A DNA stretch of 47,505 nucleotides, from NCBI GenBank assembly GCA_013115125.1, contig JABANN010000248.1, forward strand, positions 1 to 47,505, given 5' to 3'. This stretch comes from Perkinsus olseni (Eukaryota). The translations under genes and the position numbers were made by a program. The notes under the pieces are model-generated. The model saw only the letters and a list, made by a program, of their open reading frames with translations. It searched no databases and was not told the origin of the DNA. Shown piece by piece: positions 1 to 47,505 of the stretch; positions within the stretch are counted from its first letter, which is position 1, and each line of letters starts with the position of its first letter.

Positions 1-535
1 CTCAAACACGTAGTATGTGCTGAATTAGACTGATTTTTGTGATTTGCATATCGAATTGGAACACCCTGTATATTACGACGTATGGCAGCCCGGAGCTAGG
101 CTGAGATGCAAGAACGAGGTTGCTTTTTCTATCGTTCACTGAGCTAGAATAATGGTCTGTCGACTGAAGCGATGAGACGCTGTCGAGATGCTTCACCGCG
201 GCCGTCCCAGCCAACAACATTCCCAACCACACCAATCGATATTCCTATCCACAGAATACACCCTCGAGGTTCCAAAAGAGTAACCGATAGGAGTATCTTC
301 ATAGCTCTAGTCGAAAGAACTTAGACTACAGCAGCTCCGACCCATCTGATTACGTGAATGCCAACAGAGCTGCCCAGGGCCTCCTCAACCCATAACGTTT
401 GGTGATGATCTCTTCAGGAGAGTCATCCGCGAGGCCATGCTGTTGCGTTAATAGCGACCGTGAGTGCCGCAGTAGATGTTGCTGTTGCGGAGGAGGTCGG
501 TGTTCTCTAACAGGGGGTTGAAAACTACGCGGCAT
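1..535 (-). CDS. Possible 5' part of a hypothetical spliced gene running off the window start
   Basis: Minus-strand ORFs (MPRSFQPP...AALLAF; MVWLGMLLAG...) are separated by a plausible GT-AG intron. No recognisable domain. Confidence 0.25.
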
Positions 536-869
536 TACGATTAGGTAGACATAGTAGTAATAGAACAAAACTACCACTACCGAGAGCAACAACCTACCAA
601 CAACAGCAGCCCTACTACGAACAGTTATCACCTTTACCACAGTCAATGCTTGTCTCCCACTCGGACAATGGGAATGACTTCTTCAGCACCTACTGGTTGC
701 ACCTCCTGTTCACCAACCAAACCGCCCCCGGTCAGATTTATGATAAACCAAAGTCGTGGAGGGGTGTTGAGAGTATCTTTGAAACGATTACTATTCGTGC
801 TTCGACACACAATAGGCAGCAGTCACTCCTGGGAATCGAACCCGAGGCCTCTCGAATGACCACCCAGTA

Positions 870-2154
870 TTAGTCCTCCTCCATCTGTGCCTCCTCTTCC
901 TCTTCAATAGACTTCTTGGCACGTTCTTGGAGTTGATGGATCTCCGCTTGGGGAATCTGCCCGCCCGAAGGAGATAAACAATGAGATACCGAATTAATAT
1001 TTTTACCATTTTATGCGACTTTCCGGTGGCATCGCACAACACAGCCATCTCCAACTCCAAGTCCTTGTCCTGAAAAAAACGTGTGCCCCGACCTATTGTG
1101 TATCTTCCACGGTTGAACAGAAGATTCTCTCACCTTCTCGTCGTGGCACTTTTGGATTATCTTAGCTGCGCTGAACTTCGCTTCCTCGCAGGTCAGATTC
1201 ACATAAGGCACGGCTGCGTCGGTTGGCAGAAGTTTCTCAATTTCAGTGCGCCCGGCCTGACGACCCTTCCCTGATAAATACGAGGATGTTGAAGGCTGCG
1301 GTAAACGAAATAAAAGATACTCGTACCCACAGCGATCCCCTTGAACTTGATAGCAGTTCCACTGGGGTCGATGCCGTAGAGTTGAGGCCCCTCAACTTCA
1401 TCGTAAACGCCCAGGAGGACTGTGCTGCCGAATGGTCGAACTGAACAAAATGAACTCTCCTGCGATTTGAACCCTAGACCTCCTGTACGACACATTGACC
1501 CTCTAACCCGTTCCGCTATTACCACTCCAGTAAAGCGTGTACATGTGCATGAACATAGCTACGCGATCCGCCAGCACCGGTCCAGGGATGGGAGTAGAAT
1601 ATACTTGCTTGTACTGAGAGCACTCCTCCCGAGCTGAAACAATAAACACATGCCGCATCGACCGAGCCGACTAATTTCAAAGAGCGTTTTGGATTGAACG
1701 ATTTTCCCCGCACACTTCAGAATGAATTTCGCTTCCAAAAATAAAACGACGATGAGTATAATCATCATGACTACCTCTCTCAACGATCTGCTTAGCATCG
1801 GCAACAAGCCCAGAGATGGCCAGAGTGGCGTGACGATCCACTGGGAATATCCTCTTGTTGGTACCCGGCACCAACATCTTCGATAGAAGAAATTTCTCGT
1901 TGGCGAAGACGATCTGAACGGGAAGGGGGAATTGCGGTATACAATAGCGATGGAATTTATTACTCCGTCCTTGCAGCACAGAGCGAGGGCAGTGCCGCCG
2001 TTATCAACTGCCTTCTGAGCGTACTCGATCTAAGACAAACATGTGTTAGCCCGTTCTGTATCCTGCATGCTTCGAGCTAAGATACCTGGAAGACCCTTCC
2101 ATCAGGGGAGTACGTCGTAGCCGAGAGATCGTATCCAGAGCCTGTTCCCGACAT
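870..2154 (-). CDS. PSMA3: 20S proteasome subunit alpha type-3 (alpha7), multi-exon
   Basis: Exons read MSGTGSGYDLSATTYSPDGRVFQ, KMLVPGTNKRIFPVDRH...GLVADAKQIVER, VRPFGSTVLLG...GPQLYGIDPSG and ELEMAVLC, ending in the acidic tail AKKSIEEEEEAQMEED* (TAA at 870-872). Confidence 0.95.
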
Positions 2155-2535
2155 TATTCCGCAAAATTAATCAAAACACTGCCTCAGATCGCTAGTTGAT
2201 CTCCGATCCCGGATGAATCTTGGGGTTGAGCGTGAAAGATACAAAACAGGTCGAGGTACGACCCAAGAATCGGCCGGCTCTGACTTGGAGTTGCACCACA
2301 ACCAAGACATCGCATTTCAGAGCTGCATCAGAGATGTCGCACTGAGTTTTTAAGCCGCACCACCATACTCCGAAGTGCATTACAGAACTCTAATGCGCGC
2401 GGGACGGAGACGCTCGGGATGAATCCTAATCGATTAGAATGGCGAGCGCTGTTGACAGCGCAGAAACGACGAGTATGAGATCCACATTCACGTCTAAGTG
2501 CTTTCCCTCAGGGATCCTGCCGACACTCAGTTGAC

Positions 2536-3989
2536 ATGGACCTTCCAGACGGCTTCATCGACCCTTCCGACGGTAGTCGTGCTGCTGTTCATATCTTGAG
2601 GTCGACTCATGCGTTTCTCAGGTGGGAAGAATCAAAGCGCCTTCACCTACAATGCTGAGCGAGTGATAGGTAGGCTGCGGGCCTTGGTCTACCCTCCCCT
2701 TGTTCAGTGGACTATTCTGTCTCTCAGGGAACGGCTCCTTTGGGATAGTCTATCAAGCGACAGTCGTGGAGACTCAAGAGAGCGTAGCCATCAAAAAGGT
2801 CTTCCAGGACAAACGATATAAAAATCGGGAACTGCACATAATGAGAGAGCTCAAGCATCCCAATGTTGTAAGTCTATCATCATCAGTAATCCTCAGTCCG
2901 ATTGAGGCGCACCTTCAGGTTACTCTGAAGCACGCGTTTTACACGAATGGTGAGCGGCCCGATGAGCTCTTCCTCAACGTCGTTATGGACTACATGTCTG
3001 ACACAGTTTATCGAGTGGTGAAGTTTTATAGCAAACAAAAGCGTCAAGTGCCGTTGCTGCTGTGCAAGCTGTATGCCTATCAAGTATGCCGTGCCCTCTC
3101 CTACTTACACAACCTTGGCATCTGCCATCGAGACATCAAACCACAGAATCTTCTGGTCTGCGCTGATACACATCGAGTTAAGATATGCGACTTTGGCTCG
3201 GCCAAGAGGCTCATCCCCGGCGAGAGTAACGTCTCCTACATCTGCAGTCGCTACTACCGTGCGCCTGAGCTCATATTCGGTGCCACAGAGTACACCTGCG
3301 TTATCGATACTTGGAGCGCTGGTGAGTGGCAAAGGCTTCCGTGACTCCGAGTGCCCTTGGTACGCTCAGGTTGTGTACTCGCCGAGACCATACTCGGGTC
3401 TCCGTTATTCCCCGGTGAAAGTGGAGTTGATCAGCTTGTTGAAGTTATCAAAATACTAGGTGAGTTCGGAAGGCGTTCGATGTTGTTAACTTGCAGTCAG
3501 GTACCCCCACGAAGGAGCAGTTGCTGGCGATGAACCCGAATTACACCGAGTTCAAATTCCCTCACATTAAGGCACATACTTGGCAGAAGGTTTTCCGCTC
3601 GAAAACGGCACCCGATGCTATCGAATTCGTAAGTGAAGTTGCTCGTCTTGAGGGCGCTAGTGTCCTCCTGTCAGATCGGTTGTACGTTGAGATACGACCC
3701 GGCCGAGCGGATCACAACAACGCAATGTTTGACGCACGTTTTCTTTGACGAATTGCGGTTGAAGTCCACTACACTACCCCCGGGCATTTTCGGGAGGGAG
3801 GCCCCCGAAAAGCCCCTCCCTCCTCTGTTCGATTTCAGCCAGGAAGAATTAATCGCATTCAGCCGGTTACCGGATGGCAAGAAGTTGGTCCCTCAATGGT
3901 ACACTAAATGCAGCAGTTTGGAGGCTCCACCAGTTGTGGCCGGATCGAGTAGCTCATCCTCGTCATCTTCAAGTTCTGCTTTCTTTTAA
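2536..3989 (+). CDS. GSK3: Glycogen synthase kinase-3 / shaggy-like Ser/Thr kinase, multi-exon
   Basis: Motifs [77 protein letters not shown] and [11 protein letters not shown]. The start at ATG 2536 is inferred because the upstream ATG at 2439 does not splice in frame. Confidence 0.95.
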
Positions 3990-4185
3990 CACGAAGTTTG
4001 GCCATCGTGATGCATGATTATAATTGGCGAAGTGTCGTCGTCGTCCACTCATGACGACGACCGCCGGATGGAAGGTTGATTATTATTTTGTTATTATTTT
4101 CATTTCACATCTTTGCGTGTTATATGATGACGACGGTGTCCATGAACATACGGAATAGCGACGAATTTGGGTTGTCAATTCATCA

Positions 4186-4939
4186 ATGGAAAAGAATTTG
4201 TCGCCGCGCCAGGAAATGTCGAAGCTTCACATTGCCTGCATCGCGGGTGCTAAGGAGGTAGACGAGGAGTTGCTGGCGGATGGTGTGGACGTCAGTGCGG
4301 TGATGACGGCGGCGATCTGGGGACGGAAAGAGTTACTGAGGAGATTATTAGAAGTCAATCCCGAGGTGAAGCCTCGTTTGTTGTGAACTTAAAACCTCAG
4401 CGGATTATGTGTGCTAGACCCGTTGCACGTGATTAATTCTTGCAATGTGAATTTGAAAGGGGGATAAGTTGGTAAATTTGCTAAGGTGTTTACGATACAT
4501 GGCGCCATCGCCGCCTGTTTGATAGTGTCGGCCGGAGCGCCTCACCCGATGTACCTCAGGCCATCAGTGAAGACTGTTCTCTATTGCACATCGCCGCTCA
4601 TCATTGCCAACTAGAGACGCTCAAATGGTTAGTAGAGGAAGGCGGCTTCAGAGGGCAACTGGCGAGCCTGGACAGCAAGGGACGGACCCCGCTCAAGGTG
4701 AGCTCTCCTGATCATAATTTCGTGTTTGATTGCTGAGAAATAACGTGAGAAATAACGCGCACAGACGCGTGTTCTTCTCAGTGGGCGGATTCCTCCCAGA
4801 TGCTCAGCATTTCTATCTGATGTTTCAGGTGGTAGAAGAGAGAGGAGAGGGAAGGTTCCTGAGGGAGGAGACCATCGCTTATCTCCGAGAAGTCGAGACA
4901 ACAGAAACGAAGACGAAAAACGCCAAAAAGAAGAAATGA
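4186..4939 (+). CDS. Small ankyrin-repeat protein, multi-exon
   Basis: Ankyrin-like segments SKLHIACIAGAKEVDEELLADGVDV, AAIWGRKELLRRLLE and SLLHIAAHHCQLETLKWLVEEGG...DSKGRTPLK, with a lysine-rich end (KNAKKKK*). Confidence 0.75.
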
Positions 4940-5171
4940 CAACTACGAATGATGTTGAGTTTGTTGCAATATGGTATCCGTCACTACGACGCTATCGGGT
5001 TACACTCGTCGAGAAGACGCTCAGCGGTGATATGTCATTACTATGGCGAGGTGGCGCAACTCATCAAGGGCTCACCATTATATTCCGATATATACATGAG
5101 CGGTCAGAAATTCGAAGTGACAACTTTAATTGTCTAATACCTGAAGATATAATCTGGTGACGCTGGGGCAT

Positions 5172-6900
5172 TCAGGAGTACGGCGGTACAGATTGGAGGA
5201 AGTATGCGTTGAGAACGCTGCCATCTTCATCAACGCTTCTTGTTATGTCATTGATCGGCTCTGTTGACTCAAGCGGAGGAGTGCTTCTAATGCTGAGGTC
5301 GCGGGAGAGCATTCACATCGAAGCACGGTTGCCATCTCGCGGAGGCTCTGCGAAGGAAACAGCAGAAAGCATCGTATTGGTGAACCTTTCATTACACGTT
5401 CCACGCTTAAACCCTATCACGACCTTTTGACACGTCCGAGCTCCGTTCAACACAATTCGCGTTTCATGGGAACCACTTGAGCATGATTCGATCGTTTATC
5501 CCATCAAAGGCTCATGTTGTGTTCTCCAGCCGGTAAAACTTTCTTTTCAGGGAGAGTTCAGTTCGGCCTTTGGAAAACCTGCCCATCACAGTTTACCATT
5601 CCGCTAGCGCCGAGGAGGGTCGTGTGTTACCTAAAGTGCCCAGAGTCAAGTGCAGATTTGAAATCTGTACCGTGGATCGAGTGGGCCCTGAGAAGCTCGC
5701 GCACCTCCTCTTCCTGACGCCGAACGACTGAGCGAATGCCGCTCGAGAGAGTTCTTACCGCCCACTTGGAGCCTTTCAAAAGTCCTGACGCTCCGGACTC
5801 AGAGTTTAGTACCTGGAAGACAGGTCGTACAAAAAACGACGGATCGACGGTGATATATCTCAAAAGATGGATGAGGTTAACCTCTCACTGACTGCCCTAC
5901 TGAGTTATCATCGTCCAGACTTGATTCCGATGCCTGTAGGACTGACTCTGCCGACGCAGAGGCTTCCTCATCTATCTGGTTCCTCTTCAGCTCAGTATCA
6001 TCATCAGCAACTGTCGGCCTAGAACCGGGTTGACACAGAACCCTCGGATGGTGCTCACCGTATGGCTTCAGCAGGCCCCTCATCACCCTTGGCAGATGAC
6101 GCAGTAGGCGCAGTTGGGGACTAAAGGAATGAACTCGAAAATATTATCTTGGCCTCCTTCAGAGCGAGGCATGCTCACACTCGATGAGTCATCCCTCAAC
6201 CTCCACTCCCAGAGAGCACAATGGGTTGCATCGCCCACGCACAGCCCATCACTGAGGAGTCCCCTCCTGCAGTAGCCTTCCATCTTCTCCCCGATAAATT
6301 GGACCAGCGATGAGCCTTCAGAAGGCAAGAGTGGAGTGACCGTCATTTCCAGCGACTGACCGTGGCAGGGCTGCTGGTGAGACTCTCCGGTACGCGTACG
6401 TTTGGTCTCTGGCGGCCTCTCATCGTTTTCACCTCGGAAACTGCCAATGGAGCATAGCAGACAGGTCCGTGACTATGAAGGATTACTTGTCAGCAAAGCG
6501 CCATTCAATAAGTATAATATCGATGATATCAGAGAGAGGTATCTCAGCGTACTTTCGAAGCTCCCCAACACGAGCGTCGACATAAGATTTGAATGAGGAC
6601 CCTGAGTGATGCGTCCCAACAACAGGCGAGCAAGACGACACTCCTGCGACCTGTGCCAAGTGGCCGTGGGCCCGAGAGGCGAGGATGCTCCATTGAGTGA
6701 GCGTGAAGGAAGGAGTGTAATACACTAACAGACTACTAAGTGACTTACTTCTCCTCGTGGGTGGAACTGGAAGGAGACGAGACAACTCATCAGCTGCATC
6801 CTGCGGGCCGTTTAGAGTTCAATTCTTCCGGTCTACTGGATGGATCCTGTTATTCTTCGAGAACTTTGCAGCAACCTCAAGGTAACGTGTTAGAACCGAA
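5172..6900 (-). CDS. Hypothetical multi-exon protein
   Basis: A chain of minus-strand ORF segments bounded by GT/AG (e.g. DAADELSRLLPVPPTRR, EIPLSDIIDIILIEWRFADK, HCALWEWRLRDD, RAHSIHGTDFKSALDSGHFR). No family recognised; ends approximate. Confidence 0.4.
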
Positions 6901-6983
6901 TGAGCGATCGTTGAGCATAGGCTTCGACCAGTGGTCGAGAAACCTGATTACAACTGACGCAATACATCACGAATAGAAACATG

Positions 6984-9270
6984 TCACGATGATGATGAGG
7001 CTTGGCAGTCTTCCCCAGCCAAGTCCCGTGACGGGTCAAAGCGAGCCTTCATCTCCCTGAAGAGCCTGCTGGGAGGTGGAAGGGCGCCCTCATCGTCCAA
7101 CGCCCGGACCGCTTGGGTGGCCAGGAACTCCCCTACCAAAGGCTACCATCCCAACAACAGCCGTGCGGCGAGGAGCTCACCGATAACGGGAGCAAACTTG
7201 AAGCCCTCGCCGGAGAAGCCTGTCGCCACTTGTACTCGGCCGTCCGGGGCATCCCAGTGGGCTCCGATTATGAAATCATCTGACATCATCAACGCCCTCA
7301 GCCGGGGCAGCGGCGACAGGCGTACAATCTTTCATGCAGCTGAGTTGATATAAGCATCGACCATAACTACAGGCATGCGTGCCATCGAGGCCTGGGAGAT
7401 ACTGTTGTATAAAACCATTGGTAGCAGACTCGAGGTAAGGGTCCTTCTCGACCGGTACCTGCCGCCCACCAGAAGAATAATCTTCCTCGTCACTCCCAAC
7501 AAACGAGCCGAGGATGACTGGTCTGGACGTTCGTTGCATTCACCCAGGGCTGTTGGACCGTGCGCTACTCCTACTGAGGAACGGCCGCACTCAAGTACGG
7601 CCAACGAAGTTCTACAGGGCTGAGCCCAGAAACAACAGCTGCCAACTTCTAGCGGTATTCCGTCAGGGAGCATAATCAATCGACACTTCCAAGCTCACCT
7701 CTTTGATGGTCTCGGACGATCTCGAGACCGGCAGCTTCGGTAACTGCACTTTGAAGGGAAGTATGTGCTGAAGGCTTCTGATAATCTGCCCATCTTGATG
7801 CTGTCCAACTTTCACCGCGCCAATCTGAGAGAATACCCACGGTTGAAGCTGGCAGAGAATCTTTCGACTTACTCCTCCGCGCAGAGCTGGCAGACAGTAG
7901 ATTCCCAACTCCCTGTCGGGGAAATGGGGGCGATTGTGAAGGGCTGAAGGGATTGGTTTCCGACAGAAGTCAGCGAGGACTATACTAATTATTATCGGCA
8001 TTTTCGATGTCTCATGCAATGGGAGATCCTCAGCCTTCTTCGGTTCGTAGTATCTAAGGTCGATCCGTACATCTCGCAAAAACGCAGGAGGCCAGTACGT
8101 GAATTGCTCAGCTGTCGTGATGTAATTCATCAACCCAAGATAACTGTTATGTAACAGTTGGTTGGTCCAGGAGCCACAGGCGAGGATCAACGACTGAGAG
8201 AAGGAAACATCCAGTGCGAGGGCGGTGCGAGGGAGCCCCGTCGCCGCCGCTTACCCCGTATTTGACGATCTTCCCAGACCCAAAAGTAACGGTGCGGTTG
8301 TGTACGTCGACTGATACGGCCTCATCCTCAGCAATGTGATCATCGCCGACAGCAGTTCTATGTTAATGATGCATCGCTCCGCCGCCACCGGTCTCCTACT
8401 TCAACGCTTCTACCGCTTCCGTTGCGAATATGCAAGCACCATCTGTCTGCTCGATGGCAACATCACCTGGCAGGATGAAACTGTTGAGCTCCGACTGATG
8501 CATCTCACTTCTTTTCAAACGAACCATAGGATACTCCTTCTTCACCTCCCTCGGGCTGAGCTCCTGAAGTAGCGGCTACCCGCGGCGAGATGACGGCGGT
8601 GTAATTACTCGATAAGTGATGCCCAGAGTGTTGTAAGCCGTAGTAAGGTTCTTCAATAGATGCATAGTAGTGTCATGGTAAATCGTTAGCATAGGGCTCG
8701 GTTGCATCAACTCCTCCTTGACGATGCCTTCTAGAGCAGACCAAAGTGCATACGACCGCTGCATCATCCTGCGGTAATGGCACTACGCCTACAGACCGAC
8801 GCTGCCACCTACCTGATCTTCATCTCATCAGCGTATGCCAACCGCAGTATTCGAGATTCGCCCCAGCTCGACGTTATAGTCGAATCGCCTGAGCAAGCTT
8901 CTGCTGCGGCTGGATAAGATTCACAACTTACTTTTCTCCACGACAACAAAAGATACCGGCGATCCATCCTTCCTTTTCAACTTGGACGCGGCCCATGCCG
9001 CGCTGAGGCCCATCACCCCTCCACCCAATACAAGTACGTCAACAGTGCTTGGCAGGCGAGGGTCACCGACAAACTGGTTAGTGATTAGTATCTTCCATTT
9101 TTGGGCAAGCTCGAGGGTATCATTGAAGTAGCCGTATCTAAAGTATATCCAGGCACCCACGAGCGCACCTGAAGGTATCCAACATGCAGCGACGTCAGAT
9201 ACTCTCCCTTACACTTTTTCCCGCAGTAGCGCCGGACGAAGTCGTATGGTTGTCGAGCGTATTGCCACAT
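6984..9270 (-). CDS. FAD-dependent oxidoreductase, sarcosine/pipecolate oxidase (MSOX/PIPOX)-like
   Basis: Rossmann motif DVLVLGGGVMGLSAAW, then SSWGESRILRLAY, ILACGSWTNQLL and DFIIG...ATGFSGEGFKFAPVIGE. Stop TGA at 6984-6986. Confidence 0.88.
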
Positions 9271-10463
9271 TTGGTGAAAATGAAATGAATGGGGATTGAC
9301 CCCCTTCACTTCTGTGAATCAGGTTGTGACTTCCACAATGTATCGTTACAATGACGCTTTGCCCTACTCACGCATGGGAGCTACCATTCGGTCGTCTGCT
9401 AACCACCATCGCTGAATCGCCGTCAAACATACATTTCTCCAGCCTTCTGGGTCTCTCAGGAATGTGCCGACGAGAGACGGACTGGTCTGCCTTCCCGGGG
9501 AGTCCATGCAGATGCCAGTTATTTTTCTACTCCACCTTCCCTTTTGTTCACCCTCTCTTGACGTGACGCCTTGGACACGAGCGACGAGACGAAGAAAGAC
9601 GCTAGCCGTATGAACACGTACCGATAGCGTCACTGTCCCTCTCGTGCAACCTCTTCCCTCTCACAGTTCTGGTAACACATTTACGGCCTGCCCTCCTTGC
9701 GCTGAACTCACCAACTTGATACAACGGTGAGAACTGTGCGTCTGCTAGCGTGGAAGCTCGATTTTTTTTGGATTGGGGAGATGCCTCATGTAGTCGACTC
9801 TAGCATGAGTGACACAACCGTGACACTTGTTCATGCTCGGTTAGGCTGAGTTAATCTCGGAACTTCGACTACTGTCAGCTACCACTCCATCCTCATAAAT
9901 TCCACGTTTGCCACTCTGAGCCGCCCACTAATAAACGCGATACCCTCATTCTACAGAAAGGGCAATCTTACAGGGACTGACAGTGAACTCTGGCCGGGCC
10001 GACGCGAACCTTGTAGTTGTTGTACCTGAAATAGCGAAGCCAATAGCGAGAAGCGCGATAAAGTTCGAGCATCAAACGAAGCAATGAATAGAGAAAGCTT
10101 ACTCACCTTCGTCCGATAGAGGCAGTCCGTCCTCCTCGCCCGGCCGGGAGGCCAGGCAAGAACTTAGTCTTGAACGTTGTTACCAATGAAGTAGACGCAG
10201 TGGGTAGCTTTTGCAATAGTAGATTAAAAACTATCCTCTTGGATAGAACTGACTGAGTTGAGATGAGACACTTCGGATAAATCGGTCAATGGACTTATAT
10301 TATCATGCCGGACATGATATGCCCGTATATATTATAAAATATTATATATTAATATAAATCATTTTATTGGAAGTTCAAACTTTGAATGACTTAAACTATC
10401 ATCTCCTACTGGAACTAAGTCCCAGTGACTTCCTAAGTGATGGTGTTCATAGACTGTGGACCC

Positions 10464-10498
10464 TAGTCTATGACTCATAGATGATGAGTCATAGACTA
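10464..10498. repeat. Perfect 15-bp inverted repeat with a 5-nt spacer
   Basis: TAGTCTATGACTCAT-AGATG-ATGAGTCATAGACTA. Confidence 0.9.
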
Positions 10499-10839
10499 TG
10501 ACACATCATCATACAGCAGGTATTGATGTGATCGGGTTACGAATCGATAACTCAAATCACATTACTTACGAACCGTGACCCTCGGCCCGCGTAGTCGGTT
10601 TCAGAAACGTCGTAGGTATACGCACCCCGCAGCCCGCCGAGCTTTTGACTGAGCGACTTGCGTATCTTGCGCTCTCTCAGTATTCTTTTTTGTATCGTAG
10701 TCTGTGCGTGCTTGTTAAATGCTTGTGGGGACTCTCCTAATGGTAGGCATCAGTCCTTGTGTTCGCTAAGATGACCAGGAACAGAACTCCTCTCAGATAT
10801 CTTTGATACCCACATATATCGCGTTTTTCGACGAGCTCA

Positions 10840-12230
10840 ATGGCGGCCTCCGTACAGCAGCAGTCGACGGGTATACATCAAGAATGCGCGGACGATGACA
10901 TGACACCTGCTGACTTGAAGATAATACTACTTGGTAGGACTTGGCTGAAGGGGAGGACTTGGCTGAAGAGCAGTCCCTCCGTGGCGGAGATGGCGAGTTG
11001 ACGAAACGCTCTACAACCGTGGGCGTTGTGTCTTTAGGTGATTCAGCGTCGGGAAAGAGCAAGCTAGTTGAACGGTTCCTGCTGGACGACTATAATCCGC
11101 GGCAACTATCAACTTACGCTGTGAACCTTTTTCGTTATTCCACTACCACGGAAGGTAGTACAATCTCGTGGCGCGGCGAAGGGTTGTGGCGCTTCAGATG
11201 GTCGTCAATGGAAAGTTGACCTGTGGGACACTGCGGGACAGGAACAGTTCAATAAACTCCATCCGAGCTACTATTACAAAGCAAATGCGGCTATACTGGT
11301 CTTCGACATCACCAGGAAAATCACCTACAAACATCTGTAGTGTTGGTGGGCCGTGCTGCTGATTGAAAACGCCTAAGATCCCAGCTTGACTCCTGCTCGT
11401 CTTAGCGAGTGAGGGCAGCTCACTCGCGAATTGGCTTGTTTCATTTCCGCATTTCACGATGGCTCTGTGGCACAGAGTCTGTGCTCTTCTCTCGTCTCAT
11501 TGCCCCTATACATGGAAGCAGCAATGTACAAGGCTAGCGTCAAAGAAGAATTTCCCATCTTCTCATTTTCGCCCTTCTTTTCGTTCACGATCGACTGGCG
11601 GGGCAACGGAGATGCACAACTGTCTTAGACCTCATCACCGCGGAATTCTCTGTGGCTCGCGTATTTCCTGTCCTGATATCATGATTCCCTCTCACACATC
11701 CCTCGATGTAAGATTCTTGGCCATGTCAGCCAAGACTGGTTCTCCGAACTCCGCCAGCATGTTGAAGATGTGCCGGCGATATGTGTGGCGAATAAGATCG
11801 ATATCGACATGACGGTCACCGAGGTGATGATACTCTCGACCTCAGCTCCAACCGGAATCCTTCTTCAGCGTAATTTCGCATTCCCGGCTCGCCACAAGCT
11901 GCCCTTTTATTTCGTCAGTGCGAGCAATGGCACCAACGTTGTGAAGGTGAGGGGGTATCTTTGGACACGCGTGCAGAGATCAATCGATGTCGACCTATCA
12001 GGGGATTCCTACGATTTTGCATTTCTTCGTAGGTTTTCAGAGAGGCTCTCAAACTAGCGGTGGCGAACAAGGAGTGTCCGCCCGATGAGGTAGTGGAGGG
12101 GCGGAGCGAAGCGTTTTATCCGCGGAAAAGAGATCCATACCACAATAGAGGGGAATCTTCTGAACTCGTTTAGGTCCTCGATGAAATATACAGACTCTTG
12201 AAGGCAGATGATAATAATGCTGCTGCATGA
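10840..12230 (+). CDS. RABL2: Rab-like 2 small GTPase (ciliary/IFT), multi-exon
   Basis: LGDSASGKSKLVERFLLDDYNPRQLSTYAVNLFRY, WDTAGQEQFNKLHPSYYYKANAAILVFDITRKITYKHL, VANKIDID and LPFYFVSASNGTNVVK, with no C-terminal prenylation Cys. Confidence 0.9.
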
Positions 12231-12312
12231 CCCCACGTTACACTTCTCCATTCCGCCGTTGGTGTTGAGAGTTGGGACCGTCGTCAATTCCTTCACAGTT
12301 GGTTTTTTCGCG

Positions 12313-15300
12313 ATGCGTCTTTTTTCTCTTCTACTGGTCTGTACGGCTATCCAGCCATCACAAGCCTTCATAGAGGATATTCTCAACCAAGCGTTCGGAG
12401 GCGCTGGCGGAGGGGGAGGGGGAGGCTTCCAATTTCAATTTGGTGGTAGTAATTAGCATCAACGGGCTCTCGAGGGGCTATGGGCGAACGTTGATAGGGG
12501 CGGCGAGCGCCGTAGATTCCACCGGATTGTTTGAGGATCATCGTTGATCGAAGTATATATTCGCGTCGCTCCGCTGTAATTAGGTGGAGGTTTTCATCAG
12601 CCGCAACAACCTCGGTACAAGCCGGTTAAGTTCCCTAAGGGGGTGACTTCGAAGATACACAAATCGATGGAGTGGATGAAAGGAACGGAGTGGATGTGGA
12701 ACGAGTGAGTCGAATAGTTTTCACCCATTTTTGCAATTCCGTTCTGACCAGTCCCAAGCCGATCGTAAGGTGAGGACTCGAGCGTCTATAGGTCGTTATA
12801 GGTTTAAGAAATTCTATAAACGGGACCAGTTCGTGCAACTCACAAATCCAAATTTTTAGCATGTTTTCTGTGTAAACTTTTATCCAACCCCACGATGGAG
12901 CGCACATCTGCAACGATGAGCTAAGATACTCTTTTTCTCGGCTGTGCGTCACAGTCATCCAACCGACCCTTCCACCGTGCTGTGAGCTACTCTGTGTCAA
13001 GTTCTATGGCTAGGGTGTGGGTCTGCTCATGAATCGGTTTCGCCAGCGGTGGCGTTGGTACGGCGATCGCTCTCACGTCCGAATGCCTGTCTGGTCGTTA
13101 CTGGTATTCGGTCGGTGATGTTTCAGTTGGGAGAAGGTTCGCTTCCAGTCGGATGGGATTTTTGTGGCCCCGACTGAGGAGTGCCATCAGCCCCAGGCTA
13201 AACAATGTAAATGGAGCGCTGATAAAGACGGGAATATTTATATAATGTGGGGGAAGTAAGTTACGGATGGAGTGGTATGGAAGCTTCAATAAACGGCGAA
13301 TGATCCTGTCTGTGCCCAATCTGATTTGATCGGAAAGTGCAATAGTTGAGGCGGAGAATTTAAACGAGGCATTTGTTACGAAGCGATTAGTTAATACCAT
13401 AACATTCGTAAATTATTGGTTTCTATCGGAGCTGGTTTCCCGCAGGAAGTCTGGGCTACACGAGGTGAAGGCTGATCACATGCCAGACGTGAATGATGAT
13501 GATTTCGAGTTGGAGTTGCCCAATGTACGGAGTGCGCGCATGGCTTAACGATAGGGCCTGTTGTTCGGCATTCGAGAGGTCCTTGGTTCAATCCCCGGCC
13601 CCTCCACTTTCAGATCTCCTTGAGCGGAAAGAGGAAGCGAGACGGTGCTCCCCTTCATGCAGAGTTCGTCCAGGTTTTCGATACAGAAATACAGGATGCC
13701 CGGAGAGATCTGTAGGACCGTTTTCTTTCATAATCGATCGAGATGGCGCGCGCTACTTGCACTCTCTCTAAGATACGGAGATCTAGGCTTGGAGCCGGGG
13801 GCAGATGTGAGTACGGTGAAGAAAGCGTTCAGGAAAATGTCTATTAAATATCACCCGGACAAGACCGGAAATGGTGAGTGTCGGATGCGGGGATCGAACC
13901 GGGGTCGTCATCGGGGAGAGCGCGTCGGTTGCAGATCCGACAGCACATCGCAAATTCACGCGGATAGGAGAGGCTAATGAGATATTATCGGATCCGGTAG
14001 TATCCAAATCGATCATCGGGGCGCGCGCGATCGTTCTGCATCTGCAGGCCAAGAAATTCCTATACGACATGGGAGGCATGGAGTCAGTGAGAGCCATGGA
14101 GAAGGGGGACATACCGCGAGGCGAAGATGGTCATGTCACCTACCCAGTACCGCTGGAGAAGCTGTAAGGGTCTTCAAGAAGTACGTTGAGGAATTGCGAG
14201 AGAGCAAGATTTTCAGGTATACTGGTTCTAAGGAGCATGTGAGGATCAATCGTCGTGTGGTCTGCACTGGATGCCGACAAAAACCGGATCTCGAGAAGTG
14301 CCGAGGGTGCGGGAAGTGCCCGGATGAGGTTAAGATGGTCCAACAGCAGGTGGGTGGATATCTAAGGGTATCTTCAAATCTTCGCTGTGCGTAAATTGGA
14401 TGAGAGTCACGATGTGTGGATCAGGTCGGGCCTGGGTTCTTCGTTCAACAACAGCAACAAGTGCCGAGTCGGGAGAGATGCAAAAATGAGGATACTGAGC
14501 TCGACCTCAACATCGAGAAGGGGATGATGGATGGCGAGCAGGTGGGGGAGGATACTCCGTATGAATCACAGGGAATGGAGGTTGTTATTACCCTCTGTGG
14601 TTTGGCAGTATTTTTCGTCATTTTGGCGTTCTCTGAGTGGTCGTTGTATTCGGTAGGATGGCCTGTGGACTCTCTCGAAATCACACAGTAAAGCTGGATG
14701 GTGGAGGGTTCTTGCTCGGTATTATGTGCCGCATGCTTCAGTCAATTTCTCAATCACCCCATTAGCACGCACGAGTGCTTCCATTTTGCGTGACAAGTTC
14801 GAGCGACAAATTTGAATTGAAATATCTTTCTCGTGCTTTCAGGTTGTTTTCGAGGGAATGGCTGAACAGCGTCCAGGACAGATCCCCGGTAATTTAATAT
14901 TTACCATCAAACAGACCAGCGACCAGAGGTTCATGCGAGAGAACGGATACGATTTGCGGACGGCAACGCAGATACCCCTGAAAGAAGCCCTTCTGGGCTT
15001 TGACAGGTCCATGGCCCACTTAGACGGCCATCAGGTGACGCAACGGATTCAGTGGTTCGCAAAGATGAGTTTCCTAGGTGCGCTTGGTGAAGCAGCCGGG
15101 TGAGGTCTGTCAACCTTTTGAGGTTATGAAGATCCCTGGGGAGGGGATGCCCCATAAAGTGGAGGGCGGCGGCCATAGTGACTACGGAGACTTATATGTA
15201 ACGCCGCTTCGCTCCGCTCTGTTTTTGGTGATCATGGTGGATTCTATCAGGTTAAGATGAATGTTAAATTCCCGGAGTCGTTGACGGATGCACAACGAGA

Positions 15301-15340
15301 GGCCATCGATAAGCTCTTCCCCGCCGAGGAAACTCAATAG
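12313..15340 (+). CDS. DNAJB11: Signal-peptide-bearing DnaJ/Hsp40 (ERdj3/DNAJB11-like) with an extra N-terminal Trp-rich domain
   Basis: Signal peptide MRLFSLLLVCTAIQPSQA; J domain with YHPDK; RRVVCTGC...CRGCGKC...QVGPGFFVQQQQ; LKEALLGF...HLDGH; GEGMP...GDLYV...KFP; stop TAG 15338-15340. Confidence 0.85.
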
Positions 15341-15737
15341 CATTTTTTTCAACATCCGTTTTGGTCAGCATCCGCCGTTCTCCCATCCGAGTCGAGTTCG
15401 GCAGTCGGTGGACATACTGACCAGTACCTCAGCGCGCCCGACTTGCAAGTGCCGTGCGAGTATAAAACTCCAGGGAATATCCACTCGCTACAACTCATGC
15501 CCTGCGGGGTTTTTGTAGTCGTCTCTCCTCAGTTCTAACTTCGGAACTCGACATGGGGAGTCGGGGGGCCAAGTAAAGAGAGGGCCGCGCGCTGACTTGG
15601 CGCGGATGCGGGCCGCTAGCTAGTATAGCTAATCTGTCTACTTCATCTACCGCGTGCGACGTCGTCACGCTGTCTCCTTCTCAACGATTCCACCACAGTT
15701 TTGAAAGAACATCTCATAAGAAATTGATTGTTTGATA

Positions 15738-16696
15738 ATGTGCTCTGCAGCAGCAGCGGAATCCTTCGTTGAGGGAGTTAGGGAAGTAGAAGAAGCCGGT
15801 CGAAAACCAACAGCCGAATACGTCGCGACGCTGAACGGTCCAATGGTTTTCAGAGGACTCGCGAAGAGTATTAAAGATGACTTTAGTGGAGACAAACTTG
15901 TGAAGGAGTTCGGCGACGAGAATATTGCACTGAGTTTGTCGATTGAGGAACGCAGCGACAAGCCGACTAGCAAGTCTTGGACGAGCATGCGGAAGTACGT
16001 CGAGGGAGACGTGAAGGGGTACATCAAGCAACTACCGGTACCTCAGAATTTAGCTGACAAATTTCAACCGATTTTGGACGCCACGTTTTGTCGGCATCGG
16101 AAGGACACTCTGTACATGTGGGTCGGTCGAGCCTCTACTGTCACGGCCACTGGGGTTCACTCGGATGATGAGGATAATATCCTAGTACAGCTGCAAGGCG
16201 TTAAGAGGGTGGTCTTATTTCCGCCGGACGCTGGTGAGGCGGTGTATGTTAATGACAAGTATGATGATGGCACTCGGTGTTGCGATGCTGATGTTTACGC
16301 TCAAAATTGGAGGGGCAAGTGGCCGAAGCTGGCGGGAGTTCAGAAGGCGGCCTTGAAGGTGACACTAGGGGAAGGTAAGTCGGCCGAATGCTGGGTCGTT
16401 TGAGGATGGCCATGCCTGCCTTCAGGTGATGTTTTGTATTTTCCTCGGAATTGGTATCATGATGTGAGGATTTTACCCGAGGACAACATCGACCGGAAAA
16501 GTGGCGCAATCGACCTGTCAGTGAGCGTGAACGTCTTCTCAACGTGGTGGCCGAGGTATATGGTGGAAGAGGTGAGTGGCGTGCCGCCGAGGACTCCCCT
16601 TGATCGTCCATGCAGGCTCGGCGATCATTCTTCCGGAGCCTCCACAACGCAGGCTGGTACAAGGCTGATAACTGTGTTTGTCATCGGTCCTCTTGA
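15738..16696 (+). CDS. JmjC/cupin-8 Fe(II)/2-oxoglutarate oxygenase
   Basis: MWVG...TGVHSDDEDNILVQLQGVKRVVLFPP (HxD), VTLGEG|DVLYFPRNWYHDV (distal His) and SVSVNVF. The last exon reads ARRSFFRSLHNAGWYKADNCVCHRSS*. Confidence 0.88.
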
Positions 16697-16799
16697 AGGC
16701 GGAATCATTGACTGTCCTTTCTCGTGCAGTATTTTCAAATTGATGTGGTGGCGCTGTGTTGTTGGGCGGATGTTAGTACGGTGCGACTACTGGCCGATT

Positions 16800-17457
16800 T
16801 ACAACTCCACGAGGGAGATAAAGACACGAGCATTGGTATCGCTGAGTCGACCCTTGGCCACAACGTCTGCCAGGACTCCCCATCAACAATACATCAAAGA
16901 CGATTGCTACACACTCGGGCGACGTGACGACCTAAAAGAGTTCCAGAAACTCACCAACCGTGGCCGCATGAACAGCCCCGCAATACCCGGCTATGCGTGC
17001 ATGGGGAGAGCGTCGACGAAAAGGGGCCTCACTTCAGGGCTGGCCTCCATCTTTGGCGAATCAGTGGCCCCGCTGGACTCACAGCTCCGTACGTTATTCC
17101 GATGATAGGGCCGAGGAGGGAGACGGTGGTGATGGGCAGGGGAGGATACTGCCCTCCCAGCTGCTCTCTGTTGGTGTTTATGTTAACTCAGCCGATGCGA
17201 ACCTTCCTACTGGGGTATTGAGGCCAAGCGTGAGCGTACGGTCGAAGGTGGATGGAGTGATTGCCGCTGATCTAACTATCCGCGTGCGAGGTGGGGCGAC
17301 TACCATCCCCGACCTCATCTTTGTACGGCCCTTCTTTGGAGTGGAGGCGAAGACGCCCCTTCAAGAAAGTATCGAAAATGACTGCTACTCACTGGGACAG
17401 CACGATGACGTAAAGAAGTACCAAAAAGTCAATTCTCGGCGAATAAAGAACTGTTAA
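16800..17457 (+). other. Two diverged copies of a short coding-like module of unknown origin
   Basis: RTPHQQYIKDDCYTLGRRDDLKEFQKL (about 16872-16952) and KTPLQESIENDCYSLGQHDDVKKYQKV (about 17350-17430). Confidence 0.45.
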
Positions 17458-18718
17458 GCGGCTACCACCCCAATCTGTGTCCATCGCAGCGGCATTGACG
17501 TTAATGCGGATTATGCAAAAGCCAGGCTCTTTAGGGGTCGGGTAGGATACCACCCACAACGTCAGTTATAATAGAGGGGAGGTGCGCAATACCGAGCGAT
17601 CAGCATGTAGTTGTGATGAGCACTTATCGGTAGGATGTTTCCCAGAGGAGACGTGAACGCCCACGGCACTCTAAGACATGGTCGGAGGCGGCCCTCAGAG
17701 ACGACGAAGCCCCTCACTCATCTTGACAGTACATTACGGCTCACTGGAAGAGTTCGATGATTTCAGCATGGGCGTTGTTAGATTTCCAATCGGGTTGGGT
17801 GATCACCTCTGGGAAGATGATATCAGAGCTGTGGTATGAATCAAGCGTAGAGCTGAGTATGAAATCAAGCTGGAACTTGAAAGATCCCGAGTGGACACCG
17901 GTAGGAAACGTATTTCCATTGAAGACCACACGCGCTCTGGACCACACCCAAGAGCCACCGAGACGGTCGGTATGGTTACTCAAGACGGACATCGAGCCCT
18001 CGGCAGTCTCGGCCGCTCGATTGACCTCGACCCACGTCCGATTGCTGCACCTAGCTGGCCGACAGCGGCTACGCACAAGCGTGATAGATATGAGGAGGCA
18101 ATGGATCTTTCCAGGCGGGGACCGAGTGATTCTTCTTTCACTGTGATGGCGGATACTAGCAAGGAAGCTGAACAGAGGAGCGGCCGTAAAAGGCCGAGGA
18201 AACAGAGCAAACCTCGACGGTTATCGGAGAGCGATAGGAGAGAGGCTGATCTAAGAGAAGATGACTGGGCTACATTCTGAGGTGTGCATGAAAGTTGTTG
18301 AGGATTTGGTATTGGGTTGAGTATCGTGTTCTTGGCCTTGGTCTCCGTCGCGATGTAATCCACTCACACAGCCCCCTCCGACTTTTTTCGTTTAAGGTAT
18401 GAAGATGTCCTTCGCAATCAACCGGGACGTTGAGAACTCAGAGATGAAGGGCCAGCTGTCGTTAAACCAGCGACTGTGAATTTTATTAAGGTAGGATCAA
18501 GGCCCCATCGTCGAGCTCACCAGATCGGCACTGATGGCGTTGGCTCGACTGTGCGGGACTACTCACACACAACAGTGACCGTAGAGAAAGCATCGTATTA
18601 CCGCATAAATTATACCAAAAACATTTCACCACCACAACAGTAGCGGCTGATGAGTTGAATATATATAATCGACTACTTGCACTTGACTGTATACTTTAAA
18701 TTGATTATTACTATTCGA

Positions 18719-20248
18719 TCACCTAGTCGTCGGATCATCACAGACCTCAGCTCCACAGGACTGATCTCCTCCCTTGCAAACAGGGATATCCTTCCACCAT
18801 TTACAATAGGACCCGGGGCCGTTCAGCTCCGTACAGTAGGCATCACACTTGGCATTAGGCATCGAGTGCGCACCGGAAACGACAGGAGCAACAGTAGCGG
18901 CTCTTGGAGAGGACGTAGTGGTAGCAATGACAGGCTCCGTGGGCATCGAGACCCACGCCGGGGTCGTCACAGCTGCAACGCCATCGCAAGCACCGGGGCC
19001 ACAGGGCTGATCTCCACCGTGGCACACGGGCACTGACCTCCACCATTTGCAGTAGGAACCATCACCATTCATGTCCTTACACATCGAGTCGCACTCAGCA
19101 GAGGCCTCAGAGTGTGCTCCTGGGGGCAGCTGTGGGGCCTTGGGGGATGGCCACGTCTCGGACTCACACACGGAGGCATCACCACAAGGCTGATCACCAT
19201 GCTGGCACACGGGGAAGTTCATCCACCATTTACAGTAGGAAGTGGCGTCATTCAAGCTCTGGCACATCTTATCACACTCGGCATGATGCTGACCATCTCC
19301 ACTCGGCAGAGCAGGGGCTTGGCTGATGTTCACAGGCTGTCCGCAGACGTCGAGTGTACCGCAGGGCTGATCACCGTGTTGGCATACAGGGTTAGTGTGC
19401 CACCATTTGCAGAAGGAATTCTCACCATTCAGTTGAACACAGTAAACGTCACAAGTCTTCTGCACGACATCGTCAGGGGAGGTTGGGCTCGATGGCTCCT
19501 CTGGGCCTTCCTTAGGGGGGACGGGATCAACGGGCGGAACCGCAGGGGGACTTCCCGACTTGCAATCAGCATCTCCGCAGGGTTGGTCACCGAACTGGCA
19601 GACAGGGTCCACAAACCACCACTTGCAGAAGGAAGTCTCACCGTTGAGGCTCTTACAGTAGTCATCACACCCAGCGTCACCGCTCCTACCAGAGATCATC
19701 TCAGTGGTCCATGAGGAGGGTGCGGTAGTAATCACAACCGGTACCGAAGTAGCATCAGTGGAAGGCACCTCCCCGCTGCCGCAAGACTGACCTCCACCCG
19801 AGCAAGTACCATCACAGCGACTCGTCGGACCGTTCAGATACTTGCAGTACTCATCCCATTCGGGTGAATACTGTCGTGGCCGCGCCGTGAACTGAGGAGG
19901 ATTGCCGCAAAGTTCCATGCTGCCACACGGCTGATCACCGTACTGGCAGACGGGAGACTCGAACCACCACTTGCAGAAGGAGGCATCACCGTTGAGAACT
20001 TGACAGTAGCTATCGCAGGCCAACCGAAGCCTCTCGGTGTCCTCAGACGGGCTACTGGGGCCAACAGTCGACATCGCAGAAGGCTCGTCACCGCAGGCTT
20101 GGCCACCCTCGGAGCAGACCGTACCGGAGCAGACACTGTCGGGACCGTTGAGGAATTGGCAGTAGTCGTCCCACATACCAGACTCTTGGACTCGACGGGG
20201 GAAAGCGATTGAAGGAGCAAGAATGAGAGAAAAGATGAAGGCTTTCAT
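18719..20248 (-). CDS. Intronless secreted cysteine/tryptophan-rich repeat protein
   Basis: Signal peptide MKAFIFSLILAPSIA and eight Cys-rich modules (six CDxxCxxLNGxxSY/FCKWWxxxPVCxxGDQxCG plus two shorter variants) separated by P/S/T-rich linkers. Confidence 0.88.
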   Translation of the reverse strand: MKAFIFSLILAPSIAFPRRVQESGMWDDYCQFLNGPDSVCSGTVCSEGGQACGDEPSAMSTVGPSSPSEDTERLRLACDSYCQVLNGDASFCKWWFESPVCQYGDQPCGSMELCGNPPQFTARPRQYSPEWDEYCKYLNGPTSRCDGTCSGGGQSCGSGEVPSTDATSVPVVITTAPSSWTTEMISGRSGDAGCDDYCKSLNGETSFCKWWFVDPVCQFGDQPCGDADCKSGSPPAVPPVDPVPPKEGPEEPSSPTSPDDVVQKTCDVYCVQLNGENSFCKWWHTNPVCQHGDQPCGTLDVCGQPVNISQAPALPSGDGQHHAECDKMCQSLNDATSYCKWWMNFPVCQHGDQPCGDASVCESETWPSPKAPQLPPGAHSEASAECDSMCKDMNGDGSYCKWWRSVPVCHGGDQPCGPGACDGVAAVTTPAWVSMPTEPVIATTTSSPRAATVAPVVSGAHSMPNAKCDAYCTELNGPGSYCKWWKDIPVCKGGDQSCGAEVCDDPTTR

Positions 20249-20529
20249 GAGTACAAACAGAAGGAAACCTGTGAAGCACAATAGATCCCACCAATGCTAG
20301 TGCGAGTGCTACGACCCTCGTTAGGTAAGAGCATGAAAGACGAAACCGCCGACCTGACTCGGACGGTTTCGAAATGACATTATGATATGTCGCTCGCCTT
20401 AAGGCTGAAGGTGAAACGGTCGGAGACGCCTTCCCAAGAATTGCCAGCAACGACAGGCAGAAAGACAGTGGAGCAAATGTAACAACACAGTGGTAATGGT
20501 ACAGTTAATAATGGACGTTAATACAGGCT

Positions 20530-23500
20530 TCATAAGAAGAAATTGACACCTTGCAATTTGTCAGTCAGTCCGTCCTCCTGAAAGCAAACAATAGAGCAAC
20601 TTCAATCGAGCGTCGTGCTCACCTGCAGGAGGGCATTCGCCGCCTCGACCGTCCGAGCATCTTGATTCGCTTCCAAGTAGCAATCAACTCGCTTGGCCAA
20701 CGCCTGAGGGATGATGACTCCATTCAGCCGTGAGATGCTCACTGACCTCAGCATAGACCAGAGGTGCCGGCCTGCTGGTGGTCCGAGTGCATCGTGCGCT
20801 GAGGTGACACAGACACCACACGATCTGCTGCAACTCCTCAGCCCGTAGGCTTGGATCGGTGTAGTTGTCATCATGCAGGCACATGTAATGCGTGGGCCTC
20901 GCCGTACCAGTGTGGCACTGACAACAGGGAGGAGTCACCAACACGAACGACAAGGTCGAGGCCTACCTGCTGAGACACTAAATAGAAATTGAGGATGTTC
21001 GGTTGTGTGACTGTCCCATCGACAATAGTGCCGGCTGGAACGTTGCCCGTCTTCCGATCGCAATCCTGCGGCTTCTCGCACCATAAGGTGAGGTTCTGTG
21101 AGGAACCGGAGGACACCGACAAGAGGGTCAGAGTCGGCCTGAACAAGAGGCAGATGAGATTGGAAGGGGAAGACTCCGAGCACTTACGAGTATTTCTCCC
21201 TGGCCAGGCGGTCTCGCATCTTTTCGGAGCATCTACCGAAGGCCCCTGACTTCAACAGGATGGCCTGGGTCACTCGGTCGCTGATGGCATGCGATATATC
21301 CCGGAACTCCGCCGGCTGGAGCGTCAGGAACTAACAACAGTGTCGGATAGGTGTTCGTCGACGCTAAGCGAAGCTTACTCGTCCACTGGGGAAGGCATTG
21401 CGGAAGGCGAGGATGCGCTGCGGCAAGCGGGAGTTGATGATGTAGAAACGCTCGAGCAGACGGAAGACGAGGCTCTCGATGTCGATGATGCGCGTGCCAG
21501 TGTCCTGGACCGACGAGGCTGTGGCGTAGAGATTAACCTGAGACAGGCGAGCATGACAACGGAATGGAGAGGTGGGGCCTTACGTCGTTGTCTACACTGC
21601 CGACTGCAGTGGCGATCCAGAGGCCACCAACTGCTTCGCTCCGCTCAAGTGTGAATGCAATTACCATGCAACCCCTGGGAACCAACGATCGTTCCTCACC
21701 TCCGCCGCCGCCGCCCCGACCGTTGGGTATCGCGAAAAGACTGAAAACAGGACAGCCGGTAAGCTCAGACTGAAATTTTAGAAAATTTCTGGCAGTCTGG
21801 CAGTGCGAGGGCCTCAGAACAGCCAGCACTGACTAATCCCCGGAGGCGGGTTTGCCCACCTCGTTTGCTGCGTCATCCTCGGCACCCCAGCGATAACACC
21901 ACCGTGTGGAGGCACTCGGCCAGCGGGCGTCCTCGGCAGAAGACCAGTAAGGCTGGTCGGGGTGGGAGGGGGTGTATCTCCGTCGATATCTAAAACAACA
22001 CTCAGTCGATCACACGATTAAAGTCGGTTACCTTCATCCGGGCTCTCCACCTGGGGCTCCTTCAGACATATTTTACAGCAAAGTTCACACATGATACTTT
22101 GCCATTGATTGATGGTCCTCTGACTAGACGGACAGACTATCACCTGAGACGACAACGATGCCCGACTCCAACGTGCCGGCCAGCGGTCTACCTGACTAGG
22201 GACGCCGGCGATGCGGTCCACCAAGTCCTTCACTACGCAGTAGGGCCGCCTACTTTTTCTCGGCAGAAAAACAAGGAGTATCTGACACGCTACCCATTTC
22301 ATATCCACGCGAGCAACGACACTGACCGCGGGGCCCGCGTCCGCTAGCTGTCTTTGGCACCAATCCCTCAACCGTTGGACATCTTCCCCATCGACCAACG
22401 CTGAGCTGCTCAACTTCAGTTCAACTCGCTGAAGACGCGGAGACATCCGGGGCCACTACCATCAGAAAACTCACCGGCTCGTCTTGGAACTTGAGGCCAT
22501 GACCATCGGCAATCGTACGAAGAGCCTCACAGAAGGTGGACACTCCTCGACAATCTCCGACCTCCAACACGCCATACGGTATCGTATACTTCGCACAACG
22601 CTTGAACTGCTGCCCAGTGATAACCCAGGAGCCTTGGGAGCATGGCATCTACAGTACGAGATGAAGAACACCGCGCTCGCCCTGGTGATCGATTTGGAAC
22701 CCACCGGCTTCTGCTTATCTCTGTATTCTAAGGTGATCTCCGGCAGTACCCTGCCTTTGACGGCGAGAGGGCGACGCTGAACGTCAATCTAAAAGTCAAG
22801 CCCGAGGGCTACGGCAAAGCTGCCACGACACGTATCTCACTTCCAAGTCGGGCTTTAACATGTTAACATGCTCAGAGGCCCCTGAGGGTGGACGACCTTG
22901 TTGTTGCTGTTGTCTCCCTCGTGGCAGCATCGGAAGGGATGACGCCAGACGCCTGGTAGCAGGATTCACGCTGTGCTGCTGCTGATGCTGCTGCTAGGGG
23001 GCACTCACTCTCTCAACAACCACACAGACGATAGAGATGCCTTCGGGGCCTCGGCGGTCGTGGCTGTCAATGGCTTCACGCTAAGGAGTTGATCGGCTTC
23101 TACTCGGCACAGCTGAAGGGAGGTCGAAGGACCCATACCCGAGTGTAGGATATTCACACAGCGCCATCAACGGCTCCGCCCAGTGCTCACTTCAATAGGG
23201 ATAACCCGGCCCTTCCAGTCCTCAGCCACGACTAAACCCCCTTCCTCATCATCCTGTTGTTGTAACGTGCAGGTCCAGTCCTTCTTCCCTTCGAGCTTGT
23301 ATGTCTCATAATATTCCCTCAACGTCATCTCTCGTCCATCAACAGCAAGCCTGTCGGAGCACCGCCGTAGCCGTAGTATGGTGTAATACAACTTCTTCCC
23401 GGTGTGCTCGCAGTTCACGACCAAACCGTGCGGCGGCCGCCCCGGCCCAGAGACCCTCTTTTTCCCATGGACAACCCTCACCTCCGTACTGAGAAAAAAA

Positions 23501-24750
23501 ACAACACGGCAAGAATCCACTCGATCGGGCCCCGCGGAATCTGGTCGGGCATTACTCCAAAAACCGGTTGAAGTCAATAATATCCTCCTCACTGGGCAGC
23601 CACGCCTCGCTCCCTCGTGGCTCGGATACTAAACCGTGGTGAGCTCGGCGGAGGTCACAGACTGTTCGAACGAAGTCCGACAGAGGGCAGGAGGACTGGA
23701 GAACACGAGCGTTCTAGTGAGAGGTCAAGCTCACAGTAGTATTACACTGAGCTGCATCTTCGCGTTGCGGAGAGTGACCGTGAGCTTGGCCGCCCCACCC
23801 TCGGCAGTCCCTTCCACAACACGCTGCTCGGCCCGAGCTCCCGGAACGTCGAGGAGGGAGGACGTGGAGGTATCCTGAATGATATCCACCACTCGCCATC
23901 TGTGCTGATGATGATGACGGCATTACATTCGCGTGTGTCCCGTTCTTGACAGGGACGAAGATCAGTCCCGACTTGCTGGCGTTGGATAGCCTGGGGGTGG
24001 CTGTCAGTGGTAGATGGGACCTCAACAGCGTTTGCCACAGGAACAGCTCCACCACTCGGCTGAGGTTCGACGTCACATGCAACTGCGAGAGGAGAGCTTT
24101 AAGTAGAGAACACGGACGACTCTTCGACCTACAGGCGGCCGGGCCTCAATCCTGAGCAAACCTTCACTCTGGGACTGATCATCAATAGTGGGAGGGGTGG
24201 TTACCGCAGGGGTGGTGAAGGCAGCGTTGCTGCTAAGATCGAGCAGCCACCTACAGATCGGTACCTAACGCGGCCAAATCAGCAGCACCAATCAGATCAA
24301 TACACAACCGACTTTGTTCCCAGCAGCCCCGATCGTCTCTCCCAGTGGAGGGCCGAACAGCCGCACCGCCATTTGAAGCCGCTTGGTATGAGACAGGCCC
24401 ACCCCCTCAGCGAAGACGAGGTTCCAGCCAGCAAGGCTCTCTACACGGGACGCCGTCCCCACGTTAACGAGAAAGTCGTTCGTTAGTAACTACATCAGCC
24501 AAACCACAATACGACTCAGCAGAGGAAAAATGGTTACTGGTATGTCCCTCCGCCGTGCTGCTTGCCCTCGGGACTGTTGAGGCCTCATCATAACTACCAG
24601 TGGAGACCCTCTACCCCGACTCGATAAGGGAGGGGTGGAAGCTGACGACCCACAGCGGTAATGGTGACTGCACAGTATTAGCTTACTTCCGCCACCTCGC
24701 TTCGGTATACTCGGACTAGGAGAGCTCGAACGTGACGGCGAATGCAACAT
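20530..24750 (-). CDS. AGO: Argonaute/PIWI-family protein (N-PAZ-MID-PIWI), predicted non-slicing, multi-exon
   Basis: N-terminal LLTNDFLV; PAZ-like MTLREYYETY...VIPIE; MID YCVVKDLVDRIAGVPSQ; PIWI LPQRILAFRN, GNVPAGTIVDGTVT..NFYLVSQ, GTARPTHY, ELQQIVWCLCHLSARC and PAPLVYAE; C-terminus GVNFFL*. Confidence 0.9.
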
Positions 24751-25264
24751 TGAAGACAAGCAATCTGATCATCAATTACTGTCGATGCAACAGACTGGCA
24801 TGGTCCAGTCGAGGCTCATTTGACCCAACTTCACCTTTTGTGTATCTTACGCGCTTCAACCTAAGATACATATTTACACTCATCAACACAACCCTCAAAA
24901 GAACTAATGAAAACCACATTAAACATGTAACTTGAAGACCATGGTATCTGTCAGGCCTACTAGAGACAGCATGAGACTTCACAGAAGAAGCCTCTTTCCT
25001 CTAGCCAGCCCATTGGTGTAGCGAACCGCCCTTACTCTCAATAACAATACTAATGTCAACGAGAGTTACACAAATGGCCGCCTTTTCTCATCCTCCTGCA
25101 CTACTGTGAACTCAACAACTGGTCAAGAAGACACTAACATTTATCCATAGTCTATCATCAGTTGTTTTTGACCATCACGGCTCGGGTTGACCGAGTGATT
25201 AGTAGTGAAATAAATCCTCTTTTTCTTAACATAGTCTCTTAATAATGATAATAATAACCACCAC

Positions 25265-26338
<1,074 letters not shown>

Positions 26339-26659
26339 TCAGTGGACAGTCTCGCTACAGCTGATAAAAGCGCGCGCCATTCTAATCGATATATTTTCTT
26401 GCATCCTATCCTTTACTTGCAACGCACTTGAAGAGATTTTTTTATCTTGCCTCCTCCTCCTTCCTTCGACGCGCACTGTCAAGGCCGTGACACGCTTCCG
26501 CGTCTACTACGACCTTTCATTGACCATCCGACCCGTCCTGTCACCCTGGGTCATCACAGATATCAAAGATACGCATCTGCGTGCTATCGCTGGACAGGGC
26601 CGCCCGGGTGAGTGTCTGAATTTTACGACGGGGGTTTACTTTTGTAAGTTAACTAAATA

Positions 26660-29600
26660 ATGACGACGAGCGACGCCGGTCCCCCTACGAGTGCCGCGGC
26701 CTCGGCAGAAATGGCTAAGAAGAGTTCGGGCGCTCGTAAGACGAATCTTGGCTGTGCGTGAGTATCTTCGAGTATCCTTAGTCCGACTTCGATACGAAGT
26801 TGTATACGTATCTTCTGAAGACGGTAAGAGCATGCTTCAACCTCGGATACTCTTATCAATACAGGAGCTCATCCCGCCAGTGAACTGGTGGTCCCCGAGA
26901 CGACGGGAGTTGGTATGACCAGTGGCCAAGGTTGGATATCCAAAAGATTCCCTACCTACCCACAGGTTAACCTGTCTTATACCATGATGCAATGATGGTA
27001 TCTTTTTAGATACTCATACTTGAGCTGGAACGTCGTAGTATCATCAACCAGATGCAATTCCTCAGTCATCAAAGCGCGATATCGACGAAGTTGGAACTGG
27101 TAGTAACGGAGTGGGCAGCAGCAGGCGCCAGGGTCGAACCCCTTCAGTATGTGTCCGTGGAGGGGCCTCAGACGCCCTACGACCCCGTCCAGGATCCCGA
27201 TGGTTGTGATTTTATACAGTCCATACCCTTCAGAAGGTTGGGGTATCTTTCTCTAGACTCTAACGAGAAGAGTAATCGGGAATTCTGTGTTAAGCACGCT
27301 TCAACCTCGGATATCAGGTCAATGGTTGGCTCGGGAATTGAAGTCTGTCTTCGTTGACTGCGAGGCAAGATTCATCCAAATCAAATTACACAAATGTCAC
27401 GTTAACACCCTCAACCTCCAGTCGCAAGTTGTAGTAGATGATGATTCATTATGTTGCTTTTGAAGGCCGTCCCTTCAGGGCCTTATCGCGGTCAATATTC
27501 TCGGCAATTATCTTGACCCACCACCACCGCCGCCACCCGTTTTGCCCTCTGAGGATGCCAGTAGTTGGTTCGTGTGCATGCGTGCAATACCACACCATTC
27601 GCAGTTCCTCCACCAATGGTGGCCGTCCCTGTCCTACACAGTGCGGATGCCGAACCCGGGGCGCATCAGAATTCCGGCTGGCCTCCCTTGGCGGTATGGA
27701 CGGCGTGCCAAGACACTCGGTGAAAGGATATACGGCCTCTTTAGGGACCCGAAGGCCTCGGGTTCGATTCTATGGGCGAGCATTTTGGCTTGGAAGTTCC
27801 CCCAGCTGTGTACCATCCCCAACCTTCAACTGGGGACTTCTCCCCCCTAGGGCCCGAGGGTATCTTCGGGACCGAGGCTGACCCGGAAACGCAAAAGCAA
27901 ATCGATCAGCTGCTGTCATTAAAGCAGCGGGCTGTGGAGGTTATATTGTCGTCGCCGGGATTCGAACCCGCGACCTCTATCGCCGCAGGTGGAGGACTAC
28001 GACGAGGCGATGCGACTGAAAGATGAGATAACCCGGTTGCAGGGAGTATCTCGGGCGTTGGCTGAGCTGGAGCGGAGTAAACGTATCGCTGTACAGGAAG
28101 AGGACTATCCCCGGGCCAAGGCATTGAAGGAGGAGATACACCGCCTCAGGTCTGCTCACCATCGCAGAACCCTCTACCACAGTGTAACACTCAGGACCAA
28201 CGGGGCCGCGGCCCAGCCGCCTCCTCGGCAATCACAGACTGTGTATGAGCCTCGGTACCAGTACTACCATCAGCATGGCGGACATTCGTTCCAAACTCCC
28301 TTGTCGGGGGTCTCTGGCCGTACCACCCCAATGGGGTTCAGTGGGGCTGATGGTACTACGGGCCTGATGGAACCCACGATCCTTCCTCCATCATCAGCAT
28401 ACAACGGGAGCAGCAGCAGCAGCAGCCGGCCAGTGAACACACATGATGAGATGCCGGCCGTCGCAGGTCAGCCTGTCGTGACTGGCATGGGTTGAAGTAT
28501 CCTTCAGGTGGCGGTGGGAGTAGTCAGCACAGATCCATCCTAGAGGCCGGACCAAACTCCCTTCCGGTACTTTCCTTCTTCTTCCGTGTCCGATCTCGAG
28601 TCCTCAGTCGGAGTACCTCGGCCAAGATCCCTATTATGCCGTAGCAACAGCCAACACAACGCCACCAACAGCAGCAGCTCCGATAGAGACGGGAGGCACG
28701 CCCAAGACCCCACCCTTGGGAGGGGACCGGGGACCCCATCCGGACCTGCCCGACGTCCCCAACTCCGAGGCCTTGCCGGCTGCGGGTAGGGGAGGATCTG
28801 GGAGGGCCCGTGGTCAATGGTGGCTTCAGAAATACTCCCCCCAGCGGTGGCCCATGAGGCCCAAGGGGCTCCAATGACCCTGTTGGGTGAGTATATAATT
28901 CGGTGTATAGTCAGCAAGGTGAGTTACGAATGGAGTGGTATGATAATAATTAGCACACATGCGCCCGCAGGATTGGAGAGTTCGCGAGGCGGGGTTCATC
29001 CAGGCCGAGCATGACCTCGAGAAGGGCGTGTGGGCTGATAAAGGGGACGCCGTCTCGGGCGCCCACGCTGCCATCTATGCCGTCCGAAAATGTGTAACTG
29101 ATAAAATTGCAAATGTAGGCCCTTCTCCTCCCCATCCCTGCCGTTACGCTCAGCTCTGTAGGTCTTCTTGCCATGCATGAGGCTCCTCCAAGCCGCAGCC
29201 AACAGTGTCTTTAACGTGGTGGCCACACCCATCTGAAGGGAGGCTCCCTAGCCCTCCCCTCAGATGGTATCGTCGATGCCCCGCGGCTCCCGTGACCTCC
29301 ACGCCATCCTCGAGCCCCTCATGCCAGCCCTCACCGATCGGCTGTCGGACCCCAACAAGCGCTGCCAGGAGGCCACACGGAATGCTATCCTCGCCATTGC
29401 CGTCAATGTTGGCCCTTCCTTCGCCACCCATCATGTACTCGGCAGCACCACTGAAGGGAAGGGGAGCGACTTTGGTAGGTATTGAAGATAACCTCCCGTC
29501 GGGGGGCGGGTGGGAGGGCTGCTGCGGCGCCGTCCCTCCTGCCCAACAAGGCCTTGTCGGCTCGCTGTGACGTCCTGCAAGCTGTGATTGACACCTGTGG

Positions 29601-30641
29601 CCTAGTGAGCACGGACGCTGGAGGAGTTGCGGAAAATGCGGTAGGAATACACCCCTCCTTCCCCTCCATCCCCTCCCAACCTAGCACGGTAGCAACAGCA
29701 GCTTCACCGCCCCAGTGCTGCTGACCATGGCCTTCGACCTTCTCAAGCAATGCCCCGCATCTGAGGTCCGGTCATCTGCGGTGTCCTTGGCAGCCAAGGT
29801 GGGGACTGTAGCCCCCCTCGGTGGTGCTGACTTGATGGTGTGGCAGGTCTGCAGTCTAGTCGGTAGGGACGCCATCAAGCCCTTCATTAAGAGCATCGAG
29901 AGGCAGTCCCAACGGGAGGTGAGGAGGGCGGCGGCGGCCGGGAGTTGTTTTATTCTTGCAGTAATATATTGCGATGAATTTCTACTTTGCGTCGGACGGG
30001 TGTAAAAGTCCTCAGGAAAAAATTATGACAACTTTCGTATCATCAATGTGGTCTCACGAGGCAAACAATGAGAACACGGCAAATTATTTTTGTACTTATT
30101 TGTGGATACTAGACCTGCCAATTTTGCGGAAATTGGGGTATGCTAGGTGAAGCGTCCTTCTCTAGGGTACAATTGTAGTGCTAACAGAAGTATTGAAGGT
30201 CCTAGTGCCAATTACGATGTTTCTTTCAGGCCATTGAGACGGAGATTGATCGGATCCTCAATGGTCGACGAGGGAGTAACAGCAGCAGTAGCAGTAAGAG
30301 TGCCCCTCGGCGGAGGCCCCAAACGGAGGACAGCCGGGTAAGTCCGCATTCTTCGAACCTTCCCTTCGAGGTCCCTGGATGCTCAGCCCATCTCTGGGCT
30401 CACCAAGGAGCAGCAGCCTGCGGCGGCGCCAACTCCCGTCGTTTGCCAATTCTGCGGCTATTCTGATCCGGAGTTCGGCAACCAGAGTGACCTATTGGAT
30501 CTGCATTACTGGCGAGAGTGTCCGAGCCTGACCCAATGCTACGGCTGTGGGCAAGTGGTGGAGCTCGCGGGCCTCGCCGAGCATCGGGCGGTTGAATGTG
30601 AGGCTGCTGCTGGTGCTGGTGCTGGCGAGGGGCAAACATGA
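26660..30641 (+). CDS. CEP104: Centrosomal protein CEP104-like (jelly-roll, coiled coil, TOG, C2HC zinc fingers), multi-exon
   Basis: YEVVYVSSED..HPASEL..GWIS; QFLSHQSAISTKLEL; FRRLGYLSLDSNEKS..ARELKSV; KQRAVEVEDYDEAMRLK; DWRVRE (TOG); CQFCG...LDLHYWRECPSLTQCYGCGQVVE...EH...EC. Confidence 0.88.
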
Positions 30642-31070
30642 TGATGATAACTGAATTAGTGGGGGGGGAGGCTGCCGCCATCATTTCATTCCATCCATGC
30701 CGAGTTGTGTTCGTCAGTGGGAGAAAATCATTGGAGCTGCAAGGAACAAACCCCAGCCGTAGCGATGGGAACGGCGAAGTGTTTCTTGGCTCTCATGCCG
30801 TCACACCGACGAATAGATTACCGCGCACGAATGAGCTTGTGAAGCCTCCACAGCGGCGACGACGACGACGACGACGACGGCTCGGACGGATCCGCGGTGC
30901 AGTTGACACGACCAGACGCTCATTCATACGCGAAGGGGATTGCCCGTTGTGGCAGCGTTCGGGCAGCCAACTGAATAACGCAACACAGGCTTCATCGTTA
31001 ACTTGCTACCACATCGGCATCGAGTCTAACCAAGCCGGCGACGGCTTTGGACTTTAAACTGACACACTCG

Positions 31071-31295
31071 TGAGATGCATGCTTCAACCTAAGATACGGC
31101 TGCTGCAGCAGCAGCAGCAGCACCTCAACAAGTTGCCCTCCCAGCCCATCAGCAAAGCACCTCGCCAGACTCATCGTGGAGGTACGAAGGAGGAGCTCAT
31201 GCAGCATCTTCCGAGTCGGGTCCGAGTCCGACCAGTTGTCATCGAGGCTCTCTGCCAATATACCCGACTGATGAGCGAAGGGAATCAAGAATGAT
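31071..31295 (-). pseudogene. Orphan duplicated copy of one DNAAF5 exon plus flanking intron sequence
   Basis: Close, co-oriented match to 35260-35477 (SGILAESLDDNWSDSDPTRKMLHELL vs SGILAEGLDDYWSDSDPTRRMLHELL). Confidence 0.75.
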
Positions 31296-31659
31296 GTTAA
31301 CAGCCATGGTAGAGGCTGCCCGACAAGTTACGGAGGTGTGGGGCTTCCATCGCGGCCATGACAAAGTCAATGAACTTGGCCGACGGGGTTGTTTACGTAG
31401 CAGGCACTCCGGTGTCCCTCGAGAAAGAGACCCCAACTGATATCGGCCCATCCGGCACCGCAGTAGCAATGACCTTCCTAAGGCTAGTTGTCAATACTGT
31501 GCACACCTCTTCATATACGCGCGTTGCTCGACACCTATTAGGGGCGGTGCATAGCCAGCCTATTAGTATGGCGCACGAGGGACTGATGGAGACACCAACA
31601 CAAGGCGGTCCATCATCCAACAACATCAACATCATAACGACAAGTCGTGAACAACATCT

Positions 31660-33430
31660 CTAGTCTTCTTCCTCTGGTGCAAGTTTCTCATTCCAGCCAG
31701 CAGCCACAGCTGCTGCTGTAGCGCCGACACGACTGTTGTATTCCCGTTGACTGATGCCCTTCTCCCGAAGGTCGATCCCCCAGGTGGCGGCATAGTCAGC
31801 GATGTCTCTGTAGATGGGGTCCTCTCGAGTACGCCCCTTCTTAGCTACTGTCATCATATACCTCATCAGATGCACATCGTTGCTTTCCAATGGCAAACTG
31901 ACAGAAGAGCACCTCCGTGCAGGAGGGCTGATGATAGTGACCTACTCGATGGTGTCGTTCCCTGTCTCGTGATCGACGAACTTGATTGAGCTCACGACGA
32001 AGCGGTTCAGTCGAGCAAGCCAGTACAGGGTAGTCGTAGCGGGAAGAAGTGACTAAGTTATGGTATGAAACTGATGACCATGGGCTGAGCTCACCTCCGG
32101 AGGCCCAAACATGTGGACGGGCCCTTCCGTACGGCCATTATCGTCCTCTGCCAGAGTCGATTTCCTCAAGGCCTCCCTTACCACGGCCAAGACAGCTGAG
32201 GACTCGTCGACGGCTGCCCCGCCGCCGCCGCGCTCCTTCCTCAGGAGGGCCTTTCCCCAGGCATAAACGGTCTCCGAACAGCCCGGGGCTTCAACGTTCC
32301 GTAGAGGGTCCATGAAGGGCAGCCAGTCGACCTCGAACAGCCACCACAGCGTCTTGGTCTCCACGACTGGAGCAACGCGATCCCCGGCATAGGTGGTCCT
32401 GCTAGACCAGGTGCCGATCACTGCGTTCAGGCTCCTACCTATTCTCGCCAAGAGTTGCGTAGTCGATGATGTATCGTCCATTCTTCAGGTCGAACTTCAA
32501 GGTAACCGAAGCTTGCCACTGACGAACGACAAGCCGCTCATCAAGGCCCGCGTGGGCATCCGTACGGGCGTCGTGGTCTCCCGGCCTCCGTCTAATGATT
32601 CTCTCTCGACCGTGGCGTCGCTTCCGAAGACGTCTGTCTCAATAACGCAGCCGTCCTGGACAGGAGAAACGAATCTTGCAGTCGCTGGGTGATCGGAGAG
32701 CGTCACCTGGAGGGGGTATTTCCGTTTCAATTGTCTCTTCGGCTTCGTACTCGTCGAAGGGTCTGCTGACACGGCGGAGAATGACCTCAATCACCGGCTG
32801 GGCCATCACCTAGCGGGTCGCTTGTCTGGCCAGGGGAAGTACAGAGGAGGATGATCAGCAGCCAAGGTCGCAGAGGGGCATTCATGACCGAAATGTCAAC
32901 CTCGAGTGTCCCCGAGCCTTGGAGTAATGCACTCAAGCTTATTCTTAATCAAGCCTCGGAAATCTTAGGCTTCGTATTTTTCGACCCTTCCCGTTGGTAA
33001 CCAGGGGCCAAAGATATTCCGGAATCGATACCGTTCTCGCCTACGACAATTCTATGACCCCCATCAGCTTCCACTGCCCAAGCATATGTCCAAGCAAACG
33101 TCTCAGAGGTCAGGCCCTCGCTGTGGTCAGACTTCGGAAACACCATAGTGGAATGAGGACATGTTAGTGCACTTCGAGCGCTGTCTTCTACCGCTGGAAA
33201 CCTCATCATTCGAGCATGGTGTGGGGCGCACAGGTACGGAATCTTAGGTTCACTCTAGTCCGTCATAGTGCAAATGGATTCCCTCAATTCCCAGAAGGTC
33301 AACCAGCACTCAGAAGTCCTTCCCGAAGTGTCCGGGATTAATAGGATGAGGAGCTTTCCTCATACTTCGTGCTGTGCATGGTGGTGCAATCAACTTGGCA
33401 TCCGTCGTCCCCCCCGGGTGGAGGACATGA
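31660..33430 (-). CDS. Hypothetical multi-exon protein
   Basis: Long minus-strand ORF blocks at 32949-33209, 32497-32790, 32053-32481 and 31660-31896 (ending EKLAPEEED*). No family recognised; the 5' end is uncertain and lies next to the MITE. Confidence 0.45.
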
Positions 33431-33447
33431 CCGGCGGTCCGCTACTA

Positions 33448-33697
33448 CAGGGTGCCGACTTAAAAAGGGCAGACCCCTCATGAATTGTCCGTGCGGACGA
33501 GTTGAGAGTTGTAACGCACACCAATCGAAAGCTCTCGTCGAGCTCTACGCAACCCCGTTCTCAGCGTCGTCTCACTCGAATTGCCCATGGAAGGGCACGC
33601 CGCTGTGAAGAATGATCGACGCTTGAGGAAGTCGACGGAGGGCATTTCTGTGACTCGGCGGTGATGAGGGGTCTGCCCTTTTTAAGTCGGCACCCTG
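33448..33697. mobile_element. 250-bp MITE of the Tc1/mariner superfamily
   Basis: Perfect 34-bp terminal inverted repeats CAGGGTGCCGACTTAAAAAGGGCAGACCCCTCAT (33448-33481 and 33664-33697), flanked by TA on both sides. No transposase ORF. Confidence 0.92.
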
Positions 33698-33924
33698 TAG
33701 TTACGACTAGGTAAAACCGCTGGTGCGAGGCCTTGAGACTGTTTAACGCGGGATCTCTCGGAGCCGAGTTGGTGAGACCAAGACGACAAGAAAGCCTTCG
33801 GTGCTCAGAGTTCGGTGCCGCACGTTAACGGATTTATGATCGTCCTCGACGGTTCCTCGTACCCCATACTTCCCAACCCAACAACACGTTACGGTCATCG
33901 AGACGGAAGCACAAAACATGGCGG

Positions 33925-36900
33925 TCACGATGATGATGATAGTCCCCTATTGAGGAGGGAGAGGCAGAGGTCAGGTTGGAGCGAGTTGGCTGCTGCTGTA
34001 TCAACCTCCGCTTCGAATGCACTCCCGCCGGCTGCCGACGCCTGACGACCATCAACACTCTGCCTTGCCCGTCTAGCCGTTACTGCCCACCTCCCTCAAT
34101 GCAGCATACACGGCCTTGGACAGCTGCATGTTGCTGTCGTCCAAATGCACGAACAGAGCTCGGACGATGTAACCTGAGGAGCCCTAGGGCTGCTACAGCA
34201 GCAACCGAGAGGCCCCTACCGAAGACGCTGTTGGACAGGGCCTTCATCGTCCCAGGCCGGCTGCTGAGGACCTCCATCAGCACCTCTAACGCTCGGCACG
34301 CCAAAATCCTGAAAAATCAATATTCCCCACGACAAGAGCACAACCCTCCGCAGACCTTATCTCATCAACACTATCATCGAGGCGCTTGAGCAGGTCTGGG
34401 TAGCACTCCCGAAGGACCTCCGCGTCGAACTCGTCCAACTGCTGGTCATCGGCCATCTTCCCAAAAATGTCGATGATGATGACGGTGGTGGCCAAGTGAC
34501 GATTGTCCGGCGTGAAGGCGTCGTCCAGGCTGCTCCTCAGCAGAGGAATCTGCCAACGCCTCCACGACCAAGGGGACGGAATAGGACGGGCCGTACCAGC
34601 TCTTCCAATATCGACCTCATCCAGTTGGCTTGGACAGCGGGTAAGGTCGTGTGGAGGGCCAACAGCGAGGCCTTCCTTATTCTGGTATTAGCCTAGAGAG
34701 GGTTACTCCGAGGAGGGTATCAGGGGAGATGGCAGAGTAGAGACGATGCTATCAATGGAACCAGCGGCCGAAGAAGCGGGAAGCATCGTGGGGATGAATT
34801 CAATGCGAAGTGGGGCAGAATACACACTGTGACACTATGCAAATGGCAGCAGCCCTGATCATCACACAAGGGCAACCCGCCCACCTGGCCGGGCCGCCAG
34901 ATCAAGTTCGGTAGGAGAACCCCTGTGACGAGACTAACAGCAGGAGGACTTGCCCTCGGCAGATCGACGGTAGTTGATACACCTAAGAAGCAAGACTACG
35001 ACCCGGGCACAGATCAGTCGTCCTACAGCCGATAGTCAAGTGGTGTGGCTCGGTGTCCGGGGGTGTCTGAGAAGCCTTCTTCAAGGCCTCTAGTAGGGGC
35101 CTGAGGGAGGGACTTTGACGGGTGCCGGCCGCCCTACTCACCCTCCTCCCTCCTCGGATGCTCTCCTCGCTACGTCATAGACGCTCTCGATGACGTCCAC
35201 ACGACAGCTGGGGGTACAGCGTTCAGGGTCGGATTGGAAACAGAGCATCTAATGTTGCATGAGATGCATGCTTCAACCTAAGATACGCCTGCAACAGTAC
35301 CTCAATAAGCTGCCCTCCCAGAGCATCACCAAAGCACCTCGCCAGACTCATCGTGGAGGTACGACGGAGGAGCTCATGCAGCATCCTCCGAGTCGGGTCC
35401 GAGTCCGACCAATAATCATCGAGGCCCTCTGCCAATATTCCCGACTGATGATGAGAGAAGGGAATCAACATTGATGAGATGTTCAGCTTGCCGCCTCACC
35501 AACTGTACGTCAAAGTACATGTCATAGACGGCGGCCGGCGACGTCCCTTCCCGGGCAGCCAGCAGAGCGATGCAGTCTCCCACCTGACCAGACGGGTATG
35601 TCGGCGCTCCCACAGGCGAGAAGGACCTCAGGGGAGTCCGAGGACGAGGCCACACACTGCAGCAGCAGACCGAAGAGGCGAGTGACCAAGGTGTCGGACA
35701 GCCCTGAGGATACACTGCTGCTGCTGTTGTTGCCCCCTTGACGAGTGCTGACCACCTCCCTTCAGCTGGAGCATCGCCTTCAGCACACGAGGTACGATTG
35801 TGATGGTATCGGAGGAGACGGTGAGCGCAGCGTGGATGACGTCGAGAGCGGTGGAGAGGACGTCCGTGGTGATGCTACGGCCGGCGTGGACTTCAATAGC
35901 ATCACCCAACAGCAGGAGGAGGTCCTGCCGACAGAACAGCGACAACAACCACGCAATAGACGACCGAGTCGTTCTGCGGCACGTCCAAGATGAGGAAACA
36001 GATAACGAAAGACTATTGTCTTCATCTATATCGATTTATTGGTACTCAGAGCGCTCCAGTAGCACCCACTGGTCGACCATGGGTGAACCCACCTCAGCCC
36101 CGGCCCGGGAAGTGATTCTGTAGTTATTGGTGGTCCTGGCAGCCCCCACCACTCGCGTCGTCACGCGCCCCAGGTTCTCTTCATTCCAGTAGTCGCCATC
36201 GCCTGAGCGATGATCAACAAGAGTTGGGCAAGTTGTGGTATTAGAATGTCCACGCACTGGCAGGGGCATCAGGAGTATCATCAACTGTACAGCCCAAATG
36301 CTTAGCCATAATATTAACTATGACCCCAAATGCATTGACGCCGGCACGATCCACGATAACGCCGAGCAGGGTGCCTGAACGACCACGATGGTCGGCACCT
36401 CCATGGCAACCAAGATGGTGATGATACAGTCCAGACGAGTGGTGAGGGGCAGCTCTCGGGAGGAGTAGAATGATAGAGTTATGACGAGCGTCCGGTCATC
36501 GTGAGGGGTTTGCAGACGAGCACGTTTTCAGTATATTCATCAGTCTAAACCTCCGATAAGACGAGACAAAGTGACGGCTTTGTAATGGTAGAGCTCAGAT
36601 TCTCTTCAGCCACATGCCGCTGACCTACGGCAGGCCTTGGTAACCCTCGCCTCAGCGTCAACATCATCATCTCTGATGGCCCGGTAGATGTGGATGATGA
36701 GCTCTTCGATAAACGGCATAGCCTTTCGGGTATCCGCCATCAGCATTACAGCCTGGGAGAGGTACCGGGTTCGATCCCCAGGGACGGCATTTTTCCAACT
36801 CACTGTGCACATCCTGATGATTTGCTCTCTGACACCGGTGGAGGCAGTCCATTCCACCATACCATTCAACGCGAAGCGAAGCAATGGTTCTGTGAAAATT

Positions 36901-39423
36901 GTCACGTACCTGAGGTTAAAGCATGCAAGATGCAAATCAGGTCAAGTTTGAGCTTGCGCGTCGCACCATCGGGATTCATCCGACTGGCACGCCTCTTCCT
37001 GCGTCCCTTCAACAGACCCAAACCTAGCCAACTCCGGCACCCTGCTCGGACAAGGGGGGACCTCCAGAAAATCCCCAAGCAGAACTCCTCCCTCTTTCGG
37101 GAACCCTCCCGAAAGGTCTTCCGTCGCTTCACGCTTACACAGGGCCGCCTTCCGGAGTGCATCCAAAGCACGAGTCGACACTAAAACGAACAGTGGAATG
37201 CCGCCGTTCGCGTGGGTCGATGATAACTAACCCAGATCAAACTGGTACCGTATATCAACAGGAAGATTATCCGGGTCCCATGGGCCAAGGCGATGCCTTC
37301 ATTCGTGATCACTTGCTTTTACTCTACAACTACAACTACCCCAATGGGATTACGTCGCCCACTATCGCAATGCTGCTACGTACGACGATCCGCAGCAGCA
37401 GCAGCAGAAGGCCTGTGTGTCATCACGCCCTCCGATGATGTGCGAGCCGACCTCTCACCTTTGTCATCTCCCACCATGACCATGAGTTGGCTCAAGACTC
37501 GACCCTCCCAATCCGGCATTAGCGTGGAAATCATCTCTCGAGCGGCCTCCTTCGAGGAAGCATCTTCCTCGTCCAGCGTAGTGGCCGCTGCCTTCAGACT
37601 GAACAGGTTCGAAGATTCTTCGCTGTGCGCAAGATACGCCCTACTTCTGACCATCCAACTTCGCTCCGCTAACCAAAATCCCCTCCAAAAAATCAACAAC
37701 GGTTGCTCGGACCTAAAAGGCCTCCTCAGCGTTGAGGAAATGCAAGATTGCAAGATACCTTCTCGTTTCTGTCCCTCACTAGACCATCATCAGCAGCCGC
37801 GCCCCCTATCGCGGCGATGATCTCCTCAGCGTGAGCGAAAAACAACAACTGGGGTACTGGCGGACCCGCCGAGATCAAACAGTCTGGCCCTGAGCACGCA
37901 TATCTTTGCGCACAGCAAAGATTCTTAGAATAAGCAAGAGCACCTCTCTTAAGCTTGAATGTTGCACGCATCAACATAAGATTCCTAATAGCCATCAGGG
38001 TTCGTTGACGGACCTGCCGGAGGACCTCAGCCCTCCCTCCCTCCCCCCTTGCCCACCCTCCACTGCTGATGTCGGGTATTCCGCACCAACGCCGCGACGA
38101 GGGTCTCTCGGGCGGCCGAGCAGCTCAGTACCTCAGTAAGCATGGACGACGCTCGAGCAGTATCAACGTTCGCTCTTCTGTCGCCTACCTTGTCTCCCTG
38201 TAGGGTCTCCGCCATCACTCCCACAAGGTCGCATGCCTCTTTCTTGACATCAGGACAGGTATCTTGCATTGCCATACCACACGTTTCGATAATCTAAGAG
38301 AATTCCGACTACGATTCCGCTAGCCCGCGATCTAGACAGCAGGAAGCGACGCAAGCGAACGACCTCCACAGACAGAGGAGGTCAACGTCCGGAGGGGGGG
38401 GCAAGAAAACAACAATCTCTTGAGCCCCAAGCGATTGCGAGATCCACTTGGAAGTCCCCTAGTCTGGCCACCACGCGACTCCACGTAGCACGCAAAGCAA
38501 GATCGCGGAACTAAGTTGGTCGGAACACTGCAGACTTCCCCGCACGAGGAATGTCGATCGACAATTACCGAGTTCAGGAGCACTACCGAGACTGAAATTA
38601 TCGGGTAAAGAGTCAGGACCCAGAAGCGTTCTTGAAACTCAGGGAAGGCATGAGTCTACCGCTCGTCCAGATAGATCCTCACGTCGTTCGAACTCTTGCT
38701 GATCTCCTGTCCACCAGACGAGCGTCGCAGCAACGCCCTGAGCAGGCCGATGAGCTGACATCGAAGCTCCTCGCAAGACTCCTGGCCACCCCTGATGCGA
38801 CTACAGATGGCTGCGATGAGGACCTGACCAACGACCAAGAGGAGGAGGAGGAGGAGGAGGAGGAGGAGGAGGAGGGGGCTGAGGTCATTCGACAAGTCCA
38901 TCAAGGAACGCTGATTGTTATCAGGAATCTTAGGTTGATGCGTGCAACATTCAAGTTCAAAAGATATGCTGTGTGCGAGATACTACCGAGGAAGTTTCGT
39001 CGATCGTCTCCGACTTCAAAAAATTAATAAAATTCATCATCACCTCGATGGCAGAAATCCGGACCTACGGGAAGGCATAACGATCGGGGGAAAGATACTC
39101 CGCAATCGCGACCTCGTGGACAAAGTGCAAGGGTCAACCTAAGATTCCAAACAACCCACCTTCTCCACTGGGTCAGCGAACAGTCTAGCAACAGGTTTGT
39201 GAAGATCCTCATAATACAGTCTCGACAGAGCCGCCAGCGCGTCTTCACTTGCTGGTGCAACGAGGCGTATCTTTCTCTCATGCTTGCACATCATACGTAA
39301 GGTTGCCTCCACCTCCCTCTGGATGCTTAAGATTCCTTGCAGCCGGAGCCGCCTGTCGGGGTCCGCAAGGCAATTGATGCTCCTCCTGAGACTTTGCGAT
39401 AGACTTTCGTATGATAGCGCCAT
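33925..39423 (-). CDS. DNAAF5: Dynein axonemal assembly factor 5 (HEATR2)-like HEAT-repeat protein, multi-exon
   Basis: LRRSINCLADPDRRLR, RLFADPVEK, ESCEELR, DTCPDVKKEAC, RNTRHQQWRV and YPDLLKRLDDSVDEIR. The last exon ends NRGLSSSS* (33925-33927). Confidence 0.82.
36757..36794 (+). repeat. Representative isolated tRNA 3'-fragment (T-arm/B-box) in an intron
   Basis: GAGAGGTACCGGGTTCGATCCCCAGGGACGGCATTTTT, with no D-arm or anticodon arm upstream. About 11 similar copies occur in the window. Confidence 0.75.
37941..38968. repeat. Pair of 76-bp inverted repeats in two DNAAF5 introns (37941-38016 and 38893-38968)
   Basis: Manual ungapped alignment gives 13 mismatches in 76 nt. Each copy contains the 28-bp element. 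Confidence 0.85.
38839..38874. repeat. (GAG)12 microsatellite
   Basis: Directly visible. On the minus strand it forms the pyrimidine tract before a DNAAF5 acceptor. Confidence 0.9.
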
Positions 39424-40188
39424 GATGATGAAGGGGAAAATCTGCTTCGCTCCGCTAAGAGGTCCTTCGAAGCACCAATTGTAAACCTTTGAATCGATCA
39501 TTGAATTGAGGAGAATTTCACATCAGTAAAGATAAACTAGAGAATCGATACTGAGTTTCAGAATGGCATGGGGGGAGGGCAAGAATCATTACCGAGAGCA
39601 ATGATGGGGACTAAAGTACCCGGCAGACGGAGGCGTATCTTAGGTTGACCCGTGCATAAGACGAAGAAGAGGTGGAATCTTATAATCGATACACTAGCGC
39701 GTTAACTCACAACAGCTTTTTGATGATTATGTCGAGATGATATATAAAATCTCGCCACGTTTCCAAGGTTGACTATGGTTGGATACAGAATAACTCGCAG
39801 TGCGTGGGTTGAGAGAAAATGATATTCATACTGACACTCGGTGCATCCTACTCAGGATCAACTTGCCCGATCAAAGTCACCGGAGCGACCGCATCCTCAG
39901 AGTATTGATAACATCATCACACAACAGTGAGGGTCCGAAACTGATGTATGTTGATGGGGCTTTAATTAGGTTACATTCCACCGGCCGTGACAGCGTCGGG
40001 AGGAGGAGGGGCCATGCGGGTATCGATTGCTGATGTGGCATTCTGAACAACAACGACAACAGCGGTAGTATCCAAGGTTGAAGCGTGCAGGATACACAAT
40101 ATCTCTGCGTGATGGGATATTTCGCACTACCCCAGACCTGTGCGAGGGTCAACAAGCCAGTTAGAGCTAGCGAGTCGAAGCTACTCAT

Positions 40189-43100
40189 TCACACGCCGTT
40201 TTCAACGGCGACGGTAATCAACGGCAGTGGAATCGTCCCTACCTCCGCCGAGGGTTGTTGGTTCATGAAACCACCGGTAATGTAGTCATCCTTCTCCGCC
40301 GCTCGGTATCTGAATACAACAACAGCACTAATTTCGTGGCGCGTGACGCTGGCTTCTATGTGTACTCGGCCGAAAGCTGAGCCACAGTCTCTCGGGCATG
40401 GTCGAACTCCTCCAAGTCATCAGCGAATATCGGTTCCTACAGAGGGAGCAGATCTTTCAATCGAACGACCCCGGGTCGATCCCCGCACCTGACGATATTG
40501 TTCAAGGAAAGCTCCACGACTCCTTAATTTGTCGTACTGCTTCAGGCACCTGATGATAAGAGTAATACCAGAAATTCCGGAACTCATCAAAGCCGGATAA
40601 AGATACGTCGATGGTATCTTCGATACGTGTGAGTAGCTCAATAATCTCAGGCAAGATCAAGAATAAGATTAGGCGGCGTATCTTAGGTCGATTATGGCCA
40701 AACAAAGAATATCTTTGGCTACGAGGCGCACACTGGAAGAGGTGATGAATGCCCGAGGCGAAGCAGCCTAGCTCTGACGTGTGGTTCCTTGAGAGGTCCC
40801 CGGTTCGATTCCCAGTGACGACACCTATCGAATAATGTATTAATGGAGGTATGGTTGGCCAGCATCAGTCCAGAGACTTTATGAGCATGTTGAACATAAG
40901 GGGACTGCCTCGCCAACGCCACTTGTATGCTTGCCGGACCCCATCTGATAAATAAAAATACCGCTACCGGGGATGGAACCTGCGACCTATCTACTGTATG
41001 AATCTTGCCAGTCTCCTTTCTCTAATACGCTGCAAGCTCTTATGAACCGACGCCGGGTCAACTTCACCCTAGAGAAACCAGAATCGATCACGTGATCGAT
41101 TATATCGATCAGCTAACCTGTATAATATTCAGAACAGATATATAGGCCCCCCTTCTTGTCGACGCGCTGACCATAAGATTCTTCTGCTGCAACAATCTGA
41201 AAAATGCATCAAAAATAAGCGGAGCGAAGCAGATGAGATGCCCCCTCCTCCCACCGTCTCATGACGTCCATGACTGTAGTCTTGCGGACTGTCGAGTGTG
41301 CTTGATGGACGATCGAGGTATTAGCGGTTAAAGGGGTGTAACTAAATGTGTAAAAATACCCCGACTAGGGATCGAACCTGCGCCTGTCGATAGGGAGCAT
41401 ACAATGCATACTGAGTGATGGGAGAGTAATTCCTCCTTATCACTCACAGGACTATATACTGGACCGAAGGAGGGGCGGAAAATGCGGAGATGCCACCGCT
41501 GGGGATCGAACCAGGGACCTCCGGATGCTTACCCTGTCATTAAAAAGTGGCATCTTGGCGTAGGAATCAGACTGGCCACGATTGACACCATATCGTTGTT
41601 CATATAGCCAGGGTATCTGAAGTTCAAGCTTGCAAGATACAAAGAAGGTCAAGGCTGTGCCTTAGTGTGGTAGTGCTCGCTGACATCACGGTTGATACCA
41701 GTTGGTTCGTCTGCGCGAAACTCGGGGTGGCTGAAAGAAAGATTCGCCATAATCCCCAGGACAAAAACCTACGGAGAATCTCGAAATTTATTTCATGCAT
41801 GGATCGACCTAAGATACGGTTCATCAGCCATAATGAAGAGTGGGTAGGAGGGGCAGTATGCAGGGACACTAACGATATCGGGATTTTCCCCAGCAACTCC
41901 CTAGGAGCAATACTGAGCTACTTCCCTGGTGAGAAAGCTGCCAGTGAAGACAACGACTCCTGGCGACTTCCTAGAGTGGGTACAGCAGAACTGTGGCGCT
42001 GATCGACTTAAAATTATAATCACCCAAAAATGAGTGCCCGCTTAGTTACTCAATTTCAGCCGATCAGCGGCGATACGATTGAGGGCTGTGTTATCCAGCA
42101 CCACCACTGCATCAGCATTCAATGCCAACCTGACCAGGACTAAATCTGAGCATACCGCTCCTTTCGTAACTCCCAACCTCTTCAGCGTCAACACTGAGTT
42201 GTAAGGCTGCACGACTACATCCGAAGTCTCGGTGAGCATCGGGAAGACGCTGTAAGTTTGCAGCAGCTTCTTCGGGTATCGATCGGAGAGGGTCTCTAAC
42301 AGGTAGCTCCCCATGCCCGATCCAGTACCTAAAAGATACCATCATCCAAAATCTTCGCGCTGCGGAAAATGATTCTCCGTCCCTAACGCTCATACTTCCA
42401 CTTTCATACTGGATAGCGGATGACCAACCGACCAAACAACTTCCCAGCGTTGAGGAAATGCAAGATTGCAAGATTTTCCCCCACACCTACCCCCTGCAAT
42501 GGAATGCAGCAGCATGAAGCCTTCAAGCGAGTCGCTGCCGTCCGCCTCGCGATCGATCATCTCACAGATCTCCTCCTGGACGGCCTCCGCCTGGGAATAC
42601 CCCTTCGCCCAATTGTTACCTCAACAACACTAATACACCGCCTCAAACCAACAAATCGATCATCCGGGCGCGCGCTACCTGCTCCACCGCCTTCCTTGGA
42701 CATGTAGATATTTTCTGGGTTATAAAGGTTCTTAAATTCGGAGGTTTGTATTTGATTTATCACCCTCGGCTCCAAATCGATCAGCAAGGCTCTAAGCAAG
42801 AGAACGTAGCCACCGACCCTCCCCACAGACCGGCGGCGAGAAGGGAAGAGATCGCACTACTGATGGCAGAATGACTAGGCCCAATTCCACGTCACCGAAA
42901 GAAATATCGCTTAAGTTAGTATTACTGAGTGTGGAAGAATCTTTTTTTGATACTGGCAGTATGTATGTTACTAACATAGTATCATAAAGATCATAACTAG
43001 TGTATGCCAATGATGTGCTAAGATATTATCGCTCACATGTTGAACAAAATTCGTAAAAAACGATGAAAAGCGGTGAAATTTTTCCCTGTTTCCTGGCGAA

Positions 43101-43701
43101 GATTCCTGGCCTGGTCCGGTCCGGAGCTGATACTAACAACGACCTCATGGTGGGAGGGGCAAGCAACAAGAGTGGTTTTAACATACGGCAGTTACCACCA
43201 CGGGACGAAACAAATTGCGTAAGTTTTGGTACGCACTTTTGGACCAGAGGAGATGAGCACGGCAGAGTAAACAGAGAAGAGGGATACAACATGCTTAGGA
43301 GTGACAGAGTCCTTCACTCTAATGACAGCGAAAATATTACTGCCTACACAGTCTGAACAGTGAACCGTGTAATAATACCGGTCCCAGGATTCGAACCGGG
43401 GACCTCCTTACCTGGGTATGTAATGCTCGTCATCGGCTTGGTAGAAGAATACATCTTTACGGTCCTCGGCTGGGGGCTGATTGGGAGGAGGCGGTCTCAG
43501 AATACCATCGGGGTCGATACCTGGTGAATGTATCTTAGGTCGACCCGTGAAAGATACGAAATAGGTCTCTTCCGAGCAGTCTCAACATCTTGAATACGAT
43601 ACACATCCCCTACCGTGTTCAGCACACAACTGCTGCCAAAATTCGCTGCCGACTTGATTGCCGCATTGTCCAACTTGAAGAGTGACAATCTCACGAGGCA
43701 T
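40189..43701 (-). CDS. TUBG1: Gamma-tubulin, highly intron-rich
   Basis: [98 protein letters not shown] and [11 protein letters not shown]. The exact 3' end is uncertain. Confidence 0.95.
43530..43557 (+). repeat. Representative copy of the dispersed 28-bp GTATCTT-N14-AAGATAC element
   Basis: GTATCTTAGGTCGACCCGTGAAAGATAC. Other 28-nt copies start at 2058, 2215, 24842, 36906, 38925, 39759, 40068, 41613, 43698 and 43883. Confidence 0.85.
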
Positions 43702-43947
43702 CTTCAAGTTGAGCTGGCAAGATACAAAAAAGGTTATCTCATGGCCCATCGTAACAACTCAAGATCGGTCATCAATTCCCGGGTAGTAATACGTAAAAAT
43801 GGTGCAACAGGGAGAATCCCCCGAGTTTGAAAACAATGTGACGTAAAACGTCCGGCTAATCTCAGCCTTCAACCCTCCCAAAGATACCAAGCTTGGACCA
43901 TGCAAGATACGAAATAGGTTAACTCTCGCTACTTCCAGTGAGAATGA

Positions 43948-45600
43948 TCAATCATCCGGGAATGTTGGCTCGATCTCGCTGTCATCCTCACTGTCCTCGT
44001 AGCTCTCATCAGTCGGAGTGTTCACCCTCCGACGTTTGCTCAGTCTTGGAGACACCCTCCGTTCGACCACCCCCTCCCCCTCCCCCTCCTCTTCTTTCAT
44101 CTCATCGTCATCATCATCATCAGCCTCCTCGGAATGCATCGAGGGAGTGGCCGCCTGCGTCGGGTCATCTGCTGCCGCCTGGCTCGATTGGCTGCCGTGT
44201 TTCGGTGGCAGTATGTCCGTTTGGAGCCTGGCCGCGTAGGTTGTGCAGTACGATACCTACAAAAGAGAAACGATACAGTACGACGAGATCGAACCCACAA
44301 CCACAGGCATGGAAACCGAGAGGCCCACCACTACACCATTCGATCCGATACTCACCATATCTCTATCCGAAATCGACTTCGGCTCACATGGTACCAACAT
44401 GAGCCGATCCAGCGCCACCGGCGGAGACTCTCCCCAGGCCAGCCTCCTGAACCTCCTCCCCACGCGCCTGCGCCGAAAATGATCCATTTCTCATAGTTGT
44501 ATTATTACTCTCTTGCAACTGGCCTGGTGTCACCACCCATCACCACTCGTGGTTGTTGCTGTTGAAGTCGTTCGGGTTCCTTCACCACATGATTCTCACC
44601 TGCATGGCCGTCCTCCAATCGTCACCTCCCCTTCCCTACTACCTCCCAATCCGATACTACGCCCCTTGGCCTGGATGGTAGCGGGGCTGCTAACCACGTT
44701 GACCGGATGCTGTTGGGATTGGGTGTTGAGCAATCCACTCTTGAAGGCAGCTCGCTTGGTCATTATCGCCCTCACCACCACCGCCATGGGCAAGTTGAGC
44801 CGCGTAGCGAGGGTGATGATATCCCTTTCGGGAGGCATCCCGTCTGAAGGCCATCATCCACTACGGTCCTTTCGGCGTACCCCTACCATGCAAGTGCTTC
44901 ACAACGTAACCGTTCAGAGCGCTCTCTGCTTCTGGCAGCAGACCGCAGGACAGGGCCGATAGTGGCGTGTCGAACAAAGCAGACCGCCCAAACAGCTGCT
45001 GCTGCTGCTGTTGGCTGGGAGGGTAGGGTGGGGGTTGAACAGGCATGGACGGCGTGAGAAGCCCCACTCCTGACGATGATAGTGGCCAGCCACCGCCAGC
45101 AGCCCCTTCCCAGTATTACCAATTTGCTGAGGCGTTCTCACAAGAGGGGGAGGGGGAGGAGGAGGTTGAGGTGGTTCGGAGACCACATGATTCATCACGG
45201 GCCCCGGTGGCTTCAGCGGTTGTGATTCTCTCACGTCACCACTCTGCTGCTGTTGTTGTCCCATCGACAGGAGATGCCCCACAACAGCGTCAGTGGTGAG
45301 ACCAGTTGCCTTGCTCAGTACCGAACAGTCCTGATAAACCACTTTGAAACACCATTCGGAACCCCTCCTCCCAACCTGCTCCGTCGGGACCGGACAATCC
45401 TTGTGAAATTGTAACCATTTGCTAAGCACGAGGTTGGCGTGAGCGGAAATCGCCTGAAAGCTGTAGTGAGTTCAAAGGCTGGCAGGCTGCTGCTACTACT
45501 ACCGGCAGGCCAGTAGGAGTCCCCGGGCTCCGGTCCCTGGGCACAGATGACATCATAAAAATGATACACCACCAAAAATAATACGCAAGAGTGTGACACG
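43948..45600 (-). CDS. Hypothetical multi-exon protein with Q/P-rich segments and an acidic C-terminus
   Basis: Minus-strand ORF blocks (LSKWLQFHKDCPVP, PERDIITLATRLNLP, DHFRRRRVGRRFRR, EEADDDDDDEMKEEEG) with GT/AG borders. Confidence 0.5.
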
Positions 45601-47505
45601 CGAAGTCAAACGATTACGTGCTGAGTGAAAAAGTCACATCGGAAGATATTACGCACAATCAGCGCAGGACGTTTATGAGCTACTTTCATCATTCACTATG
45701 CCAGTCGGGTCTCCTTCCCTAGACCATCCCTTGCTAGGGGGTCGGTACGGTAAACGATGGATACCTACTTATGGCGAGAACCAACCCAACGAGGTCGGGG
45801 TTATCATATCCGTTTTACCGCGATTTCAGAAGGGAGCTGACGAATGGGGGCACGAGGCCCATCACTCTCTCGGCGTGTAAGCTGGCAAGAGGACACGACG
45901 CCTGCTTCCCGTACAGTTGAAAACCAGAATCGATTACAAAGTTGGGATTCGTACGTAAACTCCGGGCCGAGAGCCCTTTTCTGAGTTTCGGAATTGATTC
46001 ATTCAGACATCTCTGTCCGACTCTCACCCGTGGTTCAAGAAACAAGAACCACACACTGTGCGTTGAGCTACGAATATTCATCTTCCTTGTTTCGCAAAGG
46101 TCCCCACTCTACGATGATTTTCGTTCCACGCTCAGGCCAACCGAGCTCGTCTCCACTGGTCACGACCGTAGCGGAGCTTTTTGGCCGAAAGACTCCAGAG
46201 GTTCAACCAATGATTCAGCAGAATACGCTACGAAGATAGATACCAGAGACTGGATGAAAAGCACAAGTGAAGCGCCTGCGGCCCTCGGCTACAGACAGGA
46301 TTGTCGATTGCATTTCCTACAGGCAGTCCACCTGTCAACAACCTAGGAGCCACCACCAATCGCGAGCCGCGGTTCGGAGACCTCAACCCTGTGTTTGAGC
46401 AAGATTGTCGAGTACCTCCCCTTGGCACGTAAGGTCTATTACTAGGACGGGATCTAATAGCTTGGGTTTGATCTGAAGAAGTCCTAGTTGATGCAGAACC
46501 ATCGGCAATAATGTTACATAGTGTCCCGGGCTCACAATGAACGTCATTCACCCATCGACGATTTTTCCGGAAGATAAGCTCCCCAGAAATCAGTGCTGTG
46601 CATTCTCTGGGCGGATTTGGGTTGGTTCGAATTATATTAGCGATGGATAAGAGGCAAGACTCATCTGCCCCTGAGCTTGATCATCTCTTTCCGTGCAAGT
46701 TGAATCGTTACTGTCAAATTTGGTGGCAACGCTCGAGAACTTCGATGGAAGATGGCGGGCCGAAAATACTTTCTCCGTTTTGCAGGTATCGCACAGAAAC
46801 AGGAGCAACTGTCGATAAGGCTGGTGCGTGCTGGAACCGTGAGCATACCGATCGATTGGCCGCCGACGGACGGGGAGCGAAGGCGTGCCGCCGCCAAGTC
46901 TTTACGGATAGCTCAAAACGAGCCGTTGTCAGACGTGTGAATGCCTCCATGCTGAATAAGCATTGGTAAGGAGTATGTGATGTTCATCGCGTCTTATGTT
47001 GGAGTTAAAGATTTTAATTGACACTCTCACTCAGTGTTGGCATAAAGGTCGTGCTATTTTTCTTTCCGCAAATTTCCGGAAGGAAATTTGCAAGAAAAAT
47101 AGAATGTGGAAAAATAGGGAAAAATAGCGCGTTTTCCGGCCTTTTCTTTCCGCCGCAATTCACCACTGTTTATTTGAACGACGAAATTTTCGGCTGCTAC
47201 GCAGAATACACGTTAAAACTGTGGTCACCCTTCGCCTCTTGGATGCCGTGTCACGTGCACGCATGCGGAAGTGCGATTCATACAAAGTGTGTCAAGTGTG
47301 AGTCACACTGATCAGACGTCACACTGTGTGACGCCTGATCATACTCCTTATCAAATCTTCTCCTAAGATTCTCCTTTGTCTTAACTACAACGATACTCTT
47401 ATCAGCGGCATACTAGTAAGTTTCCAATTTTCCGGCACCTGGTACCTTACAGCGGTTCGATCATCTGTAGCCACTTATTGACTCTATCTCTTTTCCCTAC
47501 TGATG

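Follow-up and report, generated by a model that had tools for sequence, protein, structure and literature searches.

A 32-nt unit that matches tRNA positions 42-73 recurs 13 times in the 47,505-nt stretch of Perkinsus olseni DNA analyzed here (the window), and 12 of the 13 copies lie in introns. What the fragments preserve is the 3' part of tRNA genes, in decayed form and in some copies with the T-run of a Pol III terminator. We lean toward the reading that old, mostly 5'-truncated tRNA-gene copies created or seeded introns in an introner-like process, which requires no present function of the units. The sample is a single 47.5-kb window, picked because the pattern is visible in it.

Inventory and anatomy of the unit

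The original prediction had listed 11 tRNA T-arm/B-box fragments, and all 11 were found, with their places and strands correctly given; the copies at 27751-27782 and 44274-44305 are additional. A profile made from the 11 listed fragments recovers each of them (E <= 9e-4) and also detects the 12th unit, f12, through a match at 27751-27770 (E = 0.032). The 13th, f13, was spotted by eye in an RNA-confirmed intron and scores E = 15 with the same profile. The units and the introns that hold them are as follows.

821-852, minus strand: f1, sense, 14 nt past the stop codon of a proteasome alpha-3-like gene; the sole non-intronic copy
13525-13613, plus strand: 89-nt intron placed by a reading-frame join; f2 (13575-13606), sense, ends 7 nt before the 3' splice site
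13874-13934, plus strand: 61-nt intron of a DnaJ gene; f3 (13879-13910, minus strand), antisense, its reverse complement beginning 5 nt past the GT
27720-27805, plus strand: 86-nt intron placed by a reading-frame join; f12 (27751-27782), sense, then TTTT
27940-27988, plus strand: 49-nt intron splitting a UVR motif; f4 (27947-27978, minus strand), antisense, 32 of the 49 nt
36753-36803, minus strand: 51-nt intron; f5 (36758-36789, plus strand), antisense, which with TTTTT (36790-36794) makes up 37 of the 51 nt
40437-40488, minus strand: gamma-tubulin intron 13, 52 nt; f6 (40463-40494, plus strand), antisense, with the GT inside f6 and its last 6 nt overlapping the exon
40550-40824, minus strand: gamma-tubulin intron 12, 275 nt; f7 (40792-40823, plus strand), antisense, its start 1 nt beyond the intron's first base
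40945-40994, minus strand: gamma-tubulin intron 11, 50 nt; 4 nt, f8 (40959-40990, sense) and a 14-nt T-rich tail ending in AG
41342-41532, minus strand: gamma-tubulin intron 8, 191 nt; two sense units, f10 (41491-41522) lying 10 nt in from the 5' splice site and f9 (41357-41388) stopping 15 nt short of the 3' splice site
42792-43411, minus strand: gamma-tubulin intron 2, 620 nt; f11 (43376-43407), sense, 4 nt from the 5' splice site
44257-44355, minus strand: 99-nt intron, spliced according to RNA contigs; a whole decayed tRNA-like sequence, sense, with an A-box-like element (44328-44338), f13 (44274-44305) and a 17-nt pyrimidine-rich tail ending in AG

The B-box is enriched across the window: GGTTCGANYCC has 8 exact matches where about 0.3 are expected, and this number is reached in 0 of 100 sequences of a first shuffle set (mean 0.31, maximum 3) and in 0 of 200 dinucleotide shuffles of a second (mean 0.30). 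One-base variants of the box stand in the remaining 3 of the 11 listed fragments, and over the 13 units there are 8 exact boxes and 5 near-matches.

When the 13 copies are anchored on one another, the information profile is about zero before position 42, rises at 42-43, peaks at the invariant tRNA positions and returns after 73 to background, with a weak T-run, reaching about zero past approximately position 78. The conserved columns are those invariant in tRNA (G46, C48, G53, T54, T55, C56, A58, and C61), and they stop exactly at position 73, so that the unit has a sharp end at the discriminator base. CCA follows none of the 13 units. The T-run claimed for three listed fragments is TTTTT directly at 36790, 40958, and 41356, and with the TTTT after f12 a run of 4 or 5 T directly after position 73 is seen in 4 of 13. 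The 5' reach varies, with f13 whole, f1, f2, and f10 extending to about positions 32-36, and the remainder to about position 42. From the remnants of the anticodon loop, f2 and f10 may be of Ala(AGC) type and f13 of Gly(UCC) type.

The copies are 34-84% identical to one another over 32 nt. This level of divergence marks them as old, and they give no sign of recent mobility. Diagnostic changes are common to pairs such as f3/f6 (81%), f4/f7 (84%), and f5/f7 (84%), and the units can be inferred to stem from no fewer than two or three source tRNAs or subfamilies.

None of the 11 listed fragments has a 5' half by ARAGORN, Rfam, or A-box pattern search, in agreement with the original prediction. The sole A-box coupled to a B-box at tRNA spacing is that of the decayed f13, where the A-box-like TGGTGTAGTGG lies exactly 32 nt upstream of the B-box, corresponding to standard positions 20-51. 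A-box patterns are not enriched in general (5 against 2.5 expected, with 25 of 200 shuffles reaching 5). These features bear on the proposal that the fragments are remnants of a tRNA-derived SINE. SINEs retain a 5' head with A and B boxes, to which an unrelated body and tail are added. The units share with tRNA-derived SINEs descent from tRNA genes, the B-box, and genomic dispersal, and the tracking of invariant positions to 73 upholds that part of the proposal which speaks of a tRNA-derived repeat. A canonical SINE was rejected, however, as 12 of 13 units lack the A-box head, stop at the tRNA 3' end with a short T-run beyond which no common body or tail is found, and show no target-site duplications.

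No complete tRNA gene was detected, which had been left to be confirmed: ARAGORN reports 0 genes, and Rfam gives no tRNA match at E <= 10 in the whole window or in three short stretches, one of which was cut at the starts of two units so that truncated matches were allowed. At a relaxed threshold ARAGORN returns 7 candidates, but 20 shuffled windows give 6.5 on average, so that the relaxed search is uninformative. A T stem of 5 pairs is formed in 0 of 13 units, of 4 pairs in 5, and of 3 pairs in 8. Folding of eight introns or intron parts gave z between -0.44 and +0.98 against shuffles, indicating no retained structure, with the folded ranges 36745-36795, 43352-43410, 13516-13613, and 40945-40994 differing from the final intron ends by 1-9 nt. 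Working halves of split or permuted tRNA genes, for which only the motif itself speaks, were rejected on these grounds (T stems, ARAGORN, Rfam, folding) together with the lack of an A-box excess, and their probability is close to nil.

The B-box also invites comparison with B-box-only TFIIIC sites, known as ETC in S. cerevisiae and COC in S. pombe, with which the units share a lone B-box consensus and no A-box. It could be speculated that a functional array of such sites serves chromatin organization or gene insulation, as a B-box without an A-box is found in 12 of 13 units, the B-box columns are the best conserved of the unit, and the sites are dense in one gene. The B-box is, however, invariant in all tRNAs, and copies from several sources would consequently share it without selection. 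Moreover, positions 43-48 and 70-73 and the T-run are conserved as well, while the box itself is changed at T54, G57, or C62 in 3 of 13 units. ETC and COC sites are intergenic, whereas the Perkinsus units are intronic, abut splice sites in both orientations, and carry additional tRNA features. We consider a functional array improbable, and the data can be explained without it; residual TFIIIC binding at the putative sites is possible.

Placement in introns and at splice sites

All listed fragments but the first were predicted to be intronic, and this is supported by exon mapping to public P. olseni gamma-tubulin proteins, by a split DnaJ domain and UVR motif, and by reading-frame joins. Six of them do lie inside gamma-tubulin, a minus-strand gene that extends from 43701 down to about 40360 and contains 13 or more introns. 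The first fragment is indeed placed just 3' of a gene, the identification of which as PSMA3 is weak (proteasome alpha type-3 match, E = 6e-4). Overall, 12 of 13 units are intronic (binomial p = 5e-6 at an assumed intron share of 30% and 0.0017 at 50%), 7 of them sense and 5 antisense, and they occupy 11 introns spread over 5 genes, all GT..AG.

RNA contigs confirm splicing for one of these 11 introns, that at 44257-44355, with the splice joint 44254/44354 present in runs X7 and X11. Within the one gene for which all listed introns are RNA-confirmed, 1 of 7 introns carries a unit. None of the 15 joints listed falls in gamma-tubulin, with 70 further joints beyond these 15. Gamma-tubulin introns 12 and 13 have no RNA-contig cover, to which no weight is given as evidence. 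In the DnaJ gene, the J domain stops at profile position 33, at the exon end beside the f3 intron. The 27940-27988 intron has the 6-nt exon repeat GTGGAG on both sides, and a donor 6 nt upstream is equally possible.

The relation of units to splice sites, which the original prediction had not noted, is close in both orientations. Sense units have either a T/C-rich trailer that continues to the 3' splice site or, 4-10 nt upstream, a GTAAG-type donor. In antisense units, the reverse-complemented tRNA 3' end is found 1-14 nt past the donor GT (in one intron the GT is within the unit), and the AG is preceded by the complement of positions 42-48, which is rich in pyrimidines. Five introns, of 49, 50, 51, 52, and 61 nt, contain a single 32-nt unit each and little else beyond the splice sites. 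That several introns of about 50 nt are almost wholly one unit suggests that tRNA-derived DNA seeded introns.

The main alternative is that dispersed tRNA pseudogene fragments landed passively in pre-existing introns, which later shrank; introns would be favored as landing sites because most of the non-coding DNA that a compact genome tolerates lies in them. Such lodging would fit the old and decayed state of the units, the one copy in a 3' UTR, and the other repeated modules that fill unit-bearing introns too. It would also fit the lack of target-site duplications, none of which was seen in the 11 unit-bearing introns (boundary slide 0-3 nt in all 11), and the hundreds of tRNA gene copies and the tRNA-gene-targeting transposons that Perkinsus has according to the consulted parts of one report (PMC3706591). 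An insert of 32-37 nt in a usual intron of 41-50 nt should, however, yield at least 73 nt, yet five unit-bearing introns measure 49-61 nt. Units in long introns also hug the ends: in the three introns of 620, 275, and 191 nt, the distances between the four units and an intron end are 4, 1, 10, and 15 nt (combined p = 0.0027, Fisher). Finally, 5' parts should likewise remain if whole tRNA genes had decayed at random, but only the 3' part is present. Passive lodging is the less likely reading in our judgment, though a serious contender.

Within the window, gamma-tubulin intron 11 can be aligned, beginning at the donor GT, to the first 59 nt of intron 2, and self-comparison shows no longer repeat extending from the units.

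A proposed origin of the introns

For intron gain from the units, which we infer from the arrangement of the sequences, the following course can be envisaged. DNA derived from tRNA genes would have inserted into transcribed genes, most simply as copies, truncated at the 5' end, of primary Pol III transcripts or of the ends of tRNA genes. The insert with its borders might have been removable by splicing as a minimal intron of about 50 nt, and could have survived for that reason. The copies would then have decayed, and some of the introns may have been enlarged by later insertions.

A broader version of the proposal can be put forward only tentatively. Perkinsus may have a class of intron-making elements from tRNA gene tails, inserting in either orientation a piece of about 35-60 nt, and a sizeable share of its short introns may be of tRNA descent. 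The piece would start at the variable or anticodon loop and continue through the discriminator base to the Pol III terminator, and it could conceivably be spliced at once because each of its strands has a donor-like start and a pyrimidine-rich end.

A different source of tRNA-derived DNA is provided by transposons of the Dada superfamily, whose flanking tRNA gene pieces can be moved by one-ended transposition (PMC3706591, in the parts consulted). In P. marinus, the targets of five families are the genes for tRNA-Ile, -Leu, -Gly, and -Tyr, and more than 500 copies of five types of tRNA gene are reported for this species (Kojima and Jurka 2013, PMC3706591); for zebrafish, the same sections describe the joining of tRNA pieces to foreign DNA in one-ended events. 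The units could accordingly be footprints or transduced flanks of such elements. Against this, the duplications in Perkinsus (TAGCTC) fall in the A-box, and nearly whole tRNAs or 5' pieces would be expected, whereas A-boxes are not enriched; nor is there conservation next to the units or a long repeat adjoining them. We regard this origin as highly improbable. The P. marinus system resembles ours in the genus, the abundance of tRNA genes, and the presence of tRNA-linked mobile DNA, and differs in consisting of near-intact tRNA genes and large inserted transposons, intronic relics of the 3' part not being described in those sections.

Relation to introners and wider occurrence

The origin of new spliceosomal introns is a long-standing question. 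To our knowledge, the known introner families are DNA transposons or of unknown origin, and minimal introns made from tRNA gene tails would, if the proposal is true, add a Pol III-gene source of introns and connect the intron load of Perkinsus with the unusual amplification of its tRNA genes.

Introners or introner-like elements occur in Micromonas, Aureococcus, fungi, dinoflagellates, and Amoebophrya (Farhat et al. 2021, PMC7789003, in the parts consulted). As described there, similar short sequences form or fill introns of unrelated genes in both orientations, with the element ends at or beside splice sites, and the Perkinsus units behave likewise. In contrast to introners, the units are the 3' part of tRNA genes (about 33-60 nt), their copies are diverged and not near-identical, and no terminal inverted repeats or target duplications were seen at them. 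Elements in Amoebophrya have non-canonical borders (PMC7789003, same sections), whereas every unit-bearing intron of Perkinsus is GT..AG. Our literature search, which covered the papers themselves, found no published description of tRNA-tail units in Perkinsus introns.

Related DNA is found in runs X8 and X9 (about 5% diverged), where the listed contig pieces cover 9 of the 10 units of the compared region. Runs X10 and X12-X20, whose shares are small, carry no weight in this comparison. Other contigs of these runs join 20- to 21-nt stretches of f4, f7, f10, and f11 to other repeated intron modules, and it follows that similar units exist elsewhere in that genome. A metagenome scan with a 17-nt intron module gave 22 single matches, the number expected by chance, and a 66-residue frame across gamma-tubulin intron 8 had no protein match at E <= 10.

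P. olseni is a parasite of shellfish, and the GAPDH of the window is 100% identical to a record from this species. Perkinsus, a culturable protist, lends itself to genome-wide counts, to cross-species comparison, and to tests of splicing. The units also mislead gene prediction, as the public P. olseni gamma-tubulin records seen are fragments, one of which is translated through a unit.

Anatomy of the tRNA-like units

All 11 fragments of the original prediction were found in place and on the strands claimed for them, and a profile built from these fragments re-finds 11 of 11 at E <= 9e-4. With two additional copies, 13 units of 32 nt, each covering tRNA positions 42 to 73, are considered here (f1 to f13):

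27751-27770, f12, retrieved by the 11-fragment profile at E = 0.032; by inspection its end lies at 27782, with TTTT next
44274-44305, f13, met inside an intron confirmed by RNA contigs; its profile score is just E = 15

In this single window, which was picked for displaying the pattern, the B-box pattern GGTTCGANYCC has 8 matches, whereas in 100 shuffles it averages 0.31 and never exceeds 3; in 200 dinucleotide shuffles the mean was 0.30, and none reached 8.

When the 13 copies are aligned gap-free with the T-loop as anchor, information content is approximately zero upstream, climbs from tRNA position 42-43, attains its full 2 bits at G46, G52, G53, T55, C56, and A58, and stays high over the acceptor 3' strand up to position 73, beyond which a weakly T-rich trailer gives way to background. 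The best-conserved columns are positions invariant across tRNAs generally, and the right-hand edge of the unit is the exact end of a tRNA gene. A run of four or five T's, the Pol III terminator, directly follows position 73 in 4 of 13 copies and CCA follows it in none, so that the source is tRNA genes or their primary transcripts and not mature tRNA. As the B-box does not vary from one tRNA to the next, copies of several sources share it without selection. A functional array of TFIIIC sites, one of the two readings first offered, is possible but not required by the data, and 3 of the 13 boxes are changed at conserved positions.

The claim that the fragments have no tRNA 5' half holds for those originally listed. 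A-box patterns number 5 in the window against 2.5 expected, with at least 5 in 25 of 200 shuffles; as the A-box is not enriched, the excess is one of the tRNA 3' part alone. The tRNA likeness of f1, f2, and f10 extends back to about position 32-36. Outside the original 11, f13 has an A-box-like head, TGGTGTAGTGG, 32 nt upstream of its B-box, a distance equal to that spanned by standard positions 20-51, so this copy is a tRNA-like sequence of full extent, though decayed.

None of the 13 copies is functional as a tRNA. A five-pair T stem is present in 0 of 13 units, and the predicted absence of full tRNAs is borne out by ARAGORN, which detects no tRNA gene in the window, and by an Rfam search for tRNA, which gives no match, short stretches included. 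At relaxed settings ARAGORN candidates are no more numerous than in shuffled DNA, and folding of the introns does not surpass that of shuffled sequences. The units likewise fail the tests for a split tRNA.

Host introns and splice sites

The tie between the units and splice sites is the new point of this analysis. As predicted, only the first of the listed fragments is non-intronic, with support from domain or motif splits and reading-frame joins, and six units lie inside gamma-tubulin (minus strand, at least 13 introns), two of them in intron 8 and one each in introns 2, 11, 12, and 13. The remaining units are placed as follows.

Units outside gamma-tubulin and their locations
f1: the sole non-intronic unit, 14 nt past the stop codon of a gene weakly matching proteasome alpha type-3
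f2: intron 13525-13613, 89 nt, from a reading-frame join
f3: intron 13874-13934, 61 nt, in a DnaJ gene whose J domain breaks off at profile position 33, right where the exon ends
f4: intron 27940-27988, 49 nt, splitting a UVR motif
f5: intron 36753-36803, 51 nt, from a reading-frame join
f12: intron 27720-27805, 86 nt, from a reading-frame join
f13: intron 44257-44355, 99 nt, seen as spliced out in the RNA contigs of runs X7 and X11

Splicing in RNA contigs is thus seen for 1 of the 11 unit-bearing introns. For 12 of 13 units being intronic, the binomial p is 5e-6 with an assumed intron share of 30% of the window and 0.0017 with one of 50%; eight units are sense and five antisense to the host gene. 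With regard to the source organism, a GAPDH frame without introns on the minus strand at 25268-26266 shares 100% identity with a Perkinsus olseni protein and 96% with one of P. marinus, and exons in the window match the public P. olseni gamma-tubulin fragments exactly. Those public records, P0006-P0010 (window 40360-43750), are fragments of 241-287 residues, and the P0009 translation reads straight through intron 8, unit f10 included; gene prediction evidently fails at the gamma-tubulin introns.

Five unit-bearing introns measure 49, 50, 51, 52, and 61 nt and hold one 32-nt unit apiece, with little else besides splice signals; the other six RNA-confirmed introns of the neighboring gene are 41-50 nt long. 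In antisense copies, the reverse-complemented tRNA 3' end begins 1, 5, 7, or 14 nt past the donor GT, and in gamma-tubulin intron 13 the donor GT falls within the unit, while in the two shortest antisense-unit introns the pyrimidine-rich complement of positions 42-48 stands directly upstream of the AG. Among sense copies, f8, f10, and f11 have a GTAAG- or GTAGA-type donor 4-10 nt upstream, and in f2, f8, f9, f12, and f13 a T/C-rich trailer leads into an AG 7-23 nt past position 73. From the donor onward, gamma-tubulin intron 11 (50 nt) can be aligned with the opening 59 nt of intron 2. For the four units of the long introns (620, 275, and 191 nt), the distance to an intron end is 4, 1, 10, and 15 nt (Fisher combined p = 0.0027 against uniform placement of four units in three introns). 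The main rival explanation, in which tRNA pieces lodged passively in pre-existing introns, accounts poorly for the 49-61-nt introns, for these positions at intron ends, and for the missing 5' parts.

Age and possible origin of the units

Pairwise identity across the 32 nt ranges from 34 to 84%, and some pairs have diagnostic changes in common (f3/f6, 81%; f4/f7, 84%; f5/f7, 84%), so the copies are old and form subfamilies. In runs X8 and X9, about 5% diverged from the window, 9 of 10 units of the compared region are covered among the contig pieces listed. Other contigs of these runs have 20- to 21-nt stretches of f4, f7, f10, and f11 connected with further repeated intron modules, so similar units exist elsewhere in that genome. 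The age of the copies suits passive lodging, as does the lack of target-site duplications, none of which was seen at the units.

No longer repeat was found adjoining the units. Of the proposal that they are remnants of a tRNA-derived SINE, descent from tRNA genes stands, given the conserved invariant positions, but the units fail the tests for a canonical SINE. Like introners, elements that create introns, they are similar sequences forming introns of unrelated genes with ends at splice sites; the near-identical copies expected of a recent introner burst are not what we observe. In the main texts of the literature searched, no description came up of introners derived from tRNA or of tRNA-like sequences in introns of Perkinsus, and in the available part of PMC7789003 Perkinsus is a comparison species only.

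The data are read most economically as minimal introns that arose, in an introner-like way, from tRNA-gene-derived DNA. Such DNA, mostly without its 5' part, would have been inserted into transcribed genes and kept where splicing could remove it; the copies would then have decayed, and some introns would have grown through later insertions. Both the 5' truncation and the fixed 3' end at the terminator are what would result if a primary Pol III transcript had been copied starting at its 3' end. A link to Dada transposons as background is possible, as those of Perkinsus target tRNA genes according to the accessible portion of PMC3706591; however, the A-box insertion sites stated there do not predict 3' parts alone.

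Other repeats in the window

A second repeated intron module, GCTTCAACCTAAGATAC, has 15 matches at no more than 3 mismatches, versus 0.05 expected. Usually it belongs to a unit of about 28 nt with palindromic ends, placed at a 3' splice site or close to one, and in other contigs it occurs within about 30 nt of tRNA-like units. A third module, AGCGCGCGCC followed by 6 nt and ATCGATT, has 6 matches versus 0.08 expected and begins 2 nt past the donor GT in gamma-tubulin intron 3.

Positions of the second and third modules
GCTTCAACCTAAGATAC, 17-nt matches, both strands: 2069, 24853, 26834, 27298, 31081, 35270, 36906, 37968, 38925, 39131, 39635, 40068, 41613, 41801, 43530
Variant of the GCTTCAACCTAAGATAC module: 37722-37756, 42440-42474
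AGCGCGCGCC module: 2428-2450, 13732-13754, 14007-14029, 22672-22694, 26369-26391, 42654-42676

Two further gamma-tubulin introns have unusual borders. Intron 7 (41617-41660, minus strand, 44 nt) is apparently GC..AG, as keeping the conserved protein sequence requires a GC donor, and its acceptor is the AG of a GCTTCAACCTAAGATAC module. Intron 5 (about 42130-42177, minus strand, 48 nt) has the 7-nt AGGTTGG across both borders, which leaves its placement free to shift over 7 nt; this duplication-like footprint is absent from the tRNA-like introns.

Larger repeats are also present:

18719-20296 (minus strand), a 525-residue frame of repeated cysteine-rich units with a 102-nt DNA repeat (six copies detected) and no match in Pfam
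31071-31296 and 35260-35476, a duplicated 229-nt segment (85.6% identity), each copy opened by intron module B
37939-38047 and 38862-38970, inverted repeat arms of 109 nt, 81% complementary and spaced 814 nt apart
33444-33701, an element of 258 nt whose 38-nt terminal inverted repeats are perfect

Inside the last element, contig depth summed at single places (33496) reaches 834-2673 across four runs, and the element looks like a high-copy miniature transposon.

Follow-up and report, generated by a model that had tools for sequence, protein, structure and literature searches.

The window, the whole stretch of 47,505 nt of Perkinsus olseni DNA analysed here, carries PSMA3 and a GSK3-like kinase gene with divergent starts at one end, a GAPDH reading frame, and the HEATR2/DNAAF5 and gamma-tubulin (TUBG) genes with their common spacer toward the other end. 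The names PSMA3, TUBG and DNAAF5 (HEATR2) assigned in the original prediction are right, and one gamma-tubulin exon agrees with P. olseni proteins at NCBI at 100% identity. Dispersed among these genes is a repeat unit of 28 nt, GTATCTT-N14-AAGATAC, in which 7-nt inverted arms surround an asymmetric 14-nt core, AGGTTGAAGCATGC. Downstream of the 28-mer, most copies continue with A-rich sequence up to a final AGGT, which brings the total to about 38 nt. The earlier observation of a dispersed 28-nt element is confirmed, with 14 full and ten one-armed copies (Table 1), and all counts given below refer to this one 47.5-kb Perkinsus window.

Form and conservation of the repeat unit

Each of the 12 copies of 28 nt previously listed was found at its place, matching the consensus then proposed at 17 to 25 of 28 positions, with the lowest identities at 39759 (17), 43698 (19) and 43883 (20; left arm not palindromic), and two full copies had been overlooked (1100-1127 and 9175-9202). 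From the accompanying list of 12 one-armed copies, ten are real (the one-armed rows of Table 1), whereas those near 12902 and 33239 agree over about the first 12 nt only (14 and 16 of 28 positions). Sites with at most two mismatches to the pattern number seven against 0.10 expected, a count that 0 of 100 shuffles gets to, and GTATCTT is the top over-represented 7-mer of the window (41 occurrences vs 9.3 expected). Identity-to-consensus scores level off at about 20 windows, with at least 18/28 in 21 and at least 20/28 in 18, compared with 14/28 in 353. Also, the length is fixed as claimed: allowing at most one mismatch per arm, a spacer of 14 nt gives seven pairs and any other spacer from 0 to 60 at most two, and in 100 third-order Markov simulations the spacer of 14 has a mean of 0.1 and a maximum of one. 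No tandem arrays of the unit occur in the window.

Self-comparison shows no longer repeat enclosing the copies, bar one gene duplication and one 124-nt inverted duplication, and no longer element bounded by the ends of the unit is present in the window. This bears on a reading that takes the 28-mer for the conserved terminus of something longer, such as a MITE terminal repeat or the 3' tail of a SINE/LINE pair, with extreme truncation of most copies in the window. The A-rich stretch that follows most copies in forward orientation would suit such a tail, as would the tRNA-like SINE-type sequences plentiful in the same introns; the 5' edge, however, is constant at GTATCTT and not ragged. Moreover, two pairs of copies share extra sequence, on the forward-upstream side only (124 nt, 37939-38061 and 38847-38970; 226 nt, 31071-31296 and 35260-35476), but the two pairs are unlike each other, a duplicated coding exon accounts for the one of 226 nt, and no further shared flank was detected by self-comparison. 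A longer parent element is thus unlikely.

The core had been described as drifting while length was conserved; the length is conserved, but the drift was overstated, the mean column identity being 79%. Little or no variation occurs at core positions G20 and C17, and the asymmetric core is about as conserved as the arms. With a covariance model, every copy scores more than 20 bits better on one strand than on the opposite strand. Subfamilies with common multi-base variants are also recognized, for example GAAGC(A/G)TGC, GA(C/T)CC(G/A)TG and GA(C/T)TATGG, and this, along with the common non-palindromic core, shows that the copies are related by descent.

The proposed covariation of the arms exceeds the controls, but it is modest. 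Pairing is observed in 84.7% of 98 arm cells vs 78.9% after shuffling (3 of 500 shuffles get there), the covariation score is 0.204 vs 0.108 in shuffles (0 of 500 equal it), and the arms of slid controls pair at 16-48%. Double changes are found in only six arm cells, two of these from one duplicated pair, and one-sided breaks number 15. The hairpins are weak, with minimum free energies of -1.9 to -9.9 kcal/mol and a z score of -2 or lower in only four of ten folds. Ten copies without one arm still keep the core, so the palindrome is dispensable. The site for a dimeric protein or recombinase that had also been suggested is weakened, because the asymmetric core is conserved like the arms, one-armed copies retain it and subfamilies exist.

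Copies in genes and at splice sites

Introns in this organism are short (41-100 nt) and their splice signals loose, and about one third of the resolved introns hold a copy. All placeable copies lie in introns, UTRs or gene flanks, much as had been stated, and only non-coding transcribed DNA (introns, UTRs and spacers) has kept them, in both orientations and in unrelated genes. Relative to transcription, seven of the 20 gene-assigned copies are forward and 13 reverse. A full copy is present in two of seven PSMA3 introns, and a copy in four of 13 tubulin introns, two of them full. Downstream of the putative kinase intron a Pkinase domain is encoded, and the copy at 24842 is covered by a contig (24737-25236) of run X7, presumably RNA.

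Table 1 Copies of the repeat unit and associated introns in the window, ordered by coordinate
Feature	Coordinates	Strand	Position and remarks
Full copy	1100..1127	-	Forward orientation, GTATCTTAGGTTGAAGCATGCAAGATAC; inside putative PSMA3 intron 6 (placed by eye from the reading frame), starts 6 nt past donor GTGAGA
PSMA3 intron 1	2030..2085	-	56 nt, GT-AG, phase 0; protein alignment of flanking exons
Full copy	2058..2085	-	Begins with the donor GT of PSMA3 intron 1 (2085, 2084)
Full copy	2215..2242	+	Between divergent starts, PSMA3 ATG 2154 (-) and kinase ATG 2536 (+)
One-armed copy	2591..2613	+	In putative 49-nt first intron (2573-2621, by eye) of the GSK3-like kinase gene
One-armed copy	8050..8077	+	Consensus match
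Full copy	9175..9202	-	Absent from the original prediction; consensus and covariance model
Full copy, perfect arms	24842..24869	-	3' flank, about 400 nt past the GAPDH reading frame end
One-armed copy	26823..26850	-	Consensus match; plus strand is GTAAGA + GCATGCTTCAACCTCGGATAC
One-armed copy	27287..27314	-	Consensus match
One-armed copy	31070..31097	-	Exact start of the 226-nt stretch shared with 35260-35476; just 5' of a plus-strand terminal coding exon
One-armed copy	35259..35286	-	Paralogue of the 31070 copy, in the duplicated stretch
Full copy	36906..36933	+	Holds acceptor AG (36911-36910, minus strand) of a HEATR2/DNAAF5 exon, which begins with the copy's last 4 letters
HEATR2/DNAAF5 intron	36910..36966	-	57 nt, GT-AG; last 34 nt are the extended repeat unit
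Full copy	37957..37984	-	In one arm (37939-38061) of the 124-nt inverted duplication
Full copy	38925..38952	+	In the other arm (38847-38970) of the 124-nt inverted duplication; HEATR2 intron
One-armed copy	39120..39147	-	About 10-12 nt past the donor of a HEATR2 intron (about 39156-39065)
One-armed copy (nearly full)	39635..39662	+	Spacer, tubulin 3' end to HEATR2 start
Full copy	39759..39786	+	Tubulin-HEATR2 spacer; inner arms changed yet pairing (TCCAA..TTGGA)
Full copy	40068..40095	+	Tubulin-HEATR2 spacer; GTATCC..GGATAC
One-armed copy	40678..40705	+	Tubulin intron 12
Full copy	41613..41640	+	Contains acceptor AG of tubulin intron 7; exon begins with its last 4 letters (ATAC)
Tubulin intron 7	41617..41660	-	44 nt, GC-AG; last 34 nt are the extended repeat unit
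One-armed copy	41790..41817	-	Tubulin intron 6
Tubulin intron 1	43521..43613	-	93 nt, GT-AG; NCBI models read ..AEHG|IDPDG..
Full copy	43530..43557	+	Tubulin intron 1, 9 nt short of the acceptor
Full copy	43698..43725	+	Arm includes tubulin start codon (43701-43699, minus strand)
Full copy (degenerate)	43883..43910	+	About 185 nt upstream of tubulin ATG

Three copies provide a splice site, as the original prediction had it. The donor of PSMA3 intron 1 is the GT of the unit, PSMA3 residues 1-23 aligning with exon 1 and 24-45 with exon 2. The copy at 41613 holds a tubulin acceptor, since the alignment to the human protein stops at residue 243 in exon 7 and resumes at 245 in exon 8. The DNAAF5 acceptor in the copy at 36906 is model-supported, the NCBI P. 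olseni protein P0121 joining ..DESRW to YVTIF.. at this position. Moreover, in the product of a relative's contig (P0122), PVLYLVCGDLRY is read through at the place of PDLHLACFNLRY in the window, immediately ahead of the HEATR2 exon in question, which has 24 of 33 residues identical. The repeat family and this copy therefore predate the divergence from that relative. The family consensus for the acceptor trinucleotide is AAG, but both copies actually used have CAG; C at position -3 occurs in only three full copies, and these are two of them.

The predicted overlap with the tubulin ATG also holds, the codon lying within the arm of the copy at 43698. The NCBI model P0007 begins MPREIV, and P0008 translates through this copy at the tubulin start. 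Also, in the NCBI P. olseni models P0005 and P0009 the exons round tubulin intron 7 are lost. Since the units in this way interrupt public P. olseni gene models or are translated in them, a model of the element would improve annotation. The statement that the unit supplies splice sites is then borne out for one donor and two acceptors. The introner reading fails in its strict sense: no copy is a whole intron, and contact with a boundary is by one end only in the three verified or model-supported cases.

These placements could also be those of a selected cis-element, either a signal for splicing or processing or a site bound by a DNA- or RNA-binding factor, with its sequence, length and hairpin kept by function and without mobile spread. 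The pyrimidine-rich strand would then be a ready branch/polypyrimidine/AG module for cis-splicing and perhaps, upstream of starts, for spliced-leader addition. For example, reverse-oriented copies stop 0, 0 and 9 nt short of verified or model-supported acceptors, but the consensus AAG is a poor acceptor and both orientations are found in introns. In six of six copies upstream of the PSMA3, tubulin and HEATR2 starts, the pyrimidine-rich strand is in the sense of the downstream gene; nonetheless, three of the six share one spacer, and the copy at 2215 is equally upstream of the divergent gene, in the opposite orientation. The constant spacer, the arm pairing above shuffled and slid controls, the copy kept before the HEATR2 exon, the conservation of copies in a 95-99% similar strain and the GCATGC in the core, a possible AP2-type or Rbfox-type word, agree with function, whereas the weak hairpins, the core retained in one-armed copies and the linked variants of the subfamilies, which point to copying, do not. 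We regard a selected element as possible but rather doubtful. A selected function would fit the position of many copies close to intron ends as well, along with the fixed length, the modest covariation and the retained HEATR2 copy.

Possible spread of the copies

Taken together, we favor, at about even odds (a probability near 0.5), a dispersed short hairpin-ended repeat family of the nuclear genome of Perkinsus that spread by copying and whose ends were recruited as splice signals. Some copy-and-insert process would have spread the unit; its GT-starting end would have been recruited as the donor of PSMA3 intron 1, and its pyrimidine-rich strand ending in AG as the acceptor region of tubulin intron 7 (34 of 44 nt) and the HEATR2 intron (34 of 57 nt). 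Loose splice signals and short introns would make such recruitment easy. Insertion would come first and recruitment after, the splice role not being the purpose of the unit.

Mobility itself had been suggested, and here the search for target-site duplications, a transposase and empty sites returned none. For the duplications, the similarity of the inner AGGTYRAG to the flank is 4.38 within copies and 4.22 between copies (permutation p = 0.35), a test in which TA within the arms is indistinguishable from the palindrome itself. No transposase is seen in the window, all five copies spanned by contigs of the 95-99% similar strain are present there, and a metagenome scan found no relatives. The earlier interpretation stands for a real, fixed-length, dispersed unit in non-coding DNA that supplies splice sites and overlaps a start codon; its mobility is putative, its binding-site part is weakened, and its introner part fails in the strict sense.

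To our knowledge, 28-38 nt is below the size of any nuclear mobile element, and the intron-generating elements described so far are entire introns of at least 100 nt. Intron gain and the effect of short repeats on gene structure are an open question, and the repeat described here, far shorter than any intron, demonstrably gives splice sites of both kinds. If the unit spreads, the sister group of dinoflagellates would have an intron-shaping element of a new kind, and a much smaller one. A bolder and quite tentative version is that it is the smallest known nuclear mobile element, a hairpin-ended "micro-introner" of 28-38 nt that would insert into transcribed DNA either way and reach tens of thousands of copies in Perkinsus, the order of magnitude expected if the roughly 0.5 copies per kb of the window held for a genome of a few tens of Mb. 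It would bring a latent donor along with a latent acceptor region, and would thereby start new introns, lengthen or shift existing ones, and possibly do the same with acceptor sites for the spliced leader.

In dinoflagellates, retroposed mRNAs are described as having left spliced-leader relics in 5' UTRs, and the Perkinsus lineage also uses spliced-leader trans-splicing. Descent of the copies from such relics would suit the reverse-oriented copies just upstream of three start codons, and ATCTTG...CTCAA-like words are common to the copies and the P. marinus leader ACCGTAGCCATCTTGGCTCAAG (printed in PMC9399869), but most copies are intronic. The 22-nt leader gives a mean local score of 11.2 against 23 copies vs 10.6 against 4,000 random 44-mers of the window, and its last 15 nt have no match in the window at up to three mismatches (1.4 expected by chance). 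This origin was rejected, its chance being almost nil.

Comparison with known intron-associated elements

In the available text on Amoebophrya (Syndiniales; Farhat et al. 2021, PMC7789003), introner elements have inverted repeats of 8-20 nt at both ends of one intron of 120-240 nt and direct repeats of 3-5 nt spanning its boundaries, and most of the splice sites are non-canonical. Both cases are from Dinozoa and involve intron-associated, hairpin-capable inverted repeats with no recognisable transposase. However, the arms here are 7 nt and only 14 nt apart, both fitting into 28 nt, and an intron boundary is reached by one of them at most; the splice sites are GT/GC-AG, direct repeats were not detected, and UTRs and spacers hold copies too. 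With both arms at one intron end or inside the intron, an introner of the Amoebophrya type was rejected as far as that text describes it. On the bolder version given above, the unit may be the short ancestral form of these hairpin introners.

In the accessible part of the report on Physarum (Larue, Elias and Roy, bioRxiv 10.1101/2020.10.12.336362), U12 introns are bounded by rtatctt...aagATAT inverted repeats flanked by TA, and their branch site, TTTGA, lies 9-12 nt upstream of the acceptor. The forward unit reads GTATCTT-AGG-TTGA-AGCATGCAAG|ATAC, and so shares the terminal words TATCTT ... AAGATA, with ATA after the acceptor AAG and, in one orientation, the A of TTGA 10 nt before AAG; PSMA3 intron 1 begins GTATCTT as well. 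Nonetheless, in the Physarum account entire introns lie between the repeats and are spliced out by the minor spliceosome, whereas here the organism is an alveolate, the core is fixed at 14 nt, and in none of the three genes PSMA3, tubulin and HEATR2 does the 24-nt GT..AG unit form the intron (0 of 3). Excising it alone would leave a stop in PSMA3 and break the frame in tubulin, and PSMA3 intron 1 has no TTTGA near its acceptor. The other 21 introns, resolved by eye, begin GTAGGG, GTAAGG, GTTGGG and similar, and given these varied starts GTATCT fits a loose major-type donor. Moreover, the minor spliceosome is stated to be absent from other Alveolata, in the available text of PMC7789003, and no snRNA was found in the window with Rfam. 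The unit as a Physarum-variant U12 intron was rejected, and that it carries minor-spliceosome signals at all is very improbable. The TA-TCTT...AAGA-TA ends that match the proposed signature of a Physarum U12-intron transposon could, on the bolder version above, reflect a shared or convergent insertion mechanism.

Introners are typically longer than 100 nt. Those of Micromonas and Aureococcus and those surveyed by Gozashti et al. 2022 (PMC9860276), whose main text does not name Perkinsus, resemble the present family in their many similar copies in unrelated genes, terminal inverted repeats and ends that supply splice sites, but they are whole introns with target-site duplications that complete the splice site, whereas the present unit takes up only part of an intron and showed no duplication. 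A transposon-derived whole-intron introner was rejected, the introns concerned being 56, 44 and 57 nt vs a 28-nt unit and the other copies internal or outside introns.

Known MITEs are at least about 50-80 nt, with clear duplications and, in the Stowaway/Tc1-mariner type, TA target sites, and REP elements are bacterial and moved by RAYT enzymes. Both share with the present unit a small size, hairpin ends, lack of coding content, high copy number and a place next to coding regions or between them, and the arms here have TA beside TCTT/AAGA; however, neither a clear duplication nor a RAYT-type enzyme was found.

Finally, in the DNA runs X8 and X9, contigs end in or join across the unit, with matching sides of 20-22 nt and different flanks, for example from 35286 to 41796/41797 and from 36934 to 43717. 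Such joints are what further copies elsewhere in a related genome would give.

Spacing, arms and core of the repeat unit

The motif GTATCTT-N14-AAGATAC is found at seven sites of the window with ≤2 mismatches, compared with 0.10 expected, and none of 100 shuffles reaches this number. As predicted, the spacer distribution peaks at 14, with seven pairs, no other spacing between 0 and 60 having more than two, and in simulations the 14-nt spacer averages 0.1 pairs and never exceeds one. Also, no other 7-mer in the window is as over-represented as GTATCTT (41 occurrences against 9.3 expected). A weight matrix built from the copies of the original prediction retrieved 23 sites in the window, and the total amounts to 14 full and 10 one-armed copies, counting a shifted partial copy at 2591; a covariance model scan of the window added no full copies. 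All 12 full copies of the original prediction were recovered, two more (1100 and 9175) were absent from its list, and 10 of its 12 partial copies are real, whereas those at 12902 and 33239 match over the first dozen letters only. The one-armed copies retain GTATCTTAGGTTGAAGCATGCA, without the other arm.

The core is non-palindromic and conserved about as well as the arms (mean column identity of 79%), with positions G20 and C17 invariant or almost so, and the covariance model score prefers one strand of each copy by >20 bits. Such a core allows an orientation to be defined, with GTATCTTAGGTTGAAGCATGCAAGATAC as forward and its complement, GTATCTTGCATGCTTCAACCTAAGATAC, as reverse. The forward strand runs on into an A-rich stretch with AGGT at its end in 8 of 13 full copies, which extends the unit to ~38 nt; the reverse strand of this extended unit is pyrimidine-rich and ends in AAG|ATAC. 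The A-rich flank is the sole point in favor of an improbable alternative, namely that the unit would be the truncated tail of a longer element. Around the copies, no longer shared sequence is present in the window except for two duplications, one of a coding exon and the other a 124-nt inverted duplication in HEATR2 introns. Self-comparison of the window ruled out a longer repeat enclosing the copies, and an origin from a tandem array was likewise discarded; no tandem arrays are present. The asymmetric core common to the copies, their subfamilies with linked variants, and the occurrence in both orientations and in unrelated genes speak for a common descent of the copies, as members of a dispersed repeat family.

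Regarding the arms, the proposed covariation is real but modest, few events being behind its score (0.204 against 0.108, with none of 500 shuffles reaching the observed value). Pairing is observed in 84.7% of 98 arm cells, compared with 78.9% in shuffles (3 of 500 reach the observed value) and 16-48% in slid controls. Double changes occur in six arm cells, two of them from a duplicated pair, 15 cells are broken on one side, and none is both changed on the two sides and broken. RNA hairpins are weak, with minimum free energies from -1.9 to -9.9 kcal/mol and z values from +0.6 to -3.6 (z ≤ -2 in 4 of 10 folds), and these values make a weak case for a stable RNA hairpin as the main constraint. 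Moreover, one arm is dispensed with in 10 copies.

Host genes and proposed recruitment of splice signals

The window carries genes for gamma-tubulin, the proteasome alpha-3 subunit (PSMA3, minus strand), a GSK3-like kinase, GAPDH, and a HEAT-repeat protein named by NCBI as HEAT repeat-containing protein 2 (HEATR2), whose current symbol is DNAAF5. One gamma-tubulin exon shows 100% identity to several NCBI Perkinsus olseni proteins and 98% identity to a P. chesapeaki protein, and gene order is conserved, the P. chesapeaki model P0011 fusing the upstream gene, tubulin, and HEATR2. Reading frames and protein conservation served to place 13 tubulin and seven PSMA3 introns, with NCBI models confirming the first five junctions of tubulin; two more introns on the minus strand (99 and 41 nt) are backed by contigs of runs X7 and X10 (guessed to be RNA). 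Introns are short and donors loose (GTAGGG, GTAAGG, GTTGGG, GTAACT, and GTAATA, among others). No tRNA genes or Rfam families were found in the window, and neither a Pfam search with ten ORFs of the HEATR2 region nor a protein search with ORF 39142-39522 gave a match.

Location of the repeat copies and of other features in the window
Feature	Location	Number
Copies in PSMA3	introns 1 and 6, 5' flank	
Copy in GSK3-like kinase	intron 1	one
Copies in tubulin	introns 1, 6, 7, 12; upstream of ATG (two)	
Copies in tubulin-HEATR2 spacer		three
Copies in HEATR2	introns	four
Copy at GAPDH	3' flank, within a contig of run X7 (RNA guessed)	one
Copies at ends of two paralogous introns		two
Duplicated coding exon	31071-31296 / 35260-35476	
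Minus-strand 525-codon open frame	18719-20296	
tRNA-like family	829-863, 13585, 13889, 27761, 27957, 36768, 40473, 40802, 40969, 41367, 41501, 43386; intron 44257-44355	
35-nt repeat	37722-37756 (HEATR2 intron), 42440-42474 (tubulin intron 4)	
ATCGAT ... GGCGCGCGC pair	2428-2459, 13732-13760, 14005-14028, 22672-22707, 26360-26390, 42652-42682	
Other arm arrangements	26998-27013, 40590-40640	

All 20 copies that can be placed are non-coding (those at 8050, 9175, 26823, and 27287 are not in this count), being seven forward and 13 reverse with respect to the host gene, a bias that is not significant. The reverse copy of tubulin intron 1 ends 9 nt short of the acceptor, other reverse copies end 3-24 nt ahead of an acceptor as judged by eye, and four of five forward intronic copies begin 0-18 nt past a donor. 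Since the introns are so short, this trend toward intron ends is only a hint. The main rival explanation is that the unit is a selected cis-element, for example, a protein site or a module for splicing or processing; fixed length, pairing, conservation, and position near intron ends would all fit, and we consider it unlikely, although compatible with the repeat-family reading.

The uses that had been proposed for individual copies are borne out by protein alignments and gene models. For PSMA3, exon 1 aligns with residues 1-23 and exon 2 with residues 24-45 of solved chains, which sets intron 1 at 2085-2030, and a forward copy opens with the donor GT of this intron. In tubulin, the alignment of exon 7 runs to human residue 243 and that of exon 8 resumes at residue 245, a single codon being divided by the junction, so that alignment to solved gamma-tubulins fixes intron 7 as a 44-nt GC-AG intron (41660-41617, minus strand); the acceptor AG belongs to a reverse copy, whose last four letters, ATAC, are coding. 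The AG of the copy at 36906-36933 is a HEATR2 acceptor, given that the NCBI model joins ..DESRW to YVTIF.. and leaves a 57-nt GT-AG intron. The extended unit accounts for the final 34 letters of the intron in the two acceptor cases. Also, the tubulin ATG lies within an arm of the copy at 43698-43725. Both used acceptors are CAG, compared with AAG in the family consensus, and they belong to two of only three full copies with C at that position; this suggests that the copies became adapted once in place, rather than the family having been shaped as an acceptor. Public Perkinsus gene models break at the repeat units or read through them: NCBI model P0008 starts upstream of the tubulin ATG and translates the copy located there, and the exons flanking tubulin intron 7 are missing from models P0005 and P0009.

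With a probability of roughly one half, the unit would be a short hairpin-ended interspersed repeat whose ends came to serve as splice sites in a genome where introns are tiny and splice signals loose. A different possibility is a U12 mini-intron, given a striking likeness to the U12 introns of Physarum, which share (bioRxiv 10.1101/2020.10.12.336362) the TATCTT...AAGATA ends, the ATA that follows the acceptor, and a TTGA at -10. However, in none of the verified cases is the 24-nt unit excised, the remaining donors are major-type, and alveolates are reported, in PMC7789003, to be without a minor spliceosome; hence this option was set aside. A spliced-leader relic was rejected as well, failing similarity tests to the leader.

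Spread, age and possible mobility of the repeat family

The Perkinsus and introner passages of the Amoebophrya introner paper (PMC7789003) do not describe the unit, and nothing relevant was found in the portions seen of the Perkinsus literature on the spliced leader, introns, repeats, transposable elements, and genome assembly. Perkinsus is absent from the main text of the 2022 introner survey (PMC9860276). As far as could be seen in main texts and freely accessible papers, the unit is apparently undescribed, and it would represent a variant of the introner/MITE-like kind and not a new category.

Two DNA runs (X8 and X9, a related strain) have contigs with 95-99% similarity to the window; these span five copies, with no gap in them among the 15 of 71 contig joints listed. 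Many contigs of both runs match only over 20-22 nt at a copy before diverging, or else join copy to copy, which is what further copies elsewhere in a related genome would give; six consensus strings of loose-end contigs had no placement inside the window. Across the HEATR2 acceptor, the contig product P0122 of a relative aligns gap-free to the window frame, with identity in 24 of 33 exon residues and 7 of 12 residues of the element read-through, and therefore this copy is older than that divergence. The protein matches to another ORF covered exons only and are hence silent on conservation of the intron 1 copy. A target-site duplication AGGTYRAG was tested at the copies and rejected, and no target-site duplication, longer parent element, transposase, or empty site was found in the window and its contigs.

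A pattern scan of metagenomes gave 24 loci, with the right arm in none of them, and yielded no relatives. Thirteen of these contigs, with a GC content of 0.36-0.41 (L001, L002, L007, L008, L010, L012, L016-L019, L024), carry GTATCCTAGGTTGAAGCATGCATTAGCT with identical flanks, in a single context unrelated to the window, corresponding to the left arm and core of the element without the right arm; L001 had no Rfam match, and the likeness is probably due to chance.

Other dispersed motifs

The second dispersed family is made up of tRNA-like 3' halves with the T-arm/B-box word GGTTCGATTCCC (14 matches with ≤2 mismatches, compared with 4.4 expected). These motifs lie directly after the donor in tubulin introns 2, 8, 11, 12, and 13, and one copy is in the PSMA3 3' UTR. 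The contig-supported 99-nt intron 44355-44257 is nearly all tRNA-like, with A-box and B-box words, and ARAGORN called no tRNA in it. Also, P0122 reads through a tRNA-like motif in the intron adjoining the HEATR2 exon.

A 35-nt repeat with 94% identity between its two sites reads ATCTTGCAATCTTGCATTTCCTCAACGCTG.. on the minus strand, and at 37758 it begins with GTATCTTGCA, as the reverse element does. Several RNA and DNA contigs match this repeat and then diverge, so that it is probably a third, related dispersed family.

The words ATCGAT ... GGCGCGCGC recur as a pair, which lies between divergent gene starts (PSMA3/kinase and GAPDH/neighbor) and, in one case, in tubulin intron 3, and which may be a promoter element. 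The 525-codon open frame holds six 95-nt repeats encoding a cysteine-rich unit, C..YC..L...SFCKWW....VCQ.GDQPCG, and has no Pfam match. Finally, the arms of the element also occur in other arrangements, which include the mini-palindrome GTATCTTTTTAGATAC, with 7-nt arms and a spacer of 2, and outward-facing arms, AAGATAC-N7-GTATCTT.

Follow-up and report, generated by a model that had tools for sequence, protein, structure and literature searches.

The gamma-tubulin locus of Perkinsus olseni raises a simple question: what are the short sequences that recur in its introns, and did they give rise to these introns? A sequence-only reading had presented the gene as a hotspot at which several motif families co-occur, and had proposed that introns of this lineage are built from, or colonised by, a small vocabulary of cassettes. 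We examined this proposal in the window, i.e. the whole 47.5-kb stretch of Perkinsus DNA analysed, from which all the evidence given below derives.

The gamma-tubulin gene (40189..43701, minus strand) was modelled by tblastn followed by splice refinement. It comprises 15 coding exons and 14 introns and encodes 478 aa. The tblastn queries were gamma-tubulins of Perkinsus and other organisms, and its ORFs match Pfam Tubulin and Tubulin_C. Exons 1-5 lie at 43701-43614, 43520-43412, 42791-42679, 42619-42491 and 42328-42178, exons 6-10 at 42129-42050, 41730-41661, 41616-41533, 41341-41255 and 41196-41118, and exons 11-15 at 41068-40995, 40944-40825, 40549-40489, 40436-40366 and 40309-40189. The exons flanking intron 4 (42490-42329) are joined in an RNA contig; RNA evidence was drawn from the parts of the window with contig cover, and a further 39 joints and 138 loose ends were left aside. 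The introns average 148 nt, compared to the 41-51 nt typical of the window, and 12 of the 14 are not in phase 0. Intron 7 (41660-41617, 44 nt) is of the GC-AG type; translation is restored only if it is removed. Of 28 known introns, our own ab initio gene finder recovered only 21-22, and it fused some genes or put them in the wrong place, as on the strand opposite GAPDH. Four of its introns (27272-27317, 36910-36966, 37599-37644 and 37713-37758) are called predicted here and were excluded from the statistics. For the Piwi-like gene, 15 of 16 proposed introns were retained and 21953-22067 (score 15) was discarded; a PDB search with two Piwi-like ORFs gave no useful match.

All the motifs listed by the sequence-only reading were present at the tubulin gene. 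The 28-bp element, named el28 here (28-40 nt), has a core, GTATCTTGCAYGCTTCAACCTAAGATAC, found in 21-22 copies in the window, and its full form is ACCT-N5-GTATCTTGCAYGCTTCAACCTAAGATAC with 7-nt ends that are inverted in the consensus. The 28-bp core gave 12 matches, against 0.00 expected from dinucleotide-preserving shuffles of the window. The copies reported at 41613, 43530, 43698 and 43883, plus those at 40678 and 41790, were recovered. A sense copy (43883..43922, minus strand) belongs to the 3' UTR of the upstream gene and precedes the tubulin ATG by about 180 nt, and another (43698..43737, minus strand) abuts the start codon with its AG (..TTGAAG|ATG). Within the gene, a sense copy (43530..43569, minus strand) sits 9-13 nt ahead of the acceptor of intron 1 (43613-43521). 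An antisense copy (41778..41817, plus strand, the 28-bp call at 41790) is internal to intron 6 (42049-41731). A partial sense copy (40678..40717, minus strand) is internal to intron 12. The sense copy at 41613..41652 (minus strand) fills intron 7, with its AG used as the acceptor and its final 4 nt (ATAC) reaching into coding sequence. Just beyond the 40189..43910 region, a further copy (40068..40107, minus strand) follows the tubulin stop codon by about 95 nt. Antisense copies also occur in two proteasome alpha-3 introns on the minus strand, where one supplies the donor GTATCT of intron 1 (2030..2085, 56 nt) and the other begins 6 nt past the donor of a 64-nt intron (1070..1133).

Several identities were examined for el28. 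Its consensus ends, GTATCTT and AAGATAC, are complementary, as the terminal inverted repeats of a MITE would be, but 70.7% of cells pair compared to 69.0% in shuffled columns, and 90 of 500 column shuffles reach the observed value. Two-sided changes were seen in 3 cells against 2.4 after shuffling (score 0.128 versus 0.122), and a structured RNA hairpin was rejected for this lack of covariation in the stem. Target-site duplications were sought around 20 copies at four boundary offsets: a direct repeat of at least 3 nt was found in at most 1 of 20, against 0.5 per 20 at random places. The 22-nt Perkinsus spliced leader has no match in the window at up to 3 mismatches, and the best local alignments of the el28 consensus to leader and leader-intron primers fall within those of shuffles (best 197/5000, in one of six tests), so that a spliced-leader relic was rejected as well. 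A metagenome scan with a 21-nt el28 core returned one match, on an AT-rich contig unlike the window, which we read as chance.

The second family resembles the 3' end of a tRNA gene, as judged by general tRNA-gene features. It is represented by 13-15 sites in the window, and exact B-box words number 8 against 0.08 expected from dinucleotide-preserving shuffles. A typical piece (about 35-40 nt) starts from a variable-loop AGGTC and continues through the B-box/T-loop into an acceptor-like strand with a discriminator A, in many cases followed by an oligo-T. Of 13 pieces, 11 have the discriminator A and 4 have at least four T directly after it; the acceptor-like strands vary between copies. All six pieces reported at tubulin (40473, 40802, 40970, 41368, 41502 and 43387) were located. 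Three sense pieces (minus strand) lie close to junctions of long introns. One (43374..43409) begins 6 nt past the donor of the 620-nt intron 2 (43411-42792), and one (41489..41524) 12 nt past the donor of intron 8 (41532-41342). The third (41355..41387), also in intron 8, is followed by TTTTT and lies 15 nt off the acceptor. A partial protein model of P. olseni translates the sequence of the first intron 8 piece as if it were coding, with 16 identical residues. The idea that a tubulin exon provides a 5' acceptor strand for an intron 8 piece was dropped as chance because it rested on one 7-nt complement. Intron 11 (40945..40994, 50 nt, minus strand) comprises little beyond GTAGAT, a single B-box piece, a T-run and ATCAG.

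Antisense B-box pieces lie at or near donors. One (40789..40825, plus strand) contains in its acceptor-like end the donor GT of tubulin intron 12 (40824-40550). Another (40462..40495, plus strand) lies at the donor of intron 13 (40488-40437) and is related to a piece that occupies the same position in a DnaJ intron. In DnaJ intron A (13874..13934, 61 nt, plus strand), GTGAGT is followed by an antisense piece, and in CEP104 an antisense piece fills an RNA-supported 49-nt intron (27940..27988, plus strand).

The third family is defined by GCGCGCGCC-N5-GATCGATT, present in 6 copies against 0.16 expected from dinucleotide-preserving shuffles of the window; the element form is GTAGCGCGCGCC-N5-GATCGATTTGG. 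The tubulin copy (42654..42675, minus strand), listed earlier as an ATCGAT-N6 motif, provides with its GTAGCGCGCGCC the donor of intron 3 (42678-42620). By direct sequence reading, intron 10 (41069..41117, 49 nt, minus strand) holds three ATCGAT words. The family also includes DnaJ intron B (13997..14047, 51 nt, plus strand), in a gene supported by its J-domain reading. This intron is homologous to a 56-nt intron of the Piwi-like gene (22649..22704, minus strand): 41 of 50 columns (82%) are identical from 3 nt before the donor to nearly the acceptor. The genes are unrelated and on opposite strands, and the homology covers the whole intron. The core common to these two introns recurs in tubulin intron 3, inverted and again at the donor; both ends of the element, GTAGCGCGCGCC and GTAGTATCC, serve as donors.

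Two further words were counted. The word GCTTCGCTCCGCT is present in tubulin intron 9 (41218..41230, minus strand; intron 41254-41197) and, with at most 1 mismatch, 7 times in the window against 0.08 expected from the same type of shuffles. A copy at 21633 falls within a homology-backed exon of the Piwi-like gene, and the word therefore cannot be kept as an intron-specific motif. The heptamer AAGATAC occurs 41 times against 4.33 expected, again from dinucleotide-preserving shuffles of the window, with 8 occurrences in 2076 nt of tubulin introns and 0 in 1544 nt of 29 other introns.

How are these families distributed? With nhmmer, two family profiles gave 22 and 13 matches in the window and 0 in 5 shuffled windows. 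Of 42 family matches, 41 lie outside evidence-backed exons: these exons (8438 nt) hold 1 where 7.5 are expected (p=0.003). As the sequence-only reading had noted, GAPDH (25268-26338) and the Cys-repeat ORF (18722-20296) contain no match of the three main families; they also lack the heptamer. The tubulin region (40189-43910) concentrates 13 of the 42 matches against 3.3 expected (p=1e-5). A family match is carried by 9 of 14 tubulin introns compared to 3 of 29 introns mapped regardless of motifs (Fisher p=5e-4), 26 of these 29 being without any. The gene is unusually rich in the number of matches and of introns hit. Once matches are pooled and divided by intron length, tubulin shows no significant excess over other introns (p=0.19), because its introns are long. 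The proposed vocabulary of small cassettes is borne out in so far as the families avoid evidence-backed exons and are shared by unrelated introns, but the cassettes are not specific to introns. Only 6 of 21 el28 copies are in evidence-backed introns; 15 are elsewhere, several in intergenic DNA or UTRs.

What our analysis adds is the position of these cassettes relative to splice junctions, introns made of a single cassette, and the homology of the DnaJ and Piwi-like introns. Among 47 evidence-backed introns, 14 pairs score at least 18 against a mean of 0.1 in 10 shuffles and 20 pairs at least 16 against 0.9, figures inflated by four proteasome and DnaJ introns chosen for holding motifs. In introns of at least 90 nt, 5 of 8 matches are no more than 16 nt away from a junction (p=0.013 by simulation, with the same inflation), and all four antisense B-box pieces begin at most 7 nt from the donor. 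Whichever way they are oriented, cassette copies sit against junctions, and in many cases the GT or the AG is part of a cassette end. Donors are found inside cassette ends in proteasome intron 1 (GTATCT) and tubulin intron 3 (GTAGCG), and within reversed B-box pieces in tubulin introns 12 and 13. El28 provides an acceptor when sense (CTAAG|) and a GTATCT donor when antisense. Tubulin introns 11, 13, 7 and 3, the CEP104 intron 27940-27988 and DnaJ introns A and B are one-cassette introns.

The best reading of these data, which we hold tentatively, is that these are repeat-derived, introner-like introns. The motifs would be copies of at least three very short dispersed repeat families in Perkinsus non-coding DNA. 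Copies are found on both strands, in intergenic DNA and in a UTR, as expected of dispersed repeats. Against this reading, the Pfam scan of the window detected no transposase or reverse transcriptase, target-site duplications were not found around el28, 26 of the 29 introns mapped regardless of motifs hold no match, and pooled density in tubulin introns shows no significant excess. Copies within genes sit by a splice junction in either orientation, their ends often giving the donor or acceptor, and the T-run of a B-box copy can be read as a pyrimidine tract. Inserted copies would persist in coding sequence only if spliced out, and would therefore create or remodel introns as introners do. As typical introns measure 41-51 nt, one copy corresponds roughly to one intron; the long tubulin introns may be a junction cassette plus further inserted DNA. 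The families, their use of splice sites at junctions and the homology of whole introns are observed, whereas the insertional origin, the causal direction from cassette to intron and the descent of the B-box family from tRNA genes are inferred. A stronger version is rather doubtful: ultra-short (28-60 nt) introner-like cassettes would generate Perkinsus spliceosomal introns in either orientation, one family would stem from tRNA-gene 3' halves with the Pol III terminator serving as pyrimidine tract, and tubulin, with 12 of 14 introns outside phase 0 and most introns still recognisable as cassettes, would represent the state shortly after a wave of such gains.

The same families might instead be cis-regulatory DNA motifs, i.e. 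transcription-factor or TFIIIC binding sites of a compact genome, confined to introns, UTRs and short spacers, with closeness to splice sites as a by-product of 45-nt introns. We consider this unlikely but, like the splice-signal reading below, a serious rival; several observations fit it. Two ATCGAT/GCGCGC copies, identical at 27 of 31 aligned bases, make up a tight subfamily and lie in both divergent promoter regions, proteasome/kinase and GAPDH/CEP104. Several intergenic el28 copies are in sense orientation and precede a start codon by a short distance, 0 nt at tubulin, about 65 nt at the proteasome gene and about 160 nt at CEP104, which would suit a signal and a repeat equally. Conservation of el28 is much stronger at its right end (G36, A37, T38 and C40 at 90% or more) than in the variable left arm, which looks like selection on a site and not like neutral decay. 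The heptamer AAGATAC/GTATCTT is about 10-fold over-represented also as a solitary word, and copies are concentrated around four loci, proteasome, DnaJ, GAPDH-CEP104 and tubulin, with none in the Piwi-like gene. The words themselves may resemble DRE/E2F-type words, AP2-type GCATGC sites and B-box ETC sites. A binding site, however, need not hug the junction, as the pieces still do in introns of 191-620 nt, nor extend beyond a core to a whole intron as in the DnaJ intron B/Piwi-like pair. The acceptor-like strands and T-runs would be superfluous for a TFIIIC site, and splice sites within element ends in both orientations are not accounted for.

Two functional RNA explanations appear weaker. In one, which we regard as improbable, el28 is not mobile but an RNA-processing signal, a strong module of branch point and 3' splice site (TTCAAC..CTAAG|) used in cis-splicing and, at gene starts, in spliced-leader trans-splicing; trans-splicing of a 21-22-nt leader is described for Perkinsus (PMC9399869, PMC3101222). 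Its AG is indeed the acceptor of tubulin intron 7, of the exon opening the DnaJ J-domain and of the predicted intron 36910-36966, at the donor side of which an RNA contig piece ends. One copy adjoins the tubulin ATG, and open frames continue from the AG at 31070 and 35259. Nevertheless, el28 is present in none of 14 RNA-supported introns outside tubulin, and the copy in the upstream gene's 3' UTR is unspliced, RNA contigs being contiguous from 43777 to 44060. Copies at 26823, 27287 and 40068 carry GG for AG, antisense copies act as donors or have no evident role, the span between GT and AG (24 nt) falls short of every intron seen in the window, and the stem lacks covariation. The other explanation, in which introns host the B-box pieces as working Pol III units or as tRNA-like RNAs (nested tRNA genes, tRNA halves or processing handles), is highly improbable. 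The excess of exact B-box words, the discriminator A with its T-runs, the residues of the intron 8 piece that are identical in another P. olseni record and the RNA-supported 99-nt intron of the upstream gene (44257..44355, minus strand), which has A-box-like and B-box-like words in tRNA order, speak for it. Yet 3-4 of the 5 T-arm stem positions pair in 13 of 13 pieces and the full stem in none, and 5' tRNA halves are absent. ARAGORN found 0 tRNAs in the window with default and -ps settings, and Rfam searches of the window and of 4.1 kb gave no tRNA match, either at the gathering score or with E relaxed to 10. Identity with tRNA genes was rejected on these grounds; moreover, 4 of 9 pieces inside evidence-backed introns run antisense to the host gene. 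With its threshold lowered (-ps80), ARAGORN made 33 calls, some on B-box sites; being scattered and mostly elsewhere, they are uninformative.

Introner-like origin, the reading we prefer, can be compared with known systems. Introner elements of Micromonas and Aureococcus spread by a transposon mechanism; known introners are at least 100 bases long and were detected by whole-intron similarity. Like them, the Perkinsus repeats can constitute entire introns in genes that are unrelated, function in both orientations and hold a splice site within their ends; the el28 consensus also has short inverted ends. Unlike them, the cassettes are far shorter (28-60 nt) and belong to several unrelated small families, one of which resembles tRNA-gene 3' ends; el28 lacks target-site duplications, many copies lie outside introns, and copies are old and diverged (about 60-90% identity). 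Perkinsus is a marine alveolate related to introner-bearing lineages, and introners are reported for dinoflagellates including Amoebophrya (PMC7789003, PMC9860276). In a supplementary table of the 2022 introner screen, three Perkinsus genomes have zero in what is presumably the introner column (PMC9860276), a point against the introner-like reading. Fungal introner-like elements are reported to be near-identical intron families decaying into ordinary introns (PMC3609843), a trait in which the Perkinsus families resemble them. The fungal elements are reported to be longer than regular introns with stable predicted folds, whereas Perkinsus cassettes match ordinary introns in size and covariation was absent from the single stem examined, that of el28.

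The B-box pieces recall tRNA-derived SINEs or 5'-truncated tRNA retropseudogenes by their B-box, acceptor-like strand, T-run, missing 5' part and occurrence in both orientations. They differ in having no poly-A or other tail, no flanking duplications by eye, no full-length master copy in the window and acceptor-like strands that differ among copies; placement at splice junctions is, to our knowledge, not a SINE trait. Yeast ETC (extra-TFIIIC)/chromosome-organising-clamp sites are isolated B-boxes without a tRNA gene, intergenic and few. The Perkinsus B-boxes are likewise isolated and without a tRNA gene, but they are intronic, frequent (13-15 per 47.5 kb) and accompanied by acceptor- and terminator-like parts. 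In Giardia and Trichomonas, nearly all introns carry a fused branch-point/3' splice-site motif. El28 similarly offers a conserved motif of at least 12 nt, TTCAACCTAAG|, in which the branch point lies just a few bases ahead of the terminal acceptor AG, but it is found in a minority of introns and also in intergenic and antisense positions.

The origin of new spliceosomal introns is a long-standing question, and our data hint that small repeats may seed or reshape introns in the Perkinsus lineage. If organisms with 45-nt introns gain them from 30-50-nt cassettes, such cassettes would escape screens based on whole-intron similarity, and a genome apparently scored as introner-free would hold an overlooked source of intron gain. 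Fragments of tRNA genes would then also be linked to introns; our literature searches found no paper on such a link or combining Perkinsus and tRNA-like introns, no description of Perkinsus introners and nothing on these motifs. Should the families prove to be regulatory or splice signals instead, they would be the first candidate cis-element vocabulary for Perkinsus met in the searches made. Perkinsus is a parasite of shellfish (oysters and clams) with few genetic tools.

Finally, the 27-mer, which had been listed as a motif of its own (42446-42472), turned out to be a variant of the 28-bp family with ATCTTGCA doubled (42440..42474, minus strand, tubulin intron 4). A counterpart with 94% identity, at 37722-37756, takes up a predicted intron of 46 nt. 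RNA contigs show loose ends at 42445 and 42475, the 27-mer word being present in other contigs.

The window is eukaryotic and gene-dense. A Pfam scan of 290 stop-to-stop ORFs identified a proteasome subunit, a kinase, ankyrin repeats, Ras, DnaJ, a JmjC-type cupin, Piwi, GAPDH, CEP104 and tubulin, and a proteasome alpha-3 exon matches P. olseni at 100% identity and P. marinus at 90%. The usual intron measures 41–51 nt with GT..AG ends (13 of the 14 short joints among those listed for RNA-type contigs from public runs; the exception is 99 nt). A Perkinsus spliced leader and introns of 39–1622 nt, most of them <100 nt, are described in PMC9399869 and PMC3101222.

The gamma-tubulin gene occupies the minus strand from its ATG at 43701 to its stop at 40189, with 15 exons and 14 introns encoding 478 aa. 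Introns 1 to 14 measure 93, 620, 59, 162, 48, 319, 44, 191, 58, 49, 50, 275, 52 and 56 nt. The tubulin exon has its best named relatives in the gamma-tubulins of Perkinsus olseni and P. chesapeaki, and exon translations are identical or near-identical to P. olseni partial proteins. Together with the proteasome match, this led us to treat the DNA as that of P. olseni or one of its very near relatives. Intron 4 is joined within an RNA contig. Intron 7 (41617–41660, 44 nt) was read as GC-AG because a conserved 12-residue protein stretch is restored only in this way; of the 28 introns collected at the outset, no other has a non-GT donor. Intron 2 (42792–43411, 620 nt) is more than 10 times the usual length and AT-rich at its centre; an Rfam search of the intron gave no RNA family. 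Intron phases 0/1/2 number 2/4/8 in gamma-tubulin (40189–43701), in sharp contrast to 10/1/2 in the Piwi-like gene (22282–24750). Public Perkinsus gamma-tubulin and proteasome protein models (P0006-P0011, P0122) read through introns or fuse neighbours, P0011 being a fusion of tubulin with both its upstream and its downstream neighbour.

The sequence-only reading had proposed the segment 40189–43910 as a hotspot of intron motifs. The segment starts at the end of the tubulin coding sequence and ends within the 3′ UTR of the upstream gene, where RNA contigs are unbroken over ~43777–44060. Every motif listed there was recovered in place and far above dinucleotide-shuffle expectation, and in profile searches too the motifs exceeded shuffles. 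With fixed criteria, the window holds 42 family sites: 15 B-box pieces (resembling tRNA 3′ ends), 21 copies of el28 (a repeated element of 28–40 nt) and 6 sites of GCGCGCGCC-N5-GATCGATT. Profile searches brought just 2 and 1 further copies, so that the families, as defined, close at 22 and 13 members here; gapped variants occur outside them. Clustering within the 3.7-kb segment was borne out by count (13 matches for 3.3 expected, p=1e-5) and per intron: 9 of 14 tubulin introns carry a match, versus 3 of 29 comparison introns mapped blind to the motifs (CEP104 7 and upstream gene 7, from RNA; Piwi-like 15, from homology; Fisher p=5e-4). It did not hold per base, the pooled excess per tubulin intron base being non-significant (p=0.19) because tubulin introns are much longer. 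The el28 end heptamer occurs 8 times in tubulin introns versus 0 in 1544 nt of other introns.

Exons are avoided. Only 1 of the 42 matches falls in the 8438 nt of evidence-backed exons (those with RNA or homology support), for 7.5 expected (p=0.003), and the intronless GAPDH (minus strand, 25235–26338) and the Cys-repeat ORF (minus strand, 18722–20296) are indeed free of internal motifs, with 0 of 42 matches of the three families. The single exonic match is a B-box-like word at 27750–27770, in an RNA-supported CEP104 exon. Two points of the sequence-only reading were corrected. GCTTCGCTCCGCT has 7 sites, some of them exonic (e.g. at 21633, in a Piwi-like exon), and the 27-mer in intron 4 belongs to el28, as a variant that doubles ATCTTGCA; its twin at 37722–37756 fills a predicted 46-nt intron beginning GTATCTTGCA.

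The conserved core of el28 is GCAYGCTTCAACCTAAGATAC, its left arm GTATCTT being less conserved, with ACCT-N5 further upstream. Sense copies sit at intron 3′ ends, with the el28 AG serving as acceptor for tubulin intron 7 and for the exon opening the DnaJ J-domain. Antisense copies sit at intron 5′ ends, and proteasome intron 1 takes its donor from the GTATCT of such a copy; P. marinus and Polarella proteins confirm the resulting exon join, GRVFQ|IEYAQKAV. One copy adjoins the tubulin ATG and further copies are intergenic or in UTRs. Each arm of an inverted repeat of 109 nt (37939–38047 / 38862–38970, 81% identity, arms 814 nt apart) contains an el28 copy with GAAT..ATTC variant ends. Elsewhere, a duplicated segment of ~210 nt (31070–31274 / 35259–35451, ~90% identical) starts exactly at an el28 copy, and in both duplicates the frame is open from the el28 AG.

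The B-box pieces share ~35–40 nt, in the order (G)AGGTC, CCYGG, TTCGATY, CCCAG, a 7-nt acceptor-like strand and A, after which a T-run ends some pieces. None of them is a tRNA gene: neither ARAGORN nor Rfam recognised one, with E values allowed up to 10, and just 3–4 of 5 T-stem positions are paired in 13 of 13 pieces. Four of the nine pieces in evidence-backed introns are antisense and all start ≤7 nt from the donor, whose GT lies inside or just past the reversed acceptor-like strand. Among the five sense pieces, three begin 6–12 nt past the donor and two lie 15–17 nt before the acceptor, a placement that makes the T-run read like a pyrimidine tract. Tubulin intron 11 (50 nt) consists of GTAGAT, one B-box piece and TTTTTATTTATCAG.

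The third family, the ATCGAT/GCGCGC element, supplies tubulin intron 3 with its donor (GTAGCGCGCGCC..) and, inverted, does so for DnaJ intron B (13997–14047, plus strand) and a Piwi-like intron (22649–22704, minus strand) (GTAGTATCC.., GTGGGTTCC..). Aligned with each other, the DnaJ and Piwi-like introns agree in 41 of 50 columns, the match beginning 3 nt ahead of the donor and running to near the acceptor; their host genes are unrelated and lie on opposite strands. Two ATCGATTAGAATGGCGMGCGCT.. copies (2428–2458 and 26360–26390, 27 of 31 aligned bases identical) sit in the two divergent promoter regions, proteasome/kinase and GAPDH/CEP104.

Alignment of the 47 evidence-backed introns with one another gave 14 pairs scoring at least 18, versus 0.1 in shuffles preserving splice-site hexamers, and in introns of at least 90 nt 5 of 8 matches lie ≤16 nt from a junction (p=0.013); both figures are somewhat inflated by 4 of the 47 introns (proteasome, DnaJ) chosen for holding motifs.

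The reading we favour, tentatively and from this one window, is that the cassettes gave rise to repeat-derived, introner-like introns; several motif contexts come from our own imperfect gene predictions and are labelled predicted. Short dispersed cassettes would end in sequences able to serve as a donor or an acceptor; exons would tolerate them solely when spliced, so that they come to be positioned against junctions. The long tubulin introns might then be a junction cassette plus additional inserted DNA. Introners are described in Amoebophrya (PMC7789003). The literature searched gave no description of these Perkinsus motifs, a possibly relevant P. olseni/P. chesapeake genome paper lying outside that coverage.

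Several observations count against introner-like introns: target-site duplications were not found around el28 copies, mobility is not evident, conservation within el28 is uneven, and sense copies lie just upstream of start codons. A supplementary table of a 2022 introner screen also has zeros for Perkinsus, in what we presume to be the introner column (PMC9860276). Two main rivals stand beside this reading. The motifs may instead be cis-regulatory, which seems to us less likely, and el28 could, with a still lower probability, be a splice or trans-splice signal. The three readings are compatible with one another. Three other identities were rejected: a spliced-leader relic as the source of the motifs and, for el28, a covarying RNA hairpin and a MITE with detectable target-site duplications.

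Other features of the window were recorded. A perfect 38-nt inverted repeat at 33444–33701, its arms separated by 182 nt, looks MITE-like or structured-RNA-like; no clear flanking duplication was visible by eye, and RNA cover is very deep (run X1, bin depth 117, one contig 770). The Cys-repeat ORF encodes 525 aa with six diverged 102-nt repeats and had no match in the Pfam scan. Opposite GAPDH, a 362-aa frame is fully open, and our gene finder favoured it over GAPDH.
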